Shown one piece after another: positions 1 through 64,000 of a stretch of 64,000 bases of DNA (its first letter is position 1; every line of letters starts with the position of its first letter). Both the position numbers and the translations under genes were made by a program. This stretch comes from Amphiscolops sp. MND2022 (taxonomy: Eukaryota): assembly GCA_964187785.1 (NCBI GenBank), contig OZ076409.1:13332001-13396000 (forward strand), written 5' to 3'. Under the pieces are notes generated by a model. That model was not told the origin of the DNA. It saw only the letters and a list, made by a program, of their open reading frames with translations, and made no database searches.

Positions 1-445
1 CAAAAGGGTCGACCTAATTCTTTTCGACCTATTCCTTTCGACCCATTTCATGCAATCCGCGCCACATTATATTTTCGCTTTCAGAAAACATATTAGATCA
101 TAAAGGGGTTAGAACTAAGTATTTTAGATAAAATTAGATCTGAAAGTTAGACCTAACAGTTAGATCTTTTTCAATTAGACCCAAGCACTTAGAACAAAGG
201 CGTACACATCGCTCGCCCTCACCGTCGCAGAGACCACCTCCCACTACGATCGCTTCGCGATCTCCAAGGGGCCGCGGGGCACTAGATGAAATAGGGAAAT
301 ATCAGAGGCAGGTTTTATACTTACAACGGTTAGTTCAAAATTCGAACACAGTTATTCGAAATTGTTCCGATTTTTGGAAAATTCGAACATAGTCCATTCG
401 AAATTGAAATTCGAACTTACGCGTTCGAACGTATTACCGTGCCCC
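1..445 (-). mobile_element. MITE-like element(s), truncated by the window edge, with short-motif arrays and the GC-rich core
   Basis: Arrays of TTAGA(T/A)C (~90-195) and TTCGAA (~340-430) flank a partial reverse-strand copy (~200-300) of the GC-rich core also seen at 645-820, 16.8 kb and 27.1 kb. It interrupts the CRE-like reading frame at ~445. Confidence 0.55.
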
Positions 446-3345
446 TCTCGGTGGCGGTGGTTCCAGGGTTGCATAGAGAGCCTTGATTCGAATTAGGTCC
501 AGTTTGTAGAATTTGTTCCCTACAAACTGGATCATTGAATTTTACAAACTGGATCATTGAATTCGACAAACTTGACATCCTTCACACAAGATCCTGAGAG
601 CTCCACTGCCTAAGAAATATGGGAATAGGATCCAAAAACTGAAATATGGGGCATATCCGGTGTATGCACGCTCGCCCTAACCGTGGCAAAGACCAGCGCC
701 CACTACGATCGCTTCGCCATCTCCGTTCCCGCTAGATCTTTGCTCCTGTTCGACCTCGCTTAGCAAGATGGAAACGTGAGCGGCCCAAAGGAGCGCGGGG
801 CACTAGAGGAAATGGGGACAAATCCGAGGCACGTTTTATGCTTTGCATCATTCCTACATTACTGGTCTTATCGTTTTTCTTCAATTAGAGAACTCTACAT
901 ATTGGTATCCTACAAACTGGACCTAACCAGTTTGTAGAATACCATTTTGTAGAATCCAGTTTTAGAAAAAAATTCTAAAAACTGGACCTCACTTTTCTAC
1001 AAATTGGATTCTGCCAACTGGTTTTCTACAAACTGGTTTCATACCCTTGATTCAGATGTCTCTGGGCAAGAGCATCCACAACTGTGACATCCCACACCAG
1101 CTGTTTACCTATTTCCCAAGGAATCATGGTAACAGCGTCTGAGTGTTCGCCATCAGTTTGGTACAGTCCACGCGGTTCGAGCATTGAAGGCAAGTCGAAA
1201 GATCCCAACGTCTGCTTTATAAGAGAATTGAAAGTAGCATGACGTCAGACGCGACTAGCAATTTTGGTGCTAGAAAGACCGTGTAAACCGTCCCGATCAA
1301 CTCTTTTACCACAGTGGCACGTATGCGCAACAGAGATATTGGCTCCGAGACCCAAACCAATTGAAATCCGAAGCCGCGGATCATCAAGTTTCAGGTCTAG
1401 ATTCTTGCTAGGGACGACGTTGAGCCATAGAGACCCGAACTTGCGTTGATGAGCATTAAAAACTTCATAACGTTTGTCATCCATTCTAGAAATCAAATCT
1501 TGGGCGTATTTGACGTAGACAGGTTGTGTCCAGTTTTTCAGAGTCCCACCGAGAGGACTTTCCTGTTCATTCGTCATTTCAACCATTTCTCAAACGCTTT
1601 TATAAACGAAACATCTTCAAGTGTTTCCGAGAAAATCGTCGTGAGAAAGTCACTCACACCAAAAGCTGAGACCAGAAGGGCGGGAAATGCTAATAATGAT
1701 GCGGATGAAACCCCAAGACCACCCATCTCTGCGGTTATGATGGAATCCGAAAAAAAGCTGGAGAAGATTTGATTACTGAATCACCGTGAAAAAGAAAACT
1801 TGGCTAACTGTACGCCGAGTGTGAGTACTAATAAATTTCAGGGTGTATTTCAGAGGTTTCCTCTAGCACGAAATGTCGGTTTATCGAATTGAAAGCGTTT
1901 TCAAAGTCAATTTTCAAAAATGGGTTTCTTTGGGCTGTGTAATTTCTATCAAACAACGGAAAACAGGTGAGGCCAATTCAGCGTCCCTTTTGGTGCCTAC
2001 ACCTACTTGTCGATTTCCATATCTTGCTTGACGTGATTCGAAGACATGGTATCCGGCACAATTTGCGGACAACCGGCGGAGAGTATTGCCTACAGCGATA
2101 GGACGAAGTCCTCCATTGGGCTTTTTTAGCGAAGTTAGTTTCGCCTCAAAGAAGTACGACCGAAGTTCGCAAGGTACTTTTCCTTCGAGAATCAACCTTG
2201 CTCTAGTACAACCTTGCACTAGAGCCGTTGGGGAAGGACATGAGACCCTTGTGGACAAAAAACCCCGAAGTTCAGAAACAATCGATATGTGTGGGGTCCG
2301 GAACAGAGCAAGTTTCCCTCCGCGGATGTTTCACGTTGAGGGCAGCGTAGTTGTCGACAGTGAAATCTGCAACGTTGTCGTCGTCTACTGCCATTCTGAT
2401 TCCGGCCGTAACATTAGCTTCGTCTAATTTAGTGCAAATGGAACGCAGTCGTCGATCTAACTGGCTTTTTTGTTGCGGTTTTTTGTCGGGTTTCGGATTT
2501 TTCTCAATAACACCATCCCATATACGCTTGTTGATATTTGCACTGAGGGATGATCGCTGACGTTTACCTCTTCGAGGTGGTTTTTCCAGAAAACAGCTTA
2601 GAAAGGAAAGCAGTAAGCACCACAAGGCAAGATTTGACGGGGTTTCACAAATATCATTCACTCTGGTAATCAAGTTTTCAGCTGGGGTGGGATCCGTGAC
2701 TTTTTAGGAAATCTTTTCAAGTGAACAACGCCTGAAAAAAAAAGGTGTCTGGTCTAAAGTTATCATGACACCAAGGGATTGTGTTCACTAAAGAACACCT
2801 ACTACATTTGATTTGGTCAAGGCTCCGTGCTTCCGTTCTCGATAAATTGGCGCATTTCATGTGAACCCATCCGTGGCAACGCCTACAATTTATCCAGTCT
2901 ATCAACCCTGAGGGCTTCAAACATTTCAGAGCTTTGCAGGTTTCGTTGTTTTTCATCACAACTCAACCTCAAAACCTAACCAATTGCAGGAAAACCACAT
3001 TTGGGTGTGAACCAATCTCCCCAAAAAACAATCACACTAGTGAAGCAATCCATACATGGAACAAAACCTTGAATTGATAAAAGGAAATATAAATGGAATT
3101 ATCCCACCGGGTTGTGATGGTTCTTTCAGCCCAAGTGCAGCGACAAACCAACAAAACAGCGTCAGCGATGTTGTCTCAAATTCAAATCATTGCCATCTCT
3201 GAAGCTATTCAACAAGTCTATCACAACAATTAGGCTATGAATTTCGGAGCTATGAATATTTGGAGCTATGGCAAGTCACCGTTAGGGGCAGATGGCACTC
3301 AACCGTGGTCTGCACAAAAGAGAAACACCAAGAGCAAAGAGACAA
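446..3345 (-). mobile_element. Degenerate CRE-like non-LTR retrotransposon (PHD finger - RT - CCHC - restriction-like endonuclease)
   Basis: ORF fragments show a PHD-like motif (C..C..WINCRRCHGWVHMKC..C.RC, 2717-2959), RT motifs KKPNGGLRPIAVGNTLRRL, DFENAFNSI and GGLGV, the knuckle CHCG..D.DGLH, and RLE LEPRGL..D..T.IPW..GKQLVWDVTVVD. It is frameshifted, the RT catalytic core appears deleted, and it is interrupted by the MITE at 490-1044. Confidence 0.8.
490..1044. mobile_element. Mutator-like MITE (555 bp) with 9-bp TSD
   Basis: CCTTGATTC is duplicated at 481-489 and 1045-1053. Ends GAATTAGGTCCAGTTTGTAGAA / TTCTACAAACTGGTTTCATAC form imperfect TIRs with many subterminal CTACAAACTGG copies. 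Removing the element restores the CRE frame (RHLNQG-SLCNPGTTATE). Confidence 0.85.
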
Positions 3346-3348
3346 ATA

Positions 3349-3711
3349 TTTTATTAGTCGTCGCGTTTTCCCTTCAAAGAAAAATGCCCGATCATAAGTG
3401 ACTTCTTTTTCTCTAGACCACATTCCTCACACTGATCTTTTTATACTTTTTTAACGTAACCTACAAAACCGGACGAGACTAAAGGGTCCCCACATTCGAT
3501 ATTTTTGAGCAATGTGCGACTATTTTTCGAAAATCTTTCAATGTCACCAACAGAATGTATGTTAATAAATCCGAAAGGATCCCCCTTTCACATATTTTGG
3601 CACTAAGCGACCTTTCTCATAGAAGAAAAATTTCAAGTTTTTTCCTAAAAAAATGTTTTGTGCATTTAGAGTCTCGGATATAGCGCCGACTTTAGACGTC
3701 CTCGACTTGTT
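3349..3711 (+). mobile_element. Helentron-associated non-autonomous element (HINE-like); array copies also at 5377-5773, 7430-7787, 9452-9848, 11505-11872 and partial 12153-12453
   Basis: Starts TTTTATTAGTCG and ends GATATAGCGCCGACTTTAGACGTCCTCGACTTGTT, matching the better-preserved copies at 42462-42998 and 59026-59813. Confidence 0.7.
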
Positions 3712-3859
3712 AGTATAGTAGTGTGAAGTATATCTAAGGTATCTAAGGCTCTAATGGTTTAGCAATGGACACAGCTAAAGAACACTTCAAAAAGTAGCTT
3801 GCCATGGAAGCTTCAAACTGGATGCAAAGTTTATTGCGAGATGCAAAGTTTTTTGCAAG

Positions 3860-5375
3860 GTCTTTGGGCTGTGTGCTTTTTATCAAACAACGGAATACAT
3901 GAGGCCAATTCAGCGCCCCTTTTGGTGCCTAAACCTACTGTTCGATTTCCATATCTTGATTGACGTGGTTCGAAGACATGGTATCCGGCACATTTTGCGG
4001 ACAACCGGCGGAGGGTATTGCCTACAGCGATAGGACGAAGTCCTCCATTGGGCTTTTTTGGTGAAATTTGTTTCGCCCAAAGAAGTACGACCGAAGTTCG
4101 CAAGGTACTTTTCCTTCGAGAATCACATTCACAAGATTTTTCAAGGCTCTGGGAAAACTCAGTCTAGTTTGCCCGTTCAACTTGGCAGTCAAATTTTTCA
4201 AAATTTGAGGCAAAATGGCATACAACCTTGCACTAGAGCCGTTGGGGAAGGACACGAGAGCCTTGTGGACAAAAAACCCCGAAGTTGAGAAACAATCGAT
4301 TTATGTGGGGTCCGGAACAGAGCAAGTTTCCCTCCGCGGATGTTTCACGTTGGGGGCAGCGAAGTTGTCGATTGACGTGGTTCTGAAATCTGCAACGTTG
4401 TCGTCGTCTACTGCCATTCTGATTCCGGCCGTAACATTAGCTTCGTCTAATTTAATGCAAATGGAACGCAGTCGACGATCTAACTCGCTTTTTTGTTGCG
4501 GTTTTTTTTGTCCGGTTTCGGTTTTTTCTCAATAACACCATCCCGAATACGCTTGTTGATTATTGCACTGAGGGATGACGCTGACGTTCACCTCTTCGAG
4601 GTGGTTTTTTCAAAAAACAGCTTAGAGAGGAGAGCGGTAAGCACAACAAGGCAAGATTTGACGGGGTTTCACAAATATCTTTCACTCTGGGTATCAATTT
4701 TTCAGCTGGGGTGGGATCCGTGATTTTTTAGGAACACTTTTCAAGTGAACAACGCCTGAAATAAAAAAAGTTTCAGGTCTAAAGTTATCATCCTGACACC
4801 AAGGCCTTGTGTTCAGTAAATAACACCTACTATATTTAATTTGGGCAAGGCTCCGTGCCTCCGTTCTCGATAAATTGACGCATTTCATGTGAACCCATCC
4901 GTTGCAACGCCTACAATTTATCCAATCTATCAACCCTGAGGGCTTCAAACATTTCAGAGCGTTGCAGGTTTCGTTGTTTTTCATCACAACTCAACCTCGA
5001 AACCTAACCAATTGCAGGAATACCACATTTGGGTGTGTACCAATCTCCCCAAAAAACAATCACAACAGTGAAGCAATCCGTATATGGAACAAAACCTTGA
5101 ATTGATAAAAGGAAATATAAATGGAATTATCCCACCGGGTTGTGATGGTTCTTTCAGCCCAAGTGCAGCGACAAACCAACAAAACAGCGTCAGCGATGTT
5201 GTCTCAAATTCAAATCATTGCCATCTCTGAAGCTATTCAACAAGTCTATCACAACAATTAGGCTATGAATTTCGGAGCTATGAATATTTGGAGCTATGGC
5301 AAGTCACCGTTAGGGGCAGATGGCACTCAACCGTGGTCTGCACAAAAGAGAAACACCAAGAGCAAAGAGACAAAT
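3860..5375 (-). pseudogene. CRE-like 5' half, array unit 2
   Basis: PHD ORF 4694-4987 and RT N-terminal fragments 3831-4255, frameshifted. Confidence 0.8.
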
Positions 5376-5920
5376 ATTTTATTAGTCGTCGCGTTTTCCC
5401 TTCAAAGAAAAATGCCCGATCATAAGTGACTTCTTTTTCTCTAGACCACATTCCTCACACTGATCTTTTTATACTTTTATACCATAACCTACAAAACTGG
5501 ACGAGACTAAAGGGTCCCCACTTTCGATATTTTTGAGCAATGTGCGACTATTTTTCGAAAATCTTTTAATGTCACCAACGGGCCCCCTTCGAGTGTTTTG
5601 ATTTTTTGCAACAGAAAGTATGTTAATAAATCCGAAAAGATCCCCCTTTTGCAAAATTTGGCACTGTGCGACCTTTTTCATAGAAGGAAAACTTCGATAT
5701 TTTTTCCAACGAAAATGTTTTGGGCATTTCCAGCCTCGGATATTGCGCCGACCTCAGACGTCCTCGACTTGTTAGTATAGTTGTTAGAGGTAAATCTAAG
5801 GTATCTAAGGCTCTAATGGTTTAGCACTGGACACAGCTAAAGAACACTTCAAAAGTTCCCTTGCCCTGGAAGCTTCAAATTGGATGCAAAGTTTATTGCG
5901 AGATGCAAAGTTTTTTTGCA

Positions 5921-7428
5921 AAGTCTTTGAGCTGTGTGCTTTTTATCAAACAACGGAAAACATGAGGCTAGTTCAGCGCCCCTTTTGGTGCCTAAACCTA
6001 CTGTTCGATTTCCATATCTTGCTTGACGTGATTCGAAGACATGGTATCCGGCACATTTTGCGGACAACCGGCGGAAAGTATTGCCTACAGCGATAGGAAG
6101 AAATCCTCCATTGGGCTTTTTTTAGCGAAATTAGTTTCGCCCTAAAGAACACGACCGAAGTTCGCAAGGTACTTTTCCTTCGAGAATCACATTCAAAAGA
6201 TTTTTCAAGGCTCTGGGAAAACTCAGTCTAGTTTGGCCGTTCAACTTGGCAGTCAAATTTTTCAAAATTTGGGGCGAAATGCCATACAACCTTGCACTAG
6301 AGCGGTGGGGAAGGACATGAGAGCCTTGTGGACAAAAAACTCCGAAGTTGAGAAACAATCGATATATGTGGGAACCGGAACAGAGCAAGTTTCCCTCCGC
6401 GGATGTTTCACGTTGAGGGCAGCGTAGTTGTCGACAGTGAAATCGGCAACCTTGTTGTCGTCTACGGCCATTCTGATTCCGGCCGTAACATTAGCTTCGT
6501 CTAACTTAGTGCAAATGAACGCAGTCGTCGATCTAACTCGCTTTTTTATTGCGGTTTTATTGTCCGGTTTCGGTTCTTCCTCAATAACACCATCCCGATT
6601 ACGCTTGTTGATAATTGCACTGAGGGATGACCGCTGACGTTCACTTTTAAGAGGTGGTTTTTCCAAAAAACAGCTTAGAGAGGAGAGCAGTCAGCACCAC
6701 AAGGCAAGATTTGACGGGGTTCCACAAATATCATTCACTCTGGGTACCAAGTTTTCAGCTGGGGTGGGATCCGTGACTTTTTAGGAACTCTTTTCAACTC
6801 AACAACGCCTGAATTTAAAAAGGTGTCTGGTCTAAAGTTATTATCCTGACTCCAAGGGGTTGTGTTCACTAAAGAACAACTACTACAATTAAATTGGGCA
6901 AGGCTCCAGGCCTCTGTTCTCGATAAATTTGCGCATTTCAAGTGAACCCATCCATGGCAACGCCTACAATTTATCCATCCTATCATCCCTGAGTGCTTCA
7001 AACACTTCAGAGAGTTGCAGGTTTCGTTGTATTTTATCACAACTCAACATCGAAACCTAACCAATTGCAGGAATAACACATTTGGGTGTGTGCCAATCTT
7101 CCCAAAAAACAATCACAACAGTGAAGCAATCCGTTTATGGAACAAAACCTTGAATTGATAAAATGAAACATAAATGGAATTATCTAACCGAGTTGTGATG
7201 ATTCTTTCAGCCCAAGTGCTGCGACAAACCAACAAAACAGTGTCAGAGATGTTGTCTCAAATTCAAATCATTGCCATCTCTGAAGCTATTCAACAAGTCT
7301 ATCACAATAATTAGGCTGTGAATTTCGGAGCTATGAACTTTTGGAGCTATGGCAAGTCACCATTAGGGGCAGATGGAACGCAACCGTGGTCTTCACAAAA
7401 AAGAAACACCAAGAGCAAAGAGACAAAT
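5921..7428 (-). pseudogene. CRE-like 5' half, array unit 3
   Basis: PHD ORF 6735-7040 and RT fragments 5849-6666. Confidence 0.8.
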
Positions 7429-7935
7429 ATTTTATTAGTCGTCGCGTTTTCCTTTCAAGGAAACATGCCCGATCATTAGTTTTTTTTCTCCAGACCACAT
7501 ACCTCACACTGATCATTTTATACATTTTAACGTAACCCACAAAACCGGACGAGACTAAAGGGTCCCCACATTCGATATTTTTGAGCAATGTGCGACTATT
7601 TTTCGAAAATCTTTCAATGTCACCAACAGAATGTATGTTAATAAATCCGAAAGGATCCCCCTTTCACATATTTTGGCACTAAGCGACCTTTCTCATAGAA
7701 GAAAAATTTCAAGTTTTTTCCTAAAAAAATGTTTTGTGCATTTAGAGTCTCGGATATAGCGCCGACTTTAGACGTCCTCGACTTGTTAGTATAGTAGTGT
7801 GAAGTATATCTAAGGTATCTAAGGCTCTAATGGTTTAGCAATGGACACAGCTAAAGAACACTTCAAAAAGTAGCTTGCCATGGAAGCTTCAAACTGGATG
7901 CAAAGTTTATTGCGAGATGCAAAGTTTTTTGCAAG

Positions 7936-9450
7936 GTCTTTGGGCTGTGTGCTTTTTATCAAACAACGGAATACATGAGGCCAATTCAGCGCCCCTTTTG
8001 GTGCCTAAACCTACTGTTCGATTTCCATATCTTGATTGACGTGGTTCGAAGACATGGTATCCGGCACATTTTGCGGACAACCGGCGGAGGGTATTGCCTA
8101 CAGCGATAGGACGAAGTCCTCCATTGGGCTTTTTTGGTGAAATTTGTTTCGCCCAAAGAAGTACGACCGAAGTTCGCAAGGTACTTTTCCTTCGAGAATC
8201 ACATTCACAAGATTTTTCAAGGCTCTGGGAAAACTCAGTCTAGTTTGCTCGTTCAACTTGGCAGTCAAATTTTTCAAAATTTGAGGCAAAATGGCATACA
8301 ACCTTGCACTAGAGCCGTTGGGGAAGGACACGAGAGCCTTGTGGACAAAAAACCCCGAAGTTGAGAAACAATCGATTTATGTGGGGTCCGGAACAGAGCA
8401 AGTTTCCCTCCGCGGATGTTTCACGTTGGGGGCAGCGAAGTTGTCGATTGACGTGGTTCTGAAATCTGCAACGTTGTCGTCGTCTACTGCCATTCTGATT
8501 CCGGCCGTAACATTAGCTTCGTCTAATTTAATGCAAATGGAACGCAGTCGACGATCTAACTCGCTTTTTTGTTGCGGTTTTTTTGTCCGGTTTCGGTTTT
8601 TTCTCAATAACACCATCCCGAATACGCTTGTTGATTATTGCACTGAGGGATGACGCTGACGTTCACCTCTTCGAGGTGGTTTTTTCAAAAAACAGCTTAG
8701 AGAGGAGAGCGGTAAGCACAACAAGGCAAGATTTGACGGGGTTTCACAAATATCTTTCACTCTGGGTATCAATTTTTCAGCTGGGGTGGGATCCGTGATT
8801 TTTTAGGAACACTTTTCAAGTGAACAACGCCTGAAATAAAAAAAGTTTCTGGTCTAAAGTTATCATCCTGACACCAAGGCCTTGTGTTCAGTAAATAACA
8901 CCTACTATATTTAATTTGGGCAAGGCTCCGTGCCTCCGTTCTCGATAAATTGACGCGTTTCATGTGAACCCATCCGTTGCAACGCCTACAATTTATCCAA
9001 TCTATCAACCCTGAGGGCTTCAAACATTTCAGAGCGTTGCAGGTTTCGTTGTTTTTCATCACAACTCAACCTCGAAACCTAACCAATTGCAGGAATACCA
9101 CATTTGGGTGTGTACCAATCTCCCCAAAAAACAATCACAACAGTGAAGCAATCCGTATATGGAACAAAACCTTGAATTGATAAAAGGAAATATAAATGGA
9201 ATTATCCCACCGGGTTGTGATGGTTCTTTCAGCCCAAGTGCAGCGACAAACCAACAAAACAGCGTCAGCGATGTTGTCTCAAATTCAAATCATTGCCATC
9301 TCTGAAGCTATTCAACAAGTCTATCACAACAATTAGGCTATGAATTTCGGAGCTATGAATATTTGGAGCTATGGCAAGTCACCGTTAGGGGCAGATGGCA
9401 CTCAACCGTGGTCTGCACAAAAGAGAAACACCAAGAGCAAAGAGACAAAT
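7936..9450 (-). pseudogene. CRE-like 5' half, array unit 4 (near-identical to unit 2)
   Basis: ORFs 7907-8179 and 8769-9062 match 3831-4103 and 4694-4987 at offset 4075-4076. Confidence 0.8.
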
Positions 9451-9995
9451 ATTTTATTAGTCGTCGCGTTTTCCCTTCAAAGAAAAATGCCCGATCATAA
9501 GTGACTTCTTTTTCTCTAGACCACATTCCTCACACTGATCTTTTTATACTTTTTTACCATAACCTACAAAACTGGACGAGACTAAAGGGTCCCCACTTGC
9601 GATATTTTTGAGCAATGTGCGACTATTTTTCGAAAATCTTTTAATGTCACCAACGGGCCCCCTTCGAGTGTTTTGATTTTTTGCAACAGAAAGTATGTTA
9701 ATAAATCCGAAAAGATCCCCCTTTTGCAAAATTTGGCACTGTGCGACCTTTTTCATAGAAGGAAAACTTCGATATTTTTTCCAACGAAAATGTTTTGGGC
9801 ATTTCCAGCCTCGGATATTGCGCCGACCTCAGACGTCCTCGACTTGTTAGTATAGTTGTTAGAGGTAAATCTAAGGTATCTAAGGCTCTAATGGTTTAGC
9901 ACTGGACACAGCTAAAGAACACTTCAAAAGTTCCCTTGCCCTGGAAGCTTCAAATTGGATGCAAAGTTTATTGCGAGATGCAAAGTTTTTTTGCA

Positions 9996-11503
9996 AAGTC
10001 TTTGAGCTGTGTGCTTTTTATCAAACAACGGAAAACATGAGGCTAGTTCAGCGCCCCTTTTGGTGCCTAAACCTACTGTTCGATTTCCATATCTTGCTTG
10101 ACGTGATTCGAAGACATGGTATCCGGCACATTTTGCGGACAACCGGCGGAAAGTATTGCCTACAGCGATAGGAAGAAATCCTCCATTGGGCTTTTTTTAG
10201 CGAAATTAGTTTCGCCCTAAAGAACACGACCGAAGTTCGCAAGGTACTTTTCCTTCGAGAATCACATTCAAAAGATTTTTCAAGGCTCTGGGAAAACTCA
10301 GTCTAGTTTGGCCGTTCAACTTGGCAGTCAAATTTTTCAAAATTTGGGGCGAAATGCCATACAACCTTGCACTAGAGCGGTGGGGAAGGACATGAGAGCC
10401 TTGTGGACAAAAAACTCCGAAGTTGAGAAACAATCGATATATGTGGGAACCGGAACAGAGCAAGTTTCCCTCCGCGGATGTTTCACGTTGAGGGCAGCGT
10501 AGTTGTCGACAGTGAAATCGGCAACCTTGTTGTCGTCTACGGCCATTCTGATTCCGGCCGTAACATTAGCTTCGTCTAACTTAGTGCAAATGAACGCAGT
10601 CGTCGATCTAACTCGCTTTTTTATTGCGGTTTTATTGTCCGGTTTCGGTTCTTTCTCAATAACACCATCCCGATTACGCTTGTTGATAATTGCACTGAGG
10701 GATGACCGCTGACGTTCACTTTTAAGAGGTGGTTTTTCCAAAAAACAGCTTAGAGAGGAGAGCAGTCAGCACCACAAGGCAAGATTTGACGGGGTTCCAC
10801 AAATATCATTCACTCTGGGTACCAAGTTTTCAGCTGGGGTGGGATCCGTGACTTTTTAGGAACTCTTTTCAACTCAACAACGCCTGAATTTAAAAAGGTG
10901 TCTGGTCTAAAGTTATTATCCTGACTCCAAGGGGTTGTGTTCACTAAAGAACAACTACTACAATTAAATTGGGCAAGGCTCCAGGCCTCTGTTCTCGATA
11001 AATTTGCGCATTTCAAGTGAACCCATCCATGGCAACGCCTACAATTTATCCATCCTATCATCCCTGAGTGCTTCAAACACTTCAGAGAGTTGCAGGTTTC
11101 GTTGTATTTTATCACAACTCAACATCGAAACCTAACCAATTGCAGGAATAACACATTTGGGTGTGTGCCAATCTTCCCAAAAAACAATCACAACAGTGAA
11201 GCAATCCGTTTATGGAACAAAACCTTGAATTGATAAAATGAAACATAAATGGAATTATCTAACCGAGTTGTGATGATTCTTTCAGCCCAAGTGCTGCGAC
11301 AAACCAACAAAACAGTGTCAGAGATGTTGTCTCAAATTCAAATCATTGCCATCTCTGAAGCTATTCAACAAGTCTATCACAATAATTAGGCTGTGAATTT
11401 CGGAGCTATGAACGTTTGGAGCTATGGCAAGTCACCATTAGGGGCAGATGGAACGCAACCGTGGTCTTCACAAAAAAGAAACACCAAGAGCAAAGAGACA
11501 AAT
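9996..11503 (-). pseudogene. CRE-like 5' half, array unit 5 (near-identical to unit 3)
   Basis: ORFs 10337-10741 and 10810-11115 match 6262-6666 and 6735-7040 at offset 4075. Confidence 0.8.
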
Positions 11504-12459
11504 ATTTTATTAGTCGTCGCGTTTCCCTTTCAAGGAAACATGCCCGATCATTAGTTTTTTTTCTCCAGACCACATACCTCACACTGATCATTTTATACAT
11601 TTTAACGTAACCCACAAAACCGGACGAGACTAAAGGGTCCCCACTTTCGATTTTTTTCGAAAAACTTTTAATGTCACCAACGGACCCCCTTCGAGTTTTT
11701 TATATTTTGCAACAGAATGTTTGTTAATAAATCCAAAAGGATCCCTTTTTACATATTTCGGCACTGTGCGACCTTTTTCATAGAAGCAAAACTTCATTTT
11801 TTTCCAAAAAAAAATGTTTTGGGCATTTCGAGCCTCCTATATAGCGCCGACTTTAGACGTCGTCGACTTGTTAGTATAGTAGTGTGAAGTATATCTAAGT
11901 AATCTAAGGCTCTAATGGCTTGGCAGTGGACACAGCTAAAGAACACTTCAAAAATTCGGTTGCCCTGGAGGCTTCCAATTGGATGCAAAGTTTATTGCGA
12001 GATGCAAAGTTTTATTGCAAAGTCTTTGGGCTGTGTGCTTTCTATCGAACAACGGAAAACATGAGGCCAATTCAGCGCCCCTTTTGGTGCCTACACCTAC
12101 TTGTCGATTTCCATATCTTGCTTGACGTGATTCGAAGACATGGTATCCGGCACTTTTTTAACGTAACCTACAAAACCGGACGACACTGAAGGGTCCCCAC
12201 TTTCGATTTTTTTTGTGCAATGGGCGACTACTTTTCGAAAATTTTTTAATGTCACCAACGGGCCCCCTTCGAGTTTTTTCATTTTTTGCAACAGAATGTA
12301 TGTTAATAAATCCGAAAAGATCCCCCTTTTACAAAATTTGGCACTGTGCGACCTTTTTCATAGAAGGAAAACTTCGATATTTTTTCCAACAAAAATGTTT
12401 TAGGCATTTCGAGTCTCGGATATAGCGCCGACTTTAGACGTCCTCGACTTGTTAGTATA

Positions 12460-13530
12460 GTAGTGTGAAGCATATCTAGAGCATCTAAGGCTCTAATGGT
12501 TCAGCACTGGACACAGCTAAAGAACACTTCATAACTTCGCTTGCCCTGGAAGCTTCAAAGTAGATGCAAAGTTTATTGCAAGACCTACAACAGGCTATAT
12601 AAACAGAACACTGGTAATATTGATCCCTTCCGAACTTCCCCGGTCAACTTGCATGCAAGAAGTCAGAGATTGCTGACGAATTCCGGAAAAAATTTTTCGA
12701 AAAAAAACATCTTTACACCCTGAAAATTGACGAAGGTCTTAACAAATTTGTGAAAAGATACAATTCAGTCAATTCGAGGTATAATGAAGATAATGATGAC
12801 CTTTTTGAGATGAAATAACCATATCTGATCTAGAACAAGCTCCCAAAGAACTTCCACCTACTGGGTCCTTCGACATTGACAACTTACATATAATGACACT
12901 GAATTATTAGGGCTCCCAGGCCCAACTAGCTCTCCTTCATCTATTCAACAAATGCTGGGCCGAGGGCATCTGGCCTTGGAACATATCAAAATTTATCTTA
13001 GTCAGAAAACCAAACAGAAATTCCTACTCTGAATGTTCTAGTTTCCGACCACTGACAACCTCCAGTCACATGGGAAAATTAATGAAACACTCAAGTTTTC
13101 TAAAGTTTGACTTAGAGAAAGCGTTCGACAGCGTATGGATTGACGAACTTTACAACCAGTTGATTCATCTTGGGGTCTCTGTAAAATGCTACACAATATC
13201 AACAGTTTTCTCCGAAACAAAAAAGTGTTTTGAAAACATCAGCAACTTCAAATCGGAAAAACAGGGGTCCCCCAAAGCAGTGTAAAACGCAACTTCTATT
13301 CTTTCTCTACATCAATGATCTTTTGGCAACTCATCGGGACAGTTTCAAGATTGCTGACAACACATCTGTTCTAATTACGGGCAAAAATCTTGAACTCCTC
13401 CAAGTTCGGTGAACTCGGCCTTTAGAGAAATGGAATCATGGTGTCGAAAATGGAGATTCGTGGTCAACAGATCCAAAACCTAATTGATGCTGGTAAACTA
13501 TGAGGTGTCTGCAATCAATCTGCCTTATCA
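12460..13530 (+). mobile_element. Degenerate LINE ORF2 (RT) fragment
   Basis: FDLEKAFDSVW (13070-13285) and LFFLYINDLL..FKIADNT (13230-13412). Its first ~120 bp is the source of the spacer repeated in each array unit. Confidence 0.7.
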
Positions 13531-13799
13531 ATGTTTATCACAACAATTAGGCTTCGATAAAGGAACGAACTAACAGGATAGAGTTGAGCCTGTAGCCTTT
13601 TTGCAAACCAGTCAAGGTCTAATCCAGATCAGCAAGCAATCAACGTCTCTGCAACTGGTGCCCTTGTAGCCGTTTGCAAACCATTCAAGGTCCAATCCAG
13701 GTCCACAAGATCGAAAGATGTGTCCAGCAACCAGTTGTGCGGTCAATTTCAGTCAACGTCTCTGAAATTATTCAAGTTTATCACAACAATTAGCCAACT

Positions 13800-16600
13800 T
13801 TTTTGTATCATGGATAATAAATAGATTTGCCAAAGATGCACGTGTACATGCAAAAATGAAAATATAACCGGACAAATAATCTCCGGGGATTGGAATTCGA
13901 GGCATCCACTATGGGGCAATAAATTAGAAAATAAAGATGGTAAATTACTCGCCGACTACTGTGCCGACAATAGTCTTTCTATAATAAGCCCTCATCAGCC
14001 CACTTCTGTCTCAGCAAGCAAGAAAGGTAGCAGCATAATCGATTTTTGCATCACTGAACAAAAGTGCTCTGATCTGGTATGCAATGCACGAGTGATCGAA
14101 GATATCTAATTCTTCTCTGGTGCTCCAGAGCAAGGTCATTGGCCTGTTCAATTTGATATAGATTTTCCTGTGAAATATGATAATCCTAGATGGTGTGTGC
14201 TAAACTACAAAGTGGCAAATTGGGAAGAAATTAGTATACAACTGGAAAATATTATGGTGGAAAACATGGATTGCATGATAACGGAAGGACCTACGAAAGC
14301 TCTCCTAACCTTTTTGGGCCTAGTTAGAGGACTTTGTGAGAATTCGATTCCACGGAAAACACTATGTAAATATTCCAAACCTTACAAATTGACTCACTTA
14401 TCAAAAAAATTGAAAGATGCACGCAAAATATAGACTCCAATGTTAGCAGAAAAACAAAAACATTGTTGAAATGGCTAAAATCGAATTCAAAAAGAAAAAG
14501 GAAAAAGAATAATACCCGTTGGACGCAAAATGGCATTATGCAATTGAATGAGGGAAACTCAAAACATTTTTCGATAATATCGGCAAATTCAATGGTTCAA
14601 TGGACTTAAAAAACATAGGAGTACTTCATCACAAGGGTAAGGCACTGAAAAAGGATTACCATAAAGCTCCGCTTTTTAAACGTATTTTCTTCGATGGCGC
14701 ACACCTTACTGGTAAACTATTTGACGACGCTTTATATGAAAAAACGAAAGAAGGAGTGAAAGAAAAGTTGGCTCACACCGTTGAGGATTCTTACAAGGAG
14801 GAGGTCATGAATGATCTAAACATGCGTATTACAATGAATGAACTTAAACAAGCCATAAAGAAAATGAAGACAAACAACAAGGGCGTGGATCCTTATGGCC
14901 TTCACCCTAAACTATTAAAGAAATTCAAATTTAACACCATTAGCAGATGTTTGCACTTCATAAACAGTGCATTCTTCATGGGGATTTGGCCACTTGTTGA
15001 AACCATAGTCAAATTCTTGAAAACCCTGGCAAAACTGAACTTTCTAATTCATCTTCTTGGAGACCTATTTCACCTACATCCCACTGAGGAAAAGTTGTTG
15101 AACGAGTGATAGATAGAAGACTAAGATCACCAGATATCCTCGACATTGATGAGCAACAATTTCGTTTTCAGCCAGGTAAGTCAACTTTGCACTACTTGTA
15201 CAAATTATATCATGATATCTTAGCAATGAACAAATTACCAATAGCAACAGTATATGATCTAGAGAAAGCTTTTGATTCCGTAGATCAAACTTTTTTGCTA
15301 AGCAAGCTAATAAACAGTGGTTTAAAAGGTCCAATGTTAGCTACTTTAAAATCTTTTTTATCGAATCGGAAAGTCAGTATCCAAGTCAATGATTATATAG
15401 ACATGTCATTTGTCCCTCTTAATGGCTTACTTCAGGGGGCTGTACTGTCACCACTTTTGTTTATCTTTTATTTGAAGGGCTTCCTCCAAGATGCGGACGT
15501 AACATATAAGTATGCAGATGACAGTACTTCCTTTTCAAGCAAAGAAAACTTAAGAACATCTTTAGAAAAGGCGGAAAACTATACATACAAATGGAGGCAG
15601 GTGCTGAATAAATACAAAACTGACCATATAAATTTCTCAAAAGAAGTATTTCAGTCCGACTATAAATTTGTTGATAGGATTAAAATACTGGACCTATGGT
15701 TTGAGCGAGATTTGAGTTTCAAAACACATGCGGCCATTAACTCTGCCCCAATGGTTAATTTCTGGAAAGAAACTAGAAAACTTATAACGCAAAGAATAAA
15801 ACCATTTTACGATGTACGTATCTCTGATTCATATGTGAGACCACGTGTCACGTACTGTATGACTACTTGGTTTCAACAAAATATGACATCTCTGGACAAG
15901 ATGTGGTGGAGTGTTCATAAATCTATCTTTGGGATAAGAAACTACCAAGTATCGAAACACGTAGTTAGTGTTTTACGTAGTATTTGGCCTCCTTCTCTAA
16001 TCTACACTTATCAAGTATTAATGTTTCTACACACGACTGCTCGAAGTGCAGATACTCTAAACCCACGCAATTTAGCAATCATACCCCAACATGTTAATTT
16101 GGTGAGAATATTTTTGGTACACAAACTTTCAATTGTGAATCGTGATCCTGATGAAATTAGGGCAATATACATACAATATGCTAGACAATTTTCTGTCAGT
16201 ACTTTTAAGAAGGAGGTGGATGAGTATTGCAGGCACTTATGGCAACGAGAAATAAAGCAAAGTCTTATGTACTCAAATTACTCAGGGCTTTAAGTAAGAA
16301 ACATTATCATGAAAATGCTTGCACCATATCCTAAGAAAATATTGTCAAAACGCTACGTGTTCTAATGAATGATTTTGAAGTACGCGAAGTATTATTCAGA
16401 AGTAGAAAGAGCAAAACCGATGTTTGTCCCTATTGTAGAGTTGTCAATGATACTGCACATTTCTTATTTTCATGTGTCTCATACCAAGAACACCGAAAGA
16501 GTTTCATTAGGGAACTTAAAAATCAAAAAATTGAGGAAACGCTAGTTGGTTTGCTAAATTGCGAAAACAAGCATGTTATAAGCACGTTGGCTGGCTTTAT
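13800..16600 (+). mobile_element. Degenerate LINE A, ORF2 (APE endonuclease - RT - CCHC)
   Basis: APE motifs GDWNSRHPLWG (~13887) and SIIDF; RT motifs DLEKAFDSV, QGAVLSPLLF and YADD (15106-16293); C-terminal CPYC..D...HFLFSC. Several stops and frameshifts. Confidence 0.85.
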
Positions 16601-17020
16601 GGGAACATGACGTTTCGGCAAGAAAAAAACTTTTTCATGCCGAAACGTCGCGTATTATCTTGGTTTTGTTCTTGGTTTCTACAAACTGGACCTAACCAGT
16701 TTGTAGTACTCTGGAATTTTGTAGAAAAACGATAAGACCACTAATGTAGGAATGATTCAAAGCATAGAACGTGCCTTGGATGCCCCCATTTCCTCTAGTG
16801 CCCCGCGGCCCCTTGGGGCCTCTTATATTCCCATCTTGCTAAGCGAGGTCGAACAGGAGCAAAGACCTAGCGGGAACGGAGATCGCGAAGCGATCGTAGT
16901 GGGAGCTGGTCTTTGCGACGGTGACGGCGAGCATGCATACACCGAATATGCCCCATATATCATACGAAACGTTTCGGCAAATGTTTTTAGCCTGAGACGT
17001 TTCTGCATGTTTTTTTCTAC
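16601..17020 (+). mobile_element. MITE-like element with GC-rich core (copies ~24257-24676, ~32313-32732)
   Basis: ACGTTTCGGC/GAAACGT motifs at both ends, a CTACAAACTGGACCTAACCAGTTTGTAG segment shared with 490-1044, and the core at ~16780-16955. No TSD found; it separates two different LINEs. Confidence 0.65.
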
Positions 17021-17024
17021 ACTG

Positions 17025-18365
17025 CACTAATCTTCATTTGCTATATCGCAGAAATGCTTACAAAGACCACAGGTATCAAGTTCAAGTACGCAGATGATTC
17101 ACAAATACTTGTGTCCGCTTCTGTGGAAAGCGCTCTTCATCGAATTTTACAGAGGAATTTCAACATCGTCGAAAAATGGTGTAGGACATGGAAAATTCAG
17201 ATAAATGGCTCCAAAACGGAAATAATCCACAGAAACTCCGATGAACTGACGACTTTTGTCTTCACAGTGAGAAATGAAGCATGCAAAATTAAAAGTGAAA
17301 TTAAAATTCTTGGCTTGATTGTCGAAAATACTTGCAGTTTCAAGGATCACACGGAACTGGTGGTAGCCCGTTGCAAGAACAAATAGCGAGAGCTACGGAT
17401 TCATTGTACTAGTAGATGGGGTCTGTCCCGGAACACACTTATTACTTTATAGAAAACGCTGATCCTACCAAATCTCCTGTACTGTGCGCCTGTTTGGTCG
17501 AACCATAATGCGGCAAAACTGAAAACCTTCCAAGCTTTTGTCAATCGAAGTATACTCCAAACCAAGTTTTATCCAAACGAGAGTGCTGCTAAAGTCATAC
17601 TGGGCACCCCACCTATCGATATTGTTTGCCAAAATATATCCGCTAAGTTCCTCGCCAAAGTACTACAGCAGAAAGACCTTTTATCAGAGCTATTTATAAA
17701 AAATGAAGGAACTGTAACTTTTGTGACTATCCACAGAAACATACTCTAAACTTTCTACAACAAAAAGAGCCTTGACTTAACTGACCTTTTGAGCTACACT
17801 GAAGCCATTAGTCGAACCCATATACTGCGACAATGGAATTCCAGATGGCAATACCCAGACTTTGAAACTAACCTTAAAAAAATTGTTCCTCAAGTAGACA
17901 CTGACCCCGCCTTGATAAAACTTTCTTTACAGAAGGAACTCCTGAGGACCGCCATCGAAGTACTCATGGACATCAATCCATCCCTGAAAAACTTTTTCTA
18001 TAATAGAAGCTTGACTGCCAGTCCGATGTGCTCTTGTCGCATAACTGAAGAACCTGCCACCCACTTTCTATTCGATTGCCGTAATTATGTTACAAGAAAT
18101 CTGTCCACAGGAAACTTCAACTTGTATGACAAAAATAACTGTATTGAACTGATAGAATTTATAAAAAAACAGTGGAAGGTTTGAATACCTAAACAAATAC
18201 CTTACAATTTGTTAAATTCTGACAAAATGACTACTGTTTGACATGTGATAAACAATGCCCGCTCACCTGCCTTCCCTCTGTGTCAATTCTATTTATACTA
18301 TTTACTTTCTTCTGGAATCAATGATACAAAGTCATCTGTACTGCCACATCCCGAAGGTTAATTGA
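17025..18365 (+). mobile_element. 5'-truncated LINE B (RT C-terminal half + CCHC); copies ~24680-26020 and ~32736-34080
   Basis: KFKYADDSQIL, KILGLIV and SPMCSC..EE...HFLFDC, with internal stops. Confidence 0.8.
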
Positions 18366-18366
18366 T

Positions 18367-18398
18367 CTCTTCTTCTTCTTCTTCTTCTTCTTCTTCTT
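18367..18398. repeat. (TTC)n microsatellite, probably the (AAG)n 3' tail of the minus-strand LINE; also ~26021-26048 and ~34080-34109
   Basis: About 10 TTC units lie exactly between two convergent LINE 3' UTRs. Confidence 0.85.
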
Positions 18399-19735
18399 GT
18401 AGACAGGCATGATAGTTGGTGCCGTAATGACATGGTTTTCAGCGACCTCTAATAAATGTTCTATTTACACCCCTTGATGCGGGCAATGTTAAGCACGTGA
18501 TTTATCAAAAACATTTATGGGTGAATAATAACGCTGATTTATATCGTGTTTGGTAGTTATTTAGTTATTCAAATCTTCCGCAGTTTCTGATGAATTCTAC
18601 TAGCTTCGCGCAGTTTGTCAGGTCATAGAGGTTGAAGGTTGAAGTTCTCGGTCGGAAGATTTCTCGGTTTCCATAATCTGCAACTGAATAAAAAATGAAT
18701 TGCAGTTTCTTCGGTTCTTTTACATGAGCATAGAGGACTGGCTGTTAGGCTTCTGTTGTAGGCAAAATTATTCAGTGAGGGGTTGATGTCCAGGAGTACT
18801 TCTATGACATGCCTCATGAGCTCTTTGGTTGTGGATATCTTGGTCAAAACGGGGTCGTTTTCTACTCGAGGGACAAGATGTTTGAGATTTGTATCGAAAT
18901 CCGGATATTGCCATCTATAATTCCATTGCCTAAGAATGTGATTTCTACTCGTTTCTTCATCGTAGCTTAGCTTGTCGCGTAGGTTTAATGTCTTTCTGCC
19001 GTAAAACTGTCTCAACGTATTTCTATGGCCAATAAGAAACGCTAAGTCTGATTCATTTTCTATTATTTGATTTGTCATATGATCATTACTTTGTAGAACT
19101 TTAGTTAAAAATTTCGATGATATGTTTTGGCACAGTATGTCCAAGGGTGGAATACCCAAAAGAACTTCAGCTGCTGCCGAGTTTGCATTGTATCTGGTTT
19201 CCATTATGCTGCGGGTGATCGTATGTTGAAATTTAGTTAATTTAGTGATGTTTTGACTCGCCCATACAGGAGTTCAGTATAGTAAGGCCGGTAGGATCAA
19301 TGTTTTGTACAAAACTGTAAGGGTGTGTCTCGATAGACCCCATTTGCCTGTGCAATGATATCTCAGTTCTCTCCACCTGTTCAGGCAACGTGCTGTTGTT
19401 GAATCTGTGTGTTGTTTAAATGAACATTCGTTGTCTACGATCAAGCCGAGAATTTTCGTTTGGTATTTGACTTCACATTTCTCTGTTCCCAGATGAAACT
19501 TTTGGTCCCAGATATCCAGTGGGTGAATGGGCCTTATCTCGGTTTTCAATCCGTTTATTTAAAATCGCCATGTGTTGCACCATGTTTTCACCAAATTCAG
19601 CATTTCTGAATTTTGTCGCAGAGGGAGGCTTGTGTTTCTGCAGACACAAGGATCTGAGAATCGTCCGCATATTTGAATTTAGTCCCATTAGTATTCTTCA
19701 ACATTGCTGCGATGAAAAATATGAAAAGCACCTTT
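18399..19735 (-). mobile_element. 5'-truncated LINE B' (relative of LINE B); copies ~26049-27793 and ~34110-35854
   Basis: TKFKYADDSQIL (~19640-19690), KILGLIVD and HILRQWNYRWQYPDF..SPLCSC..EETAIHFLFSC (18623-19204). Confidence 0.8.
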
Positions 19736-19936
19736 AACATAATGGAGGAATTCATTGTTTTCGGTTTGCGTTAATTCGGGTTTGCGCCAAAAAAAATATA
19801 TTTAATATTTTTTAATTGCAAGCAAAGATTATTTTTCGCTGTCTTGCTAGAAAACTAGTTGAAATCTTCAGTGGAGTTACATCTTTAGCGACGTGTATGC
19901 CGAGGCGTGACCTCGATGTAATCCGCTCTGCGAAAA

Positions 19937-20634
19937 ATGGCTTCTTTAAACCAAATCGAATGGAATATTAGGTCAATTAGACCTAATAAAGTGCCGGGCT
20001 CACCTTCACTCGGGTTTTTTCCAAATGAAAGATGCAATGACAGTTCTCCATTGAAAAGAAATTGTTACCTTTTCGATTGCCAGAAGTGTTCAACATCTCT
20101 AGCTTTGAAGGCCTTCGACCCTGCTTACGAACGAGGCTTGCAATGCGTACCAAGAATTTCATCTATACCCAAACCCGAAGTTTTCGAAGAAGTTAATAAG
20201 TATCACGGAGAAGTGGAAGAGCTCTATTTTAAGTATTTTGCCCAGCTATCTGACTTCGCGAACGTTGCAATCAATGGTTGGAGCAATTTAGATGCTGTTA
20301 AGGTGTTCAAAAATGTTGATAGAACATTTGAAGAAAATAAAATTTTTGAGAAAACAAAAGTTTTTGAATTGGATTGGCTCATCTTTAATGGACACTCGAT
20401 TACATTTGTTGAATTGAAGGAGAAAAGTGAAAGAGCAAAGTCTGGAGCTAACAAGAATTTCGAATGAAAAATCGATCAAATTAGAAAAGACGGAATTATC
20501 ATCGAACGACTCATGAATGCTGTTCGTTTGGATGTCAAAGTGAATTATTTTATCGCCTGTCCGAATGTTTCGATTAGCGAGATTGCACAAGGGTCCTTTC
20601 TTCGTGCACATCAAAAATTACTACACACTATCGT
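19937..20634 (+). pseudogene. Exon 1, copy 1: NERD-like PD-(D/E)XK nuclease domain with one in-frame TGA (codon 177)
   Basis: FELDWLIF..HSITFVELK, then TGA at 20465-20467. The frame stays open as KIDQIRKD..YFIACPNV up to a GTAAGT donor at 20635 (phase 2). Confidence 0.65.
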
Positions 20635-20929
20635 GTAAGTGCGTCAATTTCATTAATATGCATCTCGTTTTGGCTGAAATCACGGAGAAATGAAAATATC
20701 CGAAGATACTACGATATTTTGCGTCTCCGTGAAAAAATTGTATTTTGGACATTATGCAAAGCACAAGTTATCAGATTGTCCATTTATTATTTCTAAAATG
20801 AAGCTGTTTTGCTATGTAATTTTTTGAAAAAACTGAATTTCAGTATACTTAACGAAAGTAAAGAGTGGATTTATTTTAGTGGTTGTTTCTTCCTCCTGAA
20901 TATTGGTTTTCCTGTTTTTTTTTAAATCC

Positions 20930-22642
20930 GTGTTATTGTTTGTGCTCTAGTCGGTGGTTTTTATGTCAGAGGCAGAACCATAGTAATAGTAGGGCTTTTG
21001 CGGAGATCCGCTAGGGGCTTCTCACCCGTTACAGTCACTCAATCACGTGGTAGGTGAGTTTCCTTTCTAGCTGCCTCCGATTTTTCTCTTGCATGTCAGT
21101 GGATTGAGGTATAGCACAGGACACGCGATACTATGCCTCATCCACCAATGCTGTTATCTCATCTTTCTTCTGGTAGCTTTATTTTGGGTGCTTGGTGAAT
21201 CAAGACAAAGCACACGACCCGTGATACTTTGCCTAGTTCCACTTGTCCCGGCAATTGCTTCTAGTACAGTCGCACCCAATTCTCCATAAGCAGGAAAGAT
21301 TTTCATCGAAGTTTGCATTTTCCAAAAAATTTGGAGTAACTGGTGTTTCAGTTTTTTCTGGTCGCAATTCAAGATCTCCAGCTTCAAGGTGTTTTTATTC
21401 TCGTGGTTCTATAAAAGAAAGCCTGCTGTAATTGGGATTTGCTGGGTCTTTCCGATTTGAACTTCAACTCTCCGCGAACAGAGAAAATCATACCCGGTAG
21501 TCTCGAATCATCAACGTGGTAGTGACCTTGTATCAGTTTTGAAAGCATGAGGACGTCGTTCAGTTGTAGATACATCGTCAACGGTAAAAGTTTGAGTTTG
21601 TACAAGGCTTCTTTATACGAGAAATTTTCCCCCAAAATCCATTGAACAATTCTTTGTCAGCTTTCCAGTTGCCTGGAGACAAACATAGAAAGTCCAAAAC
21701 AACAGCTAGCATAAAGAACTCTTGGGACAATCATGCTTTTGTAGAGACCTAGTTTCGACCGATAGGGAAGGTTTGAGACAATACGCTTGATCATATAAAA
21801 CAAATTTTGAATCCTTTCGAACAAGCATTATCGATGTGACGGTTCCATTTCAAGTCCTTCTGTACAATTAATCCGAGATCCTTTCCCCAGCATTTGTTAT
21901 TAACAGCGTCGTTTTCTAGACAGAAGGTCTCGATATCACCCTCGAAAGTTGAATGAGAGCAATTGTCCAAATTCGAAGACAATTTGTTGTCTTGTGTCCA
22001 TGTGAAAACTTCATCCAGCTCTGATTGGTAAATATTTGCATTCAGTCCTATCCTCAAAAGTTTAGTATTGTCAGCGAATAGGAGAGGGGTAATATTTTCA
22101 CAACATGAAGGCAAATCGTTTATGTATATGAGGAACATTAAAGGACCAACTAAAGATCCCTGTGGTACACCACTTTCGACTCTTTTTCGGGGACAGGCTT
22201 TCGTTAACGCGGACCCTTTGTGACCTTCCGGAGAGGTAACTGCGGAGCAGTCTCAGGAGTCTTCCGTCAATATGAAACTGGTGAATTTTTCGATGCAAAA
22301 TTCCGTGATCAACTTGGTCGAAGGCTTTGCTGAAATCGGTTAGCACAATATCTACGTCCAAATTGTTCTCCAACCCTTGGTAAAATTTTTGGAGCATCAA
22401 CAGTTGTAGTACTGTTAATTGGCCAGGCATAAAACCATATTGAGTTTTTTGTAGATAGGGTCTAACTTGAAGAAACAGACGAGTGAACAAAATTCGCTCG
22501 AAATTTTTTGATGGTATGCAAAGTAAACTTGTCTGTAGTTTTAGGCGTTTAGTTTACTCCCTTTCTTGTACAATGGACTCACAATGGCTTCTTTCCAAAC
22601 TGAAGGAAAGGTTTAGGTTAGGAACACTTTTTTGAAAATCTG
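20930..22642 (-). mobile_element. CR1-like LINE C, 3' part (copy ~28990-30701)
   Basis: QYGFMPG, DFSKAFDQVDH, FLIYINDL, LFAD(N/D)TKL and KDLGLIVQKDLKWNRHI; frameshifted. Confidence 0.85.
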
Positions 22643-22685
22643 GAATAAACTTTTCTAATTCATCTTCATGGAGACATGTCTCTTT

Positions 22686-24256
22686 GAATAAACTTTTCTA
22701 ATTCATCGTCATGGAGACCTATTTCACCTACATCCCACTGAGGAAAAGTTGTTGAACGAGTGATAGATAGAAGACTAAGATCACCGGATATCCTCGACAT
22801 TGATGAGCAACAATTTCGTTTTCAGCCAGGTAAGTCAACTTTGCACTACTTATACAAATTATATCATGATATCTTAGCAATGAAAAAATTACCAATAGCG
22901 ACAGTATATGATCTAGAGAAAGCTTTTGATTCCGTATATCAAACTTTTTTGCTAAGCAAGCTAATAAACAGTGGTTTAAAAGGTCCAATTTTAGCCACTA
23001 TGAAATCTTTTTTTTATCGAATCGGAAAGTCAGTATCCAAGTCAATGATTATATAGACATGTCATTTGTCCCTCTTAATGGCTTACTTCAGGGGGCTGTA
23101 CTGTCACCACTTTTGTTTATATTTTATTTGAAGGGCTTCCTCCAAGATGCGGACGTAACATATAAGTATGCGGATGACAGTACTTCCTTTTCAAGCAAAG
23201 AAAACTTAAGCACATCTTTAGAAAAGGTGGAAAACTATACATACAAATGGAGGCAGGTGCTGATTAAACACAAAACTGGACATATAAATTTCTCAAAAGA
23301 AGTATTTCAGTCCGACTATTAATTTGTTGAGAGGAGTAAAACACTGGACCCATGGTTTGAGCGAGATTTGAGTTTCAAAACACATGCGGCCATTAACTCT
23401 GCCCCAATGGTTAATTTCTGGAAAGAAACTAGTATACTTATAACGCAAAGAATAAAACCATTTTACGCTGTATGTATCTCTGATTCATATGTGAGACCAC
23501 GTGTGACGTACTGTATGACTACTTGGTTTCATCAAAATATGACATTTCTGGACAAGATGTGGTGGAGTGTTCATAAATCTATCTTTGGGATACGAAACTA
23601 CCAAGTATCGAAACACGTAGTTAGTGTTTTAAGTAGTATTTGGCCTCCTTCTCTACTCTACACTCATCAAGTATTAATGTTTCTACACACGACTGCTCGA
23701 AGTGCAGATATTCTAAACCCAGGCAATTTAGCAATCATACCCCAACATGTTAATATGGTGAGACTATTTTTGGTACACAAACTTTCAATTGTAAATCGTG
23801 ATCCTGATGAAATTAGGGCAATATACATACAATATGCTAGACAATCTTCAGTCAGTACTTTTAAGAAGGAGGTGGATGAGTATTGCAGGCACTTATGGCA
23901 ACGAGAAATAAAGCAAGGTCTTATGTACTCAAATTACTCAGGGCTTTAAGTAAGAAACATTATCATGAAAATGCTTGCACCATATGCTAGGAAAATATTG
24001 TCAAAACGCTACGTGTTCTAATGAATGATTTTGAAGTACGCGAAGTATTTTTCAGAAGTAAAAAGAGCAAAATCGATGTTTGTCCCTATTGTAGAGTTGT
24101 CAATGATACTGCACATTTCTTATTTTCATGTGTCTCATACCAAGAACACCGAAAGAGTTTCATTAGGGAGCTTAAAAATCAAAAAATTGAGGAAACGCTA
24201 GTTGGTTTGCTAAATTGCGAAAACAAGCATGTTATAAGCACGTTGGCTGGCTTTAT
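22686..24256 (+). mobile_element. LINE A 3' part, unit 2 (unit 3 copy ~30745-32312)
   Basis: ORFs 22760-23949 and 24021-24266 duplicate 15106-16610 with extra lesions. Confidence 0.85.
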
Positions 24257-26964
24257 GGGAACATGACGTTTTGGCAAGAAAAAAACTTTTTCATGCCGAA
24301 ACGTCGCGTATTATCTTGGTTTTGTTTTTGGTTTTCTACAAACTGGACCTAACCAGTTTTTAGAACTCTGGAATTTTGTAGAAAAACGATAAGACCACTA
24401 ATGTAGGAATGATGCAAAGCATAGAACGTGCCTTGGATGCCCCCATTTCCTCTAGTGCCCCGCGGCCCCTCGGGGCCTCTTATATTCCCATCTTGCTAAG
24501 CGAGGTCGAACAGGAGCAAAGACCTAGCGGGAACCGAGATCGCGAAGCGATCGTAGTGGGAGCTGGTCTTTGCGACGGTGACGGCGAGCATGCATACACC
24601 GGATATGCCCCACATATCATACGAAACGTTTCGGCGAATGTTTTTAGCCTGAGACGTTTCTGCATGTTTTTTCTACACTGCACTACTCTTCATTTGCTAT
24701 ATCGCAGAAATGCTTACAAAGACCACAGGTATCAAGTTCAAGTACGCAGATGATTCACAAATACTTGTGTCCGCTTCTGTGGAAAGCGCTCTCCATCGAA
24801 TTTTATAGAGGAATTTCAACATCGTCGAAAAATGGTGCAGGACATGGAGAATTCAGATAAATGGTTCCAAAACGGAAATAATCAACAGAAACTCCGATGA
24901 ACTGACGACTTTTGTCTTCACACTGGGAAATGAAGCATGCAAAATTAAAAGTGAAATTAAAATTCTTGGCTTGATTGTCGAAAATACTTGCAATTTCAAG
25001 GATCACACGGAACTGGTGGTAGCCCGTTGCAAGAACAAATTGCGAGAGCTACGGATTCATTGTACTAGTAGATGGTGTCTGTCCCGGAACACACTTATTA
25101 CTTTTTAAAAAACGCTGATCCTACCAAATCTACTGTACTGTGCGCCTGTTTGGTCGAACCATAATGCGGCAAAACCGAAAACCTTCCAAGCTTTTCTCAA
25201 TCGAAGTATACTCCAAACCAGGTTTAATCCAAACGAGAGTGCTGCTGAAGTCATACTGGGCACCCCACCTATCGATATTGTTTGCCAAAATATATCCGCT
25301 AAGTTCCTCACCAAAGTACTACAGCAGAAAGACCTTTTATCAGAGCTATTTATAAAAAATGAAGAACCGTAACTTTTGTGACTATCCACAGAAACATACT
25401 GAAAACTTTCTACAACAAAAAGAGCCTTGACTTAACTGACCCCTTGAGCTACACTGAAGCCATTAGTCGAACCCATATACTGCGACAATGGATTTCCTGA
25501 TGGCAATACCCAGACTTTGAAACTAACTTTTAAAAAATTGTTCCTCAAATACACACTGACCCCGCCTTGATAAAACTTTCTTTACAGAAGGAACTCCTGA
25601 GGACCGCCATCGAAGTACTCCTGGACATCAATCCATCCCTGAAAAATTTTCCCTATAATAGAAGCTTGACTGCCAGTCCGATGTGCTCCTGTCGCATAAT
25701 TGAAGAAACTGCCACTCACTTTCTATTCGATTGCCGGAATTATCTTACAAGAAATCTGTCCACAAGAAACATCAACTTGTATGACAAAAATAACTGTATT
25801 GAACTGATAGACTTTATGAAAAAAGTGGAAGGTTTGAATACCTAAACAAATACCTTACAATTTGTTAAATTCTGACAAAATGACTACTGTTTGACATGTG
25901 ATAAACAATGCCCGCTCACCTGCCTTCCCTCTGTGTCAATTCAATTTGTACTATTTACTTTCTTCTGGAATCAATGATACAAAGTCATCTGTACTGCCAC
26001 ATCCCGAAGGTTAATTGATCTCTTCTCCTTCTTCTTCTTCTTCTTCTTGTCGACAGGCATGATAGTTGGTGCCGTAATGACACGGTTTTCAGCGACCTCT
26101 AATAAATGTTCTATTTACACCCCTTGATGCGGGCAATGTTAAGCACGTGATTTATCAAAAAATTTTATGGGTGAATAATGCCGCTGATTTATATCGTGTT
26201 TGTTAGTTATTTAGTTATTCAAATCTTCAGCAGTTTCTGATGAATTCTACTAGCTTCGCGCAGTTAGTCAGGTCATAGATGTTGAAGTTCTCGGTCGGAA
26301 GATTTCTCGGTTCCCATAATCTGTAACTGAAGAAAAAGTGAATTGCATTTTTTTCGGTTCTTTTACTTGAGCATAGAGGACTAGCTGTTAAGCTTCTGTT
26401 GTAGGCAAAATTTTCCAGTGAGGGGTTGATGTCCAGGAGTACTTCTATGACATGCCTCATGAGCTCTTTGGTTGTGGATATCTTGGTCAAAACGGGGTCG
26501 TTTGCTACTCGAGGGACAAGATGTTTGAGATTTGTACCGAAGTCCGGATATTGCCATCTATAATTCCATTGCCTAAGAATGTGATTTCTACTCGTTTCTT
26601 CATCGTAGCTTAGCTTGTCGCGTAGGTTTAATGTCTTTCCGCTGTAAAATTGTCTCAACGTATTTCTATGGCCAATAAGAAACGCTAAGTCTGATTCGTT
26701 TTCTATTATTTGATTTGTCAAATGATCATTAGTTTGTATAACTTTAGTTAAAAATTTCGATGATATGTTTTGGCACAGTATGTCTAGGGGTGGATTACCC
26801 AAAAGAACTTCAGCTGCTGCCGAGTTTGCATTGTATCTGGTTTCCACTATGCTGCGGGTAATCGCATGTTGAAATTTAGTTAATTTAGTGATGTTTTGAC
26901 TCGCACATACAGGTGTGCAGTATAGCAAGGCCGGTAGGATCAATGTTTTGTACATAACTGTAAG

Positions 26965-27446
26965 GGCGGTTGTCGTTTGGATCGAATGAATTTGCGCGAA
27001 TATGCAATCTGTCACTGAGATCGAAGTAAAATGGTCAAAGAAAATGAGATCGAATCTATGTTTTCAAATACCTAGCGTTTTCAAATAACAATGTTTTTGG
27101 CCCTCGGATATGCCCCCCATTTCCTCTAATGCCCCGCGGCCCCTTGGGCCGCTTATGTTCCCATCTTGCTAAGCGAGGTCGAACAGGAGCAAAGACCTAG
27201 CGGGAACGGAGATCGCGAAGCGATCGTAGTGGGAGCTGGTCCTTGCGACGGTGAGGGCGAGCGTGCATACACCGTATATGATCCCATATTAGGTGGGGAA
27301 AACTACCTAAATAATTTTAAACGCTTTTAAACACTTTACAGGATCAAAAACCTGGCGAAACCGGAAAAATTCGATCTCAAAACCTTCGATCCATTTTCGA
27401 TGTCGCTTTTCGCTCACACAAAAATTCGATCCAAAAATACCCCACC
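26965..27446 (+). mobile_element. Mutator-like MITE (482 bp) with 9-bp TSD
   Basis: AACTGTAAG is duplicated at 26956-26964 and 27447-27455. Imperfect TIRs GGCGGTTGTCGTTTGGATCGAAT / ATTCGATCCAAAAATACCCCACC. The empty site is present in unit 1 at 19313-19321. Confidence 0.9.
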
Positions 27447-27994
27447 AACTGTAAGGGTGTGTCTCGATAGACCCCATTTGCCTGTGCAAGATCTACGATC
27501 AAGCCGAGAATTTTCGTTTGGTATTTGACTTCACATTTCTCTGTTCCCAGATGAAGCTTGTGGTCCCAGATATCCAGTGGGTGAATGGGCATTATCTCGG
27601 TTTTAAATCCGTTTATTTAAATTCGCCATGTGTTGCACCATGTTTTCACCGAATTCAGCATTTCTGAATTTTGTCGCAGAGGGAGGCTTGTGTTTCTGCA
27701 GACACAAGGATCTGAGAATCGTCCGCATATTTGAATTTAGTCCCATCAGTATTCTTCAACATTGCTGCGATGAAAAATATGAAAAGCACCTTTAACATAA
27801 TGGAGGAATTCATTGTTTTCGGTTTGCGTTAATTCGGGTTTGCGCCAAAAAAAATATATTTAATATTTTTTAATTGCAAGCAAAGATTATTTTTCGCTGT
27901 CTTGCTAGAAAACTAGTTGAAATCTTCAGTGGAGTTACATCTTTAGCGACGTGTATGCCGAGGCGTGACCTCGATGTAATCCGCTCTGCGAAAA

Positions 27995-28692
27995 ATGGCT
28001 TCTTTAAACCAAATCGAATGGAATATTAGGTCAATTAGACCTAATAAAGTGCCGGGCTCACCTTCACTCGGGTTTTTTCCAAATGAAAGATGCAATGACA
28101 GTTCTCCATTGAAAGGAAATTGTTACCTTTTCGATTGCCAGAAGTGTTCAACATCTCTAGCTTTGAAGGCCTTCGACCCTGCTTACGAACGAGGCTTGCA
28201 ATGCGTACCAAGAATTTCATCTATACCCAAACCCGAAGTTTTCGAAGAAGTTAATAAGTATCACGGAGAAGTGGAAGAGCTCTATTTTAAGTATTTTGCC
28301 CAGCTATCTGACTTCGCGAACGTTGCAATCAATGGTTGGAGCAATTTAGATGCTGTTAAGGTGTTCAAAAATGTTGATAGAACATTTGAAGAAAATAAAA
28401 TTTTTGAGAAAACAAAAGTTTTTGAATTGGATTGGCTCATCTTTAATGGACACTCGATTACATTCGTTGAATTGAAGGAGAAAAGTGAAAGAGCAAAGTC
28501 TGGATCTAACAAGAATTTCGAATGAAAAATCGATGAAATTAGAAAAGACGGAATTATCATCGAACGACTCATGAATGCTGTTCGTTTGGATGTCAAAGTG
28601 AATTATTTTATCGCCTGTCCGAATGTTTCGATTAGCGAGATTGCACAAGGGTCCTTTCTTCATGCACATCAAAAATTACTACACACTATCGT
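27995..28692 (+). pseudogene. Exon 1, copy 2: NERD-like nuclease domain with the same in-frame TGA
   Basis: Near-identical to 19937-20634, with TGA at 28523-28525 and GTAAGT donor at 28693. Confidence 0.65.
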
Positions 28693-31600
28693 GTAAGTGC
28701 GTCAATTTCATTAATATGCATCTCGTTTTGGCTGAAATCACGGAGAAATGAAAATATCCGAAGATACTACGATATTTTGCGTCTCCGTGAAAAAATTGTA
28801 TTTTGGACATTATGCAAAGCACAAGTTATCAGATTGTCCATTTATTATTTCTAAAATGAAGCTGTTTTGCTATGTAATTTTTTGAAAAAATTGAATTTCA
28901 GTATACTTAACGAAAGTAAAGAGTGGATTTATTTTAGTGGTTGTTTCTTCCTCCTGAATATTGGTTTTCCTGTTTTTTTTTTAAATCCGTGTTATTGTTT
29001 GTGCTCTAGTCGGTGGTTTTTATGTCAGAGGCAGAACCATAGTAATAGTAGGGCTTTTGCGGAGATCCGCTAGGGGCTTCTCACCCGTTACAGTCACTCA
29101 ATCACGTGGTAGGTGAGTTTCCTTTCTAGCTGCCTCCGATTTTTCTCTTGCATGTCAGTGGATTGAGGTATAGCACAGGACACGCGATACTATGCCTCAT
29201 CCACCAATGCTGTTATCTCATCTTTCTTCTGGTAGCTTTATTTTGGGTGCTTGGTGAATCAAGACAAAGCACACGACCCGTGATACTTTGCCTAGTTCCA
29301 CTTGTCCCGGCAATTGCTTCTAGTACAGTCGCACCCAATTCTCCATAAGCAGGAAAGATTTTCATCGAAGTTTGCATTTTCCAAAAAATTTGGAGTAACT
29401 GGTGTTTCAGTTTTTTCTGGTCGCAATTCAAGATCTCCAGCTTCAAGGTGTTTTTATTCTCGTGGTTCTATAAAAGAAAGCCTGCTGTAATTGGGATTTG
29501 CTGGGTCTTTCCGATTTGAACTTCAACTCTCCGCGGACAGAGAAAATCATACCCGGTAGTCTCGAATCATCAACGTGGTAGTGACCTTGTATCAGTTTTG
29601 AAAGCATGAGGACGTCGTTCAGTTGTAGATACATCGTCAACGGTAAAAGTTTGAGTTTGTACAAGGCTTCTTTATACGAGAAATTTTCCCCCAAAATCCA
29701 TTGAACAATTCTTTGTAAGCTTTCCAGTTGCCTGGAGACAAACATAGAAAGTCCAAAACAACAGCTAGCATAAAGAACTCTTGGGACAATCATGCTTTTG
29801 TAGAGACCTAGTTTCGACCGATAGGGAATGTTTGAGACAATACGCTTGATCATATAAAACAAATTTTGAATCCTTTCGAACAAGCATTATCGATGTGACG
29901 GTTCCATTTCAAGTCCTTCTGTACAATTAGTCCGAGATCCTTTTCCCAGCATTTGTTATTAACAGCGTCGTTTTCCAGATAGAAGGTCTCGATATCACCC
30001 TCGAAAGTTGAATGAGAGCAATTGTCCAAATTCGAATGCAATTTGTTGTCTTGTGTCCATGTGGAAACTTCATCCAGCTCCAATTGGTAAATATTTGCAT
30101 TCAGTCCTATCCTCAAAAGTTTAGTATTGTCAGCGAATAGGAGAGGGGTAATATTTTCACAACATGAAGGCAAATCATTTATGTATATGAGGAACATTAA
30201 AGGACCAACTAAAGATCCCTGTGGTACACCACTTTCGACTCTTTTTCGGGGACAGGCTTTCGTTAACGCGGACCCTTTGTGACCTTCCGGAGAGGTAACT
30301 GCGGAGCAGTCTCAGGAGTCTTCCGTCAATATGAAACTGGTGAATTTTTCGATGCAAAATTCCGTGATCAACTTGGTCGAAGGCTTTGCTGAAATCGGTT
30401 AGCACAATATCTACGTCCAAATTGTTCTCCAACCCTTGGTAAAATTTTTGGAGCATCAACAGTTGTAGTACTGTTAATTGGCCAGGCATAAAACCATATT
30501 GAGTTTTTTGTAGATAGGGTCTAACTTGAAGAAACAGACGAGTGAACAAAATTCGCTCGAAATTTTTTGATGGTATGCAAAGTAAACTTGTCTGTAGTTT
30601 TAGGCGTTTAGTTTACTCCCTTTCTTGTACAATGGACTCACAATGGCTTCTTTCCAAACTGAAGGAAAGGTTTAGGTTAGGAACACTTTTTTGAAAATCT
30701 GGAATAAACTTTTCTAATTCATCTTCATGGAGACATGTCTCTTTGAATAAACTTTTCTAATTCATCGTCATGGAGACCTATTTCACCTACATCCCACTGA
30801 GGAAAAGTTGTTGAACGAGTGATAGATAGAAGACTAAGATCACCGGATATCCTCGACATTGATGAGCAACAATTTCGTTTTCAGCCAGGTAAGTCAACTT
30901 TGCACTACTTATACAAATTATATCATGATATCTTAGCAATGAAAAAATTACCAATAGCGACAGTATATGATCTAGAGAAAGCTTTTGATTCCGTATATCA
31001 AACTTTATTGCTAAGCAAGCTAATAAACAGTGGTTTAAAAGGTCCAATTTTAGCCACTATGAAATCTTTTTTTATCGAATCGGAAAGTCAGTATCCAAGT
31101 CAATGATTATATAGACATGTCATTTGTCCCTCTTAATGGCTTACTTCAGGGGGCTGTACTGTCACCACTTTTGTTTATATTTTATTTGAAGGGCTTCCTC
31201 CAAGATGCGGACGTAACATATAAGTATGCGGATGACAGTACTTCCTTTTCAAGCAAAGAAAACTTAAGCACATCTTTAGAAAAGGTGGAAAACTATACAT
31301 ACAAATGGAGGCAGGTGCTGATTAAACACAAAACGACATATAAATTTCTCAAAAGAAGTATTTCAGTCCGACTATTAATTTGTTGAGAGGAGTAAAACAC
31401 TGGACCCATGGTTTGAGCGAGATTTGAGTTTCAAAACACATGCGGCCATTAACTCTGCCCCAATGGTTAATTTCTGGAAAGAAACTAGTATACTTATAAC
31501 GCAAAGAATAAAACCATTTTACGCTGTATGTATCTCTGATTCATATGTGAGACCACGTGTGACGTACTGTATGACTACTTGGTTTCATCAAAATATGACA

Positions 31601-34600
31601 TTTCTGGACAAGATGTGGTGGAGTGTTCATAAATCTATCTTTGGGATACGAAACTACCAAGTATCGAAACACGTAGTTAGTGTTTTAAGTAGTATTTGGC
31701 CTCCTTCTCTACTCTACACTCATCAAGTATTAATGTTTCTACACACGACTGCTCGAAGTGCAGATATTCTAAACCCAGGCAATTTAGCAATCATACCCCA
31801 ACATGTTAATATGGTGAGACTATTTTTGGTACACAAACTTTCAATTGTAAATCGTGATCCTGATGAAATTAGGGCAATATACATACAATATGCTAGACAA
31901 TCTTCAGTCAGTACTTTTAAGAAGGAGGTGGATGAGTATTGCAGGCACTTATGGCAACGAGAAATAAAGCAAGGTCTTATGTACTCAAATTACTCAGGGC
32001 TTTAAGTAAGAAACATTATCATGAAAATGCTTGCACCATATGCTAGGAAAATATTGTCAAAACGTTTCGTGTTCTAATGAATGATTTTGAAGTACGCGAA
32101 GTATTTTTCAGAAGTAAAAAGAGCAAAATCGATGTTTGTCCCTATTGTAGAGTTGTCAATGATACTGCACATTTCTTATTTTCATGTGTCTCATACCAAG
32201 AACACCGAAAGAGTTTCATTAGGGAGCTTAAAAATCAAAAAATTGAGGAAACGCTAGTTGGTTTGCTAAATTGCGAAAACAAGCATGTTATAAGCACGTT
32301 GGCTGGCTTTATGGGAACATGACGTTTTGGCAAGAAAAAAACTTTTTCATGCCGAAACGTCGCGTATTATCTTGGTTTTGTTTTTGGTTTTCTACAAACT
32401 GGACCTAACCAGTTTTTAGAACTCTGGAATTTTGTAGAAAAACGATAAGACCACTAATGTAGGAATGATGCAAAGCATAGAACGTGCCTTGGATGCCCCC
32501 ATTTCCTCTAGTGCCCCGCGGCCCCTCGGGGCCTCTTATATTCCCATCTTGCTAAGCGAGGTCGAACAGGAGCAAAGACCTAGCGGGAACCGAGATCGCG
32601 AAGCGATCGTAGTGGGAGCTGGTCTTTGCGACGGTGACGGCGAGCATGCATACACCGGATATGCCCCACATATCATACGAAACGTTTCGGCGAATGTTTT
32701 TAGCCTGAGACGTTTCTGCATGTTTTTTCTACACTGCACTACTCTTCATTTGCTATATCGCAGAAATGCTTACAAAGACGACAGGTATCAAGTTCAAGTA
32801 CGCAGATGATTCACAAATACTTGTGTCCGCTTCTGTGGAAAGCGCTCTCCATCGAATTTTATAGAGGAATTTCAACATCGTCGAAAAATGGTGCAGGACA
32901 TGGAGAATTCAGATAAATGGTTCCAAAACGGAAATAATCAACAGAAACTCCGATGAACTGACGACTTTTGTCTTCACACTGGGAAATGAAGCATGCAAAA
33001 TTAAAAGTGAAATTAAAATTCTTGGCTTGATTGTCGAAAATACTTGCAATTTCAAGGATCACACGGAACTGGTGGTAGCCCGTTGCAAGAACAAATTGCC
33101 AGAGCTACGGATTCATTGTACTAGTAGATGGTGTCTGTCCCGGAACACACTTATTACTTTTTAAAAAACGCTGATCCTACCAAATCTACTGTACTGTTCG
33201 CCTGTTTGGTCGAACCATAATGCGGCAAAACCGAAAACCTTCCAAGCTTTTCTCAATCGAAGTATACTCCAAACCAGGTTTAATCCAAACGAGAGTGCTG
33301 CTGAAGTCATACTGGGCACCCCACCTATCGATATTGTTTGCCAAAATAAATCCGCTAAGTTCCTCACCAAAGTACTACAGCAGAAAGACCTTTTATCAGA
33401 GCTATTTATAAAAAATGAAGGAACCGTAACTTTTGTGACTATCCACAGAAACATACTGAAAACTTTCTACAACAAAAAGAGCCTTGACTTAACTGACCCC
33501 TTGAGCTACACTGAAGCCATTAGTCGAACCCATATACTGCGACAATGGATTTCCTGATGGCAATACCCAGACTTTGAAACTAAGTTTTAAAAAATTGTTC
33601 CTCAAATACACACTGACCCCGCCTTGATAAAACTTTCTTTACAGAAGGAACTCCTGAGGACCGCCATCGAAGTACTCCTGGACATCAATCCATCCCTGAA
33701 AAATTTTCCCTATAATAGAAGCTTGACTGCCAGTCCGATGTGCTCCTGTCGCATAATTGAAGAAACTGCCACTCACTTTCTATTCGATTGCCGGAATTAT
33801 CTTACAAGAAATCTGTCCACAAGAAACATCAACTTGTATGACAAAAATAACTGTATTGAACTGATAGACTTTATGAAAAAAAGTGGAAGGTTTGAATACC
33901 TAAACAAATACCTTACAATTTGTTAAATTCTGACAAAATGACTACTATTTGACATGTGATAAACAATGCCCGCTCACCTGCCTTCCCTCTGTGTCAATTC
34001 AATTTGTACTATTTACTTTCTTCTGGAATCAATGATACAAAGTCATCTGTACTGCCACATCCCGAAGGTTAATTGATCTCTTCTCCTTCTTCTTCTTCTT
34101 CTTCTTCTTGTCGACAGGCATGATAGTTGGTGCCGTAATGACACGGTTTTCAGCGACCTCTAATAAATGTTCTATTTACACCCCTTGATGCGGGCAATGT
34201 TGAGCACGTGATTTATCAAAAACTTTTATGGGTGAATAATGCCGCTGATTTATATCGTGATTGTTAGTTATTTAGTTAATCAAATCTTCAGCAGTTTCTG
34301 ATGAATTCTACTAGCTTCGCGCAGTTAGTCAGGTCATAGATGTTGAAGTTCTCGGTCGGAAGATTTCTCGGTTCCCATAATCTGTAACTGAAGAAAAAGT
34401 GAATTGCATTTTTTTCGGTTCTTTTACTTGAGCATAGAGGACTAGCTGTTAAGCTTCTGTTGTAGGCAAAATTTTCCAGTGAGGGGTTGATGTCCAGGAG
34501 TACTTCTATGACATGCCTCATGAGCTCTTTGGTTGTGGATATCTTGGTCAAAACGGGGTCGTTTTCTACTCGAGGGACAAGATGTTTGAGATTTGTACCG

Positions 34601-35025
34601 AAGTCCGGATATTGCCATCTATAATTCCATTGCCTAAGAATGTGATTTCTACTCGTTTCTTCATCGTAGCTTAGCTTGTCGCGTAGGTTTAATGTCTTTC
34701 CGCTGTAAAATTGTCTCAACGTATTTCTATGGCCAATAAGAAACGCTAAGTCTGATTCGTTTTCTATTATTTGATTTGTCAAATAATCATTAGTTTGTAT
34801 AACTTTAGTTAAAAATTTCGATGATATGTTTTGGCACAGTATGTCTAGGGGTGGATTACCCAAAAGAACTTCAGCTGCTGCCGAGTTTGCATTGTATCTG
34901 GTTTCCACTATGCTGCGGGTAATCGCATGTTGAAATTTAGTTAATTTAGTGATGTTTTGACTCGCACATACAGGTGTGCAGTATAGCAAGGCCGGTAGGA
35001 TCAATGTTTTGTACATAACTGTAAG

Positions 35026-35507
35026 GGCGGTTGTCGTTTGGATCGAATGAATTTGCGCGAATATGCAATCTGTCACTGAGATCGAAGTAAAATGGTCAAA
35101 GAAAATGAGATCGAATCTATGTTTTCAAATACCTAGCGTTTTCAAATAACAATGTTTTTGGCCCTCGGATATGCCCCCCATTTCCTCTAATGCCCCGCGG
35201 CCCCTTGGGCCGCTTATGTTCCCATCTTGCTAAGCGAGGTCGAACAGGAGCAAAGACCTAGCGGGAACGGAGATCGCGAAGCGATCGTAGTGGGAGCTGG
35301 TCCTTGCGACGGTGAGGGCGAGCGTGCATACACCGTATATGATCCCATATTAGGTGGGGAAAACTACCTAAATAATTTTAAACGCTTTTAAACACTTTAC
35401 AGGATCAAAAACCTGGCGAAACCGGAAAAATTCGATCTCAAAACCTTCGATCCATTTTCGATGTCGCTTTTCGCTCACACAAAAATTCGATCCAAAAATA
35501 CCCCACC
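35026..35507 (+). mobile_element. Mutator-like MITE, duplicate of 26965-27446
   Basis: TSD AACTGTAAG at 35017-35025 and 35508-35516. Confidence 0.9.
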
Positions 35508-36056
35508 AACTGTAAGGGTGTGTCTCGATAGACCCCATTTGCCTGTGCAAGATCTACGATCAAGCCGAGAATTTTCGTTTGGTATTTGACTTCACATTTC
35601 TCTGTTCCCAGATGAAGCTTGTGGTCCCAGATATCCAGTGGGTGAATGGGCATTATCTCGGTTTTAAATCCGTTTATTTAAATTCGCCATGTGTTGCACC
35701 ATGTTTTCACCGAATTCAGCATTTCTGAATTTTGTCGCAGAGGGAGGCTTGTGTTTCTGCAGACACAAAGATCTGAGAATCGTCCGCATATTTGAATTTA
35801 GTCCCATCAGTATTCTTCAACATTTCTGCGATGAAAAATATGAAAAGCACCTTTAACATAATGGAGGAATTCATTGTTTTCGGTTTGCGTTAATTCGGGT
35901 TTGCGCCAAAAAAAAATATATTCAATATTTTTTAATTGCAAGCAAAGATTATTTTTCGCTGTCTTGCTAGAAAGCTAGTTGAAATCTTCCGTGGAGTTAC
36001 ATCTTTAGCGACGTGTATGCCGAGGCGTGACCTCGATGTAATCCGCTCTGCGAAAA

Positions 36057-36737
36057 ATGGCTTCTTTAAACCAAATCGAATGGAATATTAGGTCAATTAG
36101 ACCTAATAAAGTGCCGGGCTCACCTTCACTCGGGTTTTTTCCAAATGAAAGATGCAATGACAGTTCTCCATTGAAAGGAAATTGTTACCTTTTCGATTGC
36201 CAGAAGTGTTCAACATCTCTAGCTTTGAAGGCCTTCGACCCTGCTTACGAACGAGGCTTGCAATGCGTACCAAGAATTTCATCTATACCCAAACCCGAAG
36301 TTTTCGAAGAAGATAATAAGTATCACGGAGAAGTGGAAGAGCTCTATTTTAAGTATTTTGCCCAGCTATCTGACTTCACGAACGTTGCACTCAATGGTTG
36401 GAGCAATTTAGATGCTGTTGAGGTGTTCAAAAATGTTGATAGAACATTTGAATAAAATAAAATTTTTGAGAAAACAAAAGTTTTTGAATTGGATTGGCTC
36501 ATCTTTAATGGACACTCGATTACAGTCGTAGAAGTGAAGGAGAAAAGTGAAAGAGCAAAGTCTGGATCGAACAAGAATTTCGAATGAAAAATCGATCAAA
36601 TTAGAAAAGACGGAATTATCATCGAACGACTCATGAATGCTGTTCGTTTGGATGTCAAAGTGATATATTTTATCGCCTGTCCGAATAATAAAAGGGTCCT
36701 TTCTTCGTGCACATCAAAAATTACTACACACTATCGT
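36057..36737 (+). pseudogene. Exon 1, copy 3: NERD-like nuclease domain, most degraded
   Basis: Extra TAA at 36453-36455, the shared TGA and a net 17-nt deletion near 36685. Motif reads ELDWLIF..VVEVK; donor at 36738. Confidence 0.65.
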
Positions 36738-37034
36738 GTAAGTGCGTCAATTTCATTAATATGCATCTCGTTTTGGCTGAAATCACGGAGAAATGAAAAT
36801 ATCCGAAGATACTACGATATTTTGCGTCTCCGTGAAAAAATTGTATTTTGGACATTATGCAAAGCACAAGTTACCAGATTTTCCATTTATTATTTCTAAA
36901 ATGAAGCTGTTTTGCTATGTAATTTTTTTGAAATAACTGAATTTTAGTATACTTAACGAAAGTAAAGAGTGGATTTATTTTAGTGGTTGTTTCTTCCTCC
37001 TGAATATTGGTTTTCCTGTTTTTTTTTAAATCCG

Positions 37035-39985
37035 TGTTTTTGTTTGTGCTCTAGTCCGTGGTTTTTATGTCAGATGCAGAACCATAGTAATAGTAGGGCT
37101 TTTGCGGAGATCCGCAAGGGGCTTCTCAACCGTCACAGTCACTCAATCACGTGGTAGGTGAGTTTCCTTTCTAGCTGCCTCCGGTTTTTCTCTTGCAAGT
37201 CAGTGGATTGAGGTATTGCACAGGACACGCGATACTATGCCTCATCCACCAATGCTGTCATCTCATCTTTCTTCTGGTAGCTTTGTTTTGGGTGCTTGGT
37301 GAATCAAGACAAAGCACACGACCCGTGATACTTTGCCTAGTTCCACTTGTCCCGGCATTTGCTTCTAGTACAGTCGCACCCAATTCTCCATGAGCAGGAA
37401 AGATTTTCATCGATGTTTGCATTTTCCAAAATAATTGCAGCAACTGGTGTTTCAGACTTTTCTGGTCGCAATTCAAGATCTCCAGCTTCAAGGTGCTCAC
37501 TATTCTCGTGGTTCTATAAAAGAAAGCCTGCTGTAATTGGGATTTGCTGGGTCTTTCCGATTTGAACTTCAACTCTCCGCGGACAGAGAAAATCATTCCC
37601 GCTAGTCTCAAATCATCAACATGGTAGTGACTTTGTATCTGTTTCGAAAGCATGAGGACGTCGTTCAGTTGTAGATACATCATCAACGGTAAAAGTTTGA
37701 GTTTGTACAAGGCTTCTTTGTACGAGAAATTTTCCCCCAAAATCTATTGAACGATTCTTTGTAAGCTTTCCAGTTGCCTGGAGACAAACATAGAAAGTCC
37801 AAAACAACAGCTAGCATAAAGAACTCTTGGGACAATCATGTTTTTGTAGAGATCTAGTTTCGACCGATAGGGAAGGTTTGAGACATTACGCTTGATCATA
37901 TAAAAAAAATTTGAATCCTTTCGAACAAGCATTATCGATGTGACGGTTCCATTTCAAGTCCTTCTGTACAATTAATCCGAGATCCTTTCCCCAGCATTTG
38001 TTATTAACAGCGTCGTTTTCTAGACAGAAGGTCTCGATATCACCCTCGAAAGTTGAATGAGAGCAATTGTCCAAATTCGAAGACAATTTGTTGTCTTGTG
38101 TCCATGTGAAAACTTCATCCAGCTCTGATTGGTAAATATTTGCATTCAGTCCTATCCTCAAAAGTTTAGTATCGTCAGCGAATAGGAGAGGGATAATATT
38201 TTCACAACATGAAGGCAAATCATTTATGTATATGAGGAACATTAAAGGACCAACTAAAGATCCCTGTGGTACACCACTTTCGACTCTTTTTCGGGGACAG
38301 GCTTTCGTTAACGCGGACCCTTTGTGACCTTCCGGAGAGGTAACTGTGGAGCAGTCTCAGGAGTCTTCCGTCAATATGAAACTGGTGAATTTTTCGATCC
38401 AAAATTCCGTGATCAACTTGGTCGAAGGCTTTGCTGAAATCGGTTAGCACAATGTCTACGTCCAAATTGTTCTCCAACCCGTGGTAAAATTTCTGGAGCA
38501 TCAACAGTTGTAGTACTGTGGATCGGCCGGGCATAAAACCATATGGAGCTTTATGTAGATAGGGTCTAACTTGAAGAAACAGACGAGTGAACAAAATTCG
38601 CTCGAAATTTTTTGATGGTATGCAAAGTAAACTTGTCTGTAGTTTTAGGCGTTCAGTTTACTCCCTTTCTTGTACAATGGACTCACAATGGCTTCTTTCC
38701 AAACTGAAGGAAAGGTTTAGGTTAGGAACATTTTTTTGAATATCTGGAAAAGCGATGCTGAGATGTGGTCACACGTATTTGGCTATAAATGTTTGATATC
38801 TCCTGCCTCGTGAACTTGACGTTTTCAAACTTGGGATAAAACATTTTGTCATAGAGTCGAGCGGTCAGGCAAAAGCGTTTAAATAAAGATTTTATTTTAT
38901 GCTACTGGTGTTAGTGAGTAGCTCTCGAAACAGTGAAAGCTATCAACAAATCTCAGTCAAAACAACTTATCAAACAACACGTTTCCAAATACGGTATCTC
39001 TTGTGCTGGTTAAATATTCAAATTCAGTTTGATTGAATAATGTCAACGACATTACACATTTCTTGAGAAATTGGTTCGTCGAACTTTGAGGATGTTTTAT
39101 ACGTTGAAGCGAAGAAGTCGGCAAATAGTCTGACTTTTCCCGCGTCTGATTGAGCCTCGTCCTTTACTCATTTCAATTTAGACAGTATTTTTTGAAAGCT
39201 TTGGAATACTTGAAGAGATTCGCTGGAGACCTTGTAGCTGCTAGTTGGCTTCCATATCGAGTTTTGTCTTCTTGCGCCGTTGCGTAGGACTGAATGAGTA
39301 ATTCTTGGACTGATGGATGAGTCTCGTGGTATCTTTTCCGCTTTGTTTTCAAACGTTTCAGTGTGTGCGATGTCTCGCGCGATATCCATGGTAATAGGGA
39401 TGATCGATGTTTCGTTCTCGGCACCGAGTCTTCCAAAGTTTCCTCGAACCAAATATACCAGTTGTCCAATACAACATCTACAGTTGACCAGCAGTAGGAG
39501 TCGAAGGGCGTTTGCTCCATCAGATTTCTGATATTATCAAAGTCGGCATTGCAAAAGCTATAAACCTCATTTCCGGGAGTTTTCCTCATGTAAACTTCTT
39601 CAATAGCAGCGAAAGTGGAAACGATTGGAGTGTGTGAGGACAGATTACAAACAATCTCGTGATCGCGAAGTGGTTCTAAGACTACATCGCAGTTGTTTCT
39701 GGAAACCAACATAAGATCCGAAATGCCAGTGGCAGATGTTTCGAAGTCGATTTTTTGTTGCTGATTCAGATCAGCGATGTTCTCTAGGAACATTTTTTCT
39801 CGACCAGTTCCATGTTCGATGGTATTCCACTTATTTTGATCAAGTTTTAAATCGCCAAACACAATGAGTTCATCGTGAGTTTTCCGTTGTTTCTTTAAAA
39901 ATAAGAATAGTTGTTCAAAGTCATCTATAGCAAAGTGTACTTACTGTCGTGTGGAGGTGAGTAAACGCAAACAATACACAGAAAA
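37035..39985 (-). mobile_element. CR1-like LINE C, longest copy (APE + RT)
   Basis: APE motifs VYSPP, GDLK, DLMLVS and SSH.PI (39173-39862) followed by RT fragments (38594-37258). Confidence 0.85.
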
Positions 39986-40770
39986 AGATTTCCTAAGCTA
40001 ACTTGACATGTAGCTATGGATCCATTATTATCATGAATTGTGAAACGGGCAATCAGTGCTTCGTTTACACTCGATGCCCAAGCTGTCACATTTTTAGTGT
40101 CTCAAGGTTTGAGTTGGTTAGCGATATGTTTATGGCTCGTTCTCTCCATGCTCTTTGCCATGGTTGGTCAAAGATGGTGGATTTTGCCTCTGGGGCTTGG
40201 AGGTTAATAAAAGAAAATAGATAATTATTGAGCTTGTAACTTTTGGCTATTAAGTCTGACTTGTGGTGAAAACGTCCTGCAAACCCAAATTTCCCGGTAA
40301 CAGATAGAGCGGCTTCCGTTTTTGATGAGTGCAGTTTAGATAATCAATTCGTAAAGATAGAGTCCGGAGGTGCTCAGAGCGACACTTAGACACAGATCCA
40401 CGACTGTTACAGGTTTGCATGACACAGATGCTCCTTTGATAAGATTTTTTACTCATTTTCTTGAGTGTTCACAGCTACTGCCCTTCGATTTGTTCAAGAA
40501 TGTCAACAAGTAGATAATATTCATCTGTACAAGATTACAATCTCTATCATTTCTATCGAATATACTGCTGAGTTCTTGTCCAAAAAAAATCAAAAATCTT
40601 GAGGGGGTGTGGGTTATAACTAGCATTTGCAATTTTCATCACATGACTGTGGACGTACTCTGTGTGTAAAGGACTTTGACGGAATGAGAAAATTTATATG
40701 GAAGACAGAAACTAAAATAGCAATCCAATCAATTTAGTGGACTCAAATAAATATTCTTAAAACTTAGAAT

Positions 40771-41181
40771 ACCAAGCCGGGAACGGCCAACGTTGGCGCT
40801 ATACCTAAGGCTCCAAAAGCGCAAAAAATTTAAAATATGCTCAGGGCGTTCTTCAAGTGTTTTTACTGTTCAGAAAACGCTTCAGAAGTTCGGATATAGC
40901 GTGCTGCGACATATACGAGCGCTTTTTTCCATCCTCTGCCTCCTCCTTAGTAAAACGCAATATAGTTCGGATATAACGTCAAAAATTTGTAACAGGGGGA
41001 CTTTTTGGTGCAATCAAAAAATTTTCGAAAAAACGAAGTTAAAAACACCAAGATAGCCAAAGTTGGGTGTTTCCAGTATGTTATGGGCATCCGTAGTTCA
41101 AGTTGGACAAAAAAGTGGACCATACGTGGCTAAAAAATTACCCACTGTCGTGCACCTTTCCTCAAAAGCGCCGACTAAAAA
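40771..41181 (-). mobile_element. HINE-like element
   Basis: CAAGCCGGGAACGGCCAACGTTGGCGC at the left end and GCGCCGACTAAAAA at the right end. Confidence 0.75.
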
Positions 41182-42461
41182 CACCTTGAATCTTGGGAAG
41201 AACGTTGGAGAGCCATGGTTGAAGTCTCATCTTTCCCTTTAATCGACTGTGAAAGGACTTATTTTCAAATAATAAGATGCGAGACTTGCTCTTCAATGTC
41301 TTCTCGGGATCCGATCTTCACATTGACCCCTATACATGACAAGTCAAGTTTCGTAAACTCATTGCTTGTATGATCAAACTCAATTCAAGCTAAGGTTGAA
41401 TGAATGAAAACAAATGTTTTTTCTAGTCCTTGCTTGATGCAATTGAAAACTATCCCGTGGCATCTATAAAGCATTTCAATATGAACGATTCCATTGAATG
41501 GGATAGGTCGGGGTAGTGAAAGTAAATACAGGAACACAAACTTGATTGATACCGTATCATCTAATATGCAAAGCATTATTGTTGTTGATTTTTTTGTTAT
41601 GTTTATTGCGGTGATAGCTTTTCCGAAAACAAAAGACTGCTAACAAAATGCTGTTTTCAATTGACAGTTTTGAAAAACGATAACAATTTTAAGTGAACTG
41701 ATTTAAAGATTTATCATAAACACTGAAAAAATGATTCGATGCATGAATGAAAAGTAGTCCAAGCAGAAATGACGTGTTCATTGACGTATGCTGCATGAAC
41801 TGTTGAACCAATTTTTCGGCCTTCCCACATTCCGCTCGCCCTGAAGTATCTCGGAGATTCTTTAATTTTTTAACAGTCATAGTATGATCGAGAAGTTTGA
41901 TGCAAGTGAGGATGGAGGTTCGGGGCTTGGCTTGAAGGAAAAGGTTAAAGCTCTTTTCTGTTAGATCCCACCACCATTTTTTGGGAATTTAAGAATATAA
42001 CAGACTTGAATATAAACCAGAAAGCTTCAATTTTAATTGTTTTCCAGGGTGACGGTTTAGAATTGAGATACAAACTTTGTTCATAATATTTTTGCCCTGA
42101 AAATTTCATGGGAGTTTACTTCCACAAATTTTGGTAGGTAGTGAGAAGCAAAAGCCAAAGGTGAATTCATAGTCTCCTGGTGGTCATGGCATGGCGATCA
42201 CCAGCTGAGGAGTTTTACGACGTGGTGTACCAAAGGGTTTTTAATGTCCAGGGAGCCATGAGATGATAACGTGAGAAAACATTCGTGTACAGCGTGATCC
42301 ATGTATTCAGGGTTTGTTTGCTTCCCAAGATTAGCCAAAATTGCAAAATGAAACATGCGTGTATAACTTGAGGATAATGATTAATAGTCAAGAATGAATA
42401 ACTTATTTCGGATCTGAATAACACATTTCTATGACCCCGAGCTGACGAGCCCTTGATTCCG

Positions 42462-42998
42462 TTTTTAGTCGGCGCATTTTAGTAGAAAATGTGCCCGACT
42501 CTTACAGTGGGTAGTCTTTTTTACCACTTTTTTGTTCATTTGTTCAACAACGTCAAACCTCAACAACTTCAAACCTCAACAACTCCAACCTTAGAAGCGC
42601 GTCAAAACGAAAAGAAAAACAAAACAGACGTCCAGAACCTCAAAAACACTTTAAGAATCCCCACATAGCCCCACTTTTTTTCGGCACTATGAGACTTTTT
42701 GAAATTTTTTGGATTGCACCAAAGGGTCACCCCTTCATTTGTTTCGATATTTTGCAACACAATGGATGTCGAAAAATTGCAAAGGGTCCCCCTTTTACAT
42801 TTTTCGGCACTGTGACACTGTTCAAAAATCTCATTTTAAAAAATTTTTTGGGAAATTTTTTCATGTCCCCAAAAGGTCCCCCCTTCAATTTTTTTTTCAT
42901 TTTTTGCAGCCAGCTGGAGTTTCACAAAGCCCGAAGGGTCCCCCTTTTCAATTTTGAGCCTTAGATATGGCGCCGACTTTGGCCGTTCTCGGCTTGTT
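42462..42998 (+). mobile_element. HINE-like element (clearest copy)
   Basis: 5' TTTTT-AGTCGGCGCATTTT...AAAATGTGCCCGACT (subTIR with adjacent inverted repeat); internal AAGGGTCCCCC repeats; 3' subTIR GCGCCGACT followed by hairpin GCCGTTCTCGGC and TTGTT. No TSD. Confidence 0.8.
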
Positions 42999-43110
42999 AT
43001 ATTTTACATTGAAGAGGGCACTGATTGTCTTCGGCAACAAAAAAGTATCGCCAGCTTGAAACTTTGAACTACCGAAGGGCCATTTATCCTTATTTGATAC
43101 CATAAATTCC

Positions 43111-43705
43111 AACTAGCCGGGAACGACATAAGTCGGCGCCATATCTAAGGCTCAAAATAGCAAAAGTACTTCAAAGTGTCAAGTATTCTTTTAATTTACC
43201 CGAAAAACCAGAAAGTTGGATCGAATTGGCGCACCGAGGGACCCATAGCGCGATTCCCTGGCGCGCTTAAAAAGGGGACCCCTTCGGATTTCGTAACAGC
43301 CATTGTTGCAAAACATCAAAATCTTGAAAGGGGGACCCTTTGGGATTTTTTTCCAAAAAAGTCTCAATGCCGAAAAAAACTAAAAGGGGGGGCCTTTGGG
43401 ATTTTTCAACATCCATGCTGTCGCCAAACATCAAAAATTGAAGGGGCCCTTTGATTTAAATAAATTTCGAAAAAGGTCTCACAATGCCGAACAAAACAAA
43501 GGGGGACCCTTTAGTCTCCCCCGGTGTTGCGTATTACGCGGAAAAGCTGGAAAAACTATTTTGGTTCAGTTCCCTAGGCCAAATGGTTCAATTTGACACC
43601 ATAAAATTTCGTAGAACTTTGTAGAACTGTTTTGGTCAGTTCGTGTGGATTGAAAGAAAGTCACTCTTATAGTCGCGTTTCACTTCATGAAGCCCTGGAC
43701 TAAAA
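43111..43705 (-). mobile_element. HINE-like element
   Basis: AACTAGCCGGGAACGACATAAGTCGGCGCCATATCT at the left, GGGGACCCTT repeats, and GGACTAAAA at the right. Confidence 0.75.
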
Positions 43706-44920
43706 GAGGACTTCATGTTTTTGGGTACATGTTTTTGCACGTTTAATGCAGATTGGATTTATTGTCAATGTCATGTGACTGTGGCATCTCATTCATGGGC
43801 CTTCTGTACCGAAAATTCGCTGGTGTGAGATGTCGTTAGTGTTATTTAACATGGGTGTTTTGGGTCTAGATTTGAGGATCGATTCAATCTGTGAAGGTTT
43901 TGAGCTCTTCGAAAATGAAGTCAGATTGAGGAAGTTGCGATGTAATCATTTCCAGTTTTCACTTCATCCAGTTCTGCGTGGTACTGCTGCTGCGCTTGAA
44001 GAACGAAAAGGTTAGCTTTAGACTTATCCCTGTAATGGAACCAATCTTTAACGATCGTTTCAACTTTTCGAAAGCTACTGGCAAATGCTTTGACGCGGTA
44101 CAACTTCTGAACACTACTGTGGCAACTGAAATCAATCAACGAGTAGATGAGCATTGTAGCTGCTACCACTTCGCTTCTGATTCAATTTCTTTCACTCTCT
44201 GGAGTCATCGGCGCTGAAAATTTTGGCCAAGCAACGTCTGATTTGGGAGCAATTCAAGACCATGTCATGATAGGCGGGATTGATTGAGATTCTCGACTAA
44301 CAAACAACCCACATGATGCAAAGTCTGACGAATTTGAACTTCATATGATTTGATTCCAATTTGCTAACAAAATAGCTCCATGTGCGCTAGGAAGAAGGCC
44401 TAACCATTGCAAGACGACTGTAGAAGGTGTCCAGTCGAAACAGCAGGCCCTTGGCCACAAAGTGAGATAGATAATTCTGCGATTCATTGAGAAGCTTGAT
44501 TTCAACATGGGCTCCACACAATTCGAGACACGACAAAGACTTTATAACAGGAGCAACTCTTCGATGCAACAAAATGGTGATGACTTCGTCAATAAGTCAG
44601 TCATTTGCTTTAGATAACTGCGGCGGAAGATAAAACTGTATATTCTCATTTTCAAAGGGACGATGCAGCTAGACAAAATAAGAGTTTCAAGATGTTCCAA
44701 AGCAGCTCTGATTTCGATATATTCATTTTGTTCTGTGGAACTGTGAGACTTGAAAATTCTCATTTTTGTGTGTTTTTTTTCGAAAATTTTTCGAAAGACT
44801 CCAAACGGTCTCCCTTCAGTTTTTGCACATGACGAAGTCAATGTGCATTGCAGTCCAGCTAAGTAAGTTTTTTCCACTATAGTCAACTTTATAATGAGCG
44901 CCTTTTAGAAAAAAGCCAAA

Positions 44921-44990
44921 ACCCCAGAGAGATTCGAACCTGCAGCCTCCCGATTGCACGGCATAAGTGTTGACCACTGTGCCATAGGGA
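44921..44990 (-). pseudogene. tRNA-like sequence (tRNA pseudogene or SINE head)
   Basis: The reverse strand reads TCCCTATGGCACAGTGGTCAACAC...GGAGGCTGCAGGTTCGAATCTCTCTGGGG followed by T-runs. It has an A box and B box, but the stems pair poorly. Confidence 0.55.
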
Positions 44991-45949
44991 CGTTATTGAA
45001 CAAAGTTGAACTGTTGAATATATACGCATGCGATTAAAATACTATATATACGCATATTAAAATAATCGATGTCTTCGTCATGTGTTGCGAAGCACCGCTT
45101 CGCCTCTGTGTTTGAAATTTGCAACAGAATGGATGTTAAAAAATCTCAAAGGCCCCCTTTTACAGTTTTTTGCATTGTGAGATTTTTCAAAACGAATAAT
45201 TTTTCTCCTAAAATTAGGTTTTCTCAGGCCCAGCACGCTATATCCGATTTTCGTTTTCTTTAAAGACCGGTGTTTCTTTCTATGCGACTTTTTTAAAATT
45301 CGTTTCCATCGAAGCCCCCCTCAATTTTCACAAGAAACGAAACGTTTTGCGAGCGTAAAGGACTCCTCTACGTGTTCGGCACTATGCGACTTACCGGAGA
45401 CCTTCATCAAAAAAAATTTCGGAAGATTTTGAAGATTTTCTCAATTTTCTGTTTTTTTTAAAGGTTTTCCATTGAGAAAGATGCTGTTTCCAGTTGAGGA
45501 AGAATGGTTTTCGAGACTTATGCGTATCCCTTCGGGTATTTTTGGGGCTGTAAAATTGATGAAATTTTAACATTATTGTCCTTTTACCCTTCGTTGTCCG
45601 TATAATACTGCATATTTGGGTTTTCTTTTGAAAAGTTCATAACTTTCTTCGCAAGTGTTTGCAAAGCACGGCTTCGCCTCTGTTTTAATTTGTTAAAAAA
45701 GTTGGTCGTTTGAGATTCCATTTCCAGCCAGTTGGCTACTAACTTTCCCCGACACCATTCGAGATACTCGCATGATGCACCAATACTATTTTGTGCACTC
45801 ATGGGGGCCCTCGTTATGAAACTATTTTCATCTCGCTGAAGTAGCTATTTAGTACATTTTGAACGAAAATTGTTTTGATCAAATGCGACTTTTCAGTCTT
45901 TAGTACGCTAATGGCTTATATCTTCTTAATTGTCTCTATTCTAGTGTAT

Positions 45950-46323
45950 AACAAGACGGGAACGTCTAAAGTCGGCGCCATATCTAAGGCTCAAAAAGCG
46001 CAAAAGATTTTTTTTGGAAAAAATTGAAATTTTTGAAAAAAATTTTTCTTTCAAAAAATGTCGCACAGTGCCGAAAAAACTCAAAGCGGAGACCCTATAG
46101 TCTCGTCCTGTTTTGTATCTTACGATAAAAATGGACTTACTGAAAGGGGGACCCTTTGCACTATCTCAAATGCGCTGCCAGTATTTTAGTAGTACTGTAT
46201 TTAGTAGTTGAACGTTAATTTTAACGTTCGTCGCTTCGAGTCTGTCTTAAATAAAAAAAAAGAAAAAAAAACGAGTGACTGTAATAGTCGGGCTCTTTTC
46301 TTAAGAAAAGCGCCGACTAAAAA
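45950..46323 (-). mobile_element. HINE-like element
   Basis: AACAAGACGGGAACGTCTAAAGTCGGCGCCATATCT ... AGTCGGGCTCTTTTC..GAAAAGCGCCGACTAAAAA. Confidence 0.8.
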
Positions 46324-47137
46324 TTGAACCAGAGCAGGTTCTTAATCTTGGCCTTTTTTGTGAGAAATTTGGTAGGATGAGCTTATAATCTGAATTGCCA
46401 ACAAATGGGCATGGTAGCTTCAAAAAGGTGCAGGATGGGTTGTTACTTTTCCATAGTGCTTTCCTGGGGCCCTCTCGTGGAACTAAGTAGCTACTTAGTG
46501 CATTTTTTGACAAAAACTGATCATTGGTCAAATGAGACTTTATCGAGACTTTTCTCATGCTTATATCTTCAGACTATTTTCGATGCAGATGATTTATATC
46601 CTGAATTTATTTGGTGTCAAACGAGCATTCTTCGCAATCCCTCGCGCTAAGCATCTCAGCGCCTGTTTGAAGTTGTTTAGTGAATTTGTAAGTTGAAGAT
46701 AAAGATTTTCTGCTTTCATTTTACCGGACGAGCATCTCCGACAAATTCTCAGCTTTTTGTGAAGTGCTAGTCTTGTCAAGTGATAGTTTCGATAATTTCA
46801 GTTTCCTCCTCAGTAGAAAGTTTTTCCATGTTTTGAAAGTCCCGGTCTGTAAGGATTTTCTTCGAATTGTTTAGGGGTTTTAACACTTTAAAGACGTCCA
46901 AGTAGCTTATCATTAGGACAAGGCGATTTTCTTGCCAGTGATGTATGGCTTCTCCGTCCGTCCACGTGAGCACTTTGATTAAACCTCACTCCGCAACGTG
47001 GGTAGCAGAAATGTATGAGGCAGTGATCCTGGGATAGGTTGATACAGTAATCCTGAAATGATTGGTTGCAAAATTAGTCACATATTGAATCCACTCATCC
47101 TTGTTCAGATTTCACAGTATGCTGTTTGTTTTCGTAG

Positions 47138-47394
47138 GTCAAGCGGAAATACAGTTGGGTTCATATCCATGGAATGCATGGGTAAAGGCAAAGCGTATAT
47201 CTATGAAGGGTGCTCAAAACAGTTGCGTTTGTGTGATTTCGCTGAAGTAACTCGGCGACAATTAATGAATGCTGCTGAAAATGACTTTGATGAACCTTGG
47301 TCTGCAGAATATAAACATGCTACCTCGTTGGTTGTGATATCGATGCTCCTTATTGGTGACACGGTTGAAAATGTTGACAACCACCCACTCTTTG
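47138..47394 (+). CDS. Predicted exon 2 (linker) of the nuclease-helicase gene
   Basis: Acceptor TTTGTTTTCGTAG (phase 2, matching the exon-1 donors), open frame SSGNTVGFISMEC...HPLF, and donor GTAAGA (phase 1, matching the acceptor at 48456). Confidence 0.6.
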
Positions 47395-48003
47395 GTAAGA
47401 ATAATTCTTACGATTCATTTCAAACAAAGCTTTATTGGAAATCTACGATATGTAAATTGAATGAATGGAACCAACTTTGCAAATTTCCGCTTTATTTTTA
47501 GTCACGTCTTGAACTCTTGAGAAATAAATCTAATGAAACAAGTTACGTGAAAATTCGCAGGTCTTGTTCCCTCGATTCATATAACTTTCAGGCTAATTGG
47601 CTAAGGTGAAAGGAGCTCAATTCGTCAAAAACAAATTTTGCCCTGTTAAAATTTTGCCGTCGCAGAAAAAACTATCGGTAAGGTTTTTGACGGCAACCGT
47701 AACTTACACCATGGTTATTTATGACGTGGAGTTTTTTTTCAAAAATATTGAACGCTCCACGTAATGTGCTTCGAGATATAACGCTCAAATTTCAGTGCGA
47801 ATCGTTGCAAAAGCGCTCGCTACGCTCGCCTAAAAACGATTGAGAAGAAAGGTTTTTCTAAAACTCTGCTTTTCAGCCAGGAACCTTTTGGCTGACATTC
47901 TCCCTCTCTGGCAAGCAATCAATTGTCAAGAAAAAAGTTTCCTCGGCCACCTGCCAAAGCATTTTGCCTCTAGTTCTGTTTTCCAATTTATCAGTTTAAA
48001 AGG

Positions 48004-48388
48004 GGCCGAGAACGGCCAAAGTCGGCGCTATATCTAAGGCTAAAAATTGTGAAAGGGGGAACCCTTTGGGATTTTTTGACATCCATAGTGTTGCAAAATA
48101 TCGAAAGAAATGAAGGGGGACCCTTTGGTGCAATCCAAAAAATTTCAAAAAGTCGCATAGTGCAGAAAAAAGTGGGGCTAAGGTGGGATCCTTAGTGTGT
48201 TTTCGAGGTTCTGGACGTGTTTTGTTTTTCTTTTCGGTTTGGACGCGCTTCTGAGGTTCGAGTGTTTTGAACCTCCATAGTTCAAGTTGTTGAACAAATG
48301 AACAAAAAAAGTGGACCCTTCGTGTCTTAAAAAAACTACCCACTGTAATAGTCGGGCACATTTTCTACTAAAATGCGTCGACTAAAAA
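48004..48388 (-). mobile_element. HINE-like element (same subfamily as 42462-42998)
   Basis: GGCCGAGAACGGCCAAAGTCGGCGC ... AGTCGGGCACATTTTCTACTAAAATGCGTCGACTAAAAA. Confidence 0.8.
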
Positions 48389-48456
48389 CGTGTGTTTTGA
48401 AACATTGAGCTTGTAGAAATTGGAGCTTAGTTGTTTGATCTAATTTTTTATTCCAG

Positions 48457-50669
48457 GTCCCCCCACTTTTCATCTGAAGCAGAGAAGCGAAAGAAAATGC
48501 CAAATCATGCCGACCATCTTGAGAAGCCATTTTCCCGAATGTTTGGTTTTGGGACCGGAGCAGTTGGAAGCCATTCGATTCAAAGGAAATAGAATTCTAC
48601 TCATAGGGGAAGTGGGCTGTGGCAAATCCCTTGTTCTTTTAGCACTTCTTTATAAATATACTGCCAAGTGTTTGAGTTTGTTGGAAAGCCCGAAATACTT
48701 CAACGTGGTGTTTGTAATTCCCGAGCAAAAGACTGAATTTCGAATATATGTGGAAAAGTTCATTCAAGAACATTGCAACTCTCGCTACATCAGAATAGAG
48801 AGCTCAATTTGGAGGGTTCAGAACTACAGGGACGTGGATTTGATTCTCATTGATGAATTGTATTCTTGCATAGCCGATTTCGATTCTCTTAGCAGTATAA
48901 AAATTTCCAGAAAAATTAAAATTTGTGCCGCTGTTGTAACAATGTATTTTGACATGGCACAACCTCTGGTAAAACCCACATTCTATAATGAATGGACACT
49001 TTTCTACTTGCGCAATTCATACAGAAGCCCAGTAAACATATCATTACGATGTGCTAAGGTTAGAAGAACTTGCATGCCTTGGAATCCTCATTATTCAGAT
49101 CAATCATTTGATTTAACTCTCGCAATGACCTTGAACAATGGTACCAATGTAAATGATGACCGCTCTGTTCAAGTGTACAAGTACGGAAGTGAAATTGACT
49201 TCCCGCCAAAAATTTTCCCGAATGAAACAAGGTTGCTGGTTGCGTTTGGATTGGATACGAAGATGCAACAATGCTTATGTGATGTCCAAACAGACTTTTC
49301 AGCTGTTGAAACCATAAAGTACCATCGTACCGCTAAAGCTACTCTTGAAGGAGATCTCACGTTCACAGGGTCTGAGTATCAAACAGTTATCATTATTCTT
49401 GGGCGTTTGCCACCTAATTTTGACAAAGAATTTCTCGGCATTGTTCTCTACCACACCATAAGCCGCTCTTTGGATCGATTGTTTATACTTTGCCACGAAG
49501 CTGATGAAGATTTTATGAGCAAGTTGATGAAGCTTGACACGATTGACTTCTGTGTTTTTCAAAAGTTGCAGAAAAAACAAGACGTTGCTGTGGATGACTT
49601 CGAGTTAGTCCGAAGTGAAGAAGAGAAAAAAGATGTCTTGAGAATCCTTCTTTTGACCAGAAATCATGGTCAGTTCTCGAAGATGCTGCATGTTTTCGAG
49701 GCTAGTCCTGATATCTCAGCTTTTGTTGAGAATAAACTGATGAGGTATTTTCCTCTAGGTGAAAAGGGTGAAATAATGCTTATGCTTAGAGATTTTATGA
49801 AGAACCGTCGTTCCATTTCACAGGAGGAATTTATCCTATCCTTCATAAATTCTGCGGAATTTCTCACAACGCTGGATCAATTGTCAGTGCGGAGAAATAT
49901 ACTTCGCGACTTTAAAAAGTTGTTGGCTAAAAATATTGACCAGCTCGATTTTGATATTGGAAAAGTAGATATTTGCAGAGTGGCAAGAGCGTGTATTATT
50001 TGGGGTGACGAGGAAATCTTTTTACATGCCGCAGTAGTTGTGAAAAACTTCGTTGCCTCAGTATCCTCGCAATTGATTCAATTGGCTGATGAAGCCTTAC
50101 CTGGCCATTTAAAACCCTTGTTCAGTCAGCTGCTCCAAGGCGAGGAAGCAGGGCTTGAGGAAATTCGAGAACTATTCCAGAAATATTCTGTTACAGGAAA
50201 AGGCGATAAATTAATGTTCGAGTGGTCTGAAATGACAGATATGTTTCTGCATTTTTGCACAATCGATTTTTTACGAGGTACAAGTTTATGCTTAGAGAGT
50301 GAGCCAATTTTCCTGTTGCTCCAAGCTGAATTGAAACAGTTGATTCTGGGCAATAGAGAGAGAATCAAAGTTCCACCAGCTGTTATTGTTCCCTCAATGG
50401 GCCCTCGCGATTTCGAAATATGGCACAACTTAGATCAGCATTTCAGCGTTTGGCATTCCGTTGACTCCACTAGCGAAGCCGTTCGAGCAATTGATGGATT
50501 GCTGAAAGCAGCTAACTGTACTATTGAAACTCACAATGAGATCCAAAGATTACCTCAAAGTTCCGAAAGGAATCCGCTTAAAGTAGTTTTATACTACACT
50601 ATATACTCAGTAATCTTCTTTTGGTCTACCCTATTTTTGAGGAAGTTATTCCGATTCCCAAAAAAGTGA
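48457..50669 (+). CDS. Terminal exon: SF1 helicase-like P-loop NTPase (Schlafen/DUF2075-UvrD_C-like) + helical region + C-terminal hydrophobic tail
   Basis: An intact 720-aa ORF that stays open upstream to acceptor TTTTTTATTCCAG. Motifs: Q motif LGPEQ, Walker A GEVGCGKS, Walker B LILIDE, LRNSYRS, FTGSEYQTVIII and LYHTISRSLDRL. Ends VVLYYTIYSVIFFWSTLFLRKLFRFPKK. Confidence 0.85.
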
Positions 50670-50711
50670 TTGCAGATCGAATGAATTTGACAAGTTATCG
50701 TGTCATTTCAG

Positions 50712-53700
50712 ATGGCTAGGAATGTAGTTGACCCTGATGAGAACGCTGAACGTTGTCCAAATGTTGACTGTGCTCTGTTCCGAATTCCTTTGAACGTTTT
50801 GGAATTGATATGCTAGACTCTCCTGCGATATTGACTCTCCGCTTCACTTGTTCTACATTGGCTGCTCTGGTCGATGACTGGTGGTCCAAAATTGTCATCT
50901 CTTCACCTCGTTCCTTTTCTCACGGATTCCCAGACTTCAAAGTTGTTCACGATTTCGTGAAAGAACGTCAAGACAAAATAATCTGTGTCGTGTGGCATCT
51001 CGAAGTTGTGAGGCTGATTGAATTTCTGACTGATATTCCCAAGTTAACTTCATTGGTCATTACTTCGCCGCTGAAACCAACTCATTTACGCCTACTACGT
51101 GAAAAATGCCCCTTTATTTCAACGTTGCATTGCCAGAAAATTCGCCCCTTGCAACAGAGTTTTTGGAAAGCTTTAGTGGAATTCGCTTATTTGCGAAGAC
51201 TAAGTGAGTTTTGTTTATATACTGTTCCGCCAAGTCAGTTTTGCGTTGCCAAGTGGAAATCCAAATCAAAGGCGATGCATGATTTCAAAAAATACTGTGT
51301 CAGGCGGAGAATTAGCAGTCTTCTGAAAGATACCAATTCTATTATTTGAGTACTTAATTACTTGATGGAGATCTTAATTTTCAATTTAACACCTCCATTA
51401 ACAACGTTGATGGCGAAAAGTGAATTGCACTTATTAAACACAACAGGACGCTTAGTGAGCAACGGGAAACTTTCCGCCCTGAATTTTTAAAGCAGTTTCA
51501 ATTCAAAAAATTGTTCGAAACTTGGAAAAAACTTTAAAATTCAAACATTCTTAGTAGTGTTAAAATTCGATGATAATGGAAACTTTTCTATGAACAGTTA
51601 CGATTCCTAATAGAAAGCTAAAATGTGAAAAAAAATGTAGACCGTAATTACCGACGAGGAAATTTCTGCTAATCTTTAAATTATTCGATTTTTTAAACAT
51701 CAGGTATTTACGTTGATAAGATTCGTATTTTGTGTAGAAAGCAATATTTTGAGCCAGAATTTTGAGAACTTTTCTACTGCTCTCAATTTTCATCAGGTCT
51801 GACGAATGAGAAGCTGTCGCTCAGCGTTTCCCTGGCAGACGATGTTCATGACTTTTTTCAACATACTCCTCAACTTGAACATGTGGATCTAACGTCTCTT
51901 CTCAATTTTAATGGACTTCTTCTGCGGTCTTTGGTCTCTTACCATGGCAGACATTTAATTGAACTAGTTATCAAAGCCCAAGATATCATAGATTCCGATT
52001 TGTCACCGTTAGCCAGTTGTTCAGTGCTCAAGAAATTGCACCTCATTAATTGCAGTCAACTCAGCGTTCTTGCTTTAAAAGTTCTATCAAGGTAGGCAGT
52101 GATGCTCATTTTTAGTCGAAGGAAACTAAAGGGTCCCCTTTTCAGTTTTTTCGGCATTGTGAGACTTTTCGATACGTTTAAATTTCTCTAAAGGGTCTCC
52201 CTTCAATTCTTTTGATTTTTCGCAACAGCATGGATGTTATAAAATCCCGGAGGGTCCCCCCTGACGAGCCAGTTCGGTCCTGTGTTTTTCGGGTACTATG
52301 CAAGAGAATACCTCACGCTTTGAAGTCCTTTTGATATTTTTTGCCTTAAGTGCGGCGCCGACTTATTTTTGTTATAATATATTCCCGGCTATAATTTTTT
52401 GAAATTTTCTCATTGAAATGATAATGAAGTTATTCGAATAGTTCTACAACTGCCGAATAATTTGAGTATTATTTGTTCCATGTTAAAAATTTTTGTTACT
52501 TTTACACAGAAAACGTCACTTTTCGTTGTCGCCAGGGTTGGTCGAAATGTTTTTTTTTCCGTGAACATTTATTTATTTATCTGTTCGTTTAAGAAGCACA
52601 GTTTGCGGGCTTTGTCGACTCTGAATCGTGATATGAGTCCCATATGTCAATAATCACATGGTTGAGAAGTGGCGCTCCAATGAAGCACTGCTCGGCGATG
52701 CTGACACCAAACTCGCACCCCTGTCAGCCAGTTGGGAATCAAAACCAAGTCGAATCCCTGCTCTCCCCCATGAACTTGGAGATGTGGCTGTAGTCACGTT
52801 TCCAAAAATGGAATCCAAATAGAGAGGATTATTTGTCAGTTCTTCAGTTTTTTCGTTTCTTGGATGTGAGCAACGGCGGCCTGTATTTCAGCTGCAAATT
52901 GTTGACCTTTGCATCGTGGGTCCAATAGATTACCTGCCTAGAACACGCCAGAGAGTGACTGCTGCTCACAGCTGGCGCCATCAACTTGATATTCATCAGG
53001 AACAGCGTTCTTTAGTTCTTGCCAGATTTCATACTCATCTCCAGGTAGGCACTTGTCGCCTTGTACCTTAGAGAGTGCTGCGCTAACCGGTTCAGGTATT
53101 TGCGCTAATCTGTTCAAGTAATACGAGTTGCTCAGTTGCGGCCCTCAATGATTAGTTTTCCATGTACCTGTATACCTGATCCCTTGGTTTTAAGTTTGCG
53201 TTCACAATCATAGCAATATCTGACTCGGAGGACAGATGCCGAGTGAGTATTTCCCAAGAACTTAATAATTGATGTTTTTCAGCGTTTACTCCTCTGTTGT
53301 TTCTGCAAGCAATGTTTTTTTTGCTAAAAGATTAAAGATGTGTGCTTGGTAGGCTCATGTATGAACACATTTGGCATCGAAGGCTTGTCAACCAATAACG
53401 AGAAGAAATACTCCGATGTGTGCGATTCCCCGCTAGTATCAGTATTGTAGACTAGGTTAGATTCACCTGATGCAATAAACGAGACACTAACAATGGGGTC
53501 ATTAGTCACATTGGACCAGCCATTAAGGGCTTGTGTCGCTTCCAAGATTTAACTTTGTTGACTGCCTGCTTCGTCAAAAAGCTCTTTCAGAAGTGTACTG
53601 GCTATTTTTTTGCGATGCGGAATTGCTGTACCGGGCCTCAAGATGTCAAATTGCTTTCTTAGTTGAGCTTTACCAGACGCAATAAATGCAGTGTTGGTTG

Positions 53701-54820
53701 CAATAAGATATCGTGTTATTTGAAAGTTAATGGTGTTATGTTGCTTGAGACAAATCCAAGTGTAGTTTGGCTTCGTCTTCTTCGCTGGTGCATATTCAGG
53801 CATGCGACGCCTACAATGAGTGTCCACGTGGTTTTTCATTCACGCAACTAAGGGCGCTACATCATCTTCGTACAATTGCACTGTGTAAAATCGCTCCAAA
53901 TTGGATCCTTCTGGCGAGGCAGCATGCATTCAATATCTAAAATTATTCCAGACTTTCACGAAGCATCAGCAAAATTTTTCAAATTTAAGTATAAGCTACA
54001 TACTGTGAAATATATTGCATGAAAAATGAAATATGTTTTTTTCGACCGTTTAAAACATTTTCGCCCGCTTTTCTCACTCGTGTTTCAAACGTTTCATTTC
54101 TGCCAACCTTGGTTGTCGCATTTCTTATTATCCAGAAACGAAGTTTTCTCCCGAAATTGAAAGTTTCTTTTTTTGTAATAACGAAGATTTTTGTTCCAAT
54201 ATTCCACGTATGGACAGGAATTTGAAAGTTGTGGTTTTCAATCATGACGAATGATTGGCGGTAGTAGTTTTGAATAGGAACTTGTTGGGTGTGGATAGGT
54301 CAAACCTGGCGTTACCATTGAATTTTCTTTTTCTTTGAACATCTTCAATTAAGTTTATTTAGAGGCTGTGAAACCAGTTCATAATTAGCGAGGCACTTTA
54401 TGACTGTGTAAAATGGGCGCTTTTGTCTGTACACGAAAGCGTTATACATTGATCATCACTGCCTCCAGGCTTGCAAAGCTGCAAGATTTGAAATTATCGC
54501 ATATGTGGGCACTAAGCGACCATGGCCTGAAAATGTTCCTGCTTGGGCGTAGCATGCACAGTGTTGCAATCCAGGCACTGCATTTGGAAGCATGTGTAGA
54601 GTTGACCGATGCCGGGATAGAGGACGCTCTCAGTTTGTGCCCTGATTTGAAGCTTCTGGATTTGTCTTCCAACCGGATGATCACCGGATCTTTCTTACAA
54701 AATGCCCAATCCAAGTGTCCCGCCTTGCAAAGTTTATCCATCAGGAATTGTCCTTTGCAAATTTCCAAGTCAGAATTGGATAATCTTTATTCAAAGAGAT
54801 ACAAATTATTCCATTATTGA
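50712..54820 (+). CDS. F-box/LRR protein gene, exons 50712-51203, 51797-52091, 54469-54820; frameshift near 50811 (possible pseudogene)
   Basis: F-box-like LFRIPLNVLELIC / LDSPAILTLRFTC..L..LV is split over two frames. GT-AG introns have matching phases 1 and 2. Cysteine-containing LRRs include LKKLHLINCSQLS, IQALHLEACVELTD, CPDLKLLDLS and CPALQSLSIRNC. Confidence 0.78.
52110..52366 (+). mobile_element. Degenerate HINE-like element
   Basis: TTTTTAGTCG start, AAGGGTCCCC repeats and GGCGCCGACTT; the 3' hairpin is missing. Confidence 0.6.
52533..54111 (-). mobile_element. Degenerate hAT DNA transposon (1,579 bp) in F-box intron 2
   Basis: 8-bp TSD GTTGTCGC at 52525-52532 and 54112-54119; 17-bp imperfect TIRs CAGGGTTGGTCGAAATG / CATTTCTGCCAACCTTG; transposase remnants LRPG..IPHRKKIASTLL and NGWSNVTNDPIV..DTSGESHTSEY. 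Confidence 0.88.
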
Positions 54821-55653
54821 GTTATATCGGATTCACATATAAAAATTAATTTCACGTTTTTTGGAACGATATTCAGTCAAAATGTCTTCTGGATTCATTA
54901 GATGGGCTGTTATGATTACTAACTAAAATTACTCCCAGATATTTGTTTCTATTTTTGTAATTTAGCAGAAGCCACGTTTGAGCCAAAAATGCTTCAACTG
55001 TTAATGAATTCACTGTGCTGGGTTCATCAATCTAAATTGCGTTGAATTTATCCCTATTGCGTTGAAAATAAAACAAGGGATTATAAGAACTTTTCTTGGT
55101 TCAAATCAGTTTACAAATACTTAATACATGAAGAATAACTTTTCACGCAATGATTGAAAGGTAAACAATAATCTGAACATATGAAAGAAACATGGAACGG
55201 CGCAGTTCCATTTCAGACTTCAGTAATTCGATATATTGAAATACTTTACAGGGGTCAGTTAGAATGCAACGTACTTTGGAGAAAATATATATAACCTGTG
55301 AAACCAAGTGTTTCGTAATTTTCTATTGATTACGAAAAAAATCGCTGTCCTCATTTGAATGTCGAGGTTAAGAATTGAGAAATTTTCTTGAAAAGAGCCT
55401 AATGATTGAAAAAGAATATCTCTCCCGAGGTTTTGTCTCACCATTTCCGGTATTTCCGAATATATTACCGTTTACTCATCTCCTGGGTTTGCTAGCGTTG
55501 TAAATGAGTGGCAAAAAACTCTTCAGACATTTTTCGTATCAATTTTTAAAAAAATACTATATTTCTTTATCAGCTTTCAATCAACTGTATTACATTTTAC
55601 TTGCGTGATTTCAGATATCTTGAAAATGTCATGAGACTTGAGTGTTTTCAAAC

Positions 55654-58600
55654 ATGACGTCATATCACGAAAGCAACGAGACACGTGACCGGAACCCCAG
55701 CCCCCCTGAGTCGCAATTCACGCCTTCTTTCCTCAACATCTGTGCTCCTGAACTGAAAGAAAGAATTGTGGAAAAGAACAAAGTCCTGCCACCTGATATA
55801 GTGCAAGTAATTAAGGAATGTCAGTTCAATACTTCCGAGAAACAGTTTCTGTTTGAGGAGGCCGCCGTGGATTATTTCGAGGCTGTTTTGAGAGACATCT
55901 ATGCAAATTTTCACACCCTCTATTGTCCCGGAAACTCAACTGTGCACTCGTATGATGATTTAGCCGTGAGACAGTTCGATCTCAACGTTGTGCAGAAAAG
56001 GTGAGTTTCAATTGGCCAATGACTTCGAAAAAAACATCGAATTACTCTTTCAAAAAATCACAGAAAGGTGACTTCAAAAAGAATAGTGTCACTAGAAATG
56101 AAATTTTGAGTGATAGCGGCACGTTGCTTTGTTTGACCCCCATCTTCAATGCCATATTTGTGACCTATTTGATAGTGTTTTTAAATTCAATGTTCTGTCA
56201 ATGTGGATTTTGTGATACTTTAGAATGAGATTAAATACGTTTTAAATCGTTTTAAACAGCAGTAAAAACCTGTTTTAAACAATAACGAAAAAAAAACAAA
56301 AAACGAAAACAGGTTTTTTTTTCACCTAGCCATGCCTCGCACCAAAGAAAAAGTCTTAGACCTGAAGAGTTCCGACAAGGCATGAGTCACATAGAAAACC
56401 TACTTTGGGCCTTACCTATGATGGTTCTTCTCGAACAACTTTGGGTCTTGAGAAAACTGGCAAACTCGCATTTTCGTTCAAACAGTTCAACGCTGAAGCT
56501 GATTAATTGTACTCTCTCTGCATTGAAATGAAGCTTTCAACCTTACAGTGCCTCACGAAATTGTAACAATAGAAACTTTATTCTCGAAGTTTAGTTTGTG
56601 CGCTGTTCGGAAGCTTGATGTTTTTTCTGAGCGAAATGTTTTTCGAAAGCACACGATATGCTCGCTTGCAAAAAAGTGTTCACATTGAAGCATGAAAAAT
56701 TATTCTCAAATGATTTTCTATTGTTACAATTTTGTGTGCGTGTTTTTTCCAACTGAAAAATAATTGTGAAATCAAATTTTAGCATCCATTTATATTATTG
56801 CAAACGTCAATAGTTCTAATTGTCGTTCGTATAGTATCAATAACAAGTTCAATGAAAATTATTCCACAGCATATAAAGACAAAAATTGTGGATTACTTGA
56901 AAGAGGAATGATCCTGTCGCGATGTTGCCAAAAGGGTTCTTTCGGTGAGTCACATGACTGTTTCGCGAATATTAAACACTGAAACTGGGCTACCACGAGC
57001 TAGAGCAGGCCGCCCACATAAATTATCTGATCAAGCCAAACGGAAAGTGATGACATATATCGTCAGGAAAAATTGAAAATGCCGTAATAGCTGCCCATGA
57101 GCTATCTGAGGTTACCAGACAAACTGCATCCTGAAAACGTAAGTAGGGTTTTGAGAAAGGCAGGTCTCAAGTCTATCAAGAAGAAGAAAAAGCCGTTCCT
57201 CTCTAAAAAACATCGAAAACAACGATTAGATTTTGCTCAAAAATATGCCAATAGGACAGTCGAAGATTTTAAGCGGGTTATATGGTCCGACAGACGAAAA
57301 TTAATCGAATGGGTTCCGATGGGCTGGAGTGGACATGGCGGAAACTACAGCACGGTATACAAGATTATCATGTTCAAGGTACCTACAAACATGGTGGGGG
57401 TAGCTTGATGTTCTGGGGCTGCATGACATGGAATGGTGTTGGGCAGGCATGCAAGATTGAGGGTACACTGGATAGTACGTTGTATTGTGAAATTCTAAGT
57501 GATAACTTGCTCGGTACCGCAGATTATTTTCAAATGGACCGTGATTATTTCGTATTTCAACAAGATAATGACCCCAAGCACACTTCGAGACTAGCAAAAG
57601 ATTGGTTCAATCAGAATAGAGTAAACCTAATGGACTGGCCGCCTCAATCACCAGACATGAACCCAATAGAACACCTTTGGCATGCTCTAAAACAACGACT
57701 CCAAACTTACCCAGAACCACCTAAAGGGATACCCGAACTTTGGGAGCGAATACAGGATGAATGGTTAAAAATACCCGTCGAAACCTGCCAAAATCTTATC
57801 TCAAGCATGCCGAGCAGAATTCAAGCCCTTCTTAAAGCAAAAGGTGGATACACAAAATATTGAAACACTATAGTATTATTTGTTATAATTGTTCACATTT
57901 TTCTTTGTTTCTGTTTTCATGTATTGTAGTCACAAAATTGTAACAGTACATATTCCGCAAATTACTTGTTTTTTGGTTGCTCAGGTTGTTAATTTGTGCT
58001 TACGATTTGAACCGCTGTAAACTGTAGATTTGAGACTTCAACAGATTAGTATGTTGTTTGTTTAAAGGTTTATTTATGAAAATTACAGAGAAATTTTTGG
58101 GGTTCGAAGTTTTATTGTTACAATTTTGTGAGGCACTGTACTTTAGCAAGAAAAAAACCAAAAAATTAACGTTTTTTTCACACCAAACAGCTGTTTGTTT
58201 AATTTGGGTCAAAAACACGTTTTTACCCAGCCCTGAGATTTTTCATGCCTTGACCTGTAGGAGTTATTGATGTGAATCATCGAAAGTGAGTTAAACGGTA
58301 TTCAACTGTCTACAATTCTAGAGCAATGCCATTTTCCCTGCTTTCTGAGCTCCCAAATTGCTGCAAGTGGGGCAATATCTTCAAAGCAATGCTGACATTG
58401 GGCCCGGGTTCTTCCGTCGCTTTCAATTTTCTTGAAAAAAGCCATAGTCAATCTGCCCTCTTTTTGACCCATTTTGATCTGAAAAAAATTGTTTTAAAAC
58501 ATTTGTTTAAATTTTAAAACAATTGTTTTGTACCTACTGTTGTAAAACATGACAACCCTGGTTTTATTCCAACAACATGTTGCTTCCATCTGCTAGGTTG

Positions 58601-61600
58601 GAGTGCGTGATCAAATGCACAGTGCAGGTGGTATCGAACATGCCCGGCTGGAAGGCGAGCTACTTCGAAGTGCAGGGCACCAGCGACCTCATCATCACCA
58701 TCTCCGCTTTCGTCTATTTCCTCATCATTTACCCCGTCTACAACTTCATAGACGTACGTTAGACGACACAACCACCCTTCTCTTCTCTCATCATGCATTT
58801 TCTACCAATTAGCGCAGCACCGCACATCAAGTCTGGCCGTGTATCCGGTCGGATTTCACAAAAATGTTCGCTCCGGTATCCAGTCGGACTTTGGACCGAA
58901 TCCACCGGGCAGATATCTGGGCAAATGATCGCATATCTGAGATGAAAACTGTCTGGAACGGCCAAAATTTCAATTTTTTGTGAAAGTTTCCTATGTGCTG
59001 TTGAAAAAATGGAATAATTTTCTCATTATTAGTCGGCGCTTTTCGTAGAAAACGCAGACTATAGCAGTGACTTTTCTTTTTTTTTTGAAGACCAACGAAG
59101 TGACAGATTTCATAAGCTTTATAAGCTACGTCCACTTACTGCCACACTTGTAACTTCTACTGCCACGGCATAGAGGTTAACTAGGATAGTTTTTGATGTC
59201 TGCCAAGCAGAAGGACGTGGGTTCAAATCTCACCCTTGACCAAATTTTTTTTGTGCATGTAATTCCGGCTTTGTGAGACTTTTTTTCGCAAATTTTTTTA
59301 ATGTCTCCAAAGGGTCCTCCCTTCAATTTTTTTGATATTTTGCTACAGAATGAACGTTCAAAAAACCCCAAAGGGTCCCCCCTTTTACATTTTTCGGCAC
59401 TATGCGACTTACCGGAGACTTCAAAAACATTCGGTAAAATTTGTTCTCATTTTTTTTCATTATTTCGACATAGCGCGACTTTTTAGACAAAAAATTTTCC
59501 GCAAAGGTTCCGCCTTCATTTTTTCGGAGTTTTGCGGCAGAATGGATGTTGAAAAATACCGAAAGGTCCCCCTTTCAGTTTTTTTCGGAATTGTGAGACT
59601 TTATTCAATTTTTTTTCACCAAAGGGTTCCTTCAATTTTTTTGATGATTTGCGACAGAAGGGATGAAAAATGTCAAAGCGTTCCCCTGGCGCGCCAATCC
59701 GGTCCAACTTTTGGGTTTTTGGTGTGCTTTAGGAGACACTTTGACACTTTGAAGTCCTTTTGCTATTTTTGAGCCTTAGATATGGCGTCGACTTGGGCCG
59801 TTCCCGGCTTGTTTTGGAATAAACTTTCACCTTTTCATTTTGCTCCTTGTCCATTTCCAGTCTTTTAACAATTGGCAAAAGATACAGCTGTGACCTTCTT
59901 TCCTCTATGCAGACTTAAAAGGTGGAAATAGTTGATCTCGATTCTTTCACTACTAACCTTGGAGCTTTAAAATTTCCATCTCTTTACTATTAATTAATTA
60001 TTTATTATCATTCAACCGTGAAAATACTCTTCACATTTCCGGTTTGTTTCTTGAAGTTGAACAGTCCAAGTTCTTCTATCGAGTTTTTTGTGAGTTTGTA
60101 ACATTGGATGGAGTTGAAAGATTTAGAACGTGGGACAAAAAAGTAGTATTAAGTTTAATTTTTCACTTATTTTGTTCACCCCTTTCCCCACTTGAAAGAG
60201 CATTCAACTGGACACTACACGCTTTTTAATTTTAAAGGACACGGTTTGCTAGAAAACGGCCTCAAGTTTGAAAATCATTTGATTGAAAGCCAGTTTCGAA
60301 TTGAAGATTTTTGTGGAAAATATATGAATTTAGGGCAATGTTTTTAAAAATCACGTCGCAAGTAGTAGAAAAAAGCTGCACAGAAAATTGAACAAACTTC
60401 CAGATTTGGATTCCATAATTTTTACGCAGAATTTATCGAATGCTTGTTGTGTTCGGTCTATGAATGATTATTTTGGAATAACGATCGGTGAGAATATCAA
60501 ACTTTATTCAAGAATATTTGAAGAAAGTAGTTGAGGACACCGATCCTCAATTTCGCAGAAATTGTTATGAAAGAAAATGCTTTTAGAAATAGCGCAAGAT
60601 GTTTTTCAAGCAATTTTGAACCTTCAGCGAGATGTCGACTTATGAAGTTCCCGACTTCTTCAGTTTTTGCTTCACTACTCTAATCCCTATACTCAGAATT
60701 TGTCTGGCAACTCGATGCTTTGCAGGGTTCGCCAAACTACTACGAAGCTCGCCAAGCTAAAATGCCATCTAACGATGTCCGACGATTTTTTGGATTCTGG
60801 CTGAACTACTTTCACAACATGCAAGTCGATTTCTCAGAAATGGCTCTCATGCTGGCTATCAGTTTCTTCGAAGGTTGCCGGGTTCTCAATGTAACATTTT
60901 ACGACGAAAACTCCAGGATATCAGAGACTATTCTACGATCAGGTAAATATGCATCGTCTCCGTCATGCCATTTACAGGTGTCAGGACATTTCACTCTGCA
61001 ATTTCAACCTCAGCAATTTCAACCTATTTCATTTTCAACCTTCCGCAATTTCGACCTATACTAATTTCCGCTAATGAATCCTAATTAGTTTATAATATTT
61101 TCAAGTGGTTTTCATTTTCATCCATTTCTGACGTCAAGTGTGCCAATTTTACGCAAAATTTGGCCTCTTTATGAATAATTACCATTGATTAACGCTGTTT
61201 GATTCATTACTTACTATTGTACTGAAATGATAACTAGTAGGACTAATTAGCCAAAATTGTTTAGGTCGAAATTGCGGAAGGTTGAAATGCAATAGGTTGA
61301 AATTATGAGCGGTTACAACGTCAACGGTTGAACTTGAATTGGTTGAATTTACATAGGACGAAATGTCATGTAACCGTAATTACTGGGCCTTCTTCGTTTT
61401 GAATTGTTCCCGATGTCCTTGTAAAGTATGCTCTACAAAGTTGTAATTAATTCTATTGAATTTCATGTTGAAGTTGCATGCTAAAGTACCAGAGGATTGA
61501 AGCACGTCCAACAGTGGAGTGCTGCAACCCTTGGCTGTTTTTCAGCTCTTCGCAATTACAGCACAAACAGAATGCTGGCTAATGAGTCGATCAAAGCCAC

Positions 61601-62015
61601 AGATCGATGGGCCATGCTCAACAGAAATCTGGACTCCATCTTCGGCGGAATTTTTGACAGCGGCAAAATGTTTTTCTCCGAGATAGGCAGCAAACTGTTG
61701 CAACCAGGCAGTCTGGATATTCTCTCTCTGAACATGGTCAAACAGCAAGACTCGTTGCAGTCAGGCGGCTTCAAACTGCCGTCGTCGCATCAGAACACGG
61801 CTGGTGTTGTGGCGGCTTCGTTTGAAGAGAAATTTCTATCCGGGGATCTGGCCCCGCGTCGAGGTTCTAACGAGAACGAACGAGAAGAAATAGAAAGCAA
61901 CGACAGAGGGGGTCCCGAGGCGACTCGTCAAATGTCGACATCGCCAAATTCTTCGCCTCATGGAAGTGGAAGCAATTACTCGACATCGCCGGAAGAGATG
62001 GGATTGTCTGACTGA
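55654..62015 (+). CDS. Divergent nuclear-receptor ligand-binding-domain-like gene; exons ~55654-56000, 58597-58753, ~60697/60726-60942, ~61495-62015
   Basis: VIKCTVQVVSNMPGW resembles LBD helix 3-4 and YFHNMQVDFSEMALMLAISFF resembles helix 7-8. Exon 1/2 phases match (AG|GTGAGT ... CTAG|G). The exon 3 and 4 acceptors are uncertain. Confidence 0.6.
56546..58138 (+). mobile_element. Tc1-family DNA transposon (1,593 bp)
   Basis: TA TSDs at 56544-56545 and 58139-58140; TIRs CAGTGCCTCACGAAATTGTAACAATA / TATTGTTACAATTTTGTGAGGCACTG. Confidence 0.93.
56852..57863 (+). pseudogene. Tc1 DD34E transposase, disrupted
   Basis: GRP HTH linker, VIWSD, KHGGGSLMFWGC, FQQDNDPKH and WPPQSPDMNPIEHLW (34 residues between D and E). 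Stop at 56908 and frameshifts near 57060 and 57290. Confidence 0.9.
59026..59813 (+). mobile_element. HINE-like element, long variant containing a tRNA-like segment (~59165-59240)
   Basis: TTATTAGTCGGCGCTTTTCGTAGAAAACGCAGACT start; GATATGGCGTCGACTTGGGCCGTTCCCGGCTTGTT end. Confidence 0.8.
60977..61375. mobile_element. Foldback MITE with long inverted arms
   Basis: Ends GGTGTCAGGACATTTC / GAAATGTCATGTAACC; internal arms TTTCAACCTTCCGCAATTTCGACCTA / TAGGTCGAAATTGCGGAAGGTTGAAA. TSD not clear. Confidence 0.75.
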
Positions 62016-62698
62016 AATGAAGTTCTCAGTATCGCCAATACTTCTTATTCTTGTCTGTTTTTAGCCAATCAGCAGTCTGTGACTAGTGTTTTAAGTATGC
62101 ACTTGCAATTCGAGCTCTCACCAGTGAATAAGGTTTTGCCAAAAAGCTTATCGCTTGTTTCGCTTGTGACTGACTTCTTAAACGGCGCTTTTTAGAAGCA
62201 AACTTTGTTCGGCGAATTAAAATTTTTAAAGCTGTCATTTCTCTGCATTTCGAACTTTTGGAAATTTCGATTGTTTACTTTCTTCTCAACAAACTACCAC
62301 CACAAGAGACGAACCTTTCAACTGTACTGGTATCGGGTGAAACGCCCGGTGCAAGAAACTTGCCGCTGTAAGAGTTGGGCACTTTTTGAAAACCAAAATG
62401 GGAAAGTTTTTAGACCAATCAGAGAAGCGCAAATTTCAGTGGGCGCTTATTCGGATATTACATCGTTTTCGCTTCTTTTGAACATTCACGTACATGCGAC
62501 CTAGTTCACTGGTTCTCACTGTCCTAAAGTTTTTGGAAGGCCTCAAAAAGTTGAATTAGATATTTCAACAGCTGATCAGTTCGTTTCAAAACGCTGACTC
62601 CGATTACATGATCTATGTCTGATTTTGGGCCACTAAAGTTCACTAGGAAATTGTATCGATGGTCACAGAGCTCTATGGCGATAATCATTGATTAGTCT

Positions 62699-63108
62699 CA
62701 GTGTATTGCTCAAGAATTATACGGAACCCATAATTTTCTATACGAGTTACATGTTATACGAAGATGCCATTATCATACGAGTTATACGGAGAATAGTTTT
62801 TCAGTCTTTTTGCGTCTATTTTCCCGTGACGAGCTGAGGAAGTTTTTGGAAATTATGAAAATCTTGTGATGAATTTCAAATGCAGTGGATCCTAAAATGG
62901 TGATAGGCAATGTGAGATTTGGAACGGGGGCTATTGCATTCCTCTTTTTTGAAGCAATGAACACTTTCCGATATAAAAATGATCCAAAAATTGTGCTTCA
63001 TGCCTTCATATGATATAAGAGAGCCAATTATACGAATATACGATATACGAAACGTTCGATTATACGATTACACGTTATAAGAGGAACTCTGTATACGACA
63101 ATACACTG
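62699..63108. mobile_element. hAT-type MITE (410 bp)
   Basis: 8-bp TSD ATTAGTCT at 62691-62698 and 63109-63116; TIR CAGTGTATTG / CAATACACTG; subterminal TATACG repeats. Confidence 0.88.
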
Positions 63109-64000
63109 ATTAGTCTATCGATGTTTGGCTTGCATATCATAAAAATGTTTACTGTGGCATATTGTTCAACATATTCACGAAGCATATAACTAGAGAATAA
63201 TTTTCTAAATCTGCTGCACTTCAAAGCTTGATAAGTTGAAATTTGGAATGGTTTTATTCCGAAACCCTCTCATCATAGATTATTTATTAGAAATTGATGA
63301 CTGATTGAAAATGAGTTTTAAGGTTTGATATAAAATCCGGTACATTTGCTGTTTAATCAAGTGACGGTAATGTTTAATCCCTTCAATCAATGTTTGATGT
63401 GTGTAATAACCAATTAAATATATATTGAGTATATTTATTCAGTAGAGTATAGTTTTATGTCAAATTTTGAAGTTATAGTATTTTTTCTGACCTGTGGTCA
63501 ATTGTGTGAATTCAGCTTTGCAAAAAAGTCTCAGTTTTTCAAGATAACAATTGTAGCGTAGCCATCAAAACGTAAAATGATTTTTTGAAGAATACATGTT
63601 TTTTCGCCTATCAGGAACTTCTAGTTTATGTATTTTATCTCTGTTCCCTGAAGCTTGAAATATCTGGCTCGGAATGTGCTCAAATCCACCGGAAAACCGA
63701 CCGATTTGGTCTCGAACCCCGCTCTGGGCCGTAAATTTCCGTGTTTTCAACTGAATTATACAAATTATTTAAACGTTTATCTAACGTTTACGAAGTGAGG
63801 TGCGCTTTCTTTCCACTTTAGTTGTTTTTTTTAGGTTCAATTTTTTTGCATGGTTTTTGTTAGGAGTCGGAAAAAAGTTTCGACTACTTATGCAATCGTG
63901 TAGTTTTTTTTCTCCCGACCTTCTCATGAAAATTTCAAATTTCTCAAAAACTGTCCATACGATTTTTCATAAAATTTTGCACAGCCATTCTACACCCAAA

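Follow-up and report, generated by a model that had tools for sequence, protein, structure and literature searches.

A probable pseudogenising member of an apparently undescribed NERD-nuclease/SF1-helicase gene family in Amphiscolops, with tandem copies of its nuclease exon

A split gene interrupted in its first exon

Does a 64,000-nucleotide stretch of the Amphiscolops sp. MND2022 genome (the window; contig OZ076409.1, positions 13,332,001 to 13,396,000) encode an intact nuclease-helicase from three separate open reading frames (ORFs)? An earlier note on this DNA had joined these ORFs into one gene, and its coordinates, GT/AG sites and intron phases were all reproduced. The splice junctions at the locus are predicted from sequence, and the exons are:

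19937-20634, plus strand: exon 1, copy 1; 698 nt, phase 2, donor GTAAGT; holds the ATG
27995-28692, plus strand: exon 1, copy 2; phase 2, same donor as copy 1; in-frame TGA at 28523-28525
36057-36737, plus strand: exon 1, copy 3; 681 nt, phase 0; the most decayed copy
47138-47394, plus strand: exon 2; 257 nt, acceptor ...ttttcgtag/G, donor G/gtaaga; phase 2 in, phase 1 out
48457-50669, plus strand: exon 3; 2213 nt, acceptor ...ttattccag/GT, stop TGA

Together the three exons sum to 3168 nt. Exon 2 is an 85-codon linker with no family match in Pfam, and exon 3 is open throughout its 736 codons. However, the intact 1,055-amino-acid product that had been claimed does not exist in this sequence: the joined 1,055-codon frame is interrupted in exon 1, whose codon 177 is an in-frame TGA in all three copies (20465-20467 in copy 1 and 36585-36587 in copy 3). 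The gene model holds for the family described below but is broken at this locus, where the stop in exon 1 had been overlooked. Most probably the locus is a family member in decay or one disabled at its N-terminal end.

The three copies of exon 1 lie in an array delimited by self-BLAST and repeat families D14-D20:

15038-38749, no strand assigned: 8-kb tandem array, in the order B0-A1-B1-A2-B2-A3
19434-22645, 27492-30704 and 35553-38749: A units, with exon 1
15038-19323, 22691-26966 and 30750-35027: B units, LINE reverse-transcriptase debris

Divergence within the array is 0.81% for A1-A2, 2.88% for A1-A3, 3.51% for B0-B1 and 0.35% for B1-B2. RVT_1 is matched at 15088-16293 (E 1e-19) and 21791-22252 (E 1.2e-5).

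Exon 1 carries a divergent NERD-type nuclease domain

Copy 1 of exon 1 has a Cys-rich N-terminus followed by a NERD-like PD-(D/E)XK core. Its nuclease motifs (HGE, E-L-D-W, E-L-K and Q) were all located:

20204-20212: HGE
20366-20377: ELDW
20408-20425: VELKEK
20474-20491: DQIRKD

The NERD catalytic signature consists of an acidic residue in the first helix, a D at strand 2 and E-x-K at strand 3; copies 1 and 2 have E92 (HGE), D146 (ELDW) and E159-L-K161. The window exon aligns over its full length with nine paralogs at 45-52% identity and retains E92, D146, E159, K161 and Q181. Across 31 exon-1 sequences the D never varies, with both E residues and Q181 near-invariant; the signature K is limited to the subfamily of this genome, other sequences showing E-x-G, E-x-S or E-x-E.

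Of the 31 family members, 22 matched NERD (Pfam PF08378, PD-(D/E)XK clan, gathering score 22.1 bits) at E<=10, the best with 6.1e-6, and paralogs L017, L019 and L020 exceeded the cut-off with 24.6, 23.3 and 22.9 bits, in agreement with the NERD-like assignment of exon 1. A six-frame scan of the genome with the same model placed four exon-1 paralog loci above the cut-off. Copies 1 and 2 of the window exon, with X at the stop, matched no Pfam family at E<=10, and the portion upstream of the TGA gave no Pfam match. The expectation of a NERD match in the spliced protein was thus borne out in three paralogs but not in the window.

The AF2 model of one exon-1 paralog (L016) is poor (pLDDT 43.8), and its order of secondary-structure elements fits alpha-beta-beta-beta-alpha-beta. 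The best VIA-wide matches to this low-pLDDT model, with Z scores (5.0-7.2) below the tool's caution line of 8, were nearly all PD-(D/E)XK nucleases; matches, all at Z<8, include XisH-like 2okf, Card1, AddAB, Can2, restriction enzymes, Hjc, SduA and HamA. Judged by its motifs and family matches, exon 1 is a divergent NERD (PD-(D/E)XK) domain.

Exon 3 carries an SF1 helicase core and a hydrophobic tail

In exon 3 the SF1 helicase core, spanning about residues 17-360, leads into a helical C-terminal region and then a hydrophobic tail, with the following landmarks:

48606-48629: Walker A, GEVGCGKS
48840-48857: Walker B, LILIDE
49017-49031: SYRSP
49362-49379: FTGSEY
49455-49472: TISRSL
50583-50639, plus strand: hydrophobic 19-residue C-terminal segment, exon-3 residues 709-727 of 736; Kyte-Doolittle mean 1.77

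All 10 aligned exon-3 sequences share the Walker A/B residues G50, G53, G55, K56, D132 and E133, and Y188, R189, F302, G304 and R336 are invariant in the family alignment. By manual assignment, we take SYRSP, FTGSEY and TISRSL to be motifs IV ('YRS'), V and VI (arginine) of the C-terminal RecA domain. No Pfam helicase model reached its gathering score with the window exon (best AAA_22, 21.7 bits, cut-off 27), and SLFN-g3_helicase gave E 0.1; among ten exon-3 paralogs, UvrD_C_2 was matched in four (best 4.7e-5) and Viral_helicase1 in four (best 1.2e-4).

In the AF2 model the helicase core has a pLDDT of about 80. Its VIA Z scores are 20.9 with UvrD (2is6_A; 298 aligned residues, rmsd 3.9), 19.0 with D. 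radiodurans UvrD, 16.8 with PcrA and 16.7 with HelD, and Foldseek gave probability 1.00 to Dna2, nsp13 and a tobamovirus helicase. The Walker motifs and the superposition on UvrD sustain the earlier reading of exon 3 as an SF1 helicase, and its modelled core is a two-RecA SF1 fold.

The hydrophobic tail reported previously is also present and recurs in at least one paralog (L007, at the extreme C-terminus, score 2.72). In the window it is followed by RKLFRFPKK, nine mostly basic residues, and then the stop; the AF2 model has a helix at exon-3 residues 706-730. Tail anchors are lone hydrophobic stretches no more than about 30 residues from the C-terminus, and the position of the exon-3 segment agrees with this, making it a candidate tail anchor.

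The window exon 3 is wholly open and keeps every family-invariant residue (Walker A/B, YR, F-G and R), which speaks against long neutral decay. In a crude simulation with 1.0-1.7% change per lineage (A1 and A3 diverge by 2.88%), the exon-3 ORF stayed intact in 19-39% of runs with substitutions alone and in 1-6% with an assumed 0.1 indels per substitution, figures that depend on the assumed indel rate and on the stop being older than the duplications. The intact exon therefore implies that the stop is recent, that it was spread by gene conversion, or that exons 2 and 3 are still under selection.

A rival reading has the helicase part still working alone: a NERD-less, tail-anchored SF1 helicase would be expressed from exons 2-3, or from the Met at 48507 with exon 3 as the sole exon, with the exon-1 copies as dead upstream or intronic relics. 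This is improbable, although it draws on the complete 736-codon frame with all invariant motifs, on the frequent breakage of the simulated ORF at the level of divergence of the exon-1 copies, on a 720-aa ORF from the Met at 48507 in the protein collection (entry P0004), and on exon-3 loci elsewhere in the genome that have no exon 1 within 60 kb (for example, C10:50525443). Against it, both exons have the look of internal ones, since the AG acceptor that opens exon 3 and its phase are conserved and exon 2 lacks any conserved start; the Met, in 'QIMP', is kept in paralogs that do have exon 1 and need not be a start codon; and the simulation carries the two assumptions given above.

Paralogs join the same exons across the genome

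The same 1.07-Gb genome was searched for paralogs, with linkage defined as same strand within 60 kb. Among 33 exon-1-like matches, 27 are followed by an exon-3 match, whereas arithmetic from the match counts predicts about 0.05 such pairs by chance; the linkage of exons 1 and 3 is far above chance. The full order of exons 1, 2 and 3 is found for 13 of the 33. Homologues of exon 2 occur at 13 other loci, and an exon-3 match lies downstream of 11 of the 14 exon-2 matches. The proposal that one gene type unites the three ORFs as its exons is thus upheld, since paralogs keep both collinearity and intron phases. Had no paralog joined the two domains, the gene model would have fallen; many loci join them, and this genome has another NERD family, with NERD and Walker A in one ORF.

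These data bear on whether exon 1 and exons 2-3 are instead two adjacent genes kept as a conserved pair, one for a small NERD protein and one for a helicase. Protein collections give this some appeal: 45 of 46 matches to the exon-1 profile among 1.84 billion representatives are at most 312 aa long, the nearest ESM Atlas cluster to exon 1 is a 240-aa 'hypothetical protein', and no annotated long protein with exon 1 was found in the collections searched. However, such short matches are expected from prokaryote-style ORF calling on intron-containing DNA. The ORFs of exon 1 run precisely up to a GT donor whose position is homologous, in phase 2 in all six non-window paralogs assessed (three minus-strand loci lie outside this count); this phase is complemented by exon 2, whose acceptor and donor phases are kept in 10 of 10 loci, and then by exon 3, with 9 of 12 loci showing a clear acceptor register. 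Exon 2 also lacks a start codon and is preceded by a polypyrimidine-AG, and the second NERD family unites both parts in one ORF. A pair of genes is accordingly most unlikely.

The locus is best read as one member of what is apparently a large, undescribed invertebrate family of NERD-nuclease/SF1-helicase genes, lineage-restricted and much duplicated. Its protein would have, from exon 1, a Cys-rich N-terminus and a NERD-type PD-(D/E)XK nuclease, from exon 2 a linker of 85 residues and from exon 3 a compact SF1 helicase resembling UvrD and Schlafen group 3, followed by a helical C-terminal region. C-termini vary among members, some having a predicted tail anchor and others ankyrin repeats. On the analogy of the NERD-helicases of prokaryotes, intact members probably couple ATP-driven translocation on nucleic acid to nuclease cleavage, and some may act from a membrane surface.

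Decay and amplification of the nuclease exon

The shared TGA falls after the E-x-K strand and before the conserved Q helix, at a column where paralogs have R, A, T or K. Copy 3 has an additional TAA (36453-36455) and a 17-nt deletion, which puts it out of phase with exon 2. Because all three copies of exon 1 share the nonsense codon, the full-length nuclease-helicase could not be made here; its output would be limited to a truncated peptide of 176 residues or to a helicase alone, translated from an internal start.

It is conceivable that the TGA is an assembly or consensus error repeated through near-identical copies. That a full-length protein is made after all, through such an error or through readthrough or recoding of the TGA, is nonetheless highly improbable. 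In its favour, copies 1 and 2 keep the NERD catalytic residues and exons 2-3 are unbroken. Against it, the same TGA occurs in all three copies, which diverge from one another at 0.8-2.9% of other sites, the second stop and frameshifting deletion of copy 3 are as expected of an unprotected exon, and the window exon 1 deviates at at least 15 positions invariant in nine other paralogs (76 invariant columns without the window, 61 with it).

We therefore favour, with a probability of about 0.7 for the explanation as a whole, a pseudogenising family member in birth-and-death turnover from which the full nuclease-helicase is not made. The 8-kb unit bearing exon 1 was probably amplified in tandem by unequal recombination between flanking LINE copies.

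Comparison with known nuclease-helicases

Prokaryotic NERD-SF1 fusions, among them PADLOC C3a187 'NERD+UvrD' and the NERD-helicase that partners type I-G Tiamat, have the same order, with NERD N-terminal to a UvrD-like two-RecA SF1 core. PADLOC models match the family marginally, C3a187 in one of ten members (E 0.0044) and Nhi in one of ten (7.3e-4). The Amphiscolops family differs in being eukaryotic, intron-split and multi-copy. Its additions are a Cys-rich N-terminus, a linker exon of 85 aa and some 350 aa of helical C-terminal region, and certain members also have a tail anchor or ankyrin repeats. The Tiamat preprint (10.64898/2026.09.30.754977) describes NERDs as enriched in prokaryotic defence islands and offers a model in which a NERD-helicase hands ssDNA to a nuclease.

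Long (group III) Schlafens such as SLFN11 and SLFN14 also place a compact SF1 helicase after a nuclease. The exon-3 core superposes on them with VIA Z scores of 17.1 (SLFN11) and 17.2 (SLFN14) over 286-288 residues (rmsd 3.9-4.1), and PF09848 (SLFN-g3_helicase) is weakly matched in five of ten family members (best E 0.0024). However, the N-terminal nuclease of the family is NERD/PD-(D/E)XK rather than a Schlafen/AlbA_2 core: the Pfam model SLFN_AlbA_2 has one weak match among the 31 exon-1 members (E 8.4e-4), compared with 22 for NERD, and none to the window exon 1. Membership among the long Schlafens was rejected on this ground. Since the nuclease is NERD and UvrD scores higher (Z 20.9 versus 17), the likeness to Schlafens points to convergent architecture; of the architecture proposed earlier, the NERD-SF1 order stands, while the Schlafen comparison is an analogy with a different N-terminal domain.

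The second NERD and P-loop family of this genome (L039, C2:87704956; L041, C12:48900777) has NERD and Walker A on one exon, unlike the window family. Its NERD scores of 28.3-28.7 bits exceed the Pfam cut-off, and a 'Q...I...G-GKGSGKT' segment follows about 170 residues past NERD in one ORF. With hhalign, this segment resembles the start of exon 3 (probability 68.8%, E 4.5e-5, 34 columns), while comparison of the second family with the exon-1 profile gave no similarity (probability 0.3).

Significance

Fusions of NERD with a helicase are a known element of prokaryotic defence islands, as the nuclease-helicase Schlafens are of antiviral immunity in vertebrates. An intron-split NERD-SF1 family that is large and diverging fast, in an early-branching type of animal, would add a eukaryotic conflict-system case of this architecture. 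Gene calling at the level of ORFs yields the family as unlinked pieces of about 240 aa and 600-730 aa, and in the protein collections searched the fusion therefore goes unseen.

The family may have an immune role. In a speculative and rather unlikely extension, the family, as distinct from the broken window copy, would comprise unrecognised animal innate-immune effectors with a bacterial-defence-like architecture, spread by birth and death into dozens of loci with swappable C-termini, some of them tethered to organelle or ER membranes against replicating viral or transposon nucleic acids; the window would then hold a nuclease exon amplified by LINE-mediated unequal crossing-over after its knock-out. 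The locus matters less than the family: it is likely a pseudogene, yet illustrates the amplification of LINE-flanked exons. If the immune-effector reading were true, the window would capture the turnover itself, a nuclease exon knocked out and then amplified.

Structure of the locus and loss of the open frame

The window (C1:13332001-13396000) is eukaryotic DNA with a G+C content of about 40% from an assembly of 1.07 Gb. The earlier note had joined three of its ORFs into a split gene encoding a NERD-like nuclease (exon 1) fused, through exon 2, to an SF1 helicase with a hydrophobic tail (exon 3). Their lengths (698, 257 and 2213 nt), coordinates, predicted splice sites and phases (2, then 1) were all recovered, and sequence inspection found the phases mutually compatible.

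Predicted exons of the split gene in the window
19937-20634, + strand: exon 1, copy 1, 698 nt; ATG at 19937, GTAAGT after the 3' end, phase 2
47138-47394, + strand: exon 2, 257 nt; preceded by pyrimidine-rich ...ttttcgtag, followed by gtaaga, leaves in phase 1
48457-50669, + strand: exon 3, 2213 nt; preceded by ...ttattccag, terminal TGA

The intact 1,055-aa product proposed for this gene does not exist. Codon 177 of exon 1 is an in-frame TGA in each of its three tandem copies (20465-20467 in copy 1, 28523 in copy 2 and 36585 in copy 3), so that a 1,055-codon open frame is impossible from any of them. Copy 3 also contains an extra TAA at 36453. Close to its 3' end it has lost 17 nt, which shortens it to 681 nt and puts it out of phase with exon 2. 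The window locus is a disabled member of its family.

Evidence for a single gene

Six-frame searches of the same genome yielded 52 exon 3-like, 33 exon 1-like and 14 exon 2-like matches. Paralogs linking both domains are common: 27 of the 33 exon 1 matches are followed on the same strand by an exon 3 match no more than 60 kb away, against a chance expectation of about 0.05 for such pairs calculated from match counts. The complete order of exons 1, 2 and 3 occurs for 13 of the 33 (ten outside the window), and exon 3 lies downstream of 11 of the 14 exon 2 matches. Exons 1 and 2 are separated by 0.8-41 kb among the paralogs; thus the 10-26 kb in the window is normal. Intact paralogs are exemplified by a C253 locus with predicted junctions 73861^74671 and 74901^75443, and by loci at C4:70006646 and C9:5462322.

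Conservation extends to the exon borders. In each of the six non-window paralogs assessed, a count that leaves out three minus-strand loci, the exon 1 frame stops at a phase-2 GT. Exon 2 starts one base past an AG and ends one base ahead of a GT at ten of ten loci, while exon 3 starts two bases past an AG in the same register at nine of 12 loci, with a further possible case and two unclear ones. Complementary phases would be pointless for separate genes, and the single-gene model was accepted on this ground. Together with the collinearity of the paralogs, these borders argue strongly that the three ORFs are exons of one gene (probability about 0.9).

In the 'VPWTIKR' subfamily (L016 on C253 and L023 on C187), the ORF homologous to exon 1 has no ATG ahead of the conserved domain start; these members probably possess an extra coding exon upstream. 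Elsewhere, family members form mirror-image pairs at G000:C6:58382909-58467535, which suggests an inverted segmental duplication of an entire gene.

Mirror-image pairs on C6
58405290 (-) and 58426159 (+): exon 1
58399284 (-) and 58450797 (+): exon 3
58382909 (-) and 58467302 (+): exon 3

Helicase and C-terminal modules

Pfam returned P-loop matches for the window's exon 3, all below threshold, and the exon 3 profile found only P-loop-level similarity among PDB sequences (Pif1-like chains, E 0.07; HelD, E 2.2). The AF2 model of exon 3 (ten sequences), of good quality between residues 20 and 420, superposes on UvrD with a Z of 20.9 (298 residues, rmsd 3.9), followed by SLFN14 (17.2), SLFN11 (17.1), PcrA (16.8) and HelD (16.7). 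Foldseek and Atlas also indicated SF1 helicases, and the BFVD fold search gave generic viral SF1 helicases, none of them specific. The family-invariant Walker A, Walker B, YR motif, F-G motif and SR arginine are all present in the window copy, in agreement with the helicase assignment of the earlier note.

Past about residue 360 comes a helical stretch to which no domain could be assigned. The predicted hydrophobic tail is present as a 19-mer (Kyte-Doolittle 1.77) within the last 28 residues, followed by basic residues, and the tail of paralog L007 is more hydrophobic still (2.72). In paralog L008 (G000:C2:71893643-71894788, minus strand, 908-codon ORF), ankyrin repeats (Ank_2, E 1.7e-14) follow the helicase, and the C-terminus is moderately hydrophobic. 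Thus, the C-termini of the family are variable and their modules are swapped.

A NERD-like nuclease domain

The window's exon 1 matched no Pfam family, even with the stop read through as X. Its full-length identity to nine paralogs is 45-52%, and three of these exceed the Pfam NERD gathering score (24.6, 23.3 and 22.9 versus 22.1 bits). A NERD scan of the genome placed four exon 1 paralogs above the cut-off, and 22 of 31 family members match NERD at E<=10 (best 6.1e-6). The NERD-like label therefore holds for the family but finds no Pfam match in the window's own copy. In the ESM Atlas, a 240-aa 'hypothetical protein' cluster labelled Cnidaria ranked first (0.90) and a bacterial NERD cluster second (0.87).

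All 31 aligned sequences share the D of 'FEIDW'. The glutamates of 'HGE' and 'E-V-K' and a Q further downstream are near-invariant; the E-x-K lysine occurs only in this genome's subfamily. Four conserved cysteines N-terminal to the domain could bind zinc. The AF2 model (nine close paralogs) is poor (pLDDT 43.8), with elements ordered as in the PD-(D/E)XK core. PD-(D/E)XK nucleases make up nearly all of its top structural matches, at a Z of only 5.0-7.2, which is consistent with that fold but short of proof.

Against PDB sequences the exon 1 profile gave nothing meaningful (best E 0.33). Among 1.84 billion representatives it found 46 proteins, 45 of them of at most 312 aa; the domain is thus narrow in distribution and called solely as a lone ORF. 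The remaining match, of 633 aa, is repetitive and looks spurious.

A second NERD family in this genome scores 28-30 bits against NERD, above the cut-off.

Members of the second NERD family
G000:C2:87704956-87705285, minus strand: L039, NERD above cut-off
G000:C12:48900777-48901103, minus strand: L041, NERD above cut-off
C11: L040 and L042

Its ORFs (432-517 codons) each combine NERD with a 'GGKGSGKT' Walker A segment, which shows by a separate route that both modules are joined in this organism. The Walker A segment aligns to the start of exon 3 (hhalign, probability 68.8%); hhalign found no match between L041 and the exon 1 profile.

Duplication and decay

The exon 1 copies lie in an array at 15038-38749 ordered B-A-B-A-B-A, in which A units carry exon 1 and B units are LINE reverse-transcriptase debris. 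The array would have grown by unequal crossing-over between LINE copies. Divergence is 0.35-0.81% for copies 1 and 2 and 2.9-3.8% versus outer copies, two levels that imply two duplication rounds. The shared TGA is most simply older than both.

The helicase part may still be under selection: in a crude simulation over that span, a neutral ORF the size of exon 3 stayed open in 19-39% of runs with substitutions alone and in 1-6% with an assumed indel rate. The stop itself may instead be young and have spread among the exon 1 copies by gene conversion. Readthrough of the TGA, or its recoding as selenocysteine, was also considered and would be an unlikely alternative. A transposon or virus gene is unlikely, since the 25-52% identity of the paralogs, their conserved intron positions and their widely differing intron lengths (0.8-41 kb) fit an old host gene family better than a recently active element.

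Other features of the window

About six tandem units of 2.01-2.06 kb occupy 1900-12700. Alternate units match at 100% across 300 nt (for example, 5697-5996 = 9772-10071 and 4579-4878 = 8654-8953), indicating higher-order repetition at about 4.08 kb; one short ORF (1914-2330) matched no Pfam family. Three ORFs encoding periodic 'PKGPPF..FF'-like peptides, one of them within the intron between exons 2 and 3, have the appearance of a single short element, interspersed or internally repetitive, in several copies.

ORFs around and downstream of the gene
42515-42964: 'PKGPPF..FF'-like
47996-48364, minus strand: 'PKGPPF..FF'-like
59302-59772: 'PKGPPF..FF'-like
50768-51349: unassigned 193-codon ORF starting about 100 bp past the exon 3 stop
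54404-54820: LRR-like ORF downstream of the gene (LRR_8, E 2e-4, below cut-off)
57273-57863: Tc1/mariner-type transposase fragment downstream of the gene (DDE_3, E 3.7e-10)

Relation to known systems and possible role

PADLOC models gave only scattered weak matches to the family, metagenome contigs scanned with the exon 1 and exon 3 profiles provided no confirmed relative, and a cluster look-up returned ten homologs, from ENA assemblies only. Literature searches on NERD, Schlafen and nuclease-helicase proteins in cnidarians, corals and eukaryotes turned up no account of a eukaryotic NERD-SF1 family, and the available text of a HEPN survey (PMC3710099) held nothing relevant to one. The NERD-SF1 architecture is real at the family level and is undescribed for eukaryotes in the literature searched.

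The likeness to long Schlafens drawn in the earlier note stands for the combination of nuclease and SF1 helicase but is architectural only, because the nuclease fold differs (NERD here). By analogy with prokaryotic NERD-helicases, for which the same has been proposed, SF1 translocation in intact family members would most likely be coupled to cleavage by NERD. NERDs are enriched in defence islands, according to the available text of the Tiamat preprint (10.64898/2026.09.30.754977). An immune role would fit a family that has expanded and diverged, contains pseudogenes and varies at its C-termini.
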